From Methanothrix sp. (GTDB lineage Archaea > Halobacteriota > Methanosarcinia > Methanotrichales > Methanotrichaceae), in NCBI GenBank assembly GCA_963682135.1, contig OY821645.1, positions 2,816,001-2,880,000 of the forward strand: a DNA stretch of 64,000 bases, in the 5' to 3' direction. Position numbers and translations under genes: made by a program. Positions 1-64,000 of the stretch are shown here, one piece after another (the first letter of the stretch is position 1; every line of letters starts with the position of its first letter). The notes beneath the pieces were generated by a model. That model ran no database searches, was not told the origin of the DNA, and was given only the letters and a program-made list of their open reading frames with translations.

Positions 1-115
1 AGTATAATTTCATAAAACCACCAGCATCTCATGGTCGGATAACATGCCCAGGCTGACAGAAAGTGCATCTAACGCGCATTCAATGAGCTCTTCTGAGGCG
101 GATGAGATGGACCAG

Positions 116-269
116 ATGCGAGACAAAAAGCTTTTTAAATCACTACTGAAATTAGGAAAGTACGTAAGAAATCAGTTGCTTGTTGACGGCTAAATCGGTC
201 ATCGTCTGAATTGAGGCTATGATAAGAGGGGATGACTGGATAGCCGGGGCTTTAGAGATTCTATTTTGA
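116..269 (+). promoter_or_regulatory. Repeated leader module copy A: BRE/TATA, hairpin and 16-codon sORF
   Basis: 183-256 is 70/74 identical to the reverse complement of 46700-46773, and weaker homology extends to 116/46839. AAAAAGCTTTTTAAAT at 125-140. Stem CGGCTA..TCGGTCATC / GATGACTGG.TAGCCG. ATG219..TGA269 encodes MIRGDDWIAGALEILF. Confidence 0.6.
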
Positions 270-298
270 TATAACCAAGACAACGAGTTTGATCATAT

Positions 299-612
299 CG
301 GTTTACGATTTTCACCACAAAGCTCACAAAGAATGCACAAAGTTTATTTAGCCGATTCGCAAGCAGAAGTTTTAATTATCAAGCTACTATTTTTACCGCA
401 GAAACGCAGAGTTAGCCGAGCCACGTAACTTCCCCTAATTAGCACCACTTGAAAAAGGATAGCTCACAACTTTTGAGTAGTAGTCGTCTCCGTCGTTCGT
501 CCTCCGCGTGCTCTGCGCCTCTGTGGTTTTATTCTCGTTAACCCCTGGTTATAATCATCGATCATGTGGACTAAAACCAACGGCTTACGACGATCACCAC
601 AAAGCCACAAAT
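299..612. repeat. Cluster of CACCACAAAG / CGCAGAG-type palindromic (REP-like) repeats
   Basis: GGTTTACGA..TCACCACAAAG units at ~299 and ~582. ACCGCAGAAACGCAGAG (395-411) pairs with CTCTGCGCCTCTGTGGT (511-527). Confidence 0.7.
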
Positions 613-658
613 AACTCTAAAAACATGAGTATTTATACAAAGAGTGTGGAATTTCTGT

Positions 659-1222
659 ATGATGAAGCTCATTGCATTTGTATCCGGCAAAGTCCAGGAG
701 GTTGGCTATCGAGCCAGGATAGTCGATATAGCCAATGCAATTGGCCTCAAGGGCATGGTCGAGAATCAAAAGGATGGCCGGGTGAAGATAATCGCTGAGG
801 GCGAGGATGAAAAGCTCAAATGGTTTGAGAGTGCCATAGATATAAAGAATACCTTGATCTATGTCTCGTCCATTGAAACGGTATATTCTCCTGCATGCAA
901 TGAGTTCGACAATTTCGGCAAGCTGGTGGTTAAAGGCGAGACCGACAGTAGGCTAGACACGGCTGCAGTCTATCTAAAAGAGCTCGTTTCTGTGGTCAAG
1001 AATATGAATGATAACCTGGGCGGCAAGATGGACCAAATGCTCGGCAAGCAGGATCAAATGATCGATAAACAGGATCAGATGCTCGGCAAGCAGGACGAAC
1101 TTCTGGATGAAGTCAGGGATATAAACGGGAAGTTCGACAGGGTGCTGGAAAATGATATCGTTGAATTGAAGAACGATATGGCCGAGGTAAAAGCCGCTCT
1201 GAGAGAAAAAGGAATAATCTAA
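659..1222 (+). CDS. acyP: Acylphosphatase-domain protein with C-terminal coiled-coil heptad repeats
   Basis: SGKVQEVGYR...GMVENQKDGRVKIIAEG acylphosphatase motif, then (DQMLGKQ)-type heptads. TATA-like TTTATACA at 632. Confidence 0.8.
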   Translation: MMKLIAFVSGKVQEVGYRARIVDIANAIGLKGMVENQKDGRVKIIAEGEDEKLKWFESAIDIKNTLIYVSSIETVYSPACNEFDNFGKLVVKGETDSRLDTAAVYLKELVSVVKNMNDNLGGKMDQMLGKQDQMIDKQDQMLGKQDELLDEVRDINGKFDRVLENDIVELKNDMAEVKAALREKGII

Positions 1223-1267
1223 TAGAGACTGCATGACTTAGTTTCCTTCCGCTTTTTGAGAATACTA

Positions 1268-1372
1268 TGGTTTACGACTTTCACCACAAAGGCACAAAGC
1301 CACAGAGGACGCACAAAGGGATTAAAATGGTTTTAGTCGTTTATGTGCCTTTGTGGTGATCGTCCGTAACCA
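1268..1372. repeat. Complete CACCACAAAGGCAC...GTGCCTTTGTGGTG palindromic repeat
   Basis: TGGTTTACGAC..TCACCACAAAGGCAC pairs with GTGCCTTTGTGGTGA..CGTAACCA. Same family as 299-612. Confidence 0.75.
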
Positions 1373-1469
1373 CTGAATATAATCCCCAATTCTCAAATCC
1401 TAAAGAAAGGTTACTTCCCATGCATACTATTAATCCCTCCCAAATACCAAACCGCAGCGAGGCTATATC

Positions 1470-2159
1470 TTGTCTGCTCTGGATCGGGGCATTGACCTGG
1501 TCATAGGCTCGCGGTTCTTCAGAGGGAACGGCCAGGAGGTTCCCACCTATCGCAAGGTTGGCATGAAGGTTCTGGATACCACCATCAACTTCCTGGGGGG
1601 CCTTTCTGTCACCGACACCCAGAGCGGCTTTCGCGCCTACGGAAAGCGGGCGATAGACTGCATTTGCATTGATGACGACGGCATGTCTGCCGGCTCGGAG
1701 ATACTTCTTCAGGCCAAGGATAACCGGCTGAAGGTAGAAGTGGTGGAGATTCATTGCAGCTACGCTGTGGAGAAGGCCTCGAAGCAGAATCCGGTGAGCC
1801 ACGGTGTCAAAGTGCTCTTGATCTTGCTGCAGGATATGGAACTGAGAAGGCCGCTGTACTATTTCACGCTGCCGGGGATGATATTTGCGGCGGTGGGAAT
1901 TGGCATAGGTCTGGAGCTGCTCAGGGTCTTTTATCATGGCGGGCAGCTCAGCTATGGTCTCACCATTCTGATGATACTGACGACTCTGGTGGGGTCATTC
2001 ATGGCTTTTACGGGGATTATTCTGCATGCCATCTCCAAGCTGATCGATCAATCCATGAAGCGGATGGATGCTTCTCGGAGGGTGAGGACGGAGCTTAGCT
2101 CGGGCGGGGTGACACATGAGAATCGCAGTGATATTGGGAACGCGGCCGGAGATAATTAA
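1470..2159 (+). pseudogene. 5'-truncated GT2 (DPM1-like) glycosyltransferase
   Basis: Begins mid-domain (DLVIGSRF...DTQSGFRAY) with two C-terminal TM helices. The N-terminal IPAYNE/DDGS region is missing. Confidence 0.7.
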
Positions 2160-3201
2160 GATGGCACCGGTGATCAGGGAGTGCCGACGAAGGGGGCTGG
2201 ATCATTTCGTGCTGCATACCGGGCAGCACTACTCCTACGAGATGGACCGGGTATTCTTTGAGCAGCTTGAGATTCCTCCGGCGGAGTTCAATCTGGATGC
2301 AGGATCCGGCACTCATGCCGATCAGACAGGCCGGATCATGACGGGCATCGAGAAGGTGCTGATGAAGACCGAGCCGGATGTGGTCCTGGTGCAGGGGGAT
2401 ACGAATACGGTTCTGGCCGGTGCACTGGCGGCCTCGAAGCTGCATATCAAGGTTGGGCACGTGGAGGCTGGGCTGTGCAGCTACGACCGGAACATGCCTG
2501 AGGAGATCAACCGGATTGTAGCAGATCATATTTCTGATTACCTGTTTGCTCCAACGGAAAATTCCAAATCGAATCTGATAAAAGAGGGAATCGCTGAAGA
2601 GAAGATATCCGTCACGGGAAACACCATTGTTGATTCAGTCTACCAGAATAGAGAGATAGCTGAGAGAAAGGTCAATGTGCTCAAGGATCTGGGGCTGAAG
2701 CCAAAGGAATATTTTCTGGTAACAGCTCACCGGGCGGAGAATGTTGATAATAGAGCCAGGCTGAAAGAGATTCTCAAAGGTTTGGAGCTGATTAGGTGCG
2801 AGTTTGGTTTGCCTGTTATCTTTCCCATGCATCCTCGGACTCGAAAGATGGTAAATGAATTCGGGCTGGGCCTTGACGGCATCAGGGCAATAGAGCCAAT
2901 GGGTTTTCTGGAGTTTCTGCAACTGGAGGCCAATGCCAGGCTGGCTTTGACCGACTCGGGAGGGGTGCAGGAGGAGACATGCATCTTGGGTGTGCCGTGC
3001 GTGACGCTGCGGGAGAATACGGAGAGGCCGGAGACAGTGGATGTTAAATCTAATATCCTTGCTGGGGCTGATGGTGGGACGATTCTGGAAAAGGCAAAGC
3101 AAATCCTGCAGCAAAGCAATAGCTGGAAGAACCCATTCGGAGATGGCAATGCGGGGAGAACAATTATAAGGCATATCGTGCCGCATGAACTCAGCAATTA
3201 G
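2116..3201 (+). CDS. wecB: UDP-N-acetylglucosamine 2-epimerase (non-hydrolysing)
   Basis: GTRPEIIKM, HTGQH, QGDTNT, HVEAGL, TDSGGVQEE and TERPE motifs. Confidence 0.95.
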   Translation: MRIAVILGTRPEIIKMAPVIRECRRRGLDHFVLHTGQHYSYEMDRVFFEQLEIPPAEFNLDAGSGTHADQTGRIMTGIEKVLMKTEPDVVLVQGDTNTVLAGALAASKLHIKVGHVEAGLCSYDRNMPEEINRIVADHISDYLFAPTENSKSNLIKEGIAEEKISVTGNTIVDSVYQNREIAERKVNVLKDLGLKPKEYFLVTAHRAENVDNRARLKEILKGLELIRCEFGLPVIFPMHPRTRKMVNEFGLGLDGIRAIEPMGFLEFLQLEANARLALTDSGGVQEETCILGVPCVTLRENTERPETVDVKSNILAGADGGTILEKAKQILQQSNSWKNPFGDGNAGRTIIRHIVPHELSN

Positions 3202-3240
3202 TTAGAATAATTATACTATTATTATACGGAGTTTTATTTC

Positions 3241-4224
3241 ATGAATATATTAGATGAAAAAAAAATTTTGATAACTGGCGGCACAGGTTCATTCGGCAAT
3301 GCTTTCATAGATTTTGCTCAGGATTATGATACAAAATTTGTCGTCTTCAGCCGGGATGAAAAGAAGCAGCATGATATGTATATTGAGCGGATGAATGATA
3401 ATATCGCCTATGTAGTCGGAGATATACGCGACAAGGGCAAGTTATTGAAGTATTTCAAGGACGTTGATTACATTCTGCATGCTGCTGCTTTAAAGCATGT
3501 TCCAACCGGAGAAAATTTCCCCGAAGAAGTCATAAAGACAAATATTCTCGGCACGCAAAATGTCATAGACGCCGCGGAAGAATGCGGCGTCGAAAAAATC
3601 GTGAATCTTAGCACAGATAAGGCAGTGTATCCTATAAATGCTTATGGAATGAGCAAAGCATTGGCTGAAAAATTGATCAGTGCTCACAATGGCAACACCA
3701 CATGCATGAGCTTAAGATATGGAAATGTTTTGGGCTCGAGAGGGTCTGTCATTCCCTTGTTCCTGGGCCAAATTAATAATAATAAGCCAATGACTATCAC
3801 AAATTATGACATGACCCGTTTTTTATTACCATTAAACAATGCGGTTTCCCTGGCGCTCAAATGCCTTGAAGTAGGGAATAAGGGCGATCTTTTTGTAATC
3901 AAGCCCCCAGCATCTAGCGTGCGCGCGCTAGTGGATGCATTTGAACTGCATTTCCATAAGCAATTGGAGCAGAAACTTATTGGGGTCAGACCTGGCGAAA
4001 AGATGGATGAGACGCTATTGACCCCCGAAGAGATAATCCGATCTTCAACCATAAAGCAGAATGGAATTATTTATGCCAGGATATCCAGACTGGAAGCGAA
4101 TATTGGGGACTATTTCTACAAGGGCGATGACTTTAAGCCATCTGAGCCATTTACTTCTGCCAATACAATTCAATTGGATGCTGCACAGGTTTTGGATACC
4201 ATTCGTCAGGCGGGCTTGCTATAA
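3241..4224 (+). CDS. fnlA: UDP-GlcNAc 4,6-dehydratase/epimerase (FnlA/WbjB/CapE-like)
   Basis: TGGTGSFG, FSRDEKKQ, HAAALKHVP, STDKAVYPINAYGMSK, RYGNVLGSRGSV. Confidence 0.88.
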   Translation: MNILDEKKILITGGTGSFGNAFIDFAQDYDTKFVVFSRDEKKQHDMYIERMNDNIAYVVGDIRDKGKLLKYFKDVDYILHAAALKHVPTGENFPEEVIKTNILGTQNVIDAAEECGVEKIVNLSTDKAVYPINAYGMSKALAEKLISAHNGNTTCMSLRYGNVLGSRGSVIPLFLGQINNNKPMTITNYDMTRFLLPLNNAVSLALKCLEVGNKGDLFVIKPPASSVRALVDAFELHFHKQLEQKLIGVRPGEKMDETLLTPEEIIRSSTIKQNGIIYARISRLEANIGDYFYKGDDFKPSEPFTSANTIQLDAAQVLDTIRQAGLL

Positions 4225-4880
4225 AGACTGGAATAACCGGCAGCAAAGGGTTTATAGGCAGTCATCTGACCAAGCATTTGCATGATCCATTATTATTCAA
4301 AGGGGATCTGACAAATATAAGAGATGTCTGTGAGTTCGTCAGCGGCTGTGACAGAATTTACCATCTTGCTGGAAAGAATAGAGAGCAACCTGGAGAAATA
4401 CTCAAGAATAATATCGTATCAACATCCAATTTGATTCTTGCTTGCAAGATCAAGAGAGTAGATCCCGAGATAATTTTTGCATCATCTCAACAGGTTATTT
4501 GGAACAGCGACTCTGAATATGGATTTGTGAAGAGCGTTGAAGAAGAGATCGTAAAAAAGGCTAATAAATGGTGCATATTCAGAATTCCCAATGTTTATGG
4601 ACCGGGATGCAAGCCGTTTTACAATTCCGTGATTGCGACGTTCTGCTATCAGATTTCAAAAGGGGAAAGCGTTACCATCCACGATTCATCAGTAAAGCGT
4701 GAATTCATATTCGTTGATGATTTGGTGGAGCGACTTCTCGATCCGGGATTTAATTCGTTGAAATTGATAAATGGCGAGACCATAACCGTTGGAGAAATTC
4801 ATTCCTTTTTGACGGATAAATTAGGTAGACACAAAAAGCTGGAGAAATGCTTGCAGTCATATAAGCAATTGGCGGATTAG
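4221..4880 (+). CDS. fnlB: FnlB/WbjC N-terminal reductase domain (start codon ATA or lost)
   Basis: In-frame KTGITGSKGFIG Rossmann motif from 4221, upstream of the ORF-track start 4278. RIPNVYGPGCKPFYNSVIATFC is typical of WbjC/CapF. Confidence 0.75.
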   Translation: MKTGITGSKGFIGSHLTKHLHDPLLFKGDLTNIRDVCEFVSGCDRIYHLAGKNREQPGEILKNNIVSTSNLILACKIKRVDPEIIFASSQQVIWNSDSEYGFVKSVEEEIVKKANKWCIFRIPNVYGPGCKPFYNSVIATFCYQISKGESVTIHDSSVKREFIFVDDLVERLLDPGFNSLKLINGETITVGEIHSFLTDKLGRHKKLEKCLQSYKQLAD

Positions 4881-5246
4881 ATGTATCCAATTCATAAAAA
4901 TAAAACGGGATTATTTCAGGAGCTGGCCAGAACCAAAGATGTGAAATTCGGCCAGATCAGTCTGCTGGTTATCAAATCAGGATGCTCACGAGGCGGTCAC
5001 TACCACACCAGAAAAGAGGAATGGTTTTGCTGTATCCGGGGACAATGCAGAATGGACTTGCAGAATATTCATTCGCTGGCAACTAAGGACATATTATTTG
5101 ATGAGGCGACAAGAGAGTTCATTAAAGTCGAGCCTTTTTGGAGTCACACTTTGACCAACATAAGTGATGAAAAAGCATGTGACATTATCATAATCATAAG
5201 TGAAGAATATAATGAATTCGACCCAGATACTTTCAAATTTGAGTGA
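4881..5246 (+). CDS. Stand-alone cupin, FnlB/WbjC C-terminal epimerase domain
   Basis: GQIS...RGGHYHTRKEEWF...PDT motifs of the CapF/WbjC cupin. Confidence 0.8.
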   Translation: MYPIHKNKTGLFQELARTKDVKFGQISLLVIKSGCSRGGHYHTRKEEWFCCIRGQCRMDLQNIHSLATKDILFDEATREFIKVEPFWSHTLTNISDEKACDIIIIISEEYNEFDPDTFKFE

Positions 5247-5257
5247 TTAGGGGATTG

Positions 5258-6400
5258 ATGTCCGAACTAAAGGTAATGACCATAATGGGCACCAGGCCCG
5301 AGATCATCCGCTTATCGGAAACTATTAAGCGATTAGATAAATATACAAACCATATTCTGGTACACACCAATCAGAACTATGATTATGAGTTGAACAAAGT
5401 CTTTTTTGAGGAGCTCAATTTAAGAAATCCGGATTATCTTCTGGATGTCAAGTCCGCTACAATCGGAGAACAGATAGGAAAGATACTGACCCAAACAGAG
5501 AAGGTCATGATAGATGAAAAGCCGGATGCAATTCTTATTCTGGGAGACACAAATAGTGCATTATCCTGCATAGTAGCTAAGAGATTGAAGATACCAATTT
5601 TTCATATGGAAGCCGGGAACAGATGCTTCGACGATAGAGTCCCGGAAGAGATCAACCGGAGAATAGTTGATCATACATCCGACATTAACATGCCTTATAC
5701 TGAGCATGCTCGCAGAAATCTCTTGCGGGAAGGATTGAGCCCGGAAATCATTTTTGTAACCGGCTCGCCGATGGCAGAAGTACTCAAAGTAAATATGGAA
5801 AAAATTGAAGGATCATCAATATTACAAAAACTTAATTTGGAAAAGGATAGGTATTTCTTAATTAGTATACATCGAGAGGAAAATGTTGATACTATAAGTA
5901 ATCTAAAAATAATATTAGATACTCTAAATTTAATAGCAAATAAATATGGTTATCCTCTAATAATATCTACGCATCCTAGAACTCAAAAACGTATCGATGA
6001 GTTAAAGATTATAAAGAACGACCTGATGCATTTTCACAAGCCATTCGGCATGTTTGATTTCATCAAGTTACAGAAAAATGCCTACTGTACGATATCTGAT
6101 AGCGGGACTATTCATGAGGATGCCGGTATTATGGGGATCCCTGCATTGGTAATTAGAGAAAGCTCTGAACGACCGGAGGCTTTCGATATGGGTAATGTCA
6201 TCCTCACAGGAATTAATTCTCAACAAATCCTTCAATCAATTTATGTTGTAAGAAATCAGTACGACGAGGGCATTAGATTTTCAATACCAGATGATTATCA
6301 GGATATTAATGTCTCTAATAAGGTGATACGTTTAATAATCGGATTGAACAAAATATTACTAAATAAAAAATATTATATTGAACTGCACTCAATCAGATAG
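5258..6400 (+). CDS. fnlC: UDP-2-acetamido-2,6-dideoxy-hexose 2-epimerase (FnlC/WbjD)
   Basis: GTRPEIIRLS, HTNQNYDYELN, HMEAGNRCFD, PEEINRRIVDH, SDSGTI. Confidence 0.88.
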   Translation: MSELKVMTIMGTRPEIIRLSETIKRLDKYTNHILVHTNQNYDYELNKVFFEELNLRNPDYLLDVKSATIGEQIGKILTQTEKVMIDEKPDAILILGDTNSALSCIVAKRLKIPIFHMEAGNRCFDDRVPEEINRRIVDHTSDINMPYTEHARRNLLREGLSPEIIFVTGSPMAEVLKVNMEKIEGSSILQKLNLEKDRYFLISIHREENVDTISNLKIILDTLNLIANKYGYPLIISTHPRTQKRIDELKIIKNDLMHFHKPFGMFDFIKLQKNAYCTISDSGTIHEDAGIMGIPALVIRESSERPEAFDMGNVILTGINSQQILQSIYVVRNQYDEGIRFSIPDDYQDINVSNKVIRLIIGLNKILLNKKYYIELHSIR

Positions 6401-6438
6401 CTATACGCCAAAATTGCATAAGTAGTGAGCTGCTAAAT

Positions 6439-7830
6439 ATGTCTCTAAATACGATTCTAATTAACCCTTCCTGGGATACAAAATATCCTCAACCTCCACT
6501 GGGACTTGCAAGCTTAGCTGCGGTCTTAGAGACGAATGGTTATTCAGTTAAAGTTATAGATGCAAATGCATTGCGGCTCTCAGAACAGGGTGTTATAGAG
6601 CTTGTGGAGGACGCAGACGTTATTGGGATCACGGCAATGACCCCCATAATCAATTCAGCGATTAAGATTGCAAAGGGAATTAAGCAAGCCAACCCAAACA
6701 CGACAATAATCCTTGGCGGACCTCATGCAACTATATATTCAAAGGATATTTTAAAGAATATACCCGAGATAGATATAATCGTGAATGGGGAAGGCGAAGA
6801 TACAATTGTCGAGCTTTGTGAGGGACTGGAAGATAATAGCTTGGATGGAATTTATGGAATTACTTATCGAAAAGGAAATCAAGTTATAGAAAATCAATCC
6901 AGACCTCTAATAAACGACTTAGACACATTACCCTTTCTGGCATATCATCTTTTACCTATCAATAAATACAAATTGCATCCGCCGCATGGTAGAAAGTCCC
7001 CTTTGATGGCAATGCTTACAAGCAGAGGATGTCCCTATAATTGTATCTTCTGTTCTAAGTCTGTTTTTGGGAGCACATGGAGGGGCCAAAGTCCAAAAAG
7101 GATAGTAGATGAAATTGAGTTTCTCAGGGAAAAATTCAATATCAGGGAGATTGCCTTTTATGATGATTCATTTACGCTTAAAAGTAAAAAAATATTCCAA
7201 TTTACTGAAGAGCTAAAAAAACGGGATATTGATATTATTTGGACCTGTGAAACAAGAGTGAACTTAATTAATGAGGAAATGCTCAAGGCAATGAAAAATG
7301 CTGGTTGTTATATGATCGCATATGGGATCGAATCCGGGAACCAGTCGATTCTGTCTACCTTGAGAAAGAACATAACAACTGAACAAGTGCGATCTACAGT
7401 AGAGACGACACAAAAAGTTGGCATACGGACGGTTGGGTATTTCATGATAGGCTCGCCAGGAGAAACTACGGCAACTATACGTCAGACAATCAATTTTGCA
7501 AAGAGTCTTCCATTGGATTTTGCTCAGTTCTCTGTAACAATACCTTTTCCTGGCTCTGATCTTTATGATATATATTTTAGCAAATTCGATAAAGATCTCT
7601 GCTGGGATGATTTTATTTATGCACGTACTGACTCATTCGCACCACCCGTATTTGAAACTAGTAGGCTCTCTAAAAACGACCTAAGAAATTGGAATACAAC
7701 AGCATATAGCGAGTTTTATTTAAGGGCATCATATATATGGAATAGGTTCATTGGAATGAGGTCCGTAGGAGACCTCAAGACAAACATGACCGGCCTTCAA
7801 TTGTTCTTCGAAATGCGAGGCAGAAAGTAA
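6439..7830 (+). CDS. Cobalamin-binding radical SAM protein (class B methyltransferase-like)
   Basis: N-terminal PPLGLASLAA...GGPHAT B12 domain, SRGCPYNCIFC (CxxxCxxC), YGIESG. Confidence 0.9.
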   Translation: MSLNTILINPSWDTKYPQPPLGLASLAAVLETNGYSVKVIDANALRLSEQGVIELVEDADVIGITAMTPIINSAIKIAKGIKQANPNTTIILGGPHATIYSKDILKNIPEIDIIVNGEGEDTIVELCEGLEDNSLDGIYGITYRKGNQVIENQSRPLINDLDTLPFLAYHLLPINKYKLHPPHGRKSPLMAMLTSRGCPYNCIFCSKSVFGSTWRGQSPKRIVDEIEFLREKFNIREIAFYDDSFTLKSKKIFQFTEELKKRDIDIIWTCETRVNLINEEMLKAMKNAGCYMIAYGIESGNQSILSTLRKNITTEQVRSTVETTQKVGIRTVGYFMIGSPGETTATIRQTINFAKSLPLDFAQFSVTIPFPGSDLYDIYFSKFDKDLCWDDFIYARTDSFAPPVFETSRLSKNDLRNWNTTAYSEFYLRASYIWNRFIGMRSVGDLKTNMTGLQLFFEMRGRK

Positions 7831-9059
7831 TGAACGTGCTTTTTGTTCATGAAGTTGATTGGCTAAAGAAAGTAGTATTTGAAATACATGAGCTAGCCGA
7901 GTCGTTGTCCAAGCTAGGGCATAATGTTTATGCGATCGATTTTGAGGATTCCTGGAGGCGTAAAGGTAATTTGGATTTTGGATCCCTTAAGACTATTGAA
8001 TTTCGAGGAGTACATAGGGTTTATGATGATGCAGCGGTAACTCTAAGAAGACCTGGGTTTATTAAATTGCCAATTCTAGATCGTGTATCTGCTGCATTTA
8101 CTCATTATTACGAAATAGACAGAGTGGTAAGAGAAAAAAAGATTGATGTCATTGTTCTGTATTCAGCTCCTACGAACGGGCTACAGACAATAAAAATTGC
8201 AAAGAATCATAAAATTCCTGTAATTTTTAGGTCGGTGGATATCTTACACATGCTCGTACCTATAAAAGTTTTAAGGCCTTTAACATTTTATATCGAAAAG
8301 CTTGTTTATAGGAATGTAGATAAAATTTTAGCTATAACCCCAACGCTTGCGGAGTATGTTATTGATAATGGTGCCGACCTCGAGATTGTAGATCTACTTT
8401 TAATTGGAGTGAATATCGACAATTTTAGGCAGGATCTCGATGTTAGTGCTCTTAAAGAGCAATTAGGCATAACCGAACGAGACCGAGTTATTATCTTCAT
8501 CGGTACTTTTTTTGAGTTTTCAGGACTTGATCGATATATTGATCAATTTCCAGCCATTCTGCAGGCGGTCCCAGAGGCAAAATTGCTACTTGTCGGCGGA
8601 GGACACATTTTTGAAAAAATAAAAAATCAAGTCGATAAATTAGGGCTTAATGATAAAATTATATTGACAGATTTTCAACCATATAATTTGATGCCACTAT
8701 ATATAAATCTCGCAAGTATTTGCATAAATCCGTTTTTGATTAATAACACAACACGAGATATAATACCTGGAAAGATATATCAATACATTGCATGCGGCAA
8801 ACCTGTTATTGCCACACCATTAGACGGATTGAAATCTCTAATTCCAGATGAGAATTCGGGTGTAGTTTATTCCGATATAAAGGATTTTGGACAAAATACG
8901 ATCATTCTTTTAAAAAACAGCGGATACGCAAAATGTATCGGAAATAATGGCTATCACTATTGCTTAAAAAATAATGATCAATTGGTCGTGACTCATAAAT
9001 TGGAAACCTTCTTATTGGGTATAGTTAGAGATTTAGCAACGAGCATGCAGGACACTTAG
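7830..9059 (+). CDS. Glycosyltransferase family 4
   Basis: GT-B fold, PGKIYQYIACGKPVIAT. Confidence 0.88.
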   Translation: MNVLFVHEVDWLKKVVFEIHELAESLSKLGHNVYAIDFEDSWRRKGNLDFGSLKTIEFRGVHRVYDDAAVTLRRPGFIKLPILDRVSAAFTHYYEIDRVVREKKIDVIVLYSAPTNGLQTIKIAKNHKIPVIFRSVDILHMLVPIKVLRPLTFYIEKLVYRNVDKILAITPTLAEYVIDNGADLEIVDLLLIGVNIDNFRQDLDVSALKEQLGITERDRVIIFIGTFFEFSGLDRYIDQFPAILQAVPEAKLLLVGGGHIFEKIKNQVDKLGLNDKIILTDFQPYNLMPLYINLASICINPFLINNTTRDIIPGKIYQYIACGKPVIATPLDGLKSLIPDENSGVVYSDIKDFGQNTIILLKNSGYAKCIGNNGYHYCLKNNDQLVVTHKLETFLLGIVRDLATSMQDT

Positions 9060-9220
9060 TCTCAATCAGGTTTGTCTTGTTATAGTTACAAATTATAGTG
9101 AAAACATGCAAAATTAGAACATTAGGCTAATGGGAAATAGCGGCCTTGTACATGCTCAATAGAGCTACCAATTTGCCAGAACGATGATTATAAATAGATA
9201 TTGTTTAAATAACATTCATT

Positions 9221-9845
9221 GTGGTAGAAATTATACAAAAAGATCTTATCGGCCTTGACGTTAATAAGATCAACTTCGATGATAAAGAATCAGTTAAGTC
9301 CCTCATCATCACACTGCTCAACGTAGTTGAACAATTACTTCAGGAGAATCGGCAACTTCGAGTAGAGGTTCAGCAATTGAGAGATGAGAACGCTCGATTT
9401 AAAGGAGAGAAAGGCAAGCCGAAAATTGCACCAAATGTCCCTCCACGCGAGCCACAACTCCCACCCGCGGAGAAGTCTAAAAAGTGGTCGAAAGACTCGA
9501 AGAAGCCCAAGATAAAGATTGATCGGATGGTATCATTAAAGATAAATCCTGAGACATTGCCACCAGATGCTGTTTTCAAAGGGTTTAGCTCCATTGTTAT
9601 CCAAAACATACGGCTGCAAACTGATAATGTTGAATATCGGCGAGAACATTATTATTCCCCGTCAATGAATATGAACTATTATGCAGAGCTCCCGAAGGAT
9701 ATTCAAAGCACACAATTTGGCAGCGATCTGAAAGCACTCGTTGCTGTCCTTTATTACGTTGGCAGAGTGACCGAAAACAAGATCCATAGTATCCTGACTA
9801 ATTTTGGTACCATTATCTCGGAAGGCGAGATTTCTAACATGCTCA
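9221..9845 (+). pseudogene. IS66-like transposase N-terminal fragment
   Basis: Coiled-coil LRDENARFKGEKGKP, then YYSPS...FGSDLKA...ISEGEISNML, fused to an unrelated IS66 C-terminal fragment. Confidence 0.6.
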
Positions 9846-11547
9846 AAGAGCTTTACGAGATACTAACCGAGGCTTTGGAGAACGATCCACCGCCAAAAGT
9901 CAGAAAGACTTTAAGGAAATTGGCGCAAGAGGCGCTTCGGCACGGGATCGGGAAAGAGTACTCGGTTCCTCGCTATTTCAAGTGGGTAGATTGAACTGCA
10001 ATTTTCCCCTTCTTAGATATATAATTAGTATTAGATTCTTCGTTGTTCTGAAGCCTCTTGCACAGCTCTTCGCCGATTGAACCATGCTATTTATCCCTTC
10101 CAAAACGCCGTTCGAGATTTTGGTTTCTGCGTAATTTACTATTCCATTCCAATGAGACTTAATGGTTTTAGCAGCATCAATAATCGGTTCTATTTGGCTA
10201 TGTGTTGCCCAATAATACCATTTCTTGAGGAAATCCTCAGCAAGGTTCTTATCATTAAAAGTCCAGAAGTTTTTCAGACTAAGCTTGAAATTATATGCTT
10301 TTGTTGTCATCAAATTCATGTCTTTAAGAGATCCAAGCTTTTCTTTTTGAGCTAATGAGAGGCCGGTTGGGTTTTTAAGCCATACATATCGAGCATTCTT
10401 TAGCTCTTCATTATGGTGTTGCTACTCGCGGCGTACTTGATCTATTGCCTCATTGACCATCTTTATGACGTGAAATTTATCAAAAGTTAGGGACGATCTG
10501 GCAAACTGTTCCGTTATCCCTGATATGAATGCAGGAGACATATCCGAACACAACATCTCAATATTTTCCGATGCGCCATTGTGATCCTCAAGGTCTTTCT
10601 TGAATGAACCGATAACACTCGCGTCCTTGCCCTCGCATACGTATAGAACTTTATTATTATCGAGATCAACGAATAGCGATACATATTTATGAAATTTAGC
10701 ACAGAATGTTTCATCTACGCCTACTATTTTTACTTGCGAATAATCATTCTTAGACCACGAATCAGGAATATAATATGACAAAACCCTCCAAATCCTTGTA
10801 TCATGTTAATCTATTATTTCAGCTACGGCACTAATTGGCATATTCTGGGCAAGAAGCAGTATTAGAGCATCCATTAGCAATGTGAAACCGGTGCTCCTCC
10901 TGGCCCAAGGAACATCAATCAATCTGATTGATCCGCATTTCTGGCAAATTGTGCGCGGCACTCTGGCATGGATATACGCCTTAAATTGGAAAAAATTGAG
11001 GTGCCGCCATACTCGTTCCTTTGTGTCATGAATGCAATTATTCGGGGATCTGCAATTTGAGCATTCAATTCGACTGCCCGGAATGAAATCGATATGAATA
11101 TCTATCTGTTTCTTAGCACCACTAAATTCTATAGATTTAATATACCACGGGTCTTGGAGAGTCAACGCAAGCTTGAAAGGTCTTCCTGAGATAGAGTCAC
11201 GCATAATAATTCAGGAAATGAGATTATTAAACCTTACCCCATACCCACTTAGAACAGCGAGGAACCGAGTACTCTATCGAGGAAGTCCGGAAATATATCG
11301 GGAAAATCAACAACGGGTTTGACTACTGGTTCACGTTTATCATTAATCCTGGTGTAGAGCCGACCAATAATCGAGCAGAGAGAGCTTTGCGGCCACATGT
11401 GGTTTTGAGAAAGATCTTGGGCACGCTTCGCAATGATAAAGGAACATCGATTCATGAGCGAATCATGACGACACTGGCAACCTGGGGACAGAGAGGATTG
11501 AATTGTCTCCAAATGCCAACCGAGAAGCTGGCCAGCTAAACACATAC
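9846..11547 (+). mobile_element. IS66 C-terminal remnant interrupted by ISL3
   Basis: Frame continues across the ISL3 to VEPTNNRAERALRPHVVLRKILG...LAS*. Terminal AGCTAAACACATAC at 11534-11547. Confidence 0.75.
9964..11266 (-). mobile_element. ISL3-family element with decayed transposase
   Basis: Imperfect TIRs GGTTCCTCGCT..AAGTGGG / CCCACTT..AGCGAGGAACC. 8-bp TSD GAGTACTC at 9956-9963 and 11267-11274. Fragments WRHLNFFQ, GVDET, SDMSPAF, DKFHVIK, SNGVLEGIN. Confidence 0.92.
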
Positions 11548-11877
11548 GATTCTTCTAATACCTGCAAGCGTCCTCTGCAAGAAAGGCCCATATCCCAATA
11601 CTAAGACCCAGAAAAAGACTTTAGGAGAGATCCTTCGTTCTCTTTTGATAAATCCAGTTCTCTTTGCAGCTTCTCGAAGCCATTTTACAGAAAACATGAT
11701 GCACAGACTTTTCACAAAAATATCTACATTATCGCATACTTTTTCCTTTGTCATGATAGCTAATTCCTCTCAGAAAATAAGATTATAGTAGTAATATAAA
11801 AAACTTATCCTGACAAATTTTCTTTCGAGAATAATATGCATCTAATTTTAAAAATAGGCCTTAACCGATGACCAATG
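11548..11877 (-). mobile_element. IS4-family (ISH8-like) left-end remnant
   Basis: LREAAKRTGFIKRERRI N-terminus and an end resembling CATTGGTCATCGGTTAAGG. Cut by the IS66 end. Confidence 0.65.
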
Positions 11878-11936
11878 AACTTACACATATATGCTATGAG
11901 GAAATGAAACTATGGACATCTATTTTAAACGCAATA

Positions 11937-11979
11937 CTACGCAGCTTGCCGCGCGTGGGGTGCACCGCAGCAGTTTCAC
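11937..11979 (-). repeat. GCAGCAAGCTGC-type IS200/IS605-like palindromic end
   Basis: Reverse complement GTGAAACTGCTGCGGTGCACCCCACGCGCGGCAAGCTGCG matches 26727 and 28604. Confidence 0.7.
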
Positions 11980-12003
11980 TCTGAGTCATGTGAGGAATAG
12001 GTT

Positions 12004-13185
12004 ATGAAAATTCTGCAAGTTACTAATTTTTTTAAACCCTCGTGGGAATCGGGCGGCCCCGCAAGGATGGCTTATGAACTATCTATTAAATTTATTAAAA
12101 GGGGACATGAAGTAACCGTATATACTACAGATGGATATAAATCGAAATTAAATGTCGAGACGAATAAGCAAGTTAACGTTGATGGTATTAGAACATACTA
12201 TTTTCGTAGTCTTTCGGATATCATAACGCAAAAATTGAATCTTCCTATTTCGTATTATTCTCCGTTTGTTGCAATGAAAGAAATTAATGGTTATGATATT
12301 ATTTTTATTTATGATTTTCGTACAATATTATCACTAGTTGTCACCTATTATGCAAATAAATTTAACGTACCGTATGTTCTATTACCCTATGGTTCGCTTC
12401 CCAAAACAATGGGATTTAAAGGATTATGTAAAGCGATTTATGATATTCCGTTCGGTTACAATATGCTAAAAAAATGTCGCAAAATAATCGCCCAAAATAA
12501 TCATGAAAAGCTGGTATGTAGAAATTATGGAATAGACGAAGGAAAAATTGTTCTTATTCCATTAGGGGTAAATCTTTCAGATTTTAATGAATTGCCTGCT
12601 AAAGGTTATTTTAGGGCCAGCTATTCGATTTCCCCAGATGAAAAAATCATATTATTTCTCGGAAGAATTCATCCGAATAAAGGTATTGCTATATTAATAA
12701 ACGCTATTTCTCAAATCCTTAAGCAAGGCTGGAAACTTAGACTGATAATTGTAGGAAATGACGATGGATTTCTAGCTGATGCTATGAATTTAGTAGACGC
12801 CCTTGGGATTAGCGATAGAGTCTTATTCCCAGGCCCTATATATGATAAGACCAGAATACGAGCGTATATCGATGCAGACGTCTTTGTTTTAACGCCTTCT
12901 TTTTACGAAGAGACCTCATTAGCAGTCTTGGAAGCATGCGCTGCTGGTATACCTGTAATAATCACTGCGCAAAATGAAATTCCACAATTTAAATCATATA
13001 ATGCGGGAATTATGATTAATTATGATCAGCTTGAATTACAGGCCGCACTCATAAAGCTAATTACCGACGATGTTTTGCGGACAACTATGGGCAAAAATGC
13101 TCGAAAAATGATCCAAGAACTGTTTAATTTGGATTCCGTTGCAGATGAAATGGAAAATATACTTACAATTAGAGATGATGAATAA
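12004..13185 (+). CDS. Glycosyltransferase family 4
   Basis: MKILQVT..SGGP, FLGRIHPNKG, EETSLAVLEACAAGIPV. Confidence 0.92.
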   Translation: MKILQVTNFFKPSWESGGPARMAYELSIKFIKRGHEVTVYTTDGYKSKLNVETNKQVNVDGIRTYYFRSLSDIITQKLNLPISYYSPFVAMKEINGYDIIFIYDFRTILSLVVTYYANKFNVPYVLLPYGSLPKTMGFKGLCKAIYDIPFGYNMLKKCRKIIAQNNHEKLVCRNYGIDEGKIVLIPLGVNLSDFNELPAKGYFRASYSISPDEKIILFLGRIHPNKGIAILINAISQILKQGWKLRLIIVGNDDGFLADAMNLVDALGISDRVLFPGPIYDKTRIRAYIDADVFVLTPSFYEETSLAVLEACAAGIPVIITAQNEIPQFKSYNAGIMINYDQLELQAALIKLITDDVLRTTMGKNARKMIQELFNLDSVADEMENILTIRDDE

Positions 13186-13211
13186 ACATTTAGAGGATAT
13201 AGGGAAATGAA

Positions 13212-14207
13212 ATGATAGAATTAAAACAATTCTTTAAGAACAAAAATGTTCTCATAACTGGTGGCTTAGGATTCATTGGCTCAAACTTGGCTCATAGTCT
13301 AGTTGATCTTGGAGCCAACATACTTCTTGTAGATAGTCTTATTCCAGAATATGGTGGAAATACTTATAATGTTGAACATATCAATGATGCCGTCAGAATT
13401 AATGTTTCGGATATCCGCGATGAATATAGTATGCGTTATCTTATTCAAGGCCAAGATTATTTATTTAACCTTGCAGGGCAAACTAGCCATATAGATTCGA
13501 TGCAAAACCCCTATGCAGATCTAGAAATTAATTGCCATGCACAGCTTTCGCTACTTGAATCATGTAGGAAATATAACTCTAATATTAAAATCGTATTTGC
13601 GAGTACCAGACAGATTTATGGAAAGCCTAATTATCTTCCGGTTGATGAAAGACATATCCTTCAGCCAACTGATGTAAATGGAATAAATAAAATGGCAGGG
13701 GAATGGTACCATGTACTTTATAATAATGTTTACGGAATTAAAGCTTGCGTTCTAAGGCTTACAAACACCTACGGGCCACGCATGAGAATAATGGATGCTC
13801 GGCAGACATTTCTGGGTATTTGGATTCGCTTATTAGTTGAGAATAAACCATTTGATGTTTATGGTGATGGTACTCAAATTCGTGATTTTAATTATGTAGA
13901 TGATGTTGTTAATGCATTATTATTGGCTGCGTCTTGCAACACCGCAAATGGTGACGTATTCAACTTAGGATCTAGTGAAAAAATATCACTCAAAGAACTT
14001 GCACAAATGCTAATTAAAATCAACGGTCAGGGCATCTATCGAGTTATTCCATTTCCTCTGGATCGCAAGGTCATAGATATTGGCAATTATTATGCAGATT
14101 ACAGCAAGATTACCTCGATAATGGGCTGGGCACCAAAGATATCCTTATCTCAAGGGCTTGCAAATACTCTACATTATTATCAAAAATATTACAAGTATTA
14201 TGTTTGA
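13212..14207 (+). CDS. NAD-dependent nucleotide-sugar epimerase/dehydratase
   Basis: ITGGLGFIGSNL, RLTNTYGP, RDFNYVDD. Confidence 0.9.
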   Translation: MIELKQFFKNKNVLITGGLGFIGSNLAHSLVDLGANILLVDSLIPEYGGNTYNVEHINDAVRINVSDIRDEYSMRYLIQGQDYLFNLAGQTSHIDSMQNPYADLEINCHAQLSLLESCRKYNSNIKIVFASTRQIYGKPNYLPVDERHILQPTDVNGINKMAGEWYHVLYNNVYGIKACVLRLTNTYGPRMRIMDARQTFLGIWIRLLVENKPFDVYGDGTQIRDFNYVDDVVNALLLAASCNTANGDVFNLGSSEKISLKELAQMLIKINGQGIYRVIPFPLDRKVIDIGNYYADYSKITSIMGWAPKISLSQGLANTLHYYQKYYKYYV

Positions 14208-14364
14208 TATATTATTATAATATGTAGTTAGCATAATATTTATATAATGAGCACAAAATGCGAATTTTGCTCTAAGACTATTTCATTGCCACATCATTTT
14301 GGAAGCCATATACTAATACTAAATCATTGATCCACAATATCGTGTTCTTTGGAGGAATGATTTT

Positions 14365-15459
14365 ATGATACCAATGATAGATTTGCGAAAGCAATACGAT
14401 TCTATTAAAGAAGATATTGATAAAGCTATTAACAGTGTCATTGAAAACGGCCAGTTTATACTGGGTGAAAATGTAAGCCTATTTGAAACCGAATTTGCTA
14501 ATTATTGTAATGTAAATTACGGGGTAGGAGTGTCATCAGGTACTGATGCGATCCATTTAGCTTTGCTTGCATGCGACGTAAAAAAAGGCGATGAAGTAAT
14601 AACCGTTTCTAACACTGCAACACCTACGGTTTTGGCAATATCCTATACAGGAGCTAAACCTGTATTTATTGATATAGACCCACTTACACACAATATGGAT
14701 ATATCCCTGGTGGAGAAAGCCATAACAGAAAGGACTAAAGCCATCATCCCAATTCATTTATTTGGGCAGCCCGTAAATATGGGCCCTATAATGGACCTAA
14801 AAAACAAATATAATTTAAAAATTATTGAAGATGCGTGCCAAGCTCATGGTGCTGAGTATCATGGTAAAAAAGTAGGTAGTATCGGAGACGCGGGATGTTT
14901 TAGTTTTTATCCTACAAAAAATTTGGGCGCGTATGGAGATGGGGGAATGGTTGTCACAAACGACGAAGAATTTACTGAATCGATCAGACTAATGAGGAAT
15001 TATGGCCAGCAAAAAATGTATAATAGTCTAATCAAAGGTTATAATAATCGACTTGACGAGATTCAAGCAGCAATACTTCGAGTAAAGTTGAAAAAATTAG
15101 ATCGTTGGAACGAACAGAGAAGAAGTAATGCAAAGATATATAACAATATTTTACGAGATTCCAATGTGATTACGCCTGTTGAAAAAGTCTGTTCGAAACA
15201 TGTATACCATTTATATGTCATTAGGGTCAAAGATAGGGACAAATTACAAAATATGCTAAATGCCAATGAGATATTTACGAATATTCACTATCCAATTCCC
15301 GTCCATTTACAAAAAGCATTCAGTGATCTTATGATCGGGCAGGGATCTCTTCCTATTACTGAAGAATATGCTAAACAGGTGTTGTCTCTTCCTATGTTCC
15401 CAGAATTAAACCATGAAGAAATAGAGAAAATTTCGTATTTAATATCTAATTTTCGATAG
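14365..15459 (+). CDS. DegT/DnrJ/EryC1/StrS sugar aminotransferase
   Basis: [29 protein letters not shown] (PLP lysine), NRLDEIQAA. Confidence 0.95.
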
Positions 15460-15476
15460 TTTGCATTTGGTGTGCA

Positions 15477-16667
15477 ATGAAAATAGTTCACGTTATGAAT
15501 TGGTACATCCCAGGAATGGGATATCAAGAAAATTCTTTACCATTTGAGCAAAAGATGCATGGGTACGATGTAGAGATTATAACTTCGGATAGGTTTCCCG
15601 CATTGGAAGGTTATGATAGACATATCGGACGAATCAGAGGAAATAGAATAATTGGTCCTGGGATCTACGAAGACAATGGCATGACCATTCATAGGTTACC
15701 AGCAATTCTTGAAATCAAGGATGGGGGTCAAATATTATTAAAAGGACTAAAGAATAAATTAAAAAGCTTAAAACCAGATATAGTGCAGGCACATGGAGCT
15801 TTTTGTCCTCTGACTTTACAATCTGTGTTTTATAGTAGGGAATTAGGTTATAAGATTTTTGTAGATGATCATACAAACAAAGACAATTTTCGATTAGATT
15901 CTTTAATTAAAAAAATATACATTTATATGGTAATCAAGTTCTACTCAAAATATAGTGAACGTGTTAGTTATTGGATGCCCGTTACTTTCGGCTCAATCGA
16001 AGTATTAGATGCCTTTTTAAGGATTGAAAGATCAAAGATCAAATTAACGCCGTTGGGCGTTGACTCAACACGTTTCTATGAATCTAATGATTTAAGATGT
16101 CTAGGAAGGACAGAATTGGGCATAGAAAATGAAATATTAATTGTTTCCGCGGGTAAATTTAACGAACATAAGGATATAGATGTTCTAATTAAAGCTTTTA
16201 ATGAAGTCGCCGAAAAACATCCCACGGTTAAACTTCTTCTTATAGGCGATGGGCCAATGGATTACATGAGAAAACTTAAAAGCGTAATAGACTTATATTT
16301 ATTAAATGATAAAATTCTATTTAAAGATTTTGTTGAGAATTCAGAATTGCCTAAATATTACAATGCTGCAGATATTGGAGTGTGGCCGGGAGATGCTTCA
16401 ATTACTGTAATAGAAGCACTTGCAACCGGATTGCCTATATTGTTACCACAACAGGATTCCAATTATGGAATTATTTTTAACTGCAGTGCAGCACAAGGAT
16501 TCAAAAGAGGAGATTTTAGTTCTCTCGCGCTCATGATTATGGAACTAATTGAAAATGAGAATTTCAGAAAATATATCAGCAGTAATGGCAAAGAACTTAT
16601 ATCGAAAAAGCTTTCGTGGGAAAAAATCGCTGAGCATACTATCTCGTTGTATTTTAATAATTTTTAA
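15477..16667 (+). CDS. Glycosyltransferase family 4
   Basis: GYQEN, YNAADIGVWPG, IEALATGLP. Confidence 0.88.
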   Translation: MKIVHVMNWYIPGMGYQENSLPFEQKMHGYDVEIITSDRFPALEGYDRHIGRIRGNRIIGPGIYEDNGMTIHRLPAILEIKDGGQILLKGLKNKLKSLKPDIVQAHGAFCPLTLQSVFYSRELGYKIFVDDHTNKDNFRLDSLIKKIYIYMVIKFYSKYSERVSYWMPVTFGSIEVLDAFLRIERSKIKLTPLGVDSTRFYESNDLRCLGRTELGIENEILIVSAGKFNEHKDIDVLIKAFNEVAEKHPTVKLLLIGDGPMDYMRKLKSVIDLYLLNDKILFKDFVENSELPKYYNAADIGVWPGDASITVIEALATGLPILLPQQDSNYGIIFNCSAAQGFKRGDFSSLALMIMELIENENFRKYISSNGKELISKKLSWEKIAEHTISLYFNNF

Positions 16668-16782
16668 TAAGATATCTAATCTTGGAGCGGGAGCGTTAAT
16701 ATAATGCTCAAATGGTCTGCTTAATTAAACTAAATTGTATATTTAATATTCCATCTATTAAACTAGATACCATCGGAAATAT

Positions 16783-18420
16783 TTGCAGTTGCTAGCTCTA
16801 ATCCAAAATGTGGGATATATGAACTCATACATTATATATATATTTGTAGTTTGTTTGCTTCTATCCTCAGTATTACTGCTAATTAGGGATTTCGAATATA
16901 AGTATTATGTTTTATCCTTATTGGTATATATATCGTTTTTAATCATATATCCGCAATTACTTTCTCCGTATATAATTGGTGTAGATTCTCATTTTGAACG
17001 AGCAATGGTTGAATTAACTTTAACTAAAGGCCAATGGTATAGTGATCTTCCTGAAAATTTAGTCAATGCAGCGTTGTCGATCTGCATATTTGCCCCTATT
17101 ATTTCGCTTGTAAGCGGGCTTTCCGTTGACATAGTATTAAAGTTTATCTTATCGATTTATCCAATAATTTCAATTGCAATTATATGGTTATTCAACAAAA
17201 AAATATTCAGTTTTACAAATAAAGAGGCATTCATTTCGCTTCTATTTCTCATAGGCTCTAGCCAATATATGCAATTATCTATTTATGGTCGTCAAGAGGT
17301 TGCGTTTTTTCCTGCATTATTATTTATCTATTTAATATCTATAAAGAATCATTTTGCGCGATTCAAAATAGTATGCTTATTATTGCTGATTGGCTTAGTA
17401 ATCTCTCATTATGCCTCTTCTTTATTTTTGATTACTATTTTTATTACTAGCAGCCTGATAACGAGTTTGGTAGCGAAATCACATGGGCGATATAATGCCT
17501 GTTTAGAATTTGCTCTTATTAGCTTAGTTCTGGTGATCTTTTGGCTTCTATTCGTAGTCAATGTGACTAAAGTGAGTATTATAGTTTCTGCCCATAATGC
17601 CTTACTTGGTGTGATAGAATTTAATACCGGAAATATATCACCAGGAGCAGCGGATTCACTGAATCCTTCGTTCGTAGATATATTCTTTAAAATAAATTAC
17701 GTTATTAATATTATGACTTCTATATTAATATCATTGGGTATATTATTTACTATATATAGAACTGTATTAAATGAAAAAGTTGAATCGTATGTAATAACAA
17801 AATATCTATTTTTTTCAGCTTTATTAGTTTTTTTTGTTTTCAGCACTTTTTTACCTACCGTCTCTCTTTTTTATTGGCCTGAGCGCTCCTATATTTTATT
17901 ATTATTATTTTGCAATGGATTTTTAATTATTGGATTTCGAAATATCGTAGGAATTGTGTGGTCACACTCTGCAACAATTGATAGAAATCACAGCTTATAT
18001 GTTGGCAATATTATTATTATGTTAATTTCTATAATAGTTTTATCACATTTAGTTCTTCAGATTGGACTGCCTACTCAGCTCGTATACGGGCATGTGGATA
18101 GTAAATATTTTACAGATATTAAAAATAACCATTATACATTAGCCGAAGAGGTGGATGCAGTCGATTGGCTAAATGACTATAAAGCTGAAAACAGTACAGT
18201 ATTTACGAGTTTATATGGCAGAGGCATCTTGCCTTTAACAAGCTATGGAATGCTCAAATCCAGCAATATTATTACATTTAATTCGATTGAGAATATACCA
18301 AGATCTTCACAAAGAAATCACATATATATGCAGAAAGAAGGATTTATTAGATATGGAACAGATATTGTTAAAGAGTCAAATATATATAATTCGTATACAG
18401 CAAAAATATTCCTCGCCTAA
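16783..18420 (+). CDS. Polytopic membrane protein (DUF2206-like, glycosylation associated)
   Basis: Many TM segments with GVDSHFE, RQEVA and GLVISHY motifs. Start uncertain. Confidence 0.6.
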   Translation: MQLLALIQNVGYMNSYIIYIFVVCLLLSSVLLLIRDFEYKYYVLSLLVYISFLIIYPQLLSPYIIGVDSHFERAMVELTLTKGQWYSDLPENLVNAALSICIFAPIISLVSGLSVDIVLKFILSIYPIISIAIIWLFNKKIFSFTNKEAFISLLFLIGSSQYMQLSIYGRQEVAFFPALLFIYLISIKNHFARFKIVCLLLLIGLVISHYASSLFLITIFITSSLITSLVAKSHGRYNACLEFALISLVLVIFWLLFVVNVTKVSIIVSAHNALLGVIEFNTGNISPGAADSLNPSFVDIFFKINYVINIMTSILISLGILFTIYRTVLNEKVESYVITKYLFFSALLVFFVFSTFLPTVSLFYWPERSYILLLLFCNGFLIIGFRNIVGIVWSHSATIDRNHSLYVGNIIIMLISIIVLSHLVLQIGLPTQLVYGHVDSKYFTDIKNNHYTLAEEVDAVDWLNDYKAENSTVFTSLYGRGILPLTSYGMLKSSNIITFNSIENIPRSSQRNHIYMQKEGFIRYGTDIVKESNIYNSYTAKIFLA

Positions 18421-18702
18421 TTTTTAGTTCCGAGAATGAGCATAACAATAAACAATATCTTCGATCATAGTTGATTGATTCGCCCTAGAAACCTTCAAAT
18501 TTCGTCCTCTCTTTTTATACCTAATCTAAAGAGGATGACAAAATCAGAGGTTAACATGAATCCTCGATTGGCTAATGGTCTCATAAACGAAAACCAATGG
18601 ATCTGGACATCAAGCTCGGATATGAAACGCCCATGCGCCCCAGGCAGAGGCTCACACGTGACGGATGGAAAACCACATATTGTAATCCGTTCACGTTAAA
18701 TG

Positions 18703-18848
18703 TGGTTATGGGCAGTGAAGGCTGACAAGTTTATGGGACGGCTGATCCCGCGATTGAAACGAGCCAAGATCCCCCGAATACGGGACTGCGTCATAGAACG
18801 CGTATGGGAAATTATCTCATATCAGGGAAACATCATCTGCCCATACCA
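18703..18848 (+). ncRNA. Candidate IS110 bridge RNA in left non-coding end
   Basis: Closing stem TGGTTATGGGCAGTGA / TCATCTGCCCATACCA. Internal ATGGGAAA (18804-18811) copies the predicted circle junction. Inference from IS110 biology. Confidence 0.5.
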
Positions 18849-18855
18849 GGCAGAA

Positions 18856-20181
18856 ATGTATATGAAAAAACGAAGAGATAGAGTTTGCGGTGCAGATGTC
18901 CATAAAGATTTGATCGTGGCAACAATAACAGGCGATGATTTTCAACCGATTCGAATGGATTTTGGGACAACGAAAACTGAACTTAGGAAATTTCGCAAAT
19001 GGCTGGTAGCCAACAAATGCGAACAGGTGGCATTTGAGGCTACTGGAGTCTATTGGATACCGATCTATGATGCATTGAGCAAAACCATAGATACAATCGT
19101 TGCCAATCCGTTGCAGATAAAGACTATTCCCAACGACAAATCTGATTCAAAAGACTCAAAGCGGATTGCATCTCTTTGCCTGAACAATCAAATCAAGCGC
19201 TCTAGGGTATTTACCAATGAAGACCGAGATCTCAGGACTCTAACTCGAGCCAGGTCCGGATATGTCAAGACACGAACTCAGTTCCGGAATCGGATACACA
19301 AATACCTTTCATCATGCGGGATCAAACTCAGTTCTTGCATGGACGACATATTCTGCAAATCCGGCAGATATATTTTGGACGGTCTGGCAAAAAAGAAGTC
19401 CATCGAGAAGATCTTGAAAGGCATCCCATCCGGAAAAATAAGGAAAAAGCAAGACGAAATTAGGGTAGCACTTGAAAGAAGTCTTGATGATACAAACAGA
19501 ATGCTCTTAATAGATGCCCTGGAATTCATTGATAATCTCGAATCCAAAATAGAAAAGCTGAGCCATGAGGTCCTGAAAAAGATTCAGCAGAAGAGCAAAG
19601 ACCTGGCCATCGTCATGTCAATTCCAGGAATTGGATTCGTATCCGCATCGGCCATATTGTCTGAAATTGGAAATTACCGTGATTTTCAGACACCTGACCA
19701 ACTCGCTAAATGGTGCGGCCTCAATCCTGGAGAAAGCGAATCTGCGGGCAAAAAGAAAAAATGCGGAATTACAAAGAAGGGTTCCAAGTACATTAGAGTT
19801 ATGCTGGTTCAGGCTGCAAAGACCATCGGAAGAATGAAAAATACACGGCTTTCCAGGTTCTTCCAGAGGTTGGTCAAAAAGAAGGAGCCAAATGTAGCCA
19901 CTATTGCTGTAGCCAGGAAGCTTATCTGTCTCATTCATCATCTTCTTATCAACCAGGAGCTGTATCAGGAAGGTGAATGCAGATCGAGAGGAGCAAGTCA
20001 GGATAAGTCCTGCCAGGCACCTTCATTTCAGGATGAGCAATTGACGGATAGAGTAGCTGCAATTGTGGACGCCTTTTATCACCTGAAAGAGGGCAGCAGG
20101 AAGAATGCTCTTATGCGTGAGCTTGGAGCCATTTCTATAACAAAACCCGGCCAGAAAAGGCCATCCGGGGGAGGTGAATAG
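18856..20181 (+). CDS. IS110 recombinase/transposase
   Basis: DEDD RuvC-like motifs GADVHK, FEATG, KSDSKDS, plus C-terminal IPGIG...GLNPGESESAGK. Confidence 0.93.
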   Translation: MYMKKRRDRVCGADVHKDLIVATITGDDFQPIRMDFGTTKTELRKFRKWLVANKCEQVAFEATGVYWIPIYDALSKTIDTIVANPLQIKTIPNDKSDSKDSKRIASLCLNNQIKRSRVFTNEDRDLRTLTRARSGYVKTRTQFRNRIHKYLSSCGIKLSSCMDDIFCKSGRYILDGLAKKKSIEKILKGIPSGKIRKKQDEIRVALERSLDDTNRMLLIDALEFIDNLESKIEKLSHEVLKKIQQKSKDLAIVMSIPGIGFVSASAILSEIGNYRDFQTPDQLAKWCGLNPGESESAGKKKKCGITKKGSKYIRVMLVQAAKTIGRMKNTRLSRFFQRLVKKKEPNVATIAVARKLICLIHHLLINQELYQEGECRSRGASQDKSCQAPSFQDEQLTDRVAAIVDAFYHLKEGSRKNALMRELGAISITKPGQKRPSGGGE

Positions 20182-20279
20182 GTCGCCTCCTGATTATGAT
20201 TTATGTGGTTTTCCATGGGAAATCTAATTCACTACCCGCAATACGATATATGGAGAAAACGATGTATTCATTTAGTGAT

Positions 20280-21467
20280 ATGAAATTATTAGTTATAACA
20301 GAAAGGTATCCTCATAAAATGGATTCCGTAAGTGCATCTTTTGTAAAACATCAGATCAAATATATAAAGAATTATATTGATACAGTATATGTAATATCGC
20401 TAACGGCATTCATCCCTAAATTTTTAGCTAAATGCTCTTTCATGCATCCGTTATGGCGGATGGATGCGTATGCAGAAAATTATAATTATGATAATGTATA
20501 TGTGTACTATGCGAAACATTTTAATCTTCCTTTATCTTTTTGCATGAAACATAAAGCAGAAATAACTTTAAATGTAGTTAAAAATATAATAAATAGAAAA
20601 AAGTTGGATTTTGATTTGATTCATGCTCATTTTATCGATCCTGCGGGCTATGTAGCAGTGAAACTTAAATATTTATATAGAAAACCAGTTATATTGACTG
20701 TTCATGAAAATAGAGAATGGTACTTAAAATTAATCTCTTCTCCGAGTAAGAAGACGTCCTATACTCTGCAAAATGCAGATAAAATAATTCGGGTCAATAA
20801 GAATGATATAGAAAATTTAAAACGTCTGGTAAAAAATGATTCTAAATTGATATATATGCCTAACGGATATAATTCTGAACTATTTAAGCCGTTGAATATG
20901 CTAAATTGCCGCTTGACACTTGGGTTAAGGCATGACAAAAAAATAATTTTAAATATTGCAAGTTTAGAGACTAAGAAGGGACACGTATTTTTGATAGATG
21001 CAATGGAGAACGTTTTTAAAATTAGAAAAGATGTATTGCTTTATATTATTGGGCAAGGATCTCTGGAAAAGGAACTTAAGCAATTGGTTGCTGAGAAATG
21101 TCTTCAAGATTGTGTCATCTTCGCGGGTGGCAATAAACCTCAAGAGGAGTTACCGATTTGGATAAATGCCTGCGATATATTTATTGTGTCAAGCTTAAGC
21201 GAAAGCTTTGGGATTGTCCAGATTGAGGCCCTAGCTTGCGGAAAACCAGTGGTAGCCACTTATAATGGTGGGAGCGAAGAGGTCATAATAAATGAGAAAT
21301 TGGGTGTCCTAGTTGCATCAAAGGACTCCCAGGGATTGGCATGTGCAATATTACAGGCTCTTGATGCCAAATGGGATGAGGAATTTATAATAGATTACGC
21401 CAATAATTATGCATTGAATCATACAACTAAAAATTTAATTCAGGTATACGAATCTACTCTGGCTTAA
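20280..21467 (+). CDS. Glycosyltransferase family 4 (TuaC-like)
   Basis: MKLLVITERYP, IHAHF, SESFGIVQIEALACGKPV. Confidence 0.92.
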   Translation: MKLLVITERYPHKMDSVSASFVKHQIKYIKNYIDTVYVISLTAFIPKFLAKCSFMHPLWRMDAYAENYNYDNVYVYYAKHFNLPLSFCMKHKAEITLNVVKNIINRKKLDFDLIHAHFIDPAGYVAVKLKYLYRKPVILTVHENREWYLKLISSPSKKTSYTLQNADKIIRVNKNDIENLKRLVKNDSKLIYMPNGYNSELFKPLNMLNCRLTLGLRHDKKIILNIASLETKKGHVFLIDAMENVFKIRKDVLLYIIGQGSLEKELKQLVAEKCLQDCVIFAGGNKPQEELPIWINACDIFIVSSLSESFGIVQIEALACGKPVVATYNGGSEEVIINEKLGVLVASKDSQGLACAILQALDAKWDEEFIIDYANNYALNHTTKNLIQVYESTLA

Positions 21468-22497
21468 GGATGACTTTAATGGTGGGGCGAGTATATTCTT
21501 CGTAATTCAAGAGATGTTTTCCCATTATTTTAGCAAATCCTTCCATATCAATTTTTATCAAACTGCATAGGATGCAAAGCAACGCAATTAGTTTTAAATA
21601 ATATGTTCCCTTGGCAAAAGCTTCTGTAAAGTCAATTCTAGCGATATTCCAATTACCTTTAATTAAATTAATTCTGCCAGAATATAAATATCCACAGGCA
21701 ATCCCCACATGATATGTCTTATAAAGAGCATTTTCTGTGATTCCCTGCATTTTTAGCGAATGAACTAAATCTCGCGGTAGTTTATCATAAAAATCTATTA
21801 TAAACTTGTAGGACGTGGCCATCTCTAAAACCATTGATGTGGTTACTTGTCTATTGTGTCTTCTCCAATACCCCAGTGTATCATTAATGGGCAGAAAATC
21901 TCCAATCAAAATAAGCTCCAACCATGTCGGATAATCTACATATGGGCATCCAGTCGGTTGCCTAAACCCACCGATCGAGAGTAGTCTATCCTTTCGACAT
22001 ATCACAGTGCAGGCAGTAATGAAATCTCTGTAAATCAATTCTCCTATAAGTCTCGATTTGGGCATAGTCTCATATTTTTCGATGTTTTCTGGGGTCGAAA
22101 ACATATGAGTTCCTTCGATATTTACATTGACAGCTTTTCCAAAGCAAAGTACGATTTCTGGATTGATAAACGCAGGTATTTGCTTTTCTAATTTGTTTGC
22201 AGGCCAAAAATCGTCTCCTTCCAAGACCGCTATGAGTTCTCCTCTTGAAATACTAAGAACCTTATTATATGTTTCTCCAAGTTTAAATATACCTGCATTT
22301 TTTTGCTGTATATATTTTATGCGTTCGTCTTTGTAGCGTTCAACTACCTCTGCTGTACCATCGATGGACCCATCATCGATGATTATTAGCTCCCAATAGG
22401 GATATGTCTGTGCTAAGACGCTCTCAATACATTGCCCGATAAACATCTCATGATTATATGTAGGCGTTATAATGGATACAAAAGGTCTATATATCAT
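21454..22497 (-). CDS. Glycosyltransferase family 2
   Basis: SIITPTYN, IIDDGS, LEGDDFW. Confidence 0.92.
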   Translation of the reverse strand: MIYRPFVSIITPTYNHEMFIGQCIESVLAQTYPYWELIIIDDGSIDGTAEVVERYKDERIKYIQQKNAGIFKLGETYNKVLSISRGELIAVLEGDDFWPANKLEKQIPAFINPEIVLCFGKAVNVNIEGTHMFSTPENIEKYETMPKSRLIGELIYRDFITACTVICRKDRLLSIGGFRQPTGCPYVDYPTWLELILIGDFLPINDTLGYWRRHNRQVTTSMVLEMATSYKFIIDFYDKLPRDLVHSLKMQGITENALYKTYHVGIACGYLYSGRINLIKGNWNIARIDFTEAFAKGTYYLKLIALLCILCSLIKIDMEGFAKIMGKHLLNYEEYTRPTIKVILKPE

Positions 22498-22708
22498 AGA
22501 ATCACTCTCAACGATGTGATTGACACATGATCCATTTGGTTATTTGTTGGTTCATGCGGTTTAATCAAATGCGAGTTTTCTCATTAATTATACAAGTAAT
22601 AATCATCAAAATTTTTGTTAAACTTCAGGCTCCTACGCAAACTCCATGTCGAGGGATTCTTGAATTTATATGTCATATATAATAGTTAACTAGACGATTT
22701 CGCTACCA

Positions 22709-23458
22709 TTACCTAGCTATCGACCGAATATGCTCAAAAAAATTTATTATTATTTTTGCATAATAGTTTATTCTAATTTTTTTTATAGTTATAGGATTTT
22801 GAGCGTCCCAATTTCCATTAGTAGTATATATATAATTATAGCTATATTTATGTTTTTGGAGCAATTTTTCCAAAGAAAAAAAATATCTTTCAGAAAAGGA
22901 ATATCCACTTGACCTATGATATAAGTAGCATGGTAGAACATAAGCATATAGACCCAGAAGCTTTGCACTCAGACAATAATCTACTGCATATAAGTGCCAA
23001 TCATCACAAACTAGCTCATCGAATTGCAGTTTATCGAATATTTTTTTTGGTATGATTACGAGACATTCATCTAACGTTTGTACATTTTCAGGGCCTTCTA
23101 TCTGGGTGTTCCCTGCTAATGTAGGTGGATTGCCATGCTTAATGTTTGTAATCACACCAGTACTATTTTTTGCACCGGCTACTCCGGCAATTCCAAGACT
23201 CGGTAAGGAATCTAATGTTTTTTCTGCATTCTCTAACCAATATTCCGAAGATAAATTAACGTCTTGATGTATAAACATAATATATTTAGAATTTGCCTGC
23301 CTACCTCCTCTGTTCAGAGCTTTTGCCGCAGAATTAAATTCTGCCTTAGTATTGTCTATCATTATCAAATTGTATTCTGCGGTTTGTTTTTGGAGACCAT
23401 TTAATAGATATTTCTCCAAAATTTGCCTATTATTATATGCGCAGACAATGGATATCAA
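22709..23458 (-). CDS. GT2-like glycosyltransferase
   Basis: MISIVCAYN, FIHQDV, QTLDEC, WHLYAVDYCL. Confidence 0.85.
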   Translation of the reverse strand: MISIVCAYNNRQILEKYLLNGLQKQTAEYNLIMIDNTKAEFNSAAKALNRGGRQANSKYIMFIHQDVNLSSEYWLENAEKTLDSLPSLGIAGVAGAKNSTGVITNIKHGNPPTLAGNTQIEGPENVQTLDECLVIIPKKIFDKLQFDELVCDDWHLYAVDYCLSAKLLGLYAYVLPCYLYHRSSGYSFSERYFFSLEKLLQKHKYSYNYIYTTNGNWDAQNPITIKKIRINYYAKIIINFFEHIRSIAR

Positions 23459-23517
23459 TTTAACAACCCCTCTATCTAGACAGTGTTAACATCAAGCCTC
23501 GGAATTTTGAAGAAATC

Positions 23518-23848
23518 AAACTGCGCGCGGCCACCCCACCCTAAACGCCCATGTGCCTCAGCATAATTGCACATACGAGGCGAATGAAAAACAAGATCTA
23601 TCGACATCTTAAGTCTCGTTTTTCATGGGAAAGGGATGGGTATGCTTCGGCCCGCGCGCCAGGGTTAGCCGGATTTCAGAAACATCCGAACCTTCGGTTT
23701 CCTGGATCTGCTTATCAGAATAATTGCGTATTTGCGTTCGGTTGCATGATCGCCTTGTTAAATCAATCTCAGAAAACATGAAATCAGGGCGAGGGTTCAC
23801 TTCATCCCCAACCTTAAGGATGGGGAATTCGTGACCCTCCGCACTCCC
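23518..23848. mobile_element. IS200/IS605-derived palindrome-associated MITE (PATE-like), interrupted
   Basis: One end GCGCGCGGCC-ACCCCACCCT[insert]AAAGGGATGGG-TATGCTTCGGCCCGCGCGC, other end hairpin TTCATCCCCAACCTTAAGGATGGGGAATT. Confidence 0.65.
23545..23631 (+). mobile_element. 87-bp non-autonomous IS110-type mini-element
   Basis: AA|ACGCCCATG...CATGGG|AA ends identical to the IS110 at 18627. Internal IR ATGAAAAAC. Removal restores the CCCTAAAGGG hairpin. Confidence 0.75.
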
Positions 23849-24089
23849 GTTGTTTTAATATGACTCTTCTTCTGATTAATCCGGAAGCCAGCCCGGTCAC
23901 TTCATCATCATCATATGCTTGCAGCGATTTCGGAGATCATAGGTAGGATTTGGTTGGGACCTCTATGTCGCACCAGCGATGACCTAGCAAGCACTGCATC
24001 AACTCTACCCTTATCGCCGTAATACATACCAAATTATAGAATTCGCTTTTGTGGGAGCATCCCCATAGGGCGTATTTTTTGTAGTCTTT

Positions 24090-25007
24090 CTAATTTTTAT
24101 CTAAGGGCCGAATTATACGTTTCAGCCTGACAACATTAGCATAAGCATTCTCACCAAATAACCATGAAAGAGCGACTACCAAGTATTTTATGTTAAATGG
24201 ATTTGACCTCAGCGCCCGCAGAAGGTACATTCTTCCTTCACGCTTGCTTCCAGCTTGGCACAAATGAAATCCAATCGAATACTGCCAGCTCGCCAATGAA
24301 TATTTATTCCTCTTGAAAGTACGAATGTGTTTCTCAATTATTAGCTTACTTGCTTTAAAGAATGCATCCTGATTAGCAGAGATACTATCTTGCGAATAAA
24401 ACGCATTTAGTAACGGCTCGTCAATGCAATCAAATATATAATATTTTGATATTCTAATGAATAGTTCCCAATCTTGGAGGCGAGGAAGACTTTCGTCAAA
24501 AACGCCTACTTTTTCGAAGCATTCCTTTCTTATGACTACCGCATCGGCTGCCACAAAATTTCCATTAAGAAGCTCTTCATGTAAATTACCTTTCTTTATT
24601 TTTATATTTTGGCCAGGCATATACATTCTACTATCGTCTTTTATTAAATAGAATCCAGTATAAACTACTCCAACCTGGGTTGAAGCCTTTTCAAAGATTC
24701 TCATCTGTTTTTCTAATTTTTCTGGCAACCATTCATCATCGCTATCTTGAAATGCTATGTATTCCCCATGCGCTGCATTTATTCCTGTATTCCTGGCTGC
24801 CGAGCCGCCTCTGTTCAACTCGTGGCGGATGTATCGGATGCGCGGATCGTTGAAGCCCATGATCACCTCTTTGGTATTGTCCATGGACGCGTCGTCCACT
24901 ACAATGAGTTCGAAGTCATGGTAGGTCTGGTCCAGCACGCTACGAATCGCCCTAGCTATCAAATGCGCACGATTGTAGGTCGGGAGGATTACACTTACGA
25001 TTGACAT
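24090..25007 (-). CDS. Glycosyltransferase family 2
   Basis: SVILPTYNRA, VDDAS, AARNTG, FQDSDD, QDWEL. Confidence 0.93.
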   Translation of the reverse strand: MSIVSVILPTYNRAHLIARAIRSVLDQTYHDFELIVVDDASMDNTKEVIMGFNDPRIRYIRHELNRGGSAARNTGINAAHGEYIAFQDSDDEWLPEKLEKQMRIFEKASTQVGVVYTGFYLIKDDSRMYMPGQNIKIKKGNLHEELLNGNFVAADAVVIRKECFEKVGVFDESLPRLQDWELFIRISKYYIFDCIDEPLLNAFYSQDSISANQDAFFKASKLIIEKHIRTFKRNKYSLASWQYSIGFHLCQAGSKREGRMYLLRALRSNPFNIKYLVVALSWLFGENAYANVVRLKRIIRPLDKN

Positions 25008-25290
25008 CTCGCTCTCCTTTATTTACGATAAACGGATTCTTAGTCTGTGAATGCCTTCCCTATGTAGGTCTATTCTAATGGCTTCGCCATTTTAGGTTGA
25101 ATTGCTCAATAGACTTCGTCTAATGATATTGTTTAACAATCTGGCGATAGTCACTGGTGAGCTCTTATTCGTCATCAAATGGCATCGACATGCGCCCAAT
25201 TCAGGAGAGCTAAGCATTTACAATAAAAGCAAACACCAGAATTTAAACTAATATGTGAGCTCAATCAATAACCAATGTTGAGCAATTTGA

Positions 25291-26595
25291 TTATGCTTTC
25301 ACTATTTTATCACTTCTAATATGACATGTCGCATTTCTTGTATCTACAATTAGTTTGCTATTTTTTACTATAGATTCGTAATTATAAGAGGAATGATCTG
25401 TCAATATAACTACGCAGTCGTATTCCCACAAATCCGTTTCTAAAATTGGAACTGATCTCATCTGGAAATTATACTTTCTAATTTTTGGCATCTTTGGAAC
25501 ATAAGGGTCATTGTATTTCACTTTTGCTCCATGGGTAATAAATAGGTCCATCACCTTCAAAGATGGTGATTCCCTTGTATCTCCAACATCTTTTTTATAG
25601 GCTAGACCAAGGATTAGTATTTTCGAATCCTTTACTGATATATTTCGGTCATTGAGAGCTTGTATGGTCTTTTCTACCACATAGTAAGGCATATGGGTGT
25701 TGACCATTCCTGCAAGTTCTATGAACCTAGTCTCAAAGTCGTACTCTCTAGCCTTCCAGGTCAAGTAAAATGGATCTATGGGAATACAATGTCCGCCCAA
25801 GCCAGGACCAGGATAGAATGCCTGGAAGCCAAAGGGTTTGGTCTTGGCAGCATCTATTACTTCCCAGATATCTATGCCCATACGGTCAAATAGAATCTTG
25901 AGCTCGTTAACAAGCGCAATATTTACTGCACGGTAGATATTTTCGAGAAGCTTGGTTGCTTCCGCCGCTCTAGTAGAAGATACGGAAATGGTCTCGATCA
26001 AAATGGATTCATAAAGAGCCTTTGTAGCCTCTAGGCATTGTTCAGTGAATCCGCCTATCACTTTAGGTGTGTTGACAAGGCTGAATGCTTTGTTGTTTGG
26101 ATCCTCTCTTTCAGGAGAATATGCCAGGTAGAAGTCTTCTCCTGCCCTCAAACCAGTTGCTTCAAGTATTGCCCTCATTTCTTCGTCGGTTGTACCAGGG
26201 TATGTTGTAGACTCCAGTATGATTAGCTGGCCTTTGCGCAAATGCTTAGCGATTGTTCGACTGGTGTCAAAGACATATGATAAATCAGGCTCTCGGTTTC
26301 TATTGAGGGGAGTAGGAACGCAGATTATTATGCAATCAGTCACCTCCAGGAGATTAAAATCTGTGATTGGCTTGAGCTTGCCTTTTTCCATGACCGCCAT
26401 TATTTTTTTAAAATCGATGTGGTGAATGTAGCTTTTCCCATCCTGAAGAGCGTCTATCTTTTTTCCATCAATATCGAAGCCGTATACGTCAAAGCCAGAT
26501 TGTGAAAAAGCTAATGCAAGGGGGAGGCCTACGTATCCAAGGCCAATTATACCTACTTTAGCATTTCTATTTTTAATTTTATCGATCAATTCCAT
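25291..26595 (-). CDS. UDP-GlcNAc/ManNAc 6-dehydrogenase (WbpA/WecC family)
   Basis: GLGYVG, CVPTPL, ESTTYPGTT, YSPERED, GPGLGGHCIPIDP. Confidence 0.93.
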   Translation of the reverse strand: MELIDKIKNRNAKVGIIGLGYVGLPLALAFSQSGFDVYGFDIDGKKIDALQDGKSYIHHIDFKKIMAVMEKGKLKPITDFNLLEVTDCIIICVPTPLNRNREPDLSYVFDTSRTIAKHLRKGQLIILESTTYPGTTDEEMRAILEATGLRAGEDFYLAYSPEREDPNNKAFSLVNTPKVIGGFTEQCLEATKALYESILIETISVSSTRAAEATKLLENIYRAVNIALVNELKILFDRMGIDIWEVIDAAKTKPFGFQAFYPGPGLGGHCIPIDPFYLTWKAREYDFETRFIELAGMVNTHMPYYVVEKTIQALNDRNISVKDSKILILGLAYKKDVGDTRESPSLKVMDLFITHGAKVKYNDPYVPKMPKIRKYNFQMRSVPILETDLWEYDCVVILTDHSSYNYESIVKNSKLIVDTRNATCHIRSDKIVKA

Positions 26596-26726
26596 AAAGA
26601 ATCCTTGCCTTTGATGCTGTGTCGCATAATTTATATAGTAAAAATATAGTATGTGTTTAGCTCACACCCAGGTTTTTAAAATACAACTCTGGCAGAAATG
26701 ATTTAGACCAAAAAAAATTAAGTAAT

Positions 26727-26770
26727 GTGAAACGGCGGCGGCGCACCCGCGCAGCAAGCTGCATGGTTTT
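26727..26770 (+). repeat. GCAGCAAGCTGC-type palindromic end
   Basis: GTGAAACGGCGGCGGCGCACCCGCGCAGCAAGCTGC. Confidence 0.7.
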
Positions 26771-26914
26771 CATTTTCGATAAATATTATTTTATCGAAGA
26801 TCAATATAAATGAGCGTTTTGAACCAAAAAGAGATCTCGGGCATTTAGCGACATAGGATGTCGCAAAATGGGCTTATGGATACTGGTTATGATGTGCTGA
26901 GCATATACAAAAAT

Positions 26915-28267
26915 TTATAAGAGATGAACATATTTCTTTAGTATTCTATTGAAATATGGTTTCGATCTTTTAATCTCTATCAAAGATTCCAGCTTAATCC
27001 CTTGACCGGTCCATTGCATTTCATTTATATCTTTGGCGCATAATTTTCCGCAAAATTCTGCTACGTCAAAAACATTCTCCAGACCAAATTCAGCCGCATC
27101 AAGCACTAGATCACTACCATTAAATCCCTTTTTGAAAGAATCATCACTGCAATATTCCTGAATATGGCAATCAAAAATCTTACCATAAATCTTTTTTATG
27201 AGATGATACCATCCAGGCATACCATCCTCATCTCTGGAATGGTCTTTGAATTTTTTGTCAAACCATAACTGCAAACCACGATCATCAGCTAGCGAATCTC
27301 GGATTTTGCCTAAATGCATTCTCCATTCCGTTTCTCCATCAATGCCTCTGAGAGATCTTTCTCGCAATTCATTCACGCAGTTGAAAGTAAGTCTTTTGCG
27401 GTTGATACAAATATTTTCATCATTAGGGAAAAGATTATCCTTCGCCCAAAGAAACGAGTCTCCAACATATGCAGAATTCACCGGAATATCTGGAATTCTC
27501 GGATGACGTATGCGATTAGCTTCAGCACTCAGGAGCCAAAACTCTTGAGCGATCAAATTATCTTTTGCATAAGTTGTGGCAAATCCGGTACTAAATGACG
27601 ATTTTCCAGCAATGCCTAATGGTAGTCCTATAGAGATGTAGTTCTTTGCGAGATGCGCGAACGCAAAGCCGGAATATACATCAGGACTCTCGGTAGGAAA
27701 TAGGCTTCCCGTTTTATTACGCAACAAATCTATAAGGGTTCGATGAATCGCTGAACGGTAGATCATTGGAAATCCATCGCCATAGCTAATTTCGAAATTG
27801 GCCATTTTTTGAATAACTTTTCGGGAATTAAGCATCTGATTTTTTCTGACAATAGGGATGACGAGTCGATTCTCAAATTCCGGAGCATTTGGCCAATTGT
27901 AGTAAATCCACTGCCAATGCAGGGCTTTAACATCGAATACCCTGAGTAATTGATTGATCATATCAAGTGCATTCAACAAAAGGCCATCGTCATCTCCTAT
28001 TACGATTACATATTCGCCTTCAGCATGAGAAATCGCTAGCTCCCAATTTTGGCTCATTGCAAGAGGTCGGTCTGATCGAATATATTTTATCTTTTCCGAC
28101 TCAAAGCTATCTACTGTTTCCCTGGTTCCAATGGAACTGCAATTGTCGCAGACTATGATCTCATAGTCATTAAAATTTTTTTGATTTAAGCAGGTTAATA
28201 AAGCATACTTCAATGTGGCATGCCTATTTCTGGTCGGTATCACAATGCTGAATCTAGGGGTTGACAT
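26915..28267 (-). CDS. Glycosyltransferase family 2
   Basis: FSIVIPTRNR, VCDNCS, IGDDDG, SPDVYSG. Confidence 0.88.
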   Translation of the reverse strand: MSTPRFSIVIPTRNRHATLKYALLTCLNQKNFNDYEIIVCDNCSSIGTRETVDSFESEKIKYIRSDRPLAMSQNWELAISHAEGEYVIVIGDDDGLLLNALDMINQLLRVFDVKALHWQWIYYNWPNAPEFENRLVIPIVRKNQMLNSRKVIQKMANFEISYGDGFPMIYRSAIHRTLIDLLRNKTGSLFPTESPDVYSGFAFAHLAKNYISIGLPLGIAGKSSFSTGFATTYAKDNLIAQEFWLLSAEANRIRHPRIPDIPVNSAYVGDSFLWAKDNLFPNDENICINRKRLTFNCVNELRERSLRGIDGETEWRMHLGKIRDSLADDRGLQLWFDKKFKDHSRDEDGMPGWYHLIKKIYGKIFDCHIQEYCSDDSFKKGFNGSDLVLDAAEFGLENVFDVAEFCGKLCAKDINEMQWTGQGIKLESLIEIKRSKPYFNRILKKYVHLL

Positions 28268-28603
28268 TCTATCTCCTAATTATATCCTTATGTAATATAC
28301 GGCGTGTTGTTTTTTTATTCATACTTAATAGTTAATAAGAATAATAATTAATTATGGCTTCTGAGATCTGCTGTAATCGAGACATCCTTTCCTCTCACTG
28401 AGCCTTCGCAATATTCGGATAATAAATCTAAATTATTTGATAATATTACAGATATATGATTTATTGATATTAATTCATAGATACGTTTATAGGAATCCTC
28501 AATAATAAATTTAATCGATACCTCTTTCGATATAAGTGCCCAATAACACCGGATGCCAAAAGAGATCTATAAATGCCCTATATGCTTTAGTCGTTGACCC
28601 AAA

Positions 28604-28743
28604 GTGAAACAGCAGCGCACCCGCGCAGCAAGCTACGGAGCATCCGAGGCGTCGCCGCTTTAAAATGGAACCAGGTAGAGCTAATCAAAGCCTAAGATGA
28701 ATACGTATGCCCTTTATCCCAGTCGCAGCAAGCTGCGGGAATT
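28604..28743 (+). mobile_element. ~140-bp MITE with two GCAGCAAGCT hairpin ends (IS200/IS605-like)
   Basis: GTGAAACAGCAGCGCACCCGCGCAGCAAGCTACGG ... TTTATCCCAGTCGCAGCAAGCTGCGGGAATT. Confidence 0.65.
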
Positions 28744-28863
28744 GCGTTTTTAAAATCAGGGATTATTGAGTAAATTATTTTCCGTCAATACCTATAAGCT
28801 TTAAACTGCGAGTGATTCAGATGTGCTTGCACTGATGATTTCACACTATTTTCATCTGATTTG

Positions 28864-29766
28864 CTAAAGATGAGATTTCCACCAGAGAATTGTTTCATCC
28901 AATCCTCGGTCAAGTTCGTATTTGGGTGTCCAGCCCACTTCTTTTGTAATGCGACTAACATCAGCCACCAATAATGGTGGGTCGTCTGATGACATAGGAA
29001 CTGCGCCATACTCAATATGATCACTGTTATTGATCTTGTCCGAAATTTTTTGGATTATATTTTTTAAGACAACAGGCCTGCCCGATCCGATATTCACTGG
29101 CCCCTCAACACCGCTTTCCAATAGAGCTATAAATGCATCTGCGACATCCTTAACATATAAAAAATCTCGAATCTGATTTCCGTGAGAACAGCGTGCTTTT
29201 TCTCCCATCAGCAAAGAGCGAATAACAGATGATGTCAGTCGGTCTTGATGCTCATAAGGGCCATATAGGAAAAAAATGCGCCCCCATGCTGTACTGAGTC
29301 CGGTTTCTTTGGATAGACTATCAAGTATTATTTGCAGAGAATGCTTGCATGTTCCATAAAGTGTTGAAGGTAAAAGAGGAGTCACTCTTTCAGAACAATA
29401 TCCATATCTCCAATCATACTCCGCGCACGTGCCAGCCAGAACCGCTCTCTTTCCACCGTTAACAACGAACGCCTGCAAGAGCTCAAGGCTTGATTGAACC
29501 CAGCGGATGTTCTCCAGTGATGTCCAGCATTTTCCCGGCACAACGTACCAGGCAAAGTGTAATAAGTGCGATGGCATAACATCGGTCACTAAATCTTGTA
29601 GCTGCAAGGAATTCAATAGGTCGATTTTGTGCCAGTGAATAACTGAACTGCTATCCATGGGGCACCTTGTAGAAACGGCATGAACCTCATAACCCCTCGA
29701 AGACAAAAAAGGCAGGCAATGACGGCCTATAAATCCTGTAGCTCCCGTGAGCAATATTCTTTTCAT
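28864..29766 (-). CDS. NAD(P)-dependent NDP-4-keto-sugar reductase/epimerase
   Basis: TGATGFIG, GTCAEY, YGTCK, RIFFLYGP. Confidence 0.88.
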   Translation of the reverse strand: MKRILLTGATGFIGRHCLPFLSSRGYEVHAVSTRCPMDSSSVIHWHKIDLLNSLQLQDLVTDVMPSHLLHFAWYVVPGKCWTSLENIRWVQSSLELLQAFVVNGGKRAVLAGTCAEYDWRYGYCSERVTPLLPSTLYGTCKHSLQIILDSLSKETGLSTAWGRIFFLYGPYEHQDRLTSSVIRSLLMGEKARCSHGNQIRDFLYVKDVADAFIALLESGVEGPVNIGSGRPVVLKNIIQKISDKINNSDHIEYGAVPMSSDDPPLLVADVSRITKEVGWTPKYELDRGLDETILWWKSHL

Positions 29767-29828
29767 AGATTGATGTCCGAATGCTTTTTATATTTGGCTG
29801 AGATAATTTGTTTTTGATATGAAAATGA

Positions 29829-30165
29829 GTGACTATTCAGCCCTTCCCTGTAAATCATTACGGTTTTAGGCTGAAACCAACGTTTTTCCGGGAATGAATG
29901 GATTGCCTTCAAAGACTCCTTGAATGGCGTCGATAACTGAAATGGAGTTCTTTTTGACCGTAGAGATATATCCTCTAATTCTGCAAAAGATTCTGGCCCC
30001 TTCCCAGCTCCTGAAGTTGCCTGAAATTTTCTGCTGAACTTTCACCATTCTCTGATCCCTCTCTGCCAGATTATTGTCAAATGGAACCTCAAAGTCATAC
30101 ATGAAAGCCAAAGCTTCTCTCCGATACTTGTCCATTCTCTCCAACAGATTTGAGGCCTTTGTCTT
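29829..30165 (-). mobile_element. IS66 C-terminal remnant with right TIR
   Basis: VPFDNNLAERDQRMVKVQQKISG...FCRIRGYIST and end GTGACTATTCAGCC. Confidence 0.85.
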
Positions 30166-30752
30166 TTTGATATGAAAATGATTCATATTTACCTATGCAG
30201 TCGCCGCCTTTGTCACTGAAGATCCGGCCTTCTCAAGCGATCTAACCATCGATTGCTCTCTTCTTTTTGATGTTCTTTCATGAATGGCCTCTGCACCCAT
30301 ATCCTGATAAGGCTCAGATGTCTTGAGTACAAAGTAGATATCGATAAGCATACACGATGCGCCAAAGCAACAAGAGTCAAGAGTCTTCTTTTTGCCCTCC
30401 CTTCTGATGAAATTATGGTAGAAGGCATTATATGAGGTGTTCTTAGTTTTTGAAGCAGCCCATGCGGATTCAGTTAAGGCTCCCTTTAGAAAGGAATTGC
30501 CTTTCTGTGTTTTTCCGCTCTTCTTCTTTCCCGCACTCTCGTTATTGCCTGGGCATACGCCCGCCCAAGAGTAAAGATGTGCTTCATCTGGAAACTGAGA
30601 CATATCATTCCCAATTTCTGCCAATATTGCTGACGCATTAACTTCACTGATTCCTGGAATCGTTTGAATCAGCTTCGATTCCTTCTGAAAAGGGATCATC
30701 TTTTTCTCGATCTCCTCATCGTGTTTATTTATTTGCTTGGTAAGATCGTCGA
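30166..30752 (-). mobile_element. IS110 C-terminal remnant with right end
   Basis: TIPGIS...WAGVCPGNNESAGKKKS and right end TTTTCATATC|AA. Confidence 0.85.
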
Positions 30753-31383
30753 TACCAAGAAAGATGAACCACTGGAAACCCACTATTTTATCGAAGCGGT
30801 TGTCGAGCTTGATGCAGATTCTATTTTAAGAAAACGCCAGATGCTGGGTCAGTTTGTCCTTGCCACTAATAAAATGGATCTGGACGGGGAGACTATCCTT
30901 GCCAATTACAAAGGGCAACAGAAGGTTGAGCATGGATTCCGCTTCTTAAAGGATAAATGCTTTCATGTTGCGGAGATCTATCTCAAGAAAGAGGAGCGAA
31001 TAGAATCGCTAGCCATGATCGTGGTTCTCACTCTTCTCATCTATGCTTTTGGCGAATGGATCTTAAGGAAAAAACTAAGTGAAACCGGAATGACTGTACC
31101 CAATCAGCTCAAAAAACCGACCCAAAAACCAACTATGAGATGGGTGTTCCAGATTTTTATGAGGGTCACACACACGGTATTGATTGAAGACGGTCATGTG
31201 GTTAAAACAATAGTTCACCTAACCCAAGAACAGGTAACAATACTCAAGCTTCTTGGACCGGAATGTAAAAAATACTATGGGTTGGAGGGTTAATGCGGAA
31301 ATCCTCATGAGCCAGGACTAAGGCTCACGCTCGAAGAATGAAAAAAACCGATATGCAGTTCGGTTCTTTCATAGGAATGTGGG
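30750..31383 (+). mobile_element. IS1634 C-terminal remnant
   Basis: FVLATN, YKGQQKVEHGFRFLK, PNQLKKPTQKPTMRWVFQ. End TGCGGAATGTGGG is reconstituted after removing the mini-element. Confidence 0.85.
31301..31377 (+). mobile_element. 77-bp non-autonomous IS110-type mini-element
   Basis: AA|ATCCTCATG...CATAGG|AA, hairpin TGAGCC/GGCTCA, IR ATGAAAAAAACCGA / TCGGTTCTTTCAT. Confidence 0.7.
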
Positions 31384-31498
31384 ATACATTCTGGCCAAAA
31401 GCCTCGTTGTGCACAGGTCTTTCCGGCTCATGATAATTGAATCTCTTAGTTTTGTATCGTTGAATTTCTCAGATACCACTCGTTGCGCCTTTTTTAGA

Positions 31499-32734
31499 TC
31501 AAATTACATTTACTTCCGGTATAGGAATTATGAACCGTCCCCCACGTCGGCGATATTCTGCTTGCTGAACTAGAATTTCGTCGGCAAAATTCCATGTTAG
31601 TAATAATATGTAATCCGGCATTGATACCAACAGTTTGTCTGGAGAATATATTGGCAAGTGCACTCCAGGCATATAATGGCCCTGTTTAAAGGTACTGCGA
31701 TCAACAACATAGTCCAAGAACTGCTGCCCAATTCCAAAGTAATTTAGAAGGGTACTGCCCTTGGCAGCAGCTCCATATGCTGCAATTGCCTTTCCATCCT
31801 GTTTCAAGTAAGCCAGGAGGCTGCAGAGGGATTCCTTTAGCTCCTCAACCCTTCGCGCAAAGTCATTATAATACTCAAATCGATCCATTCCCCAATTAGC
31901 CTCAGCCCTTAGCAGGTTTTGCACAGCATTAGAACGGCCAGAGGAGCTGGCTTTTGCCACCAAGAGTCGAAGCGTGCCTCCATGAATTAGCACTCTTTCT
32001 GCATCCTGTATAACCATCCCATGTCGCTCGATCAGATTATCCAATGATATGAGGGAAAAGTAGCATAGATGCTCATGGTAGATGGTATCGAACTCGCATT
32101 GGTCGATTAGATCCTTGAGGTAGGGAGCTTCTATGATAGCTATCCCATCCTCTTTGAGTAGAAGACTGATACCAGCTACGAAGCCATTGAGATCAGCTAC
32201 ATGTGCCAGCACATTGTGTGCATGGATAACATCTGCTTTCTTTCCCTGCAAAGCCAATTTATTCGCCAATTCAATACCGAAAAACTCAGATAATGTGGGA
32301 ATGCCTCGCTCTTTCTCTGCCACCTTTGCTATGTTTATTGCTGGCTCAATTCCCAGAACTGGAATCCCTTTCTGCTTATAGTACTGGAGCAAGTATCCAT
32401 CATTGCTAGCGATCTCGATGACAAAGTTGCTGCTATCCAAATGGCGAGAATTAATAACTCCTTCAACTAATCCTTGAGCGTGTCTCAACATAGTATCGGA
32501 AAAGGAGGAAAAATAGAGATATTCTCTAAATAGCCTTTCAGGCGGCAACGTTTCAGTGATTTGCACCAGCTTGCAGTTAGGGCAGAAGACAAAATCCAGC
32601 GGATAGATGGCCTCCAGCCTATCGAGCTCTTCAGCTCTTAGCAAGCCATTAGCCAGTGGGGTTTTTCCTAAGGAGAGGATGGTAATTAGGCCGGTCTCTC
32701 CGCATGATCGGCAAAGAGGTTTATCAAGAATCAT
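31499..32734 (-). CDS. NDP-hexose C-methyltransferase (TylCIII/EryBIII-like)
   Basis: [17 protein letters not shown] Zn domain, EIASNDG, DTIYHEH, IHGGTLR, YGAAAKG, LLTWNF. Confidence 0.9.
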
Positions 32735-33708
32735 TTATGCCTCAGAAATTTCTCATACCAATTTATTGTTCTACGTAGGCCCTCATCAAGGCTAAAAAGC
32801 GGCTGCCATTTCAAGTCGCGCCTTGCTTTAGCGGCGGTTAAGTATTGATGACGTATCTCATTTGTAGCCTCGCTTTGCACTTCAGGGGCATATGTAGAAT
32901 TCATAATCTTGAGAATATTCTCAACCAATTCCAATACGGTTACCTGTATCTCGTTTGAAAAATTAAACGCCTGACCAAAAAGGTTCCTATTCTCGCCCAG
33001 CTTTTCCGCCAGTAGCATATACGCTGCTGCACCATCCTCTACATAAAAATAGTCTCTGATGTACTGCCCGTCCGAGCGAATGATTGGTCTATTTCCCCTC
33101 AGAACGGACCTGATAGTTCCCGGCACAACGCGGTTCCAGTTTAGGTCTCCGCCACCATAAAAATTTCCGCAGCGAGTAATTGCGAGCGGAAGGTCATAAG
33201 TTGCAACATAGGCCTGGGCAATTAGATCGGCGCAGGATTTGCTTACGTCGTAAGGATGGCGACCTTGCAGAGGTGTCTCCTCATCATAAGGCAGAGACTC
33301 GTGATCCCCATAGGCTTTGTCCGATGATGCCAGAACAATTTGTTTCACAGTGGGACTTCGCCTGCATGCTTCCAACATGGCCCAGGTTCCGCCTATATTC
33401 GTGTCAAAGGTGGAAATAGGATTGCGGTTAGCTATTGTCACAATGGTCTGAGCCGCTAGATGGATGACTGTTGAGATTTCATACTCGCCTAGTGTCTGCT
33501 CAAGCAATCCCTGATCTCGTACATCGCCCCGCACAACCTTGACGTTCTCGATCAATCTGGCCCGAACCAGCTCGCTCTGAGGCACCCAGTCTCGAACCAA
33601 ACAGACCACATCAGCTCCAGCTTCAACCAATCGACGCACCAGCCAGCCACCCACGAGACCGGTTGCCCCTGTAATAAATGTAGGCCGATCAAGCCAAAAA
33701 TGGCTCAT
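32731..33708 (-). CDS. rfbG: CDP-glucose 4,6-dehydratase-like
   Basis: [47 protein letters not shown]-coupled to rfbF. Confidence 0.82.
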
Positions 33709-34478
33709 TCCCATGCCTTCCAGGGTGCATGGCCTTCGTTCCATAGATTTTCAAGGAGCCGCTTGTCTCGCAGAGTGTCCATGCACTGCCAAAACCCGTT
33801 ATGCTTAAAAGCGGCCAACTGATGATCAGCAGCTAGTTGTTCAAGAGCATCTGATTCTAGACTGCATTGATCGCCATCCAGATAATCAAAGATACCGGGC
33901 TCAAAGACCAGAAATCCTCCATTGATCCATCCCTCTCCAATCTGAGGCTTTTCTGTAAAATCGGATATAAGGTCACCATCGAATATCAGGCCACCGAATC
34001 TGGCAGGCGGTCTCACCGCAGTAACCGTGGCAATGCGACCTTGAGAACGATGGAATCTCATCAGATCCTGTAGATCTACGTTACACACGCCATCACCATA
34101 TGTTACAAGAAAAGTATCATCCTTCAGCCATGGCTCCAATCTCTTTACCCGCCCCCCTGTATTTGTTTGTATGCCGGTATCTATCAAATTCAAAAGCCAG
34201 TCTTCACAATCTTTGTTTTGCATCTCTACTTTACCGTTGGAAAAATTGATCTGCATATTGCCGTTCAATGTGTAATAGTCAAGAAAATAGCGCTTGATAA
34301 ACTCGCTCTTGTAACCAAGGGCAATGAAGAAATCTCTAAAACTATAATGGGAATAATGTTTCATGATATGCCAGAGAATCGGCTTTCCTCCAATTTCTAC
34401 CATTGGCTTGGGTCTCACCTCAGTTTCTTCAGCCAAGCGTGTGCCAAGTCCTCCTGCAAGAATTGCGACCTTCGTCAT
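33705..34478 (-). CDS. rfbF: Glucose-1-phosphate cytidylyltransferase
   Basis: [40 protein letters not shown]. Confidence 0.95.
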
Positions 34479-35770
34479 GTCTTACCTCTATCAATTGAAT
34501 CGAACTTCGTGGTCCAGCGAAGGAGGGGCCTTACTACGCCAGGCAAATTACCAGAATAATCCCCTCGGGCCGAATCACCATTTTGGCTATCAATAACTTG
34601 GAAAGAGATTGCGTCACGCTCATAAAAAAGAGATATTCCGGCTTTAAAATTGCTAATAACAGCATCAACAATCATAGATCCTTCTGACAACATATTGCCT
34701 GGTATCCATGCTGTACTCAAATAATGTCCTGGAGTACGAGGATGCCGATTCCATACGGGGTCTTGGTCAATTGTAACAAAGGCATTTACTCCTTCTTCTG
34801 TAATAAGATGATAATTTGGGGCCAGAATGTATCCGGGTTTTAGCACCTTAAACTCCATCTCGATTCCCACTGGCTTTCGGATATCCACTGCATCGGCAAT
34901 CTCTCCTTCTTCCGTTCGCACCCTTACCGCCAGCAGTCGCACAATGTCATTTCCCGGAGCTTTATTAATATCCGTCCATTCTCTTGCCGCCGTAGTGCCT
35001 ATGCCGGACCGCAAATATGTACTTACCACCTGCGAAGAAGGGCCATCGTGCTGGACGCTCCCTGCATCCAGTAGGATCGTACGCGGACAGAGGCGGGTTA
35101 TGGCCGGCATATTATGAGATACAAATAGAACCGTTCTCCCTTCTTCGCCCACGCTTTGCATCTTATTCAAGCATTTTTTCTGGAAGGATGAATCCCCCAC
35201 CGCCAGCACCTCATCCACCAGCAGAACCTCCGGCTCCAAATGAGCGGCCACAGCAAAGGCCAATCGCACATACATGCCGCTGGAGTAGCGCTTGGCCGGA
35301 GTATCCAAAAACTTCTCCACCTCAGCAAACTTGACAATATCGTCGAACTTCTTATCGATCTCTCGCTGTTTCATACCCAATATGGAGCCACTAAGATAGA
35401 TATTCTCCCGCCCGGTAAGCTCGGGATGAAAGCCCGTGCCCACCTCCAGGAGAGAGCTGACCCGCCCATGCAGCTCCACAGATCCAGTTGTTGGCGAGGT
35501 GATCTGAGATAGAATTTTGAGAAGGGTGCTCTTGCCGGTTCCATTTCTGCCAATGATGCCGACTACCTCTCCCGACTCGATTTCGAAAGAGACATCCTTC
35601 AATGCCCAGAAGTATTCGTCTCCGTAGCTTGTTTTCGACTTTTGCATTAGTCGTCGAAGCGGGGTGGTTGCGATAGCAGTAAGGGCGTCTCTGAATGTCT
35701 TGTAGGATTCTCGCTTGCCTATGCAGTAGCGTTTGCCCAGGTGCTTGACACGTATTGCAGTCTTTGTCAT
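34475..35770 (-). CDS. wzt: Polysaccharide ABC exporter ATPase with C-terminal carbohydrate-binding domain
   Basis: GRNGTGKST, YSSGMYVRLAF, VDEVLAVGD, Wzt_C extension. Confidence 0.93.
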   Translation of the reverse strand: MTKTAIRVKHLGKRYCIGKRESYKTFRDALTAIATTPLRRLMQKSKTSYGDEYFWALKDVSFEIESGEVVGIIGRNGTGKSTLLKILSQITSPTTGSVELHGRVSSLLEVGTGFHPELTGRENIYLSGSILGMKQREIDKKFDDIVKFAEVEKFLDTPAKRYSSGMYVRLAFAVAAHLEPEVLLVDEVLAVGDSSFQKKCLNKMQSVGEEGRTVLFVSHNMPAITRLCPRTILLDAGSVQHDGPSSQVVSTYLRSGIGTTAAREWTDINKAPGNDIVRLLAVRVRTEEGEIADAVDIRKPVGIEMEFKVLKPGYILAPNYHLITEEGVNAFVTIDQDPVWNRHPRTPGHYLSTAWIPGNMLSEGSMIVDAVISNFKAGISLFYERDAISFQVIDSQNGDSARGDYSGNLPGVVRPLLRWTTKFDSIDRGKT

Positions 35771-35773
35771 CTT

Positions 35774-36631
35774 TCACACCACATCGGCAAAGGTCTTTTC
35801 CATGCGTTTAAAGTAATAGGCACCCGAGACGAGTAACACTATTACTATCACGAATGAGAATGCGATCATTGTGCTGGGTGGATTCGTACCCAACAGTGCC
35901 CAGCGAAAACCTTCTATGACTCCTGCCATGGGGTTCAAGCCGTATATCCATCTGTACGACCCTGGCAAGATTGTGCTTGGATAGACCACGGGCGATGCAA
36001 ACAGCCAGAGCTGGATTAGGAACGGCAGAGTATATTGGAAGTCTCGATATTGCACATTAAATGCTGAGAGCCATAGTCCGACGCCCATTGAAGTCATCAG
36101 AGCCAGCAAAATGAATAGCGGAAGCCATATGATGTTAATAGTAGGAATGAAGCCATAGTATAACATCATGACGATAAGTATAGCGAAGGCGATCATAAAA
36201 TCTATTAGCGGTGATAGGATGCCTGAGATGGGCATGACCAGACGGGGAAAGTAAACCTTGGTCATGATATTAGCATTGGTGATCATGCTATTCGTCGATC
36301 GAGTGATGCCCTCGGAGAACAGAGTCCAGGGCAGGAGTGCAGCATAGCTGAATAGTGGATAGGGGATTCCTTCCGAAGGGATCTTGGCCAGCTTGCCGAA
36401 GAAGATGGTAAAAACAACCATCATCATGAATGGTTGAATGACTGCCCAGGCGGCGCCGAGAGCCGTTTGTTTATATCTGACTTTTATATCCCGCTTGGCA
36501 AAGGTATAAATCAACTCTCTGTACTCCCAGAGCTCTCTCAGGTCTATGGGCAGCCATCCGTCCAGTGGGCGGATGATTCTTACCGGAGCTTCAAAATGGT
36601 CCGCTTTACTCTTATTCAATGTGTCGTTCAT
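35774..36631 (-). CDS. wzm: Polysaccharide ABC exporter permease
   Basis: RDIKVRYKQTALG, KVYFPR, YRDF, LNPM, FADVV. Confidence 0.93.
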   Translation of the reverse strand: MNDTLNKSKADHFEAPVRIIRPLDGWLPIDLRELWEYRELIYTFAKRDIKVRYKQTALGAAWAVIQPFMMMVVFTIFFGKLAKIPSEGIPYPLFSYAALLPWTLFSEGITRSTNSMITNANIMTKVYFPRLVMPISGILSPLIDFMIAFAILIVMMLYYGFIPTINIIWLPLFILLALMTSMGVGLWLSAFNVQYRDFQYTLPFLIQLWLFASPVVYPSTILPGSYRWIYGLNPMAGVIEGFRWALLGTNPPSTMIAFSFVIVIVLLVSGAYYFKRMEKTFADVV

Positions 36632-36711
36632 AATTATTCTTCGTCACTATTCACCTGTTGATATGATATCCAATGAGAGTCATTGTCAATGAAACACATG
36701 CACGTAGTATT

Positions 36712-37860
36712 CCTGGGTCGTGTACTTGATTTACTGAAAAGGTATCTTGAATCCCATCAACTCCTTGATAGTCCATACATGATCAGTCATTCCTTCTGCC
36801 ATTGCAGGTGTTCTTTGCATCCACTTTTTCCTTTCTTGATCAATCCTTTTCCGAAGTGACTTATGTGGCTTGACGAAGTTGTACCAAGCCTGGAAAAAGT
36901 CCAAAGCATGAGTATGCCTCCCCAAGATCTTGCTGCAATTCATACTCTTGCGCACAAATCGCGCCAATGAATTGCGAATTGTGAGATTCAACCGCTCAAT
37001 ATATGCCGTATTGATCTTTCCACCAGAATCGGCACCGAGTAAACTCATTACCTCTTTTGGATCACCATAAACAACACACTGTATTACCTCAACGATTCGT
37101 CCCTCCTCCCTTTTTTTGCATACCTTTGCATACTTCAGATTGGGATAAGGAACCAGTACTGGCTCAGGCTTTCTTCCGATTCCGCAGTAATGGGGAGTCT
37201 CAAGAAAACCATAAACATTGAGAAGCCCTTCCTCGAATGGATCCCAGTTACAGGAATTGACGAATCAATTGCTCGACGTTTTTCAATATCGCCAAAAAAT
37301 TCGACACAATCATCGGCAGTTCTTTTTCCTTCATGATGGCTCAAAAAAAGTCGAGTGTCAGGTTTTATTGCAGTCAGGCTGTAGACATCGCCGTATTCTT
37401 TCGAATCGCTGGCAGCGACGTTTTTCTCCTTTTTTTATATATGACCAGATCTCATCAACTTGCACGCGGTCCAAGCGAAGTTCTCTCAGAAAATAATCCG
37501 TAACTTCTTTGCAGTGCTCGCCGGCAAGATAGACCCACTTGCATATTGTGCTCTTATCATGGCCCGACATCCGTGCAGCTCCGCGAATGCTTCCTTTCTC
37601 TGGAATCATTGCCAGTGTTCGGCAGACCTCATCAATTGAAGTGTTAAGGCCAAAGAACGGCGTTCCGTGAGTTTCGCTGAAACAATGGCCGCATGTTCTG
37701 CATTTAAGGAGCGCCCGGTTATCCTTACCATATCTCTCCTTCAAAACTATGTTTCCTGCACCCTTTTTCCCGTAATCAGTACAATCTTTCTGCCAGCACC
37801 AAAAATTTGGCAAATCAAGACTTAACTCCATCGCTACCCCTTATCAATTATACAATGAGG
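36712..37860 (-). mobile_element. IS1-family element, frameshifted/decayed
   Basis: Imperfect TIRs CCTGGGTCGTGTACTTGAT / CCTCATTGTATAATTGAT and TSD TAGTATT (36705-36711, 37861-37867). Zn finger + HTH, VDEIWSYIKK with A7 run, NTAYIERLN, YNFVKPH, RTPAMA. Confidence 0.88.
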
Positions 37861-37865
37861 TAGTA

Positions 37866-38393
37866 TTAAAATATTTCAGTAAAAGAAGTATACAACCCAA
37901 AGTTGGATGGCGGTACTTTCGGCTTCTCTACCAGCCTCTTAACACCTCCATGCTCATCAAACTCCGCCACACCAAAACGCTGCGGATCATCTACCTCTGT
38001 TAGAAGAACGAGTGCATCAGGATCTAATTTTCGAAACTTCTCAGCATGCTTGGCGATCCCGCCTTTTATGATGTTGTCTCCCAGATACATGATGAACTCA
38101 TCATCGCCTAAAGAATCCTCGGAGATAAGAATGGTATGGGCCAGGCCCCTTGTCTCCCCCTGGTAGATGAACTCGATGTTGGCATCCCATTCTACGGAAT
38201 TTACGGTCTCGATTACCTGATCCTTGTTAGGCCCCAGAATTATGCCGATATCTTTGGCTCCGGCTTCGATAACGTCTTCGATTGGGTAGAAATGAATGGG
38301 CTTGTTGGCTACGGGGATGAACTGCTTCTGCTGGGAATGGGTTATGGGCCGCAGCCTGGTGCCATGGCCATCCGAAAGGATAAGGGCCTTCAT
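37866..38393 (-). pseudogene. rfbA: Truncated glucose-1-phosphate thymidylyltransferase
   Basis: MKALILSDGHGTRLRP (degenerate), YLGDN, LVEKP. Stops at about half length. Confidence 0.85.
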
Positions 38394-38437
38394 TTTTTAC
38401 CTCGCGTTTTCTATGCTTCAGTTTTGAAGCTTTTAGA

Positions 38438-39349
38438 TCATTTAATTTTTCTCATCCAGAAACTTCCAGGCCAAACGTTACTCCTGTTGTAGGAATGGAA
38501 TGCCTTCTCTAATTTATCAGGATGCTTTAGGTGCATAAAGCTGCCTCCCCATAATACTTCAAAGGAATCATTAAATAAAAGAAATGCGTGTAATAGGTAC
38601 TGCTCATTTAAGAACCTATGACTATCGATCCATTCTTTCTTATATTCCGCTGGTAAGAATATATCGTGTATATGAACAATAACTCCTTTATTGAGTCTTG
38701 GTAACAGCTCCAGATATTCAAGCTGAACATCGGAGCCTATCCTCAGGACGTGAGAGGAATCTATAAAGAGAATATCATTATCATCTAACTTGCTGAATTC
38801 AGATAAATTAACATCTTGAAGTTTGATTGATATTAACTTAGACAATCCGGGAAAACCTTTCCGAAGCGTCTTATTTGGATATGGCTCGATTACAATTAAT
38901 TCTGTATCATTGCCAAATTCCTCTTTATTCTTTTTTATGGCCTGTGCAGCCAAGTAAGTAGAATTACCAGCTCCAATTTCAATAATTTTCCTGGGTTTAA
39001 AGTGCCTGATCATGCAATAGTATATCTCGGCATCTACGGACTCAAAGGACCCATTCTTAATGTAATATTGATCGGGAATACATGTTTTAGTTCTAGGAAA
39101 TCTTTCATATTCCTGTATATATTTATTCAAAAATAATTCCAATATATTAATCATAAACTGGCTATTGATATTTAAACCCGGAAGTTCTGAATCTTTATCC
39201 CATAACGCATCGCCTAAATATCTAGTATCCGGAATGGGTGATTCAAAATAGTTCCTTGTAATATGAAATCCAAAAAACTCCCATAAAACGAATGTTCTAT
39301 TTAAAATATATTCCATAAAATAATAATATATTTTTTGAATCTTCTCCAT
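38438..39349 (-). CDS. Class I SAM-dependent methyltransferase (glycan O-methyltransferase-like)
   Basis: IIEIGAGNST, LFIDSSHV, VHIHDIFLP, NEQYLL. Confidence 0.85.
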   Translation of the reverse strand: MEKIQKIYYYFMEYILNRTFVLWEFFGFHITRNYFESPIPDTRYLGDALWDKDSELPGLNINSQFMINILELFLNKYIQEYERFPRTKTCIPDQYYIKNGSFESVDAEIYYCMIRHFKPRKIIEIGAGNSTYLAAQAIKKNKEEFGNDTELIVIEPYPNKTLRKGFPGLSKLISIKLQDVNLSEFSKLDDNDILFIDSSHVLRIGSDVQLEYLELLPRLNKGVIVHIHDIFLPAEYKKEWIDSHRFLNEQYLLHAFLLFNDSFEVLWGGSFMHLKHPDKLEKAFHSYNRSNVWPGSFWMRKIK

Positions 39350-39394
39350 TTATCCACCCGATACAAGTCAATTCTTTATTCTTTAGGTTTTTTC

Positions 39395-39416
39395 GTTCTC
39401 TGTGCCTCCGTGGTTC
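39395..39416. repeat. Half CTCTGTGCCTCCGTGGT palindromic repeat
   Basis: Same family as 395-527, at the rfbB / methyltransferase junction. Confidence 0.55.
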
Positions 39417-39454
39417 GCTATTTGCTGAGAACCCTTACACTTCGTCCTACCACG

Positions 39455-40514
39455 TCAGCTTCCATGGAGTGGCGCTCGGAGTCTTTTCGTCTGCCAGGGC
39501 CTTCCACCAACCTTCATTCTTCGCATACCACTGGACGGTGTCCTCAATCTCCTGCTCGAAACTATGCAGAGGCTCCTTCCCAGATCTCGGCGAATCTTTG
39601 AGGAATCAAGGCTGTAGCGCAGGTCATGGCCCGCTCGGTCTTCTACATACTCCTGGGAGCCGTCATCTTTAACAAGACTATTGAGAATTGATCTGACGAT
39701 CTCCAGATTATTACATCGGGAACACGGAGGGCCACGAATACCCTGACTTTCAGGTTGGGTTGACCGCACGCAGTTTGATTTTTCTCAGCTCCCGAAGAGA
39801 TGTTGTATATCTCACCCGGCTTGCCTGACTTCATGACGCTCTCCACTGCCCGGCAGTGATCCTCGACATGAATCCAATCCCGGATGTTCATGCCTGAGCC
39901 GCAGATGGGGATCTTCAGGCCCAGTGAGGCTCTGATAATGGTCTTGGGAATATGCTTCTCAGGAAATTGGTGAGGCCCATAATTGTTAGTGCATCTGGTT
40001 ATCGAGGCATTGAGGTCATAGGTTCTCGCATACCCCAGCACGAAGACGTCAGAGGCGGCCTTGCTAGCGGAATAGGGAGACGAAGGCCGCAGAGCATCGC
40101 TCTCTTTGAAGGAGCCTTCTAGAATATCTCCATAAACCTCATCTGTGGAGATGTGAACCAGCCGCACGGAGGGATTCACCTTTAGTAGAGCCTTAAAGAA
40201 TGGTTTACACACCTAAAGCATTGCTCTGCAGAAATGCTTCCGGAGCGGAGATGTTCCTGTCCACGTGAGTCTCGGCAGCGAAGTTTACTATTACGTCTAT
40301 GTCTCAATGAGTTTTGAAACCTGGGATAAATTGGTGATGTCGCCCTTAAAAAGGAGTATCTGCTGTCATTTTCCAGGTCGGATAGATTGGCGGGATTAGA
40401 TCCATACTTCAGGTCATCCAGGTTTATAACGGTGATATTGCTAATATTATCTAAAATGTACCTCATAAAGTTGGACCCAATGAATCCGGCACCTCCTATG
40501 TCCAGTACTTTCAT
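39455..40514 (-). pseudogene. rfbB: dTDP-glucose 4,6-dehydratase, multiply frameshifted
   Basis: GGAGFIGSNF, STDEVYG, SPYSASK, CTNNYGP, DRAGHDLRYSLD spread over at least three frames. Confidence 0.9.
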
Positions 40515-40659
40515 GAAAAGACTCCTATTATTATCTTATTGTTGCATAATTTTTGGAATCATACTTTTTGCGGATAAATCTCAGAGTTGCTGGAAGCGCA
40601 TGAAGGACGAACCCAGAGTCTTTAATATATACTCAAATAAGAAATCAGGACTATTTGGC

Positions 40660-43600
40660 CTAGCCTTTGTAGCCTAGCTCACGGGCCCTAGCTAAGGCTG
40701 CGTCTGATTCAGAAGAACGACTAAGAAAATAAAGAGCGTCGCTTTTTCCTTTCCAGGCATCTACATGTTTGGGATTCAGTTCAATTGCTTTCTCGAACGC
40801 CTCGATCGAATCATTATATTTTCGCTGGCTATTTAGAGCTCTGCCTTTTGCCGCCCAGTTGTTCGCGTCCCTTGGATTGAGTTCGATAGCCCTGTCATAT
40901 GCTTGAATCGATTCGTTCTTCCGTCCCAGGCTTGCTAGAGGATCTGCCTTGCTGATCCAGTAGCTCGTCTCTTTTGGATTCAGTTCAATCGCTTTCTCAA
41001 AAGCGTCGAGCGATTCGTTATATTTTCGCTGGCTATTTAGAGCTCTTCCTTTTGCCGCCCAGTTGTTCGCGTCCCTTGGATTGAGTTCGATAGCCCTGTC
41101 ATATGCTTGAATCGATTCGTTCTTCCGTCCCAGGCTTGCTAGAGGATCTGCTTTGCTGATCCAGTAGCTCGGTTCTTTTGGATTCAGCTCGATAGCTTTC
41201 TCGAATGCCTCGATCGACTCATTATATTTTCGTTGAGTATTGAGAGCTCTCCCTTTGGCTGCCCAGTTGTTAGCGTCCTTTGGATTGAGTTCGATAGCTC
41301 TGTCATATGCTTGAAGCGACTCGTTCTTCTGTCCCAGGCTTGCGAGGGGATCTGCCTTGCTGATCCAGTAGCTCGTCTCTTTTGGATTCAGTTCAATCGC
41401 TTTCTCAAAAGCGTCGAGCGATTCGTTATATTTTCGCTGGCTATTTAGAGCTCTTCCTTTTGCCGCCCAGTTGTTCGCGTCCCTTGGATTGAGTTCGATA
41501 GCCCTGTCATATGCTTGAATCGATTCGTTCTTCCGTCCCAGGCTTGCTAGAGGATCTGCTTTGCTGATCCAGTAGCTCGGTTCTTTTGGATTCAGCTCGA
41601 TAGCTTTCTCGAATGCCTCGATCGACTCATTATATTTTCGTTGAGTATTGAGAGCTCTCCCTTTGGCTGCCCAGTTGTTAGCGTCCTTTGGATTGAGTTC
41701 GATAGCTCTGTCATATGCTTGAATCGATTCGTTCTTCCGTCCCAGGCTTGCTAGAGGATCTGCTTTGCTGATCCAGTAGCTCGGTTCTTTTGGATTCAGC
41801 TCGATAGCTTTCTCGAATGCCTCGATCGACTCATTATATTTTCGTTGAGTATTGAGAGCTCTCCCTTTGGCTGCCCAGTTGTTAGCGTCCTTTGGATTGA
41901 GTTCGATAGCTCTGTCATATGCTTGAAGCGACTCGTTCTTCTGTCCCAGGCTTGCGAGGGGATCTGCTTTGCTGATCCAGTAGCTCTGTTCTTTTGGATT
42001 CAGCTCGATAGCTTTCTCGAATGCCTCGATCGACTCATTATATTTTCGTTGAGTATTGAGAGCTCTCCCTTTGGCTGCCCAGTTGTTAGCGTCCTTTGGA
42101 TTGAGTTCGATAGCTCTGTCATATGCTTGAAGCGACTCGTTCTTCTGTCCCAGGCTTGCGAGGGGATCTGCTTTGCTGATCCAGTAGCTCTGTTCTTTTG
42201 GATTCAGCTCGATAGCTTTCTCGAATGCCTCGATCGACTCATTATATTTTCGTTGAGTATTGAGAGCTCTCCCTTTGGCTGCCCAGTTGTTAGCGTCCTT
42301 TGGATTGAGTTCGATAGCTCTGTCATATGCTTGAAGCGACTCGTTCTTCTGTCCCAGGCTTGCGAGGGGATCTGCTTTGCTGATCCAGTAGCTCTGTTCT
42401 TTTGGATTCAGCTCGATAGCTTTCTCGAATGCCTCGATCGACTCATTATATTTTCGTTGAGTATTGAGAGCTCTCCCTTTGGCTGCCCAGTTGTTAGCGT
42501 CCTTTGGATTGAGTTCGATAGCTCTGTCATATGCTTGAAGCGACTCGTTCTTCTGTCCCAGGCTTGCGAGGGGATCTGCTTTGCTGATCCAGTAGCTCTG
42601 TTCTTTTGGATTCAGCTCGATAGCTTTCTCAAAGGCGTCGATCGATTCATTATATTTAGCTTGACGATTTAGAGCACTTCCTTTTGCGGCCCAGTTGTTA
42701 GCGTCTCTTGGATTGAGTTCGATAGCTCTGTCATATGCTTGAAGCGACTCGTTCTTCTGTCCCAGGCTTGCGAGGGGATCTGCTTTGCTGATCCAGTAGC
42801 TCTGTTCTTTTGGATTCAGCTCGATAGCTTTCTCAAAGGCGTCGATCGACTCATTATATTTTCGTTGAGTATTGAGAGCTCTCCCTTTGGCTGCCCAGTT
42901 GTTAGCGTCCTTTGGATTGAGTTCGATAGCTCTGTCATATGCTTGAAGCGACTCGTTCTTCTGTCCCAGGCTTGCGAGGGGATCTGCTTTGCTGATCCAG
43001 TAGCTCTGTTCTTTTGGATTCAGCTCGATAGCTTTCTCAAAAGCGTCGATCGATTCATTATATTTAGCTTGACGATTTAGAGCACTTCCTTTTGCGGCCC
43101 AGTTGTTAGCGTCTCTTGGATTGAGTTCGATAGCTCTGTCATATGCTTGAAGCGACTCGTTCTTTCGTCCCAGGCTTGCGAGGGGATCTGCTTTGCTGAT
43201 CCAGTAGCTCTGTTCTTTTGGATTCAGCTCGATAGCTTTCTCAAAGGCGTCGATCGACTCATTATATTTTCGTTGAGTATTGAGAGCTCTCCCTTTGGCT
43301 GCCCAGTTGTTAGCGTCCTTTGGATTGAGTTCGATAGCTCTGTCATATGCTTGAAGCGACTCGTTCTTCTGTCCCAGGCTTGCGAGGGGATCTGCTTTTC
43401 TGATCCAGTAGCTCTGTTCTTTTGGATTCAGCTCGATAGCTTTCTCAAAAGCGTCGATCGATTCATTATATTTAGCTTGACGATTTAGAGCACTTCCTTT
43501 TGCGGCCCAGTTGTTAGCGTCTCTTGGATTGAGTTCGATAGCTCTGTCATATGCTTGAAGCGACTCGTTCTTTCGTCCCAGGCTTGCGAGGGGATCTGCT

Positions 43601-46317
43601 TTGCTGATCCAGTAGCTCTGTTCTTTTGGATTCAGCTCGATAGCTTTCTCAAAGGCGTCGATCGACTCATTATATTTTCGTTGAGTATTGAGAGCTCTCC
43701 CTTTGGCTGCCCAGTTGTTAGCGTCCTTTGGATTGAGTTCGATAGCTCTGTCATATGCTTGAAGCGACTCGTTCTTCTGTCCCAGGCTTGCGAGGGGATC
43801 TGCCTTGCTGATCCAGTAGCTCGTCTCTTTTGGATTCAGTTCAATCGCTTTCTCAAAAGCGTCGAGCGATTCGTTATATTTTCGCTGGCTATTTAGAGCT
43901 CTTCCTTTGGCTGCCCAGTTGTTAGCGTCCCTTGGATTGAGTTCGATAGCCCTGTCATATGCTTGAATCGATTCGTTCTTCCGTCCCAGGCTTGCTAGAG
44001 GATCTGCCTTGCTGATCCAGTAGCTCGTCTCTTTTGGATTCAGTTCAATCGCTTTCTCAAAAGCGTCGATCGATTCGTTATATTTTCGCTGGCTATTTAG
44101 AGCTCTTCCTTTTGCGGCCCAGTTGTTCGCGTCCTTTGGATTGAGTTCGGTAGCTTTGTCATATGCTTGAAGCGACTCGTTCTTCTGTCCCAGGCTTGCG
44201 AGGGGATCTGCTTTGCTGATCCAGTAGCTCTGTTCTTTTGGATTCAGCTCGATAGCTTTCTCGAATGCCTCGATCGACTCATTATATTTTCGTTGAGTAT
44301 TGAGAGCTCTCCCTTTGGCTGCCCAGTTGTTAGCGTCCTTTGGATTGAGTTCGATAGCTCTGTCATATGCTTGAAGCGACTCGTTCTTCTGTCCCAGGCC
44401 TGCGAGGGGATCTGCTTTGCTGATCCAGTAGCTCTGTTCTTTTGGATTCAGCTCGATAGCTTTCTCAAAGGCGTCGATCGACTCATTATATTTTCGTTGA
44501 GTATTGAGAGCTCTCCCTTTGGCTGCCCAGTTGTTAGCGTCCTTTGGATTGAGTTCGATAGCTCTGTCATATGCTTGAAGCGACTCGTTCTTTCGTCCCA
44601 GGCCTGCGAGGGGATCTGCTTTGCTGATCCAGTAGCTCTGTTCTTTTGGATTCAGCTCGATAGCTTTCTCGAATGCCTCGATCGACTCATTATATTTAGC
44701 TTGACGATTTAGAGCACTTCCTTTTGCGGCCCAGTTGTTAGCGTCTCTTGGATTGAGTTCGATTGCGTTGTTATAAGCCTGAAGTGATTCGTTCTTCTTT
44801 CCCAGACTGGATAAGACGCCCGCCTTTGCACTCCAGTAGCTCGGTTCCCTGGGATTAAGCTTGATGGCTTTCTCGAAAGCATTGAGCGATTCATTATATT
44901 TTCTTTGACTATTGAGAACTCTACCTTTGCCCGCCCAATTATTTCCGTCTCTTGGATTGAGTTCGATTGCCCTGTCATAGGCCTTGAGTGACTCGTTGAT
45001 CTTCCTCTGGTTGAAAAGAGTCTGCCCTTTCGTAGACCAGGCATTGGGATCTGTTGGGTCTGTGGTATACTTTGGATTGCTTGCATAATCTGGATTTATC
45101 TTGATGGCTCTGTTATAAGCATCAATTGATTCACTGTAATTGCCCAGGTCTTCCAGAATTTCGCCCTTCTTGATCCATATGCTTGCATCCGTTGGATCTA
45201 ATTCGAAGGCTCTATCATACGCTGCGAATGATTCATTGTATCTGCCCAGCAAATAGCGGATATTTCCCGCATTTTTCCAAGCCGTTATATATTCCGGATT
45301 AATCTCGAGCGCATTTTCATAGTTCTCACTGGCCTCTTCCTTATTTCCCAGCATGCCAAGCATATCGCCCTTCTTATTCCAGGCCAGCGCATTTTTTGCG
45401 TCTATTTCTATTGAATGGTTGTAAGATTCGAGGGACTTATTATAATCACCCGTTCTTTCATAATTAAGGCCCTTGATGACCCATGCATTCGCATCTTTCG
45501 GATTATTAATATTATCTTTGTGCCCCGGATATTTTGCAGAAACCATTGTAGCTTTATCATATGCACTGGCCGCATCAGCATGCTTTTCTTGCAAGCTTTT
45601 CACATTGCCTTTGCCAATCCATGCCAGTGCCAGTTCCCGTTCCAGCCGGATGGCTTTCTCATAAGCTTGCAGGGATTCATTATGCATTCCTATGCTTTCT
45701 AGCGCGTTGCCTTTGCCATACCAGGCCATCGCCAATCTCGGATCTAACTCAATAGCTTTATCGTAAGCCTTAATCGAATCATTCTGCTTTTCCAGGGTTT
45801 CAAGCACATTGCCTTTGCCGTTCCAGGCCTGGGCAAATGTTGGATTCAATTCGATGGCCTTGTCATAGGCTCTGGCGGATTCGGCAAAGGATCCCAAATT
45901 TTGCAGTGCATCTCCCAGGCTGTTCCATGCATTCGCAGAATCCGCCTCCAGTTCAATAGCTTTGTTATAAGCATTGATGGAATCATCATACAAACCAAAC
46001 TCCAAGAACGCATTGCCCAGGTCACTCCATGCAGTTGCAGAATCCGGTTCCAGCTCGATAGCTTTTTCATAAGCTCTAATGGAATCATTATACAATCCTA
46101 TTTCCAGGAGCACATAACCTCTGTCGCTCCATGCCGCTGAAAGATTCGGATCTAACTCGATTGATTTATTATAAGCTTTGATGGCTTGGTCATAGGATCT
46201 TATCTTGGCAAAATCGTCTCCTATTTTAAGCCAATCACTGGATGAATATCCCTGAGCGGCCATCAAGGGACAAAGCGCGATTAGTGATATCAAAACCATG
46301 ATAAATATATACTTCAT
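40660..46317 (-). CDS. Giant secreted TPR protein (1885 aa)
   Basis: Signal peptide MKYIFIMVLISLIALCPLMAA and 34-aa TPR periodicity (W..KG..L....Y.ES..A...AIELNP). Confidence 0.92.
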   Translation of the reverse strand: MKYIFIMVLISLIALCPLMAAQGYSSSDWLKIGDDFAKIRSYDQAIKAYNKSIELDPNLSAAWSDRGYVLLEIGLYNDSIRAYEKAIELEPDSATAWSDLGNAFLEFGLYDDSINAYNKAIELEADSANAWNSLGDALQNLGSFAESARAYDKAIELNPTFAQAWNGKGNVLETLEKQNDSIKAYDKAIELDPRLAMAWYGKGNALESIGMHNESLQAYEKAIRLERELALAWIGKGNVKSLQEKHADAASAYDKATMVSAKYPGHKDNINNPKDANAWVIKGLNYERTGDYNKSLESYNHSIEIDAKNALAWNKKGDMLGMLGNKEEASENYENALEINPEYITAWKNAGNIRYLLGRYNESFAAYDRAFELDPTDASIWIKKGEILEDLGNYSESIDAYNRAIKINPDYASNPKYTTDPTDPNAWSTKGQTLFNQRKINESLKAYDRAIELNPRDGNNWAGKGRVLNSQRKYNESLNAFEKAIKLNPREPSYWSAKAGVLSSLGKKNESLQAYNNAIELNPRDANNWAAKGSALNRQAKYNESIEAFEKAIELNPKEQSYWISKADPLAGLGRKNESLQAYDRAIELNPKDANNWAAKGRALNTQRKYNESIDAFEKAIELNPKEQSYWISKADPLAGLGQKNESLQAYDRAIELNPKDANNWAAKGRALNTQRKYNESIEAFEKAIELNPKEQSYWISKADPLASLGQKNESLQAYDKATELNPKDANNWAAKGRALNSQRKYNESIDAFEKAIELNPKETSYWISKADPLASLGRKNESIQAYDRAIELNPRDANNWAAKGRALNSQRKYNESLDAFEKAIELNPKETSYWISKADPLASLGQKNESLQAYDRAIELNPKDANNWAAKGRALNTQRKYNESIDAFEKAIELNPKEQSYWISKADPLASLGRKNESLQAYDRAIELNPRDANNWAAKGSALNRQAKYNESIDAFEKAIELNPKEQSYWIRKADPLASLGQKNESLQAYDRAIELNPKDANNWAAKGRALNTQRKYNESIDAFEKAIELNPKEQSYWISKADPLASLGRKNESLQAYDRAIELNPRDANNWAAKGSALNRQAKYNESIDAFEKAIELNPKEQSYWISKADPLASLGQKNESLQAYDRAIELNPKDANNWAAKGRALNTQRKYNESIDAFEKAIELNPKEQSYWISKADPLASLGQKNESLQAYDRAIELNPRDANNWAAKGSALNRQAKYNESIDAFEKAIELNPKEQSYWISKADPLASLGQKNESLQAYDRAIELNPKDANNWAAKGRALNTQRKYNESIEAFEKAIELNPKEQSYWISKADPLASLGQKNESLQAYDRAIELNPKDANNWAAKGRALNTQRKYNESIEAFEKAIELNPKEQSYWISKADPLASLGQKNESLQAYDRAIELNPKDANNWAAKGRALNTQRKYNESIEAFEKAIELNPKEQSYWISKADPLASLGQKNESLQAYDRAIELNPKDANNWAAKGRALNTQRKYNESIEAFEKAIELNPKEPSYWISKADPLASLGRKNESIQAYDRAIELNPKDANNWAAKGRALNTQRKYNESIEAFEKAIELNPKEPSYWISKADPLASLGRKNESIQAYDRAIELNPRDANNWAAKGRALNSQRKYNESLDAFEKAIELNPKETSYWISKADPLASLGQKNESLQAYDRAIELNPKDANNWAAKGRALNTQRKYNESIEAFEKAIELNPKEPSYWISKADPLASLGRKNESIQAYDRAIELNPRDANNWAAKGRALNSQRKYNESLDAFEKAIELNPKETSYWISKADPLASLGRKNESIQAYDRAIELNPRDANNWAAKGRALNSQRKYNDSIEAFEKAIELNPKHVDAWKGKSDALYFLSRSSESDAALARARELGYKG
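40770..44770 (-). repeat. ~20 near-identical 204-bp tandem repeats (two TPRs each)
   Basis: Unit marker recurs every 204 bp from ~40825 to ~44701. Three alleles (NTQRK, NSQRK, NRQAK). Confidence 0.95.
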
Positions 46318-46395
46318 ATCGCACCTTAGGACTGGTACTCATCTTCACATCATGTTATCTGTGGTTGATAATAATAGCTATATAATAATTAACCG

Positions 46396-46493
46396 CTAAA
46401 ACTTCGGCTATCCAGTCATCCCTCTTATCATGGCCTCAATTCAGACGATGACCGATATAGCCGTCAATTGCAATTGTTTTCCTAGCTACTTTC
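46396..46493 (-). promoter_or_regulatory. Repeated leader module copy B (no TATA, sORF frameshifted)
   Basis: CGGCTATCCAGTCATCCCTCTTATCATGGCCTCAATTCAGACGATGACCGATATAGCCGTCAA, with homology continuing to ~46493. Confidence 0.55.
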
Positions 46494-46686
46494 TCAACGC
46501 ATGACTTTCCATGGCAAGCACCAGTCCTGCTTATCTCATCCTGAGAATTCTGCAGAATAAACGATTGACGGCCTTGGCCGGTCGCGGCCTTGAGCGACGC
46601 CCGAGGCATTGCGCGGGAGGCCAGCAGGCCGACTCGCGGCACCCCGGAAACAGATGCGCTGTAAATGTCTATATCAAATAGTCATA

Positions 46687-46839
46687 TTAAAAACAGATGT
46701 CTAAAGCCCCGGCTATCCAGTCATCCCCTCTTATCATGGCCTCAATTCAGACGATGACCGATATGGCAGTCAAGATCAACCGTTCTTCTTACCTGCTTTC
46801 CTATTTTCGGTAGTGAAATAAAAGGCTTTCGTCTCGCAT
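46687..46839 (-). promoter_or_regulatory. Repeated leader module copy C (BRE/TATA, hairpin, 16-codon sORF)
   Basis: Inverted copy of 116-269. GAAAGCCTTTTATTT on the minus strand. ATG46737..TAA46687 encodes MIRGDDWIAGALDICF. Confidence 0.6.
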
Positions 46840-46972
46840 GCACGATCCTGGAGATTTCGGACAGGTGCACAATTTTTTAGCATTCGCATATTCCGCCTTC
46901 ACATCACCCAGCTTGCCTTATCATGCTGTGCATTCGCCATTGTTTTATATTTACAGTATCAACAACTGGTGT

Positions 46973-48415
46973 ATGACCGGAAGGGCAAGAAATCATCTCA
47001 TTAAAAATGCATATTTTAAAGAAAATAAGGGCATTAAAATTCTGCATCTGAAGGGCAGTCCCTACGAGATCGGCTATCAGCACGGCTTTCTCTTAGCCGC
47101 CAAGATTGAGCTGATGATCAAGAGAACCCTTCTGGCAACCATAGCTTACGTCGCCCAGCAGACCGGCTCGGATCTCAAGCGGGCAGAGGAAATGATATGG
47201 ATCGGCCAGCAAAAGGCAGAACCCCTCATCCCCCAGGAATCTAAGGATGAGATGAGGGGAATTGCCGATGGTGCAAAAGACGCCGGAGCGGATGTGACCA
47301 TGCAGGATATCCTGCTCTGGAATACTAATTATGATCAATGGTGCATCTACGCTCATCCTCATTACTGGCAATGTGACGCCGGATCAAACACAAATGGCAA
47401 GACCATTCCTGATGCCAATTCTCCGATGCCTGTTCCCTCCGGCGGCTGCAGCAGCTTTTGTGCCTGGGATGAATGGGCTGGAGGAGACGGAAGGCTGATC
47501 TTCGGCAAGAATGAAGACAATTTCAATATGCCTGAGCAGTTGGATAACCGCATGATGGTCATAGCCGACCCTGATGACGGATTCGGCCATGCATTCATGA
47601 CCTATCCCGGCATGATCGGGCTTGATGGCGGCCTGAACGAGGACGGATTTGAGATGATGACCCAGCTGAATTCCATGCAAGATGAAAGCATGCAAGGCTG
47701 CGGCATAGCCATATTCACTCGATATCTTCTGACCCATGCCGGCACGATAGACGATGCCGTCAAGATCTTCCGGGAGACGCCGCGCTCTGCCGGCATTGCC
47801 TATCATGTAGCAGACGGCAAAGCCAAAAAGGCCGCCGTAGTAGAAACGTCCTCCAAGATGGTCTCTGTCCGCTATCCAATGGAAAATGTCAAAGCCTTGT
47901 GGCAGACCAATCATTCCAACTGCTATCCCGGCTGGATGGGCTATTCGGGTTACAACATGGTAGCCGATCAGCAGCCGGTTAATGAGCTCAAGGATATATC
48001 CACAATTGAGAGTTGGCAGAATAGCCTCAAGGACCCTTACAACTTTTATGTTCAGGCTCCCAGCCGCTTCGAAAGATACGGCCAGCTGATACATCAGTAC
48101 TACGGTCGAATAAATGTAGAAAATGCCATAAAAATATTAGGTGATCGCTACGATCCTTACACCCGGGTAACCCGTCCGGTCAATTTCGCCTCCTGGACAA
48201 ACAACATCCTCTGCTCAATATGCGCCCTATATCCTGATTTTGCCTATCAGGCCAGGGAGCCGGTGGGCAAGTTCAAAGCCCATATCGCCAATATGTGGAG
48301 CTTTATTGCTTATCCGGAAACGGGCGATCTCTGGCTGGCAATAAGAGATTTTCCTGCCCAGTACGGCGGATACGAATATTTCAACTTGCAGGAGCTGCTG
48401 GGTTCTTTGCGTTAA
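46973..48415 (+). CDS. C45-family Ntn-hydrolase (acyl-CoA:6-APA acyltransferase-like)
   Basis: LKGSPYEIGYQHG, EMRGIADG, GGCSSF (autocleavage Cys), GKNED, QTNH. TATA TTTTATAT near 46943. Confidence 0.8.
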   Translation: MTGRARNHLIKNAYFKENKGIKILHLKGSPYEIGYQHGFLLAAKIELMIKRTLLATIAYVAQQTGSDLKRAEEMIWIGQQKAEPLIPQESKDEMRGIADGAKDAGADVTMQDILLWNTNYDQWCIYAHPHYWQCDAGSNTNGKTIPDANSPMPVPSGGCSSFCAWDEWAGGDGRLIFGKNEDNFNMPEQLDNRMMVIADPDDGFGHAFMTYPGMIGLDGGLNEDGFEMMTQLNSMQDESMQGCGIAIFTRYLLTHAGTIDDAVKIFRETPRSAGIAYHVADGKAKKAAVVETSSKMVSVRYPMENVKALWQTNHSNCYPGWMGYSGYNMVADQQPVNELKDISTIESWQNSLKDPYNFYVQAPSRFERYGQLIHQYYGRINVENAIKILGDRYDPYTRVTRPVNFASWTNNILCSICALYPDFAYQAREPVGKFKAHIANMWSFIAYPETGDLWLAIRDFPAQYGGYEYFNLQELLGSLR

Positions 48416-48455
48416 TTTGATTGCCAAGGACGAAGCGGGAAGTCCTCTCGCGCCA

Positions 48456-48818
48456 CTATTTCGCTGTTGGGTCCATCTCCCAGATACCAAAGGGGTTGTT
48501 TTCAGTATCCATACAGACTATAAAATATCCCATTCCGGGAACGGCTTTCTTGGGGACGATTATCTTTCCGCCCAGCTTTTCTATTTTCGCTGCGTAATCA
48601 TCCACGGATGGCACTCCTATGTAGTTTATAATTTGTTGGTCGGGGTGCATTCTCTTCATCATACCCCCACCGGGAGCGCCATAGACATCGATCATCATAT
48701 AATCCATGCCTGGCATGCCTGCTATATTCCATCCGAATAGGTTGGAATAGAATGTTTTTGCCCTCTGCATATCATCAGCAGGTATCTCAAAGTGTACTAT
48801 GCTTGCCATTTTCTTCAT
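48456..48818 (-). CDS. VOC/glyoxalase family protein
   Basis: IVHFEIPADD..RAKTFY..LFGW, DTENNPFGIWE. Confidence 0.9.
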   Translation of the reverse strand: MKKMASIVHFEIPADDMQRAKTFYSNLFGWNIAGMPGMDYMMIDVYGAPGGGMMKRMHPDQQIINYIGVPSVDDYAAKIEKLGGKIIVPKKAVPGMGYFIVCMDTENNPFGIWEMDPTAK

Positions 48819-48835
48819 TCCTCCATTGTTCCTTA

Positions 48836-49030
48836 TGACTATTTCTTGATCATTTCATCCCTGAATTGAATATGCCTTCACGATCTTCAACTGTCTGGAA
48901 TAAATCTGTGACCCTCCGCTTCGTCTTGCCCTCGAACTCATCGAATCTCGACGTCTCAAGTAATACATGTTCCGGCGTACCAGCAAATTCAAACGTTATG
49001 GAAAGCATACTTATTTCCATCCTGGTCGCG
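48836..49030 (-). pseudogene. SRPBCC (AHSA1-like) C-terminal remnant
   Basis: Minus-strand TFEFAGTPEHVLLETSRFDEFEGKTK...FQTVEDREGIFNSGM then a stop. No intact 5' end. Confidence 0.5.
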
Positions 49031-49133
49031 CTGGATGAATCGCCAGACTCCTCTAATGGAAACGTTACTGTTTATCCTGAGCCAATGGCAAATCCTTAAT
49101 TATCAGGCCGATAAGAAACCGACGGTGAAAAAC

Positions 49134-49568
49134 ATGTCAAGAAGCTGCAAGCTTGTGCTCTTATTCCTCGCAGTATCGATTCTATCGATCTCGGCTCAGG
49201 CAGAGAGCAATTACAGTGTGAACCTTACGTCAGACAAGTTTCTAGGCTACTATCTGGTGAACCAGAGCGGTTTTGCTCTTTATTACTTCTCAGATGACGG
49301 CAGCGCAGGCGGCATTAGCGCCTGTTACGACGATTGTGCTTCCAAATGGCCCCCCTTCTATGCCGAGACAATAACTGTGCCGGACAGTCTGAGAACCGCT
49401 GACTTTGCCGCCATAACCAGAACCGATGGATCAAAGCAGACCACATTCAAGGGCTGGCCGCTCTACCTCTATTCCCTGGACCAAGCCCCCGGAGATCTCT
49501 TTGGAAACGGAAGGGAAGATAATCTCTGGCATATAGTCGACCCTCAGGATCAGCCTCAGCTCTTCTAG
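49134..49568 (+). CDS. Secreted COG4315 / Lipoprotein_15 repeat protein
   Basis: Signal peptide, GFALYYF..D...CYDDCASKWPP, QTTFKGWPLY. Confidence 0.85.
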   Translation: MSRSCKLVLLFLAVSILSISAQAESNYSVNLTSDKFLGYYLVNQSGFALYYFSDDGSAGGISACYDDCASKWPPFYAETITVPDSLRTADFAAITRTDGSKQTTFKGWPLYLYSLDQAPGDLFGNGREDNLWHIVDPQDQPQLF

Positions 49569-49967
49569 AGTCCAACCATTATAAAGGATGGATAGCCGGG
49601 GGCAGAGGCACGAGCTGCCATCCTTTTTAGGATCAGAGGAAATCTTTGGTCAGCAAACTAACCCTGCCTTCAGGTACAGCCAAATGCTGCGACTGAGGCG
49701 AAGTGCTCAGGTCATGGATGGCGGGAGCAGCATGCCGCTGCATAGCTTCTTTGCCGGCTTGAGGATTTCGTCCGGGAGAGCCCCTCGCGCACACCCCGCG
49801 ATATTGAGCTTTATATCATTTTCACCGTGGGAAGGGCTCTTGATGATGCGAGGCTAATAGACCTGCTCGCCTATGATTAGCGCCTGGCGCGTTCCGCCAG
49901 TTGTGGTCTGATTTTCTCACCAAAAGACCAAAAGAATGAAATGGATTGAAAAACAGTTGCAATAGCA

Positions 49968-50606
49968 ATGCGCGCAGAATTAATCCTGGTCCTGGTGCTA
50001 AGCCTTGCGGCGCCGGCATTTGCAGCTTATGAATCCGGACCGGTTGGACCATATAATGTATCTTTTGATATGAATACTACAAAGGATTACAGAGTCATCG
50101 TTGAAGCGCCCACTCACGGTGTCACCTCTTTGGGAGTGAACTTTCAGAGATACAACCTAACCGTAGATAGCGCTGATAACCTTGCCTGGCTGGTCCTGAC
50201 TCGTTATGAAGAGCCAATGGTCGCCAATATCACTGCTAACGAATATATTGTGTACAGCGCTCTCATAAGTGCCGGCGCGGATAAGCCCAATCTCTACCAG
50301 CCGGTAATCGACGGAAAGCCGGGTGTGCTGGGCAATTTCAGATTTGAGAGACAATTCTTAGGCCAGGGACAATATCAGGAAGGCGATCTCATCGTCGCGG
50401 CCAGCTACTCTCCGGATGCAAGAATTGACGAGGATGGAGTCTACTGGGGAAGGACCGACTGCCGCATCATATCCACCTTCCCCTGGGAGATCATCAGGGA
50501 CCTGCTTTACACCCTGCATGTTGAGGTGCCCGAAGAAGAAGGCGCGCCCCTCAACCCAGCTAACCCATCCCCTTCCGCAAACCAGACCTCTCTCACTAAC
50601 CAATAA
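49968..50606 (+). CDS. Secreted hypothetical protein
   Basis: Signal peptide, GPYNVSFDM, STFPW, several NxS/T sequons. Confidence 0.75.
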   Translation: MRAELILVLVLSLAAPAFAAYESGPVGPYNVSFDMNTTKDYRVIVEAPTHGVTSLGVNFQRYNLTVDSADNLAWLVLTRYEEPMVANITANEYIVYSALISAGADKPNLYQPVIDGKPGVLGNFRFERQFLGQGQYQEGDLIVAASYSPDARIDEDGVYWGRTDCRIISTFPWEIIRDLLYTLHVEVPEEEGAPLNPANPSPSANQTSLTNQ

Positions 50607-50708
50607 AAGGCAAACATATCGCGTTCTCATGGGATTGACAGACATCCGGTCCATCACTCAAAGCCTGGAAAAAGGCGTTTTTGGTATGCACAGCTGCATA
50701 TAGGGTTC

Positions 50709-50734
50709 ATGTAGACATTAGGTGATGTCTACAT
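50709..50734. promoter_or_regulatory. Palindromic operator upstream of a TATA box
   Basis: ATGTAGACAT-N6-ATGTCTACAT directly before AAAAATCACCTTTTAATAT. Confidence 0.5.
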
Positions 50735-50805
50735 AAAAATCACCTTTTAATATTAAGCTAATAAACAGGGTATTTGGAGGAATCTAAATCTACTCAATAA
50801 AACTG

Positions 50806-51243
50806 ATGTTGTCAATCCTGGCGCTGGGAATGCTAGCTACAGTGGGCGCTGCCTTGGATGGTATGGGCGATTTCGAATCTGCACCCCGTGATGGCGGACC
50901 TGACGGTTTCGGTGGTCACGGTGGTCATGACGGTTTCGATGGTCGTGGTGATAATCATGATTTCGGCAGCCATAGATATAACGATTGGCTGAATCCCGGT
51001 GGTTATTCGTATACCTATAGCTGGGGATATCCATCTTATTACCCAAATTACTGGTATCCAACATATACTTACACCTATCCGACCTACTACACAACGCCGG
51101 TAGTCTATCCAACATATAATTACTACTACGACCCGGTAGTCTATGACCCCTGGTATGCAACCAATGTCTATGGATGGGGTGGAGCGAGCTACTACTATTC
51201 CAGTAGCTGGTCCTGGTCTAATCATGGCGGATACTTTTTCTAA
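50806..51243 (+). CDS. Secreted Gly/Asp/His- then Tyr/Pro/Thr-rich low-complexity protein
   Basis: Hydrophobic N-terminus, GGHGGHDG, then YPTYTYTYPTYY. Confidence 0.75.
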   Translation: MLSILALGMLATVGAALDGMGDFESAPRDGGPDGFGGHGGHDGFDGRGDNHDFGSHRYNDWLNPGGYSYTYSWGYPSYYPNYWYPTYTYTYPTYYTTPVVYPTYNYYYDPVVYDPWYATNVYGWGGASYYYSSSWSWSNHGGYFF

Positions 51244-51320
51244 AGATCCAGCCTACGAGTAACGCAGCGTCAGCTTTGGGGAAAGATCGGAAAAACGATC
51301 GAGAAAAACGGTTTCAAACA

Positions 51321-51385
51321 CTGCTGCCGGAAAGGGATTCTGGCGGCAGCCAATCATGTGTTTTTTTTTGTCAAAAAAGAAAAAT
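51321..51385. terminator. Hairpin with T and A tracts between convergent genes
   Basis: CTGCTGCCGGAA...TTCTGGCGGCAG, then T10 and an A-rich tract. Confidence 0.5.
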
Positions 51386-51396
51386 CAACTGTTCTC

Positions 51397-52152
51397 TCAA
51401 GCCGCTGTCTTATCCTCAGAATTCGGCTCTTGCGATCCAGTTGCATCTTCTGCAGGCTCTTTTGCCGGTGGCGAGATGAGCTCTGATGTAACGCGCTCAC
51501 CAGTATGCTTCTCGACATAGTCTACCTCTTTCAGCCCCAGATGATGGATAATCATATCCGCCAGGCCGCGCCTGATCATGAGCCACTCTTTGTAATAGGA
51601 GAGCTCCCAAGGAACGGTAATTATAGCCACATCATCCTTTATTTCCGCTTCGAGATCCATACGGGAAAAGGTCTTGATGAGGGCTTTGAGCTTCTCTTGC
51701 AGATCCTCGATGAACTCATTGATCCTGTATTCATAGACTATGGTCCTGTCGGCCAGAGGATGGTTGAAGTCAACGCTTACCTTTCGCCCGAATATTCTGG
51801 TGACGGTTCCAACCTTATTCTCAACGCCTACGCGCATGCCGGGAACTGGCTTTTTATCCTTAAATTTGTTTATGGGGACGATCTCAACTTTCTTGGGGTC
51901 CCGCAGTCCGAAGGCGCCCTCGGGTGGTATCTCCACCTTGCCACTGTAACCGACCTCTTTTCCGATCAGATCTTCTTCGAAGCCCTTCACGAGTTGGCCT
52001 GCGCCAATTACTATGAGGTGTGGCCCGTACTGGGCCTCTTCGTCAAATATTCCCTTTTCTGTCGCAATGTCCTTATCCGTGGCAGCAATTACCTGCCCTT
52101 CAACGCTCTCCGTGTAATCAATTCTGATGAAATCGCCATTTTTCACAGTCAT
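51397..52152 (-). CDS. slyD: Long-type archaeal FKBP peptidyl-prolyl isomerase
   Basis: GDFIRIDY, GAGQLVKGFEE, PPEGAFG, VDFNHPLA. Confidence 0.92.
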   Translation of the reverse strand: MTVKNGDFIRIDYTESVEGQVIAATDKDIATEKGIFDEEAQYGPHLIVIGAGQLVKGFEEDLIGKEVGYSGKVEIPPEGAFGLRDPKKVEIVPINKFKDKKPVPGMRVGVENKVGTVTRIFGRKVSVDFNHPLADRTIVYEYRINEFIEDLQEKLKALIKTFSRMDLEAEIKDDVAIITVPWELSYYKEWLMIRRGLADMIIHHLGLKEVDYVEKHTGERVTSELISPPAKEPAEDATGSQEPNSEDKTAA

Positions 52153-52237
52153 CTTTTACTCCATCCTAAGCTTAAATGAACTTCAACTAATCCGGGGCAA
52201 GACATGCCTTAAACCTGATTTATACTTTCGCATTCGT

Positions 52238-52717
52238 TCAGATCAAGTATTCCGCGATTCTGTCGGTGAGAGGCTGCTCACAATAGAGGCAGCGCAGCAA
52301 GACCGGGTTCTTGGTCTTGACAAGCATCCTGGATTTTATGGGCTCGAGGGTATTGGAGATGCAGTTGGGATTCTGGCAGCGCACCACCCCTACAATCTCA
52401 TCGGGCAGATCCACAGTTCGCTTTTCAATGACTTTGCCGTCCCGTATGATATTGATAGATGCGGCCGGGGCAATTAAAGCGATCCTGTTCACCTCTTCCT
52501 CGAACAGCTCGCGGTCCTCCACCTTGACGATGTCTTTTTTGCCCAGTTTCCTGCTTTCCACGTTCATGACCACGGAGACTGTGGCGTCTGTTGTGCCGGC
52601 TATTCCCAGGATCTTGAGAACATTCAGCGCCTGGCCTCCGGCGATGTGGTCAATCACCGTTCCATTGTTGATGGGCTTTACCCGCAATCCCTTTGGCACA
52701 TCTTTAATCTCTGACAT
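52238..52717 (-). CDS. pyrI: Aspartate carbamoyltransferase regulatory chain
   Basis: NGTVIDHI, KKDIVKVE, RCQNPNCIS, RCLYCE. Confidence 0.97.
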   Translation of the reverse strand: MSEIKDVPKGLRVKPINNGTVIDHIAGGQALNVLKILGIAGTTDATVSVVMNVESRKLGKKDIVKVEDRELFEEEVNRIALIAPAASINIIRDGKVIEKRTVDLPDEIVGVVRCQNPNCISNTLEPIKSRMLVKTKNPVLLRCLYCEQPLTDRIAEYLI

Positions 52718-52718
52718 T

Positions 52719-53639
52719 TTAGCTACCCCCGCCAATAAGCATTTTGAGAAGAGCCATGCGAACGGGAACGCCATAGAAGGACTGCTGGAAGTAGCGAGCG
52801 TGCGGCGTCCCATCCACGGATGGGGCAATCTCGTCCACGCGCGGCAAAGGATGCATGACAATGAGCCCCTCTCTTGCCCCGGCCATGAACTCGGGCGTGA
52901 TCCTGTAGCAACTGGCCACTTTATTATACTCTACCGGGTCTGGGAACCTCTCGCGCTGAATGCGTGTCATGTAAAGCACATCCACGTTGTTGATCACATC
53001 TCCCAGGTCATAGGTCTCGCGAACGCGAGTACCCTTGCTGGAGAGGTCTGCCTTAATGGGATCAGGCATTCTCAGGCTGGCGGGAGAGACCAGAGTTATA
53101 TCGGCTCCGAAGAGCGAGAGGGCATAAGCCAGAGAGTGAACCGTGCGGCCATATTTCAGATCGCCGACAAGGGCAATGCTCAGATTTTCCAGATGGCTCT
53201 CTTTCTTGATGGTGTAAAGGTCCAGAAGTGTCTGAGTGGGATGATGCCCGGCACCGTCCCCGGCGTTGAGCACGGGCACAGGTGAGAACTGGGAGGCGAG
53301 GCGGGCCGAGCCTTCTTTGGGATGACGGATGACCAGGGCATCGGCATAGCCGCCAATGACACGCACTGTGTCCGCCAGCGACTCGCCTTTGGAGATGGAG
53401 GACCCCTCTGCCGGCCCCAGGTTGATGACGCCTCCGCCCAGCCTTTTCATGGCCGTCTCAAATGACATGCGCGTTCTGGTGGAGGGCTCAAAGAAAAGCA
53501 GAGCCAGGATTTTGCCTGCCATCATATTGCTCTTCTGTCCTCGCGCATAAGGCTCCAGGGACGCGGCCAGATCGAGGACTGAGTCGATCTCCTCTCTGGA
53601 GAACTCTCGCATGGTGAGCACATGTCTCTTCATGAACAT
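52719..53639 (-). CDS. pyrB: Aspartate carbamoyltransferase catalytic chain
   Basis: FFEPSTRTRMSF, NAGDG..HPTQ, HPLPR. Confidence 0.98.
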   Translation of the reverse strand: MFMKRHVLTMREFSREEIDSVLDLAASLEPYARGQKSNMMAGKILALLFFEPSTRTRMSFETAMKRLGGGVINLGPAEGSSISKGESLADTVRVIGGYADALVIRHPKEGSARLASQFSPVPVLNAGDGAGHHPTQTLLDLYTIKKESHLENLSIALVGDLKYGRTVHSLAYALSLFGADITLVSPASLRMPDPIKADLSSKGTRVRETYDLGDVINNVDVLYMTRIQRERFPDPVEYNKVASCYRITPEFMAGAREGLIVMHPLPRVDEIAPSVDGTPHARYFQQSFYGVPVRMALLKMLIGGGS

Positions 53640-53764
53640 GGCTTACCATCTCAATTTATGAGATAATAAGGCTTCCATGGAGAGGCAGAAAGTCGCTGGA
53701 GACTCATTCATCTATTATGCAACGGTTGTATAAGAGTTGACACCAGACAAATGAGGTAAAGCCC

Positions 53765-54853
53765 ATGAAGAACGAAAGAACGGTTTCATCACAACAATAT
53801 TCGCCGACTATGACCGAGGATTACAGCCGGATCTCAGATACGGCCCGGGCAGTGAATGCAGAGGTACTGCCCAGGATGGCGTCCTACATCCGGCGCATCT
53901 CGGCGCAGATCGCTGCCATGAGCGCCGATGAGGCGTTTGTGATCGCCGATTATGGAGCCGCAGACGGCGTGAATTCCAGCGAGTTGTTTGAAGAGGTCAT
54001 CCGTCTGATTCACGAGGTGAATCCTATCCTGGCCATCAAATTGGTCTATATCGATCTGGCGGATCCGGCGAATTTTCTGGCGTTCTGGGCCGCCTCGGCT
54101 CTGGCGAAGTTGGAGCACGTAGAGGCCCGGTACATCCAGCGGTCCTTTTATGAACCATTTCCTGAGATAAAAGGCAGACTTCAGATCGGTTTTTCCTCAA
54201 CTGCATTGCACTGGATGAATGCCCAAACGGTTGGAGCTGATTTTTTCCGCCATCCTCTCTGCATACAGCCCAACCAGCTCAATGATGGTCAGCGCAGAAA
54301 ATTTGCGGAAAAGTGGAAAGATGATTTTCGGACGTTTCTGCAAGAATGCTCGACATCGCTGGTTAAGGGAGGAGCCCTGTTTCTTGCCAACCTTGCCAAT
54401 CTAGGAGACGACCAGTGGCCGGCTTCGCCCGGATATAACAACCTACGGGATATTTGCCAGGAATTGTATGTGGAGAAGAAGCTTTCCAGGGCGGAGCTTG
54501 AGGCCATTTTTATACCGGATTACTTTGCGACGCCTCATGAAATGTCCGGCTTGCTGGATGAAGACGATCTCAGGGCTTGTTTTGCGATCAATGCCGTTGA
54601 TCCTTTGACTGTCCCGTGCGCCTATTTCTGCAAAGCGCAGGACAGGCTGGATGACCCAGAGAAAAGGTCCGAGCTTGCGGCTACCCTGGCCCGTGTAGTC
54701 AGGGCCTGGAGTGAATCCTCGATGCAAATCGGACTCAATCCGGATAACAAAGAGCTGATTGAAGACATCTATCGACGGCTGCAAGAGAAGTTCTATGAGA
54801 AACCAGAAGGCTTGCCCTATCAATATTGTCTGCTCGAACTGGAAAAAAGATGA
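53765..54853 (+). CDS. SAM-dependent carboxyl methyltransferase (SABATH / Methyltransf_7-like)
   Basis: IADYGAADGVNS, RSFYE, FSSTALHW, KDDFRTFL..C...LVKGG. Confidence 0.72.
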   Translation: MKNERTVSSQQYSPTMTEDYSRISDTARAVNAEVLPRMASYIRRISAQIAAMSADEAFVIADYGAADGVNSSELFEEVIRLIHEVNPILAIKLVYIDLADPANFLAFWAASALAKLEHVEARYIQRSFYEPFPEIKGRLQIGFSSTALHWMNAQTVGADFFRHPLCIQPNQLNDGQRRKFAEKWKDDFRTFLQECSTSLVKGGALFLANLANLGDDQWPASPGYNNLRDICQELYVEKKLSRAELEAIFIPDYFATPHEMSGLLDEDDLRACFAINAVDPLTVPCAYFCKAQDRLDDPEKRSELAATLARVVRAWSESSMQIGLNPDNKELIEDIYRRLQEKFYEKPEGLPYQYCLLELEKR

Positions 54854-54967
54854 AGGTTAATGCCTTCATCCATAGTAATCTATATCTGTGTGTTGCCGGT
54901 AACTTGCGTTGCTGGATGATACAATAATTTGCGTGCCACCAAAAGCTGTGGTAGTCGTTTTGAATTT

Positions 54968-55819
54968 TTATCTTTTTTCGGGGACTTTATGACTATCCAC
55001 CATTGACTTAGCAACTTTAAACGCAATGCTGCTTCCAGGCAGTAATAGATTGGCAGCATCTGCTCCTACATCGAAAATGAGATCGCGAGTGATCATCTTC
55101 TCGAACTGCTGTCGCAATGTTACACCCCCGGAAGTCATGACTCCCGTGAGACCATCGAATTCGACTACCGTTGTCTTGCCCTTTGGCTCCCATTTATATT
55201 CGAACGCGTAGACAGGTCTAAAGTATAGGTCCACAATGTGGATATTTGCTTTTTCCTCATGAATTGTGTCTGCCTGGATCGGTCGCAGCATAGATGCCAA
55301 TACCTGACGTACTGCGGCGCTTGCATGCATTTCTGGCATCACAACAATGCATCCCTCGCTTGACAGTTTTTCAATATCGATTACTGTCTCCTTGTCAAAG
55401 CGTAAGTATTTTTCCCACTGTTGTTCTTTTCCACGCACGGCGTCAAAGATAATTTCAGTACTGCATTCTTCCATGCAGTGTTCGGTTCCGGTAATTGCAA
55501 ACTGCCGTGGTTCTGCCCCAATTGTATAATCTTTTCCATCTACAGTTACACGTTTTACCTCTGGAGCAATTACAGGGACGTTATAGGAACGTGTGCGGTC
55601 GTATTCGTAGTGCACATTGCAGGCTATATGCCAGAACGGCTCATAACGAAACTCGTTGTATGTGATTTTGACGTCCTCAGACTTAGGACGAGAGAAAAGC
55701 CCTGTAAGACCGCTACCAAAGACTGTGGTTTTTTTATCCCATGCTTTCTCCCGTGCTTCATCCATGCTAAGTGTGGGCAGCAGGCGGAAAATTTGTTCTT
55801 CACCAAATCTGATATCCAT
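54968..55819 (-). CDS. Hypothetical protein
   Basis: 283-aa ORF with YEPFW and YFRPVYAFEY..FDGLTG. No family recognised. Confidence 0.75.
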   Translation of the reverse strand: MDIRFGEEQIFRLLPTLSMDEAREKAWDKKTTVFGSGLTGLFSRPKSEDVKITYNEFRYEPFWHIACNVHYEYDRTRSYNVPVIAPEVKRVTVDGKDYTIGAEPRQFAITGTEHCMEECSTEIIFDAVRGKEQQWEKYLRFDKETVIDIEKLSSEGCIVVMPEMHASAAVRQVLASMLRPIQADTIHEEKANIHIVDLYFRPVYAFEYKWEPKGKTTVVEFDGLTGVMTSGGVTLRQQFEKMITRDLIFDVGADAANLLLPGSSIAFKVAKSMVDSHKVPEKR

Positions 55820-55860
55820 ACTACACCCTCAGATTCGATTCCATGAATAGGTCCCATAGG

Positions 55861-57096
55861 TTATTTGCTATTATAAACGTTTTGAGTTGTCTGGGAGGAT
55901 GGCTTGTTTTCAGGAATCTGCTTTATAAACGGCTTTTGGGAAAGCATTAGCCACAAGGCAAGACATGTCACACCGGCCAGGATATTCATCGTTCCCAGAA
56001 CCTGAATGGTATTGCTCCAGGGCAGAGAGATTATGGTCATACCGACGCTGCCCATAAAGATGCCAAAGCAGCTCATGAGAGCCGAAGCTGAGCCGGTATC
56101 TTCTTCCTGCTGCTCTAACATCAGATTGGCTCCGGGAGTGCGCACACAACTGGCCATAAGCGTAGCAGGCAGCAGCACCAGGGCAAATATTATGGGTTTG
56201 ATGCTTCCTAGAAGAAGGATCAATAGTCCGCTGGCCGAGATGACAGCAAAGCAGGTTATGATAATTGATCGGCGCAAAAAACGTCGGGCCAGCCGCAGAT
56301 ATAACACGGGCCCAGTGATCATTCCCAGAGCATTGAAGGCAAAATAGTAGCTGTAAACCTGCTCGCTCAGGCCGAATCCATTTATGTAAATATACGAGGA
56401 TGCCGCTATAAATGCCATGCTGGATACGCTGAGCAATGAAAAGATCAGGAGCAAGGAGGCAAAGCCAGGATTTTTTGCCACTTTGCCCAGCCTCCCCCAG
56501 GCCTGCCCTGCCGTTCCAGTATAGCGTTTCTCGGTCGTCTCCTGTAAAGCTATGCTTCCCGCCAGCGCCAGCAGGCCGATTCCTCCCAGAATCAGGAACA
56601 CTCCTCTCCAAGAGGTAATGCGAAGCAAGAGGGCGCCTAAGACGGGTGCGGCCATGGGAGATATGAGTACCATGGACTGAACCAGAGCTAAAATCGTCTC
56701 CCTGTTTTTTCTGTCGTAGACATCCTTTATTATGGCGGTGGCTACGGCAAAAGCCCCACTTCCACCCAGGGCTTGCAGGATCCGGAATAGTATTAGTTGG
56801 TAGATATCCACTGAACCCGCGCACAGGAAGCCGGCCACAGAATAGATGGACAGAGCAATCAGCAGTACCGGTCTGCGTCCGTATTTGTCGCTTTGCGGAC
56901 CCCAAAAGAGAGTTCCTGCTGCGAAAAAGACAAAAAACAGGATTAAAGTGAGATTGGCCAGGTCGGTTGATACCCCGAAAAATTTGGCCATCCCGGGCAA
57001 TGCGGGAAGATAAAGGTCAGTGGATAGCGGAACGAAGGCGCTCAGGAATGCTATGAGTCCGATTAGGCCCTTTTCACCCAGATACCTTTGTCTCAA
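55861..57096 (-). CDS. Bcr/CflA family MFS efflux transporter
   Basis: STDLYLPALP, GPQSDKYGRRPVL. Probable TTG start overlapping the upstream TGA. Confidence 0.9.
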   Translation of the reverse strand: MRQRYLGEKGLIGLIAFLSAFVPLSTDLYLPALPGMAKFFGVSTDLANLTLILFFVFFAAGTLFWGPQSDKYGRRPVLLIALSIYSVAGFLCAGSVDIYQLILFRILQALGGSGAFAVATAIIKDVYDRKNRETILALVQSMVLISPMAAPVLGALLLRITSWRGVFLILGGIGLLALAGSIALQETTEKRYTGTAGQAWGRLGKVAKNPGFASLLLIFSLLSVSSMAFIAASSYIYINGFGLSEQVYSYYFAFNALGMITGPVLYLRLARRFLRRSIIITCFAVISASGLLILLLGSIKPIIFALVLLPATLMASCVRTPGANLMLEQQEEDTGSASALMSCFGIFMGSVGMTIISLPWSNTIQVLGTMNILAGVTCLALWLMLSQKPFIKQIPENKPSSQTTQNVYNSK

Positions 57097-57680
57097 TCTC
57101 CGCCCCAGCAGCTCTTCTTCTTCTCCGTTCTCTCCAGAAGATCGCATAGCTTGTTGGCGCTCGCGACGACCGTCTTTCTGCCGATGCGATCCTCAGCCGC
57201 AGGCCGAACGGCAATGCCTCCGAAGTGGGCATCATCGCCAACTACTATCATGCCGTGGATGTGCATCCAGGCGTGCACCGTATCCAGCGCCTTCTCCTGG
57301 CCGCCGTTTCTGGCTCCACCAACGCTGAGGGCGCAGCCGACCTTATCCTTGAGACGAAAGCCCTGCCTGCGTAGCGGGATAGTCCTGTCGAAGATTGCTT
57401 TAAGCTGAGCAGTCACGCTTCCAAAGTAGACCGGCGTGGCGATGATGATACCGTCTGCTCTTTCCAGCGAGGAGAGGAGTTGCATCATATCGTCCCCTTT
57501 AGGACAGGATTTTCCTTTGCTGCAATCCCCGCAGTCATTACAGAAATCTACACACATCTCTGATGCGAGATGCCTTTCAGTCTCAAAGCCCCTCTCTTTG
57601 GCCACAGACAGGGCTTCATTTAAGAGGAACTCTGTATTTCCGGCCTTTCGGGGACTGCCGCATATGCCAACTACTATCAC
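57093..57680 (-). CDS. Iron-sulfur flavoprotein (flavodoxin family)
   Basis: GSPRKAGNT, CNDCGDC...C, ATPVYFG, GGARNGGQE. Confidence 0.92.
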   Translation of the reverse strand: MIVVGICGSPRKAGNTEFLLNEALSVAKERGFETERHLASEMCVDFCNDCGDCSKGKSCPKGDDMMQLLSSLERADGIIIATPVYFGSVTAQLKAIFDRTIPLRRQGFRLKDKVGCALSVGGARNGGQEKALDTVHAWMHIHGMIVVGDDAHFGGIAVRPAAEDRIGRKTVVASANKLCDLLERTEKKKSCWGGD

Positions 57681-57874
57681 CTTTTGCTACCTCCTCCAAA
57701 GGACCCGGCAAAAGAAGATGTTCTTTTCATATTCCATGCATTCTTTCTTTTCTGTATTATAGATCTACCTGTCACGATTGAATATTCTGAGGCAGTAGCG
57801 GCTTGGGCCTGGTTTCGGGTTTACCACATATTTTTATGCCATGAGACCAAAAACAGCGGATGTAGGTCCAGACG

Positions 57875-58396
57875 ATGCGGGTCGAAAAGATGTGCAAACA
57901 ATGGATTCTTCCGGCTTTGATCGCCATCTTCACGGTGCTTTGTCTGTGCGGGGGTGGGGTCGTATGGCAATATGTGGACAGCTACAGCGATGATTCTCAT
58001 AATTCCCTGTCCTCTTTATCGGTAGCTGCATCGTCATCGGATGTCAAGGGCAAGGTGCTTTCTTTAGATCGCTCATTCGCGATTGATGGCAGTCTCTGGA
58101 GCTGGGGAGGATCTCCAAGGGGATTTTCTGTTAACAATGGGACGCTTAAATATCCGGATGACTACTATACGTCTCATTTTAACCTGGGATATAATAAAAG
58201 TGAGCCTTCTTACGGGCAGAATAAGCTTCAGAATTTAAGCCAATACTCCACTGGATTTGCCACGGGATTTAGCACGGATTATCCCGGATATAATATCTAT
58301 AGTCTTCTTTCTGATGGAAAGTCCAGCTACGATCCCTGGAATAACTATCCCGGATATGATCCGAATTATCCAGTCATTTTTCCAGAGCAAAGTTAA
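57875..58396 (+). CDS. Hypothetical exported/membrane-anchored protein
   Basis: N-terminal hydrophobic helix and Ser/Tyr/Gly-rich body. Confidence 0.7.
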   Translation: MRVEKMCKQWILPALIAIFTVLCLCGGGVVWQYVDSYSDDSHNSLSSLSVAASSSDVKGKVLSLDRSFAIDGSLWSWGGSPRGFSVNNGTLKYPDDYYTSHFNLGYNKSEPSYGQNKLQNLSQYSTGFATGFSTDYPGYNIYSLLSDGKSSYDPWNNYPGYDPNYPVIFPEQS

Positions 58397-58430
58397 TATC
58401 CGATACACGAATTTTATTATGGGATTTTGG

Positions 58431-58691
58431 ATGAATGTAGAGATCACATCGCTCCTGGACCAGGATGTCTATACTCAAAAGGGCATCTTTGTGGGCAGGG
58501 TAGAAGATGCCGTGCTTGACCCTGAGAACGGCGTGGTGAGCGGCCTGGCTCTGGGAGACGTGAACCGGGAGCTATTTGATCAAAAGGGTAAGGGGATTGT
58601 AATACCTTATCGCTGGGTTACTGCAGTGGGCGATATTGTCATTATCCGGCACCTGACTCGCAATGCAAAGGATCAGCGCAAAGTCGACTAG
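58431..58691 (+). CDS. cdpB1: PRC-barrel protein, CdpB1-like cell-division factor
   Basis: EITSLLDQDVYTQKGIFVGRVED...GLAL...IPYRWVTAVGDIVII resembles euryarchaeal CdpB1. Confidence 0.75.
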   Translation: MNVEITSLLDQDVYTQKGIFVGRVEDAVLDPENGVVSGLALGDVNRELFDQKGKGIVIPYRWVTAVGDIVIIRHLTRNAKDQRKVD

Positions 58692-59358
58692 CTGGGAGAT
58701 CTATTCCGGCCTATGTGCTCGCGCGCCACTGGTAGTAAGAGCGGACGGAAGAGGTTTTAAAAAGGTGCTGGAGGAAAGCTCAAAGCCCTACGACATCAAT
58801 TTTGCCGGATCGATGGTAGCCGCTGTGGAGAAATTCTTACTGGATTTTGGGCCCACTCCCGCTCTGGCCTTCACATTCTCTGATGAGATCAGCCTGGTCT
58901 TTCTTGATGCGCCCTTTGCCGGTAGAGTGGAAAAGATCGATTCGCTGGTCGCAGGTTTTCTCTCGGCGGCGCTATCTCTGGAACTTCACAGGCTCGTTTC
59001 CATGGATTGTCGCACGATTCCTCTTTGTCAGGAGGAGATATGCAGCTACCTTGTGGAGCGGCAGAATGAAACCTGGAGAAATCATGTCTTTTCTTACGGC
59101 TTTTACCTGTTGCGAGAGGAGGGTCTCAATGAGACCCGGTCAATGGAAAAGCTGCGTGGGTTAAGGGAGCCGGAGATTCATGAGCTTGTCTTCCAGAAGG
59201 GCATAAATCTGGCCAAGACCCCTGCCTGGGAGAGGCGAGGCGTGATGGTCTACCGCAAAGAAGGGCAGGTGGCAGTGGATTGGGATATCCCGCTCTTCTC
59301 GACAAAAGAAGGAAAAGCGCTTTTAATGGAGATAATTAGCCATGCAAAGTCTGGATAA
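58663..59358 (+). CDS. thg1: tRNA(His) guanylyltransferase Thg1-like protein
   Basis: VVRADGRGF, FSDEISL, GRVEKIDS, DCR, RQNETWRN, PAWERRG. Confidence 0.92.
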   Translation: MQRISAKSTSWEIYSGLCARAPLVVRADGRGFKKVLEESSKPYDINFAGSMVAAVEKFLLDFGPTPALAFTFSDEISLVFLDAPFAGRVEKIDSLVAGFLSAALSLELHRLVSMDCRTIPLCQEEICSYLVERQNETWRNHVFSYGFYLLREEGLNETRSMEKLRGLREPEIHELVFQKGINLAKTPAWERRGVMVYRKEGQVAVDWDIPLFSTKEGKALLMEIISHAKSG

Positions 59359-59403
59359 AAGAGGTACCATCAGATAACCGAGGAAACGATAATCTGGTAA
59401 CTA

Positions 59404-60237
59404 TCATCTATCGCTTTGGGAAAGAATCGTGAAGTATCTCTTGATTATATCTTTGTTTTCGGGGGGAAGGCTCTCGATATAGAGCTCAGATGAAACTGCG
59501 GTTGCGTCTCCTGCTTGGGATTGCGAGAAGACGCGTTCCACCGGCTCTGTGTTTCTGGCCAGAGATCCTGCTCCTATTCCCGGATAGAGCATAATTTCCA
59601 TCTTGTTCTCATTTAAGATAGCCAGAGAGGGATTGCCGAAAAGGTTTCCTGTGAGGTTAATTTCCTGGTTTGCGCTTTGCGCAGGAATTTCATTCTCAAA
59701 AGCAGAAAGGGCTCTGTCCCTTAAATCGGCAAGGGACTGAAAATCCGATGGATTGATAATATCGCTCTGCGCCAAGAGAATGGCCGCACCTGATATAATT
59801 ACGATAATAAGTGCCCTGCTGCTGATCCGTCGTGAATTGAGGATATCTGAAGGCTTGATTCTATTCAGGCTTGCTTTGATCTCTCTGGCAAGGTCTTGCA
59901 TGGGCAGAGAATCAGCATCGCGATTGTCGTAAGCGGTTTTGGCTTTCTCGGAGAGCTGGGGTCCCAGGAGCGGAAATATGTCTGCCTTTTTCCGCCTCTT
60001 GATGAGCGCGGCTGCGGCCAAGCCGATGATTATGGAGAGAACTGCGGGTAAAGCTGCGAGGAGAGAGTCATCCTGATAATAGAAGCTCATAAAGCCGGGA
60101 AGGCCGATAACCTCTGCCAGGGCGTATACTGTAATGGAAATTATTGCAGCATTCATTGCCCATATGGTTCTTTCAAAGCGGAGGTAAGCCTGGGTCAGCC
60201 TGCTCAGGGGTTGGAGAAATTCATAGGGCCCTTTCAC
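59404..60237 (-). CDS. Hypothetical membrane protein
   Basis: Three TM helices and C-terminal LPPENKDIIKRYF. Confidence 0.75.
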   Translation of the reverse strand: MKGPYEFLQPLSRLTQAYLRFERTIWAMNAAIISITVYALAEVIGLPGFMSFYYQDDSLLAALPAVLSIIIGLAAAALIKRRKKADIFPLLGPQLSEKAKTAYDNRDADSLPMQDLAREIKASLNRIKPSDILNSRRISSRALIIVIISGAAILLAQSDIINPSDFQSLADLRDRALSAFENEIPAQSANQEINLTGNLFGNPSLAILNENKMEIMLYPGIGAGSLARNTEPVERVFSQSQAGDATAVSSELYIESLPPENKDIIKRYFTILSQSDR

Positions 60238-60321
60238 AATATTTATTCCTATGGTGCCAATAAATAGTTTTTGCAGGGAATGCTGAAAAGAGTTTATATT
60301 ACCTGGTCAATGGAATATAAA

Positions 60322-62370
60322 ATGGCTGGCATCGATGGATTAAGAGAAAGGCTCCTGCTTGTTCTGCTAGCTTTTGCTCTGCTGCCTATGGTAGTTCTAG
60401 GGATCATATCTTTAGTGGAGATGAACCATGCGTCAGTGGATGTTCAAAGTAATATCTCTAGCCTTAGCAAATCCTTGAATCGTTCCGCATTGGAGGTCGG
60501 TCAAGGCGGTGCCGATCAGGTGCAGCTAGCTGTCGCGAAGTCTCGTCAGTATGATGAGTTCTTCGGGCGCATTGCTTCTGAGAACGAGCTGGTTGCCGAT
60601 TATTTGGCAGCCGGATCCACAAATGAGAGCTGTACCCCGGCAGGAATATGGGTTGCCCCGATAGATTCCAATCAGACAATTTCCGATATAAGAGATGCCA
60701 CCATAAGGTCACTATGTGCTCCTGCCAAGATTATGCAGGCACTTCACAAGACCAAATCATCACAGTATCTATCATATATCGGAACCGAGGATGGGGTGCT
60801 GGCTGTATGGCCTTATAGTAACAAGACTCTCAGTAACACGGCGCCCTTCGGTTACAAGGATATGCCGTATTATGATCAGGCCAGGCAAAAGAAGAAGACT
60901 ATCTGGACCGGGCCATACACGAGTGATAAGGGAGATTATGCAATTACCATTACAACTCCATTCTATAGAAAAGACGTGTTTGCAGGCATTGCGGGAATGG
61001 ATGTCTCTTTATATCCGATTTACAGCGATCTGTCATCCCTGCGGGGTAGGGGCTATCCCTTCATTATGGATTCGTCCGGCTTGATAATATATCGATCAAA
61101 AAATAAGCCGGAAAATGATCTGAAAGAGCTCTTCGTAACGGATAATCTATTTGAATCCAACAACCCCGAAGTTAGGGCTCTGGGCAAAAACATGATAAAA
61201 GAAAGCTCCGGCTCCAGTGTGATCGGGCTGGAGGATGGGGACGGCTATGTGGCTTTCTCGCGCATAGCAACACTCGGCTGGATCGTTTGCATTGCCTATC
61301 CTGCTGAAGAGATGAGCCTGCCAGCTCGATACATAGATTCCGGTGTTAAGGATGTTGCTATGAGCGCAACTGCCGGCTTGAATGAGGCTTCGCGAAGGGT
61401 TTGGGAATACGCGCTGACCATCTTTGTTCTCACCGTTTTTTCCGTATTGGGGGCCGGATGGTGGATGAGCAGAAGAATCGATGGCCAGATCGAATCGCTT
61501 TCCAATGCAGCTGCAAAAATTTCCCGTGGCGAGTTTGATGTTATCGCTGGGACTTCTGGTGAACTGGCTCCTCTGGCAGTATCATTCAATAAAATGGTGC
61601 AGGGTCTGAAGGGATACGTGGGAAGGCAAGAAGCTGAAGCGGTTTTGCGGGGCGGCTCAGGCAAGGAAATGGCCTTTCTAGAAGGGGTAAAGCGTAACCT
61701 CGTTCCCACGACTGTGCCCCAGGAAGAAGAATATGATATTCAGACGCTTTACTGGCCATCGGATATGGATGGTTTTGATCTCTACGATATTACCCGAGCT
61801 GATGATAAGATAGCCTTCGCTATGGCGGGTGTAGGTGGGGATGGTGTCCAGGCAGCTATGCTTGCCATCATGTCGCGAACGCTCATCCGTGCTTCGCCTG
61901 ATAAATTGGATCCGGCGAAAGCAATCAGCGAACTGAATTCGCAGATAAATCAGTATGGTCATGGAACAAATCTGGCATGCTTTTATGCGCTGTTGGATCC
62001 AGTAAACCATACCTTAGAGTATGTGAATGCTGGCTTCAATCCGCCTTTCATTGTCGATCCGGGTGGAATGGTGGACACATTGGGTGGTGGCGGTATCGCT
62101 CTTGGTATGCTGGATAGAATGGAGCTTGAAAGGACGCTCATACCCATTCAGCCAGGTGATGTGATGGTCATGTATTCCGATGGCGTTGTCGATCTGGAGA
62201 ATGGCTCCAGAGATCATTTCGGTATAGAGCGGCTGATAGATCTGATCATAAACAACAGACATCGTCCTGCTTCTGAGATATTGATGGTCGCGGAGAAGAG
62301 TCTTATGGATTATTCCAAGTCAAAGATTTCTTCTTCAGACGTAACCCTAATAATTCTCAAGCGAAGTTAA
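60322..62370 (+). CDS. Cache-HAMP-PP2C (SpoIIE-type) sensor phosphatase
   Basis: Two TM helices flanking a dCache-like domain (YYDQA..WTGPY..GMDV), HAMP, YVNAGFNPP, YSDGV, SDVTLII. Confidence 0.88.
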   Translation: MAGIDGLRERLLLVLLAFALLPMVVLGIISLVEMNHASVDVQSNISSLSKSLNRSALEVGQGGADQVQLAVAKSRQYDEFFGRIASENELVADYLAAGSTNESCTPAGIWVAPIDSNQTISDIRDATIRSLCAPAKIMQALHKTKSSQYLSYIGTEDGVLAVWPYSNKTLSNTAPFGYKDMPYYDQARQKKKTIWTGPYTSDKGDYAITITTPFYRKDVFAGIAGMDVSLYPIYSDLSSLRGRGYPFIMDSSGLIIYRSKNKPENDLKELFVTDNLFESNNPEVRALGKNMIKESSGSSVIGLEDGDGYVAFSRIATLGWIVCIAYPAEEMSLPARYIDSGVKDVAMSATAGLNEASRRVWEYALTIFVLTVFSVLGAGWWMSRRIDGQIESLSNAAAKISRGEFDVIAGTSGELAPLAVSFNKMVQGLKGYVGRQEAEAVLRGGSGKEMAFLEGVKRNLVPTTVPQEEEYDIQTLYWPSDMDGFDLYDITRADDKIAFAMAGVGGDGVQAAMLAIMSRTLIRASPDKLDPAKAISELNSQINQYGHGTNLACFYALLDPVNHTLEYVNAGFNPPFIVDPGGMVDTLGGGGIALGMLDRMELERTLIPIQPGDVMVMYSDGVVDLENGSRDHFGIERLIDLIINNRHRPASEILMVAEKSLMDYSKSKISSSDVTLIILKRS

Positions 62371-62479
62371 TTATCTATTTTAGCCTTTTTTTGTGATAGG
62401 TAGGCATTAATGATCGAATTGATTTATTACGAATATTATTATATAAAATTTCTTACTCCAATTGCCTGATTCTTCGATG

Positions 62480-62775
62480 CGCTACCTATAAATACGGGTC
62501 CTCCGTTAGGTGAGAAGGCCGATGCGATGGGCTCGCAGGATCCGCTTCGTTCTCCAGATGCAAACCTGGGGATCAGATGGGGCGAAATCCTTAAGTACGA
62601 GTTTCGATCACAATGGCTGCCGAAAAGAGTTCATGTTTTCGTGTCTCCTTCGCGACTTCTCCTCATGGTCAAGTCCAAGTGACTCGAAAGCTATAAATAG
62701 TACGAACTCCTTTTGTGCTGGTCCAATAATCGACGCTAAAGAGGTCTGCTGAAAGGCAACCTTTAAATAGTAGTG
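62480..62775 (+). promoter_or_regulatory. Tandem rRNA operon promoters
   Basis: TATAAATA at 62487, CTTAAGTA at 62590, TATAAATA at 62692, TTTAAATA at 62762, several preceded by a GAAA-type BRE. Confidence 0.6.
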
Positions 62776-62978
62776 ATGCGTACAGAATTGGGCCGATGAG
62801 GCGTCGCACCTGAAAATCCAGGGTCCAGCATTAGATGGCTGAACCTGCTTCGAAGCTGCGATTAAAACAAATGGAGACGCGAGATTTTTCGTGTCTGACA
62901 TTGGTCTTGGCGACTCAGCCAATTCCGACTGGTTTCGGAATAACATGATTGAGTTTAAAACTTCCTAGAAGGATATGA

Positions 62979-64000
<1,022 letters not shown>

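Follow-up and report, generated by a model that had tools for sequence, protein, structure and literature searches.

Why should one short sequence stand at the head of both arms of an archaeal glycan island, and what does it do there? This question is raised by a 64,000-nt stretch of Methanothrix sp. DNA, referred to below as the window. The two arms converge, as had been stated in the original prediction: ORFs on the plus strand extend to 21467, and those on the minus strand occupy 21454-46317. Based on ORF calls and Pfam searches, the plus-strand arm (644..21467) encodes UDP-GlcNAc 2-epimerases, Polysacc_synt_2 proteins, a B12-radical SAM enzyme, GT4s, a DegT aminotransferase, and DUF2206, together with IS debris, and the minus-strand arm (21454..46317) encodes GT2s, a UDP-glucose dehydrogenase, epimerases, NTP-transferases, an ABC-2 exporter pair, and methyltransferases. 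The plus-strand arm opens with a gene (659..1222, +) for an acylphosphatase-like domain (PF00708, E 7.9e-18) with a heptad-repeat tail, and the minus-strand arm with one (40660-46317, -) for a TPR protein of 1885 aa.

Three copies of the element in one island

Inverted copies of a leader had been placed at 116-256 and 46700-46839, and a repeat search recovered them as arms of 149 nt (127-275 and 46681-46829) that are 82% complementary. The conserved RNA motif lies at 184..256 on the plus strand (copy A; R1 95.5 bits, E 5.5e-28) and at 46700..46772 on the minus strand (copy B; R1 91.7 bits). These two differ at 4 of the 73 positions of the model span, in agreement with the core identity of 70/74 given earlier. 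The third copy that had been claimed was found as well: copy C (46395..46466, minus strand; R1 82.3 bits) is covered by two inverted matches, 183-230 against 46420-46467 (48 nt, 96%) and 229-260 against 46391-46422. It forms a direct repeat with copy B, located 306 nt upstream of it, and is itself 77 nt upstream of the start of the TPR gene.

A genome-wide BLAST search with 116-275 (3,043,341 bp searched) hit only three places, which were copies A, B, and C; the remaining six matches listed covered just 14-21 nt, with E values of at least 0.23. The covariance model likewise found three copies in the 3.04-Mb genome, all within the glycan island. A repeat of this kind goes far beyond what chance would give and, with only three places in the genome, is not a dispersed one. 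A MITE had been offered as an alternative, and the dispersal that it entails was not seen in these three copies, gathered in one island.

Folding of the copies bore out the claim that the hairpin belongs to the sense strand: copy A reached -26.0 kcal/mol (z -2.9) in the sense direction versus -15.1 kcal/mol in antisense, and copy C -25.2 versus -16.2 kcal/mol. Copy B folded at -17.8 kcal/mol (z +0.94), and the weakened stem base that had been ascribed to copy C was in fact assigned to the wrong copy, as it is the outer stem of copy B that is weakened. Copy C has a G-run that is 1 nt shorter, and the GCU of its 3' mini-hairpin is changed to GUU. A short ORF within the element (ATG at 219) was ruled out because copy C and distant copies carry frame-breaking indels.

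Copy A is separated from the first gene of its arm by a 376-nt insert (257..632, +) that is absent from a relative, and one X4 RNA-library contig joins 256 directly to 633. At two loci of other genomes (L020 and L041), the motif is found just 18-30 nt from the ATG of the same acylphosphatase-like gene. The insert (taken as 257-640) did not seem to be a dispersed repeat, as it had only one 73-nt partial match elsewhere in the genome.

Structure and distribution of the RNA

The element contains a 7-bp stem, P1, with strong covariation among 89 distinct copies. In pairs counted on model-fitted alignments, which biases the count toward the model's own structure, 90.3% of the cells paired versus 67.6 +/- 1.1% in shuffles, with none of 500 shuffles reaching the observed value and slid controls giving 36-54%. 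Changes on both sides of a pair were observed in 169 cells in these 89 copies, against 58 +/- 6 expected, and 7 of the 10 pairs showed compensatory change. A smaller earlier set of 63 distinct copies had given 94.9% pairing versus 82.7%. G.U and U.G wobbles account for 153 of the 870 cells; they fit a sense-strand RNA only and have no meaning for duplex DNA. By both the covariation and the wobble cells, selection acts on the sense-strand RNA.

The stem of ~16 bp that the original prediction had taken as the conserved unit did not hold up as such. What is general is the 7-bp stem plus three inner pairs, and the outer 5-6 bp are clade-specific. On the plus strand of copy A, P1 pairs 197-203 with 231-237, the inner pairs join 205-207 to 227-229, the invariant core spans 206-229, and positions 187-192 and 241-246 make up the clade-specific outer stem. 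Inside P1, the invariant residues form two strands, CUGAAUUGA and, opposite it, RUGAUAAGAGG. A 3-bp mini-hairpin, P2 (AGC-N4-GCU; 242-244 with 249-251 in copy A), follows 3' of P1, and 89.1% of its cells pair, with almost no variation. A general outer stem (P0) was tried and rejected, the means being -11.0 kcal/mol with the copies' own flanks, -9.3 with shuffled flanks, and -9.9 with reversed flanks; outer pairing was clearly better than the controls in only 40 of 86 copies and was kept as a clade-specific feature.

UUGA stands opposite UGAU in every one of the 89 copies, with residues that are invariant or nearly so. At the sequence level, this is an apical kink-turn signature, in which tandem G.A/A.G pairs of presumed geometry are followed by U.U. 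In a K-loop, a terminal loop replaces the canonical helix that lies beyond the bulge of a true kink-turn. Most copies have an apical loop of 5-8 nt. In five loci (L086, L087, L153, L178, and L194), an apical helix of 4 bp is followed by a 3-nt bulge and GA, variants with a 3-bp apical helix are found in L139, L137, and L172/L193, and in the Methanoperedens-type copies a real helix with a 3-nt bulge takes the place of the short loop. Such a bulge, beside tandem sheared G.A and A.G pairs, defines the kink-turn (PMC1874613). The conserved structure thus reads as a kink-turn/K-loop hairpin, a fold that we infer from the conserved residues.

The family is much wider than Methanothrix. With the covariance model, the motif was detected in 56 of 105 Methanotrichaceae genomes (9 of 16 genera), at 1 to 8 copies per genome in relatives, and in three further families of the class; the counts by class-level family group were 39/74, 2/4, 1/2, 0/3, and 1/67, the last of these being marginal. 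Records labelled Methanoperedens, ANME-1, Methanocellales, Hydrothermarchaeota, and Thermoplasmata also carry the motif, and in this wider range 46 of the 80 loci listed were scored with the covariance model. Several bacterial matches were taken as chance: the core-pattern matches in Planomicrobium, Oscillospiraceae, and Paludibacter consisted of loop words only, the one in Bacillus had no model match at E<=1, and the weak full-span matches in Saprospiraceae (19.0 bits) and Lewinellaceae (19.8 bits) had no convincing P1/P2.

When the whole window was searched with Rfam 15 at the gathering threshold, only the SSU rRNA at 62979-64000 was matched and nothing on the element, and a permissive scan (E<=10; loci L001 and L002) found nothing on the element either. 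The RNA family is real and undescribed, and none of the copies tested matched a family in Rfam 15.

Neighboring genes and a zinc-ribbon protein

The original prediction was of a cis-acting leader or RNA family tied to glycan operons, and a structured family with a glycan context is indeed what emerged, its copies pointing toward glycan genes in each of the lineages covered. According to Pfam, 27 of the 50 downstream ORFs in other genomes are of glycan or cell-surface types (eight acylphosphatase-like, six NAD-epimerase, five TPR, five GT2, and one each of flippase, PMT_2, and HEAT), 11/50 are toxin-antitoxin or IS genes, and 12/50 are without a family. In distant lineages, glycan types make up 11 of the 23 ORFs found downstream (three UDPG-DH, two GT2, two deacetylases, and one each of Epimerase_2, GT4, flippase, and DUF1616).

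The proposed sense orientation was also recovered. Scored against Pfam-supported genes, the in-island copies share their direction with the next such gene in 7/7 cases in genome G092 and in 3/4 cases in genome G066. Nearest-ORF calling was too noisy for this purpose and returned 17 'opposite-strand' neighbors, mostly ORFs of 90-150 aa without families. The flanks of the copies are unrelated between lineages. Tandem copies 206-346 nt apart recur, as seen with copies B and C of the window and at five other loci (L026, L027, L029, L134, and L154).

Other lineages have the element directly 3' of a small zinc-ribbon gene and not close to a promoter. This conserved Cys/His zinc-ribbon ORF, of ~120 aa, ends 0-24 nt into the 5' flank of the motif in 18 of 24 loci. 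Motif and protein abut in three genomes (G134, G167, and G139), and in 14 Methanotrichaceae genomes they abut or are at most 2.3 kb apart on one strand. The source genome encodes one homolog of 119 aa (E 1.4e-41), in an unlinked gene (402304-402654 of the genome) with no adjoining motif. Among the Methanotrichaceae, 49 genomes have both motif and protein, 7 the motif only (these are 70-93% complete), 17 the protein only, and 32 neither, a co-occurrence that is inflated by genome completeness and shared ancestry. At the class level, the protein was found in 48/74, 3/4, 1/2, 0/3, and 0/67 genomes of the same family groups; both parts are present in f1, f4, and f5, and they were not found together in f2 and f3 (motif 1/67, marginal). 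A zinc-ribbon protein that adjoins the motif and shares its phyletic pattern is new here, and it may be the partner of the RNA.

This protein combines a zinc ribbon (residues 1-45) with a helical domain and belongs to no family. Pfam returned no family and one weak DUF2674 match (E 0.0076), NCBIfam returned none, and the best ESM Atlas value, 0.86, was below the level taken as more than a lead. Foldseek had no match at E<=0.001, the weak matches being to NrdR- and TFIIB-type chains (E 0.2-0.5). A VIA search with residues 46-119 only gave best Z values of 7.0 for cyclin D3, 6.9 for 8ity_V, 6.5 for NrdR, and 6.0-6.2 for TFIIB/TFB, which are in a range common for helical domains. A dedicated L7Ae paralog was not found in the source genome, which has just two ordinary L7Ae-family genes, and neither was a specialized Spt5/NusG paralog, PF03439 matching one gene in this genome (Spt5-NGN).

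Transcription and possible functions of the element

BRE/TATA-like boxes were found upstream of copy A (124..140, +) and copy B (46813..46830, -; aligned with the box of copy A), the two copies at which promoters were said to be kept. Copy C, said to be promoterless, has no match to the BRE/TATA pattern used and no promoter-like box. A strict BRE+TATA pattern is located 36-90 nt upstream of 41/67 copies, versus 248 of 5000 random windows (5%) and 8/65 antisense-side controls; the second members of tandem pairs are without promoters. In this genus, the element is thus probably transcribed from its own BRE/TATA box, and elsewhere it would be transcribed as the tail of the zinc-ribbon gene.

A T4 run after copy A (264..267, +) may act as an oligo-U signal for archaeal termination or pausing, and a T5 run follows copy B (46689..46693, -). 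Runs of at least four T are found within 40 nt of 35/67 copies versus 17% of random windows. In a diverse set, U-runs were found at 37/87 copies and A-runs, likewise frequent there, at 25/87, so that AT-richness explains part of the U-run signal.

We consider that the element is probably a cis-acting, protein-dependent leader that controls read-through or translation of the glycan transcription units. P1 would close an irregular helix of invariant residues, with the putative kink-turn at its apex, and would be followed by P2 and often by a U-run. L7Ae and/or the ~120-aa zinc-ribbon protein would bind the folded element, and this binding would set the amount of transcription or translation into the glycan genes downstream. 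Control might be exerted at the U-run (by attenuation or antitermination) or at a nearby ribosome-binding site, and as an outcome several transcription units of one island would be co-ordinated. We propose more tentatively, as one possible form of this control, that the kink-turn leader brings a dedicated zinc-ribbon and cyclin-like factor, which recalls the N-terminal half of TFB/TFIIB, to RNAP during transcription, resulting in read-through of oligo-U terminators across long glycan operons.

A metabolite-sensing riboswitch is unlikely. The invariant internal loop below the kink-turn would then be a small-molecule pocket, for instance for a nucleotide-sugar or lipid-carrier intermediate, the kink-turn would be architecture only, as kink-turns are in several bacterial riboswitches, and P2 with the U-run or the ribosome-binding site would be the expression platform. 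As expected of an aptamer, invariant loop residues are held within covarying stems upstream of related genes; several copies per genome precede one functional gene class, and tandem pairs recur. In some clades, base pairing between the 5' flank and the P2 region also offers a possible alternative structure, which is strong in L089, L073, and L071 (-19 to -21 kcal/mol versus -10 to -13 with shuffled flanks). However, such pairing is not general (the 40/86 copies noted above), the kink-turn and a second tandem G.A account for nearly all invariant residues and leave little for a pocket, and elements so closely linked to a small protein of their own are more typically protein-dependent.

It is quite improbable that the copies are stand-alone sRNA genes, each with its own promoter and U-run terminator, whose RNA of ~100-130 nt acts in trans or in an RNP and which just happen to reside in glycan islands. 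The upstream boxes and the T-run that comes soon after many copies of genus g1 would suit such genes, and two short RNA-library contigs, X1 (132 nt, 125-256) and X4 (121 nt, 133-244), span just the element. These contigs include promoter letters, however, so DNA carry-over or upstream read-through is possible and they do not mark clean sRNA ends; assembled contigs from four runs are weak evidence, from which neither expression levels nor transcript starts or ends can be derived, and the lack of contig cover in these runs over 1-88 and parts of 265-440 proves nothing. An AT-rich, TATA-like stretch is found 3' of many copies in this genus and could serve the downstream genes, in which case some copies may be short transcripts in their own right; in the plus-strand arm, the first gene may be leaderless and read from a promoter of its own. 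Against this, at least six lineages have only 15-60 nt between motif and start codon, which leaves no room for another promoter, and SD-like sequence lies within this gap at L121, L020, L028, L075, L083, and L071. Elsewhere, the element comes straight after a coding gene and lacks its own promoter, the second copies of tandem pairs have none either, and orientation follows the downstream genes in G092 and G066.

We give similarly little weight to an RNA-stability or processing element, that is, an L7Ae-bound kink-turn hairpin, close to the 5' end or between cistrons, that shields long glycan mRNAs from exonucleases or marks a processing site and has no part in regulation. The kink-turn/K-loop signature and the occurrence of the element at 5' leaders as well as between genes agree with this idea, as does the reported binding of L7Ae to kink-turns of archaeal mRNAs (PMC5539422), but it leaves unexplained why the element keeps to glycan clusters and shares its distribution with a dedicated zinc-ribbon protein, and why the lower loop and P2 are invariant. 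Finally, a DNA-level feature (ends of an invertible or mobile island, a MITE, or an operator for a DNA-binding zinc-ribbon regulator) is largely refuted and hardly credible, for although the inverted 149-nt arms flank 46 kb containing IS debris and the zinc-ribbon protein weakly resembles DNA- or RNAP-binding regulators (Foldseek E 0.2-0.5; VIA Z 6-7), the three copies are all inside the island, the arms are only 82% identical, relatives have 1 to 8 copies co-directional with gene runs, the flanks are unrelated across lineages, and compensatory changes and G.U cells (153/870) would be meaningless in duplex DNA.

The protein-dependent leader that we favor has partial counterparts. L7Ae-bound kink-turns occur in archaeal mRNA 5' UTRs, namely in the Sulfolobus l7ae and nop5-fibrillarin transcripts (PMC5539422; PMC6298567). 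As in these, a leader hairpin with a kink-turn signature is found here upstream of a coding region, and control of translation by the bound protein would be a plausible outcome. Unlike the Sulfolobus kink-turns, whose targets are the very genes for sRNP and ribosomal proteins, the present element is glycan-linked, is part of a much larger module (second tandem G.A, P1, and P2), and is co-distributed with an unrelated zinc-ribbon protein, L7Ae binding being only putative here.

The C'/D' K-loop of archaeal box C/D sRNAs pairs CUGA-like and UGAU-like boxes through G.A, A.G, and U.U next to a short loop, and these sRNAs also have terminal C and D boxes and guide spacers of roughly 12 nt. Facing boxes closed by a short loop are likewise found in the present element. 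A box C/D sRNA identity was rejected, as the element is without terminal C/D boxes or guide spacers, P1 is a covarying helix and not a guide, and, unlike those sRNAs, the element sits in mRNA leaders. The only match to the Rfam C/D models was to sR60, outside the element and at 16.9 bits against a gathering score of 50.

In bacteria, JUMPStart/ops-RfaH and the Bacillus EAR RNA involve cis elements in the leaders of long polysaccharide operons or inside them and are linked to terminator read-through. The present element shares with them its position in a polysaccharide-operon leader, whereas its hosts are archaea with a different termination machinery. The ops element is DNA read by a NusG paralog, and no such paralog was found in this genome; processive antitermination of the ops/RfaH type is not supported, as it requires a NusG/Spt5 paralog in addition to the single PF03439 gene. 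Bacteroides UpxY/UpxZ control capsular polysaccharide operons, and there a small dedicated regulator gene and a leader stand at the start of each locus (PMC11685472), several loci per genome are co-ordinated, and control is exerted on transcript elongation into long glycan operons, as it would be here. UpxY is a NusG paralog, in contrast to the candidate factor of the present system with its zinc ribbon, helical domain, and lack of a family, and the cis element here is, unlike that of UpxY, a structured RNA.

To our knowledge, very few cis-regulatory RNAs are known in archaea. For the cell-surface glycan genes of archaea, the sources covered, which include passages of PMC5737381, mention no operon-specific leader, attenuator, or antiterminator. 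The element described here has strong covariation support, is tied to one pathway, and comes with a candidate protein partner without a family; it occurs in environmentally dominant methanogens and methane oxidizers. Methanosarcinaceae-type genomes seem to lack both parts (motif 1/67, marginal; protein 0/67), and the genetically tractable Methanosarcina could therefore be a clean heterologous host. How archaea co-ordinate long, mosaic glycan islands thereby becomes testable. If the tentative read-through model is true, the element would represent an archaeal, RNA-guided, operon-specific elongation control that does the work of RfaH/UpxY or of phage N-nut with entirely different parts, and this elongation-control system would extend across the Methanotrichales, Methanoperedens, ANME-1, Methanocellales, Hydrothermarchaeota, and Thermoplasmata.

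Copies of the element and the genes of the island

Three copies of a structured RNA element were found in the window: copy A at 184-256 (+), copy B at 46700-46772 (-) and copy C at 46395-46466 (-). The repeat search and BLAST both confirmed the original observation that A is inverted relative to B and C. In the repeat search, the inverted arms around A and B spanned 127-275 and 46681-46829 (149 nt, 82% complementary), and B and C formed a direct repeat with a spacing of 306 nt; the cores of A and B match at all but 4 of 73 positions. These are the only copies in the genome, a single contig of 3,043,341 bp of which the window is 2816001-2880000, whether searched by BLAST or with the covariance model; the remaining BLAST matches, six listed, were of 14-21 nt with E >= 0.23. 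The folding energy of the sense versus the antisense strand was -26.0 versus -15.1 kcal/mol for copy A and -25.2 versus -16.2 kcal/mol for copy C. The weakened outer stem, earlier assigned to copy C, belongs to copy B (-17.8 kcal/mol, z +0.94).

ORF and Pfam analyses gave the same two convergent arms as before, of plus-strand (644-21467) and minus-strand (21454-46317) genes. They encode sugar-nucleotide enzymes, glycosyltransferases, an ABC-2 exporter pair and a flippase-type membrane protein, together with IS debris (9952-11278, 18700-20181 and 29866-30783, within both arms). In this debris, 37-nt inverted repeats (I4) enclose split ISL3 transposase ORFs, and there are also an IS110-family gene and fragments of IS66 and IS110; several glycan genes next to the debris look truncated (e.g., 4278-4880 and 39643-40212). 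The first gene of the minus arm (40660-46317, -) encodes an 1885-aa protein made nearly entirely of TPR units, and its DNA contains about 50 tandem 102-nt units at 40752-45057 (204-nt super-period, 85-97% identity). TPR genes also follow the leader at five loci in relatives (L015, L017, L026, L027 and L034). The acylphosphatase-like gene at 659-1222 (+) has a heptad-repeat tail with 21-nt repeats at 1009-1111; its family has 17 matches in the genome, including three immediately to the left of the window. Between copy A and the first gene lies a 376-nt insert (257-632) with CACAAAG-rich words, which also occur 3' of leader copies in relatives; a 62-nt inverted partner of it (I3) follows the gene at 1327-1388, and within this genome the insert does not recur as a dispersed repeat. 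At the other end of the window, 62979-64000 (+) holds the 5' part (1028 positions) of an archaeal SSU rRNA gene that is cut by the window end.

Sixteen RNA-labelled public runs contained 5-10% of the sampled words of window positions 1-1300, and four of these were compared with the window, as assembled contigs only. The acylphosphatase-like gene was the part covered in all four. Short contigs over the element came from two studies (X1, 125-256; X4, 133-244) and, as they include promoter letters and such libraries are able to carry DNA, we claim no transcript start, end or level. One X4 contig joins position 256 to 633, showing that the 376-nt stretch separating the element from the first gene is missing in a relative.

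Structure and range of the RNA

Covariation was assessed over 89 distinct copies from all lineages, in an alignment fitted to the covariance model, which favors the structure of that model. Standard pairs filled 90.3% of cells, compared with 67.6 +/- 1.1% after shuffling (0/500 shuffles reached the observed value) and 36-54% when the partners were slid by 1-3 columns. Changes on both sides of a pair were seen in 169 cells, where 58 +/- 6 were expected, and 7 of the 10 pairs showed compensatory change. RNAalifold on a MAFFT alignment, independent of the model, returned the same stem with compensatory changes in 5/9 pairs. A G.U or U.G pair, which would be A.C on the opposite strand, occupied 153 of 870 cells; selection on the element therefore acts on the sense RNA.

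Within the 7-bp stem (P1), nearly all residues are invariant (CUGAAUUGA in the 5' strand, RUGAUAAGAGG in the 3' strand). One pairing scheme, proposed on sequence grounds, joins these residues in an irregular but unbroken helix that contains two tandem G.A/A.G steps; the apical step (UUGA versus UGAU, with an adjacent U.U) reads as a kink-turn signature. Most copies close this step with a 5-8-nt loop (a K-loop); the Methanoperedens-type loci L086, L087, L153, L178 and L194 close it with a 4-bp helix and then a 3-nt bulge, the canonical kink-turn layout, with G-C to G.U changes between copies. The mini-hairpin AGC-N4-GCU 3' of the stem (P2) is paired in 89.1% of cells and, because it hardly varies, draws its support from conservation rather than covariation. 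The longer stem of about 16 bp originally proposed is present in this genus and is clade-specific: outer pairing averaged -11.0 kcal/mol with own flanks versus -9.3 with shuffled ones, was clearly better in 40/86 copies, and in another genus (g4) involves another sequence, one matching the P2 region. Nine Methanoperedens-type loci (L086, L087, L129, L139, L148, L153, L177, L178 and L194) have two GC-rich hairpins 40-110 nt 3' of the motif, well conserved with little covariation (2/12 pairs), which could belong to the same leader.

With the 81-nt core as query, BLAST detected the element in 36 of 101 family genomes. The covariance model R1, built from 36 aligned copies (73 positions, 10 pairs), matched 56/105 family genomes, including 36 of the 64 with at least 90% completeness, and 9 of 16 genera, with 1 to 8 copies per genome mostly clustered within tens of kb. 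In the class-level sample, R1 detected the motif in families f4 (2/4) and f5 (1/2), in none of the f2 genomes sampled (0/3), and in one of 67 f3 genomes, a marginal match without P1. When all species genomes were scanned for the invariant core, at least 118 stretches matched, with 80 loci among the matches listed; R1 was used to score the 46 of these not labeled Methanothrix, Methanotrichaceae or Methanosaeta. Full-length matches with their own stems were found among the listed loci in records labeled Methanoperedens, ANME-1/Methanophagales, Methanocellales, Hydrothermarchaeota, Thermoplasmata and unclassified Methanosarcinales, in agreement with the predicted RNA family, and the listed Planomicrobium and Bacillus isolates had loop words only or no R1 match. 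Three high-scoring contigs, in MAGs labeled Propionicimonas (L117, 80 bits), Caldisericales (L119, 65 bits) and Bacteroidales (L151, 28 bits), have neighbors of archaeal type, including a flippase, UDP-glucose dehydrogenase and, at L151, the archaeal zinc-ribbon gene described below, and are probably mis-binned archaeal contigs.

A literature search, which included passages of the survey PMC5737381, found no description of the element or of an archaeal glycan-operon leader, although the supplementary motif files of that survey may list it. Rfam 15 had no family on the element, either across the whole window at the gathering threshold or in loci L001 and L002 at E <= 10. The motifs of the survey are generally included in Rfam, the collection in which the element had no match.

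Promoters and downstream genes

A strict BRE+TATA pattern was present 36-90 nt 5' of 41/67 Methanotrichaceae copies, compared with 248/5000 random windows and 8/65 antisense-side controls. Several of the 26 copies lacking it have looser TATA-like boxes by eye, and others are the second of tandem pairs (copy C, L026:1705, L027:1234 and L029:1704). In other lineages, the motif is preceded by coding sequence, a conserved ORF of about 110-130 aa whose stop falls 0-24 nt into the 5' flank of R1, before P1, in 18/24 loci. These positions imply transcription either from a promoter belonging to the element or as the tail of that upstream gene.

We then took the first substantial same-strand ORF downstream of the 68 unique Methanotrichaceae copies, which left 50 distinct cases after removing 11 without a candidate in the fetched flank, 3 tandem-pair duplicates, 1 of insufficient length and the 3 from the window. 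Glycan or cell-surface genes made up 27/50 by Pfam: acylphosphatase-like (8, one weak; the commonest gene directly 3' of the leader), NAD-epimerase (6), TPR (5), GT2 (5), flippase (1), PMT_2 (1) and HEAT (1). Toxin-antitoxin or IS-type genes, apparently inserted, accounted for another 11, and the remaining 12 had no Pfam family. Glycan enzymes were 11/23 of the downstream ORFs in distant lineages; in a Hydrothermarchaeota record, a GT2 gene starts 15 nt 3' of the motif, behind an SD-like sequence.

The predicted agreement in orientation was also observed. The next Pfam-supported gene was on the same strand for 7/7 in-island copies in genome G092, laid out like the window with plus-strand copies in the left arm and minus-strand copies in the right, and for 3/4 copies in G066, where the one exception is next to an IS66 transposase gene. 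As copy orientation follows the gene runs, the inverted repeat flanking the island results from two sets of transcription units that converge and are each headed by the same leader.

A candidate partner protein and a proposed mechanism

The ORF 5' of the motif encodes a zinc-ribbon protein with invariant or nearly invariant Cys/His residues (C-x-H-x2-C ... C-x2-C). Its AlphaFold model shows four helices after a beta-hairpin zinc ribbon (pLDDT 83.9, pTM 0.69). It belongs to no Pfam or NCBIfam family, Foldseek gave no significant match (best NrdR and TFIIB-type chains, E 0.2-0.5), and VIA with residues 46-119 only gave non-significant Z scores of 6-7 to cyclin/TFIIB-core repeats and NrdR ATP-cones. 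Thirteen homologous matches in genus g1 contain one in-frame TAG or TAA, with an open frame of 119-122 aa; this codon may simply be the terminal stop, which the match has run past.

Across 105 family genomes, 49 had both motif and protein, 7 the motif only (these are 70-93% complete), 17 the protein only and 32 neither. At the class level, f1, f4 and f5 contain both, f2 yielded neither, and the protein was found in 0/67 f3 genomes. Gene and motif adjoin in G134, G167 and G139 and in four Methanotrichaceae genomes (G024, G054, G055 and G092, contig 5); in ten more of that family, the motif lies 137-2216 nt 3' of the gene on the same strand. The present genome has one homologue (E 1.4e-41, genome position 402304-402654), unlinked to the island and with no adjoining motif. 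The protein is a strong lead for the partner of the motif, not proof, because kinship and completeness inflate co-occurrence tables.

A U-run may also take part in control, although the evidence is only suggestive: a run of T >= 4 occurs in 37/87 copies versus 18% of random windows and one of T >= 5 in 17/87 versus 7%, with A-runs in 25/87 of the same windows. The genome has a single Spt5-NGN gene, with no RfaH-like paralogue found, and only the usual two L7Ae-family genes. Among the closest known systems are the L7Ae-bound kink-turns of archaeal 5' UTRs, as outlined in PMC5539422, which the element resembles in a kink-turn read here from its letters. The closest in function are the bacterial polysaccharide operons with a leader and a dedicated factor (PMC11685472).

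We favor a cis-acting, protein-dependent leader over four rival readings: riboswitch, stand-alone sRNA, stability element and DNA-level repeat. The folded kink-turn element would be bound by L7Ae, the zinc-ribbon protein or both, and binding would set read-through at the following U-run or access to a nearby ribosome-binding site. Several units of one glycan island would thereby be tied together.

Follow-up and report, generated by a model that had tools for sequence, protein, structure and literature searches.

Two miniature IS110-type elements in an archaeal genome, most likely moved by full-length bridge-RNA-guided relatives

Two very short elements lie in the window, that is, the whole 64,000-nucleotide stretch of Methanothrix DNA analyzed here. 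We propose that these two, mini1 and mini2, derive as non-autonomous miniatures from bridge-RNA-guided IS110 elements of one archaeal clade and were most likely moved by full-length helpers. The proposal draws on what was observed of their anatomy, their copy number, the filled and empty sites and the correspondence of guides to targets. A first-pass annotation had already recognized an IS110-like architecture in both, and we found it where it had been placed, in elements of 85 and 75 bp with AA on each side (Table 1; slashes in target sequences mark the insertion point).

Table 1. Features of the two miniature elements, their hosts and the IS110 elements of the window.
Feature	Position	Strand	Remark
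IS110-A, autonomous relative	18627..20219	+	AA cores both sides; three identical copies
IS110-A repeat arms	left 18665-18678; right 20203-20216	+	right arm followed by GGG
IS110-A bridge-RNA-like region	18706..18846	+	19-region alignment, consensus fold
IS110-A bridge closing stem, TATGGGCAG/CTGCCCATA	within 18706..18846	+	
IS110-A variable 5' loop strand, AAGTTT	within 18706..18846	+	
IS110-A variable 3' loop strand, GATTGAAAC	18752-18760	+	
IS110-A right-end-matching strand, TATGGGAA	18803-18810	+	
IS110-A recombinase CDS	18862-20181	+	
Mini1 host, short ORF-less IS200/IS605-type end-only element (PATE-like)	23512..23859	+	both ends match 723-bp IS200-like element
Mini1, non-autonomous IS110-type element, 85 bp	23545..23629	+	three genome copies; CM score 78.8 bits
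Mini1 left end, ACGCCCATG	starts 23545	+	
Mini1 hairpin	23551-23556 with 23569-23574	+	
Mini1 repeat arms	left 23584-23592; right 23618-23626	+	connector in between; GGG tail after
Mini1 AA cores	left 23543..23544; right 23630-23631	+	filled versus empty alignment
IS110-C, partial, distant IS110-family element	30166..30754	-	34% amino-acid identity to A; ends unrelated
Mini2 host, 3' remnant of IS1634-family element	30664..31386	+	NF033559, positions 335-483 of 483
Mini2, non-autonomous IS110-type element, 75 bp	31301..31375	+	single copy in genome
Mini2 left end, ATCCTCATG	starts 31301	+	
Mini2 hairpin	31308-31313 with 31322-31327	+	
Mini2 repeat arms	31338-31351 and 31360-31372	+	AGG tail after
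Mini2 AA cores	31299-31300 and 31376-31377	+	

Mini1, mini2 and the full-length IS110-A share the same order of features: a left end (consensus A(C/T)(G/C)C(C/T)CATG), a hairpin, a repeat arm, its partner arm and a 3-base tail. The inverted-repeat arm begins 39 bases in for mini1 and 37 for mini2, and the tail is GGG or AGG. The minis retain about the first 50 bases of the left end (the terminal 9 bases, the hairpin and the left sub-terminal repeat arm) together with the right repeat arm and the 3 bases after it, which make up the final 12-16 bases of the right end and are preceded by a short connector specific to the minis. An alignment of 42 minis showed that ends and connector are their whole content: they encode no protein and have neither a recombinase gene nor the bridge-RNA-like region of about 140 nt, and must therefore depend on both. 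The description of the minis as made only of donor ends was thus right about the ends but overlooked the connector, which reads GATCTATCGACAT or, in the mini2 class, GATATGCAGT, and which occurs in none of the full-length elements compared; that the minis share it counts for their common descent. Because they carry this connector and always keep the hairpin and the covarying repeat, we infer no more than that they may represent a natural minimal donor. The end pattern suggested for a genome-wide search gave 15 matches in the 3.04-Mb genome, with AA on both sides in mini1 and mini2 only, which speaks against a chance resemblance.

The two minis lie, as had also been proposed, in the ends of other mobile elements. 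Mini1 interrupts the tip of the end hairpin of a PATE-like host, a derivative of an IS200-like element with which it shares both ends and which encodes a Y1-type TnpA ORF and is present in five copies. Mini2 splits the terminal bases of the IS1634 remnant (TGCGGAA/TGTGGGATA), whose ORF at 30664-31293 corresponds in NF033559 to the C-terminal part of the IS1634 transposase (E 5.7e-37). IS110-C adjoins mini2.

Filled and empty sites could be compared for both elements. Mini1 has two further 87-bp copies in this genome (89.7% identity), and its host repeat is present in three filled and six empty paralogous copies, the latter reading ...CCACCCTAAAGGGATGGGG... without insert; the empty site is CCCTAAAGGG and the filled one CCCTAA + 85 bp + AA + AGGG. 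The close PATE copies of five other genomes all lack an insert at the mini1 site (5/5). For mini2, one close and two distant empty sites were found; the close one, at genome position 387908, reads ...AATGCGGAATGTGGGATA... and its left flank is 91.6% identical. In the alignments of both minis the filled site differs from the empty one by the element and one additional AA, the 2-base core alone being repeated. The prediction that excision restores recognizable targets is therefore borne out by the six paralogous copies for mini1 and the paralogue at 387908 for mini2. The first-pass annotation had also considered that each mini might be single-copy with no empty site: mini1 is multi-copy with empty sites, and mini2 is indeed single-copy here, yet empty sites are present. 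We saw no circle junction or excision allele; the joints in the public sequencing runs (stored as contigs) correspond to the paralogous empty copies.

Each class of minis shares its ends, AA core and target with a different full-length IS110, in agreement with the earlier suggestion that several IS110 pairs are involved. Mini1 pairs with IS110-B of this genome, with which it shares the left end given in Table 1, the right end GTTTTTCATGGG, the AA core, the right flank AGGGATGGGG and a near-identical stretch, ACG(A/T)GGCG(A/G)ATGAAAAAC. The mini2 class pairs with IS110-D from a related genome (G042): the first 43 bases of IS110-D are near-identical to those of the mini2-class copies of G042, it ends in CATAGG, and it sits in GTGCGGAA/TGTGGGAT, the same host flank as a mini. 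A third class, from other genomes, pairs with IS110-A, the element that the first-pass annotation had called intact and that indeed has both Pfam domains in three identical copies. The domains DEDD_Tnp_IS110 and Transposase_20 are present in IS110-A, IS110-B (422 aa) and IS110-D (414 aa), and all three match NF033542, "IS110 family RNA-guided transposase", with 247-266 bits (cut-off 140). No D-type partner for mini2 was found in this genome, the exact bridge-body anchor being confined to IS110-A (three times) and IS110-B (once); lacking that partner, mini2 is probably stranded. We found no full-length A-type element in several genomes rich in A-type minis, e.g., G042.

The non-coding region of these full-length elements appears to provide the link between minis and targets. 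Aligning and folding 19 distinct bridge-like regions showed conserved stems and hypervariable loop strands of a putative bridge RNA. The loop strands spell the target sites: CCCTAA/AGGG, the site of mini1, for IS110-B and TGCGGAA/TGTGGG, the site of mini2, for IS110-D. The 5' loop strand corresponds to the core and right flank in reverse complement (CCCTTT for B, CCCACATT for D). Between the 3' loop strand and a left junction, contiguous matches of at least 8 bases were present in 8 of 18 elements when the junction was the element's own, as against 1 of 290 non-cognate pairs. Another strand, GTAT(G/A)GGAA or GTATGTGAA, covaries with the right end of the element (CATGGGAA, CATAGGAA, ATATGAA). 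Counting matches of at least 6 contiguous junction bases, the B guide fits 5 of 7 mini1-like copies, the A guide 21 of 27 A-like minis and the D guide 5 of 9 D-like minis. The left flank of IS110-B agrees with the guide of that element over only 6 contiguous junction bases, four of them (AAAC) invariant among all guides, and in two D-type elements (L028 and L063) only the right side fits the guide. The bridge-like regions yielded no strand complementary to the left end, which would correspond to a right donor guide.

These observations suggest the following scenario, in which the minis would be mobilized in trans. A full-length element in the same cell would supply the DEDD recombinase and the RNA encoded in its left end. 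Two variable strands of one RNA loop would spell the left and right target halves around the AA core, and another strand would match the right end of the element together with the core. A mini with the same ends would then be treated as a donor and placed at the same target with the addition of the 2-base core only. In this way IS110-B of this genome would serve mini1 at the hairpin tip of IS200-type ends (CCCTAA/AGGG), and IS110-D-type elements would serve the mini2 class at IS1634-type ends (TGCGGAA/TGTGGG). A double-stranded circle of 85 bp would be very strained, 75-85 nt being too short for an unstrained one, and a single-stranded circle or direct strand transfer would fit the minis better. 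Single-strand circles, copy-out and direct strand transfer have been described for other IS110 elements in two recent preprints (10.64898/2026.08.31.748434, 10.1101/2025.10.25.684509).

The hairpin and the sub-terminal repeat are kept in all 42 aligned minis and in all full-length relatives seen, and in every element, mini or full-length, the repeat arms match each other and not a family consensus. Folded as single-stranded DNA, mini1 and mini2 each form two hairpins (z = -3.23 and -3.81 versus shuffles). Four repeat positions are changed on both sides, one pair being GC in 22, AU in 13, UA in 4 and other in 3 (n = 42). We tentatively consider that these structures might act in cis, as folds that a transposition intermediate adopts in single-stranded form, a possibility that we hold to be rather doubtful. 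If true, the two hairpins would serve to offer the AA junction to the recombinase-RNA complex, and the spread of the minis would be evidence from nature that movement in this archaeal IS110 clade involves a folded single strand, either a circle or a transferred strand. Alternatively, the minis may be partly self-guided, the transcribed left arm and hairpin guiding their own right end, with only the recombinase and the target loop borrowed. The mutual match of the arms and their paired changes agree with it, as does the difference between the arms of mini2 (ATGAAAAAAACCGA) and IS110-D (ATGTAAAACTTG) despite shared ends and target. Under mobilization by a helper, such a pair would not fit if the repeat were read in trans. 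However, a hairpin formed by a single-stranded DNA intermediate would account for the covariation just as well, the pairing of columns 48 and 84 is lost in 7 of 42 copies, and the sequences are related, so that shuffles overstate the signal. We regard self-guidance as unlikely; were it true, the minis would show the minimum that an RNA-guided recombinase really requires in cis.

The distribution of the minis in related genomes bears on whether they moved at all. Of 105 genomes from the same archaeal family, 73 have matches to the covariance model, and these matches include the left ends of full-length elements. From related genomes we collected 43 distinct minis of 73-97 bp; 42 measure 73-85 bp and the other bears a 12-bp internal duplication. 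Full-length relatives of mini2, which measure 72-75 bp and are 80-92% identical where they align, are present in G042, G047, G053 and G049. One could suppose that each mini arose once, by insertion or internal deletion, and was multiplied only passively, by copying of the IS200/PATE, IS1634 or CRISPR repeat that hosts it. The three mini1 copies of this genome do occupy the same position of one host repeat family, mini2 is single-copy here, and some minis from different genomes (e.g., L076 and L087) share both flanks, which looks like vertical inheritance. But the 43 minis have at least 32 right-flank contexts, and the only sequence that they share beyond the element is the 8-10 guide-matching bases. 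The same class also occurs in unrelated hosts with the same short target. In this genome and in G059, for example, the host is the IS200 hairpin, whereas in G033 it is another repeat, whose site is empty at two places in this genome. Moreover, diverged host copies carry identical minis, since two identical mini1 copies (87/87) occupy host copies with differing flanks, and a host end whose hairpin tip is interrupted would probably no longer function. Passive copying is in our opinion very improbable as a general explanation, even if the three mini1 copies of this genome, all in one host repeat type, may to some extent have spread together with it. That each mini is the leftover of a full-length IS110 at the same site, whose interior was lost independently, agrees with the ends that they have in common but is hardly credible: the connectors are common to minis and absent from the full-length elements compared, and 42 of 43 copies fall tightly within 73-85 bp, which would require identical deletions again and again. 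Mobilization by full-length helpers is thus the reading that we retain.

A non-autonomous IS110-family element has been published before: it is MITEPpu9, the ssr9 module of ISPpu9 from Pseudomonas putida, which its authors call MITE-like and registered in ISfinder (PMC12288879). As described there, MITEPpu9 resembles the minis as a non-autonomous unit between copies of IS110/IS1111-family ends that needs the IS transposase (a need in trans that the minis presumably share), with a 2-base crossover (AG for MITEPpu9, AA for the minis) and palindromic repeats as targets. It differs by its sRNA gene, ssr9, and its experimentally detected minicircles, whereas the minis are known here from sequence, measure 73-85 bp, are archaeal and have neither an sRNA gene of that kind nor a guide region. 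No such module, with an sRNA gene between IS ends, was found in the minis, and in this genome the body anchor of bridge-like regions is confined to IS110-A and IS110-B.

The minis belong with the IS110 family by the recombinase domains of their helpers, the ends that they share with them, insertion at a 2-base core and a predicted RNA region matching target and end. As in the cited descriptions of IS621 and IS110 (PMC11208160, PMC11208158), the recombinase combines DEDD and Transposase_20 domains, a non-coding region lies at the left end upstream of the gene, loop strands pair with both target halves around a 2-base core and a strand matches the right end and core. In contrast to IS621 as presented in PMC11208160, the strand for the left target and core lies 3' of the complement of the core and right target (the opposite order holds in IS621), the left end has a hairpin and a covarying sub-terminal repeat, and a strand complementary to the left end was not found in our regions. 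The seekRNA-associated IS1111 elements, as outlined in PMC11187229, share with ours a sub-terminal repeat (9-14 bp), a right extension of 3 bases and a strict choice of target, which is often a repeat or the end of another mobile element; IS4321 and IS5075, for example, target Tn21-family ends according to the title of a reference cited in PMC12288879. In PMC11187229 the subgroup is defined by repeats of about 11-13 bp, a left extension of 6-7 bp, a right extension of 3 bp and a long non-coding region that follows the gene; in our elements the left extension measures 37-39 bp and the non-coding region precedes the gene, which places them outside this subgroup. The smallest IS110s described in a recent preprint (about 800-843 bp) still encode a recombinase, while the minis are ten times shorter and encode nothing (bioRxiv 10.64898/2026.08.14.744561).

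Finally, the minis can be compared with classical MITEs and with the PATEs and REPINs of IS200/IS605. Like them they are short, non-coding, structured and multi-copy (73-85 bp, 43 copies), have cognate autonomous elements (IS110-B and IS110-D) and would use a transposase in trans. Unlike them, they have no true terminal inverted repeats, the repeat being sub-terminal and asymmetric, and no target-site duplication beyond the 2-base core, and their choice of target appears to be set by the guide RNA of the helper element.

The window lies in a genome assembled as one 3,043,341-bp contig with 50% G+C, whose host is archaeal (the SSU model for Archaea scores 1574 bits), and within it the surroundings of the two short non-autonomous IS110-type elements (minis), mini1 and mini2, form a glycosyltransferase island with many IS remnants. 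The intact IS110 proposed by the first-pass annotation was confirmed as IS110-A, a complete element present in three identical copies, in which a left end of 235 non-coding bp and a right end of 38 bp frame a recombinase gene of 439 codons carrying the DEDD_Tnp_IS110 and Transposase_20 domains (NF033542 match of 254 bits). Its left end runs from ACGCCCATG through a hairpin to ATGGAAAACCACAT, which begins at base 39, and its right end consists of ATGTGGTTTTCCAT and then GGG; the sub-terminal inverted repeat is thus 14 bp long and the right extension 3 bases. The same order of features recurs in mini1 (85 bp) and mini2 (75 bp), with sequences own to each and AA on each side, so that the architecture of ends, hairpin, sub-terminal repeat and AA that had been suggested for the three elements was indeed found. 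A genome-wide search with the pattern proposed earlier gave 15 matches, and only mini1 and mini2 had AA on both sides. Folded as single-stranded DNA, both form the two expected hairpins, with z = -3.23 for mini1 and -3.81 for mini2; of six further folds, z was within the range -2.06 to -4.44 in five and stood at -0.49 in that of the relative L009. Outside the window, at genome 1608218-1608347 (minus strand), a left-end-like sequence is joined directly to a right end and core (CGCCCATGGGAAAGCC) in two copies 117 bp apart, which may be a coincidence within a coding repeat.

Positions and main characteristics of the IS110-type elements and neighboring remnants
Feature	Position	Nature	Details
IS110-A	window 18627-20219	complete IS110-family element	AA either side
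mini1	window 23545-23629	mini	left end ACGCCCATG; hairpin ATGTGC/GCACAT; arms ATGAAAAAC/GTTTTTCAT; GGG tail
IS66 transposase fragment	window 29866-30186	part of IS graveyard	
IS110-C partial copy	window 30166-30754	part of IS graveyard	95.8% identity to genome 2383844-2384423
IS1634 remnant with mini2 inside	window, up to 31386	part of IS graveyard	adjoins IS110-C copy
mini2	window 31301-31375	mini	left end ATCCTCATG; hairpin TGAGCC/GGCTCA; arms ATGAAAAAAACCGA/TCGGTTCTTTCAT; AGG tail
IS110-B	genome about 3001941-3003468, outside the window	class B (mini1) counterpart	

Both minis sit in the ends of other mobile elements, and the claim that their excision restores recognisable targets was borne out by uninterrupted copies of both hosts. 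Two other copies of mini1, at genome positions 161989 and 2318750, are identical to each other and 89.7% identical to the window copy, and all three break one repeat family at the same position. Six uninterrupted copies of this repeat in the genome read ...CCACCCTAAAGGGATGGGG..., and relative to them the insert equals the element plus AA. Five copies exist of the repeat, an IS200-like element of 723 bp whose ORF encodes a Y1-type TnpA; the host copy in the window (23512-23859) and the one at 162 kb are short, ORF-less, end-only derivatives resembling PATEs (end-only IS200/IS605-type repeats), and the insertion point is the tip of the host's end hairpin. In five other genomes the nearest relatives of these PATEs (90-93% identical) were examined, and all five were empty. 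This comparison uses paralogous copies and PATE copies of other genomes only, and a search for an orthologous empty site gave no listed match for the genes flanking the PATE in 58 other genomes of the genus (E up to 1e-10). As for mini2, it interrupts the final bases of an IS1634 remnant, whose ORF matches positions 335-483 of the 483 of NF033559; a paralogue at genome 387908 shows the unbroken end ...AATGCGGAATGTGGGATA..., and in two more distant paralogues this end motif is present with a single-base difference (GCGGGAATGTGGG). This remnant closes an IS graveyard (window 29866-31386) of three remnants placed end to end. In four public sequencing runs, a joint 23545>23638 (contig-level, with six other letters between) was rejected as an excision allele, since it corresponds to an empty paralogue of the host repeat. 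High-depth variants over mini2 (also contig-level) come from other genomes in these runs that have related copies.

The minis form a family that extends beyond this genome. A DNA search of 61 genomes of the same archaeal family detected mini1-like elements in 16 and mini2-like elements in 13, the genome of the window being counted in both, and 43 distinct full-length minis of 73-97 bp were extracted from the fetched loci, with at least 32 different right-flank contexts. The alignment and the covariance model were built from 42 of them, to the exclusion of L005, whose 97 bp include an internal duplication of 12 bp. At E up to 0.001 the model has matches in 73 of 105 family genomes, left ends of full-length elements being among them; 80 of the matches listed exceed 59.6 bits, which is what the left ends of the six full-length A-type copies of genome G047 score. 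In a class-wide sample (E up to 1e-6), matches were found in 36 of 74 genomes of the window's own family (its own genome left out), in 1 of 67 of a second family and in none of the 9 from three other families. Within the present genome the model finds only four minis and four full-length left ends. Two mini1-like elements from another genus (L006 and L019, genome G004) have the right junction CATGGG|AG instead of AA, with the flanks CC(A/G)GAA|...|AGA(T/G)GG, and in that genus the core or the boundary may be a different one.

Ends and target divide the minis into distinct classes, and each class has a full-length counterpart. For mini1 (class B) this is IS110-B, whose intact recombinase of 422 aa is 59% identical to that of IS110-A; mini1 and IS110-B agree in both ends and in the repeat core ATGAAAAAC/GTTTTTCAT, and the right flank of IS110-B, AGGGATGGGG, lies within the remnant of another IS200-type end. 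The pairing of each mini with an autonomous IS110, suggested by the first-pass annotation, holds for mini1 in this genome; for mini2 (class D) no helper of the D type was found here, and the counterpart is IS110-D of genome G042. IS110-D is a full-length element with a 414-aa recombinase, a CATAGG tail and first 43 bases nearly identical to those of the mini2-type copies of G042; its target GTGCGGAA|TGTGGGAT is also theirs, and it shares the outer flank of one of them. Directly downstream of it (L042, about 2140-2520) lies a tandem array of some 25 copies of a ~15-bp unit (AGTGCAATGTCAATT-like). IS110-C, a distant relative, was ruled out as a helper of mini2 because its ends are unrelated. Class A comprises 27 A-like minis from other genomes, none having been found in this one, with IS110-A ends and sites of the form ...(A)TTGAA|AC....

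What the minis lack is a putative guide region of ~140 nt, present in the left end of 19 distinct full-length relatives downstream of the repeat arm. Its stems are conserved (the closing one is ATATGGGCAG/CTGCCCATAT, the inner ones are GGGA/TCCC and GCGT/ACGC), and two hypervariable strands lie between them. The 3' strand reads as the left flank followed by AA and by the element's two initial bases (A, GATTGAAAC; B, (T)CCCTAAAC; D, CTGCGGAAAC; L049, GGCTAAAAC; L071, TTTATAAAAC), and the 5' strand corresponds, in reverse complement, to AA and the right flank (in B, CCCTTT for AAAGGG; in D, CCCACATT for AATGTGGG). Another strand (GTATGGGAA, GTATAGGAA or GTATGTGAA) varies in step with the right end and core (CATGGGAA, CATAGGAA or ATATGAA); inspection of the guide regions by eye revealed no covarying RNA strand complementary to the core and left end. 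The 3' strand matched its own junction over at least 8 contiguous bases in 8 of 18 elements, versus 1 of 290 non-cognate pairs. Such contiguous matching replaced a crude fixed-register scoring, in which the cognate contrast was weaker (means of 3.6 versus 1.6 of 7 on the left and 3.1 versus 1.6 of 6 on the right). In L057, L058 and L067, all of them full-length, no more than 2 junction bases match the guide, and their left ends may be mis-called. An Rfam scan of window 18000-32000 (E up to 10) gave six matches, which fall far short of their gathering scores; no bridge or seek RNA family is among them.

Many of the minis themselves sit at sites fitting these guides: at a threshold of 6 contiguous bases, the class guide matched 5 of 7 minis of the mini1-like type, 21 of 27 of the A-like type and 5 of 9 of the D-like type. 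Of the four D-like minis without a match, three, including mini2 of the window, were seen by eye to have a TGCGGAA flank and a left end beginning otherwise than with AC; the fourth, L026, has a TGCGAAA flank and CC as its first bases. In IS110-B the guides spell CCCTAA|AGGG and fit the mini1 sites (8 contiguous junction bases) better than the element's own left flank (6). IS110-B matches its guide on the right flank only (AGGGATGGGG, part of an IS200-type end), the left flank GACTCTAA fitting poorly, and in the D-type elements of L028 and L063 the match is likewise confined to the right side; such cases resemble 'half-match' insertions or the outcome of later rearrangement.

Besides a few bases adjacent to the core, the minis have always kept the hairpin and the self-complementary repeat. 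In the 42-sequence alignment, 93.4% of the cells of the repeat helix are paired, with two-sided changes in 4 of 9 pairs (for instance GC 22, AU 13, UA 4, other 3 in one pair and AU 23, GC 11, GU 1, other 7 in another), and one hairpin pair counts AU 23, UA 6, other 13. Over the structure as a whole, pairing amounts to 84.0% of cells, and sliding the partners by one to three columns lowers it to 22-47%. Not one of 500 shuffles attained the observed covariation score, which, the sequences being related, is an indication and not a probability. Self-matching repeat arms, differing between elements, occur in full-length elements as well. The connector between the arms (GATCTATCGACAT in most classes) was found in minis only, which argues against repeated deletions in situ and suggests that the minis arose once and then spread.

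Trans-mobilisation by a resident full-length element is most likely, the latter supplying recombinase and guide RNA to the minis. A double-stranded circle of 85 bp would be strongly strained, and because the minis are so short, their length hints that the intermediate is single-stranded or that transfer is direct; in a folded single strand, hairpin and repeat would have a function. Two preprints report that IS621 is excised as a single-stranded circle and that direct transfer of a strand is possible for another IS110 (10.64898/2026.08.31.748434, 10.1101/2025.10.25.684509).

The other two copies of IS110-A lie outside the window inside a CRISPR array (genome 2283876-2288164, minus strand) with 16 copies of a 37-nt repeat ending ...AAGGATTGAAAC and spaced by 71-76 bp, both inserted at ...GGATTGAA|AC of a repeat, and the 3' loop strand of the IS110-A guide (GATTGAAAC) is the conserved 3' end of this repeat. 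A-like minis at ...GTCGTGGCTCAATTGAA|AC were found in L021 (G039:C20), L008/L062 (G039:C73), L012/L061 (G027:C79) and L013 (G014:C61); at L050 (G033:C1), with the same site, the match is to the left end only. The GTCGTGGCTCAATTGAA sites are the last visible CRISPR repeat: in the stretch retrieved, as many as 20-21 repeats lie upstream of it and none lies downstream. CRISPR repeats appear to be targeted by RNA-guided elements and their minis; our literature search found no report of IS110 elements targeting them. Together with IS200 end hairpins and IS1634 ends, they make multi-copy sequences the targets of these elements.

Bridge-RNA recombinases are under development as genome-writing tools, and the excision of the elements and their donor requirements are debated. 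The spread of ends-only elements of 73-85 bp through an archaeal family constitutes a natural experiment, which suggests that in this clade recombinase and guide RNA act in trans on very short donors. In the main texts searched, we found no description of ends-only elements under 100 bp, of a guide-less archaeal family or of a class-by-class guide match, and on IS110-derived MITEs they offered only MITEPpu9 and the ISfinder label 'ISNme5_IS110' (quoted in PMC11602168). MITEPpu9 is an already published MITE-like module of an IS110/IS1111-family element with an sRNA gene, for which minicircles were detected (PMC12288879). The smallest IS110s described, of about 800-843 bp, keep the recombinase gene (10.64898/2026.08.14.744561). 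Finally, compared with the bridge RNAs of PMC11208160, the guide region has its target strands in reversed order and no left-end-complementary strand was found in it, but it follows the same logic.
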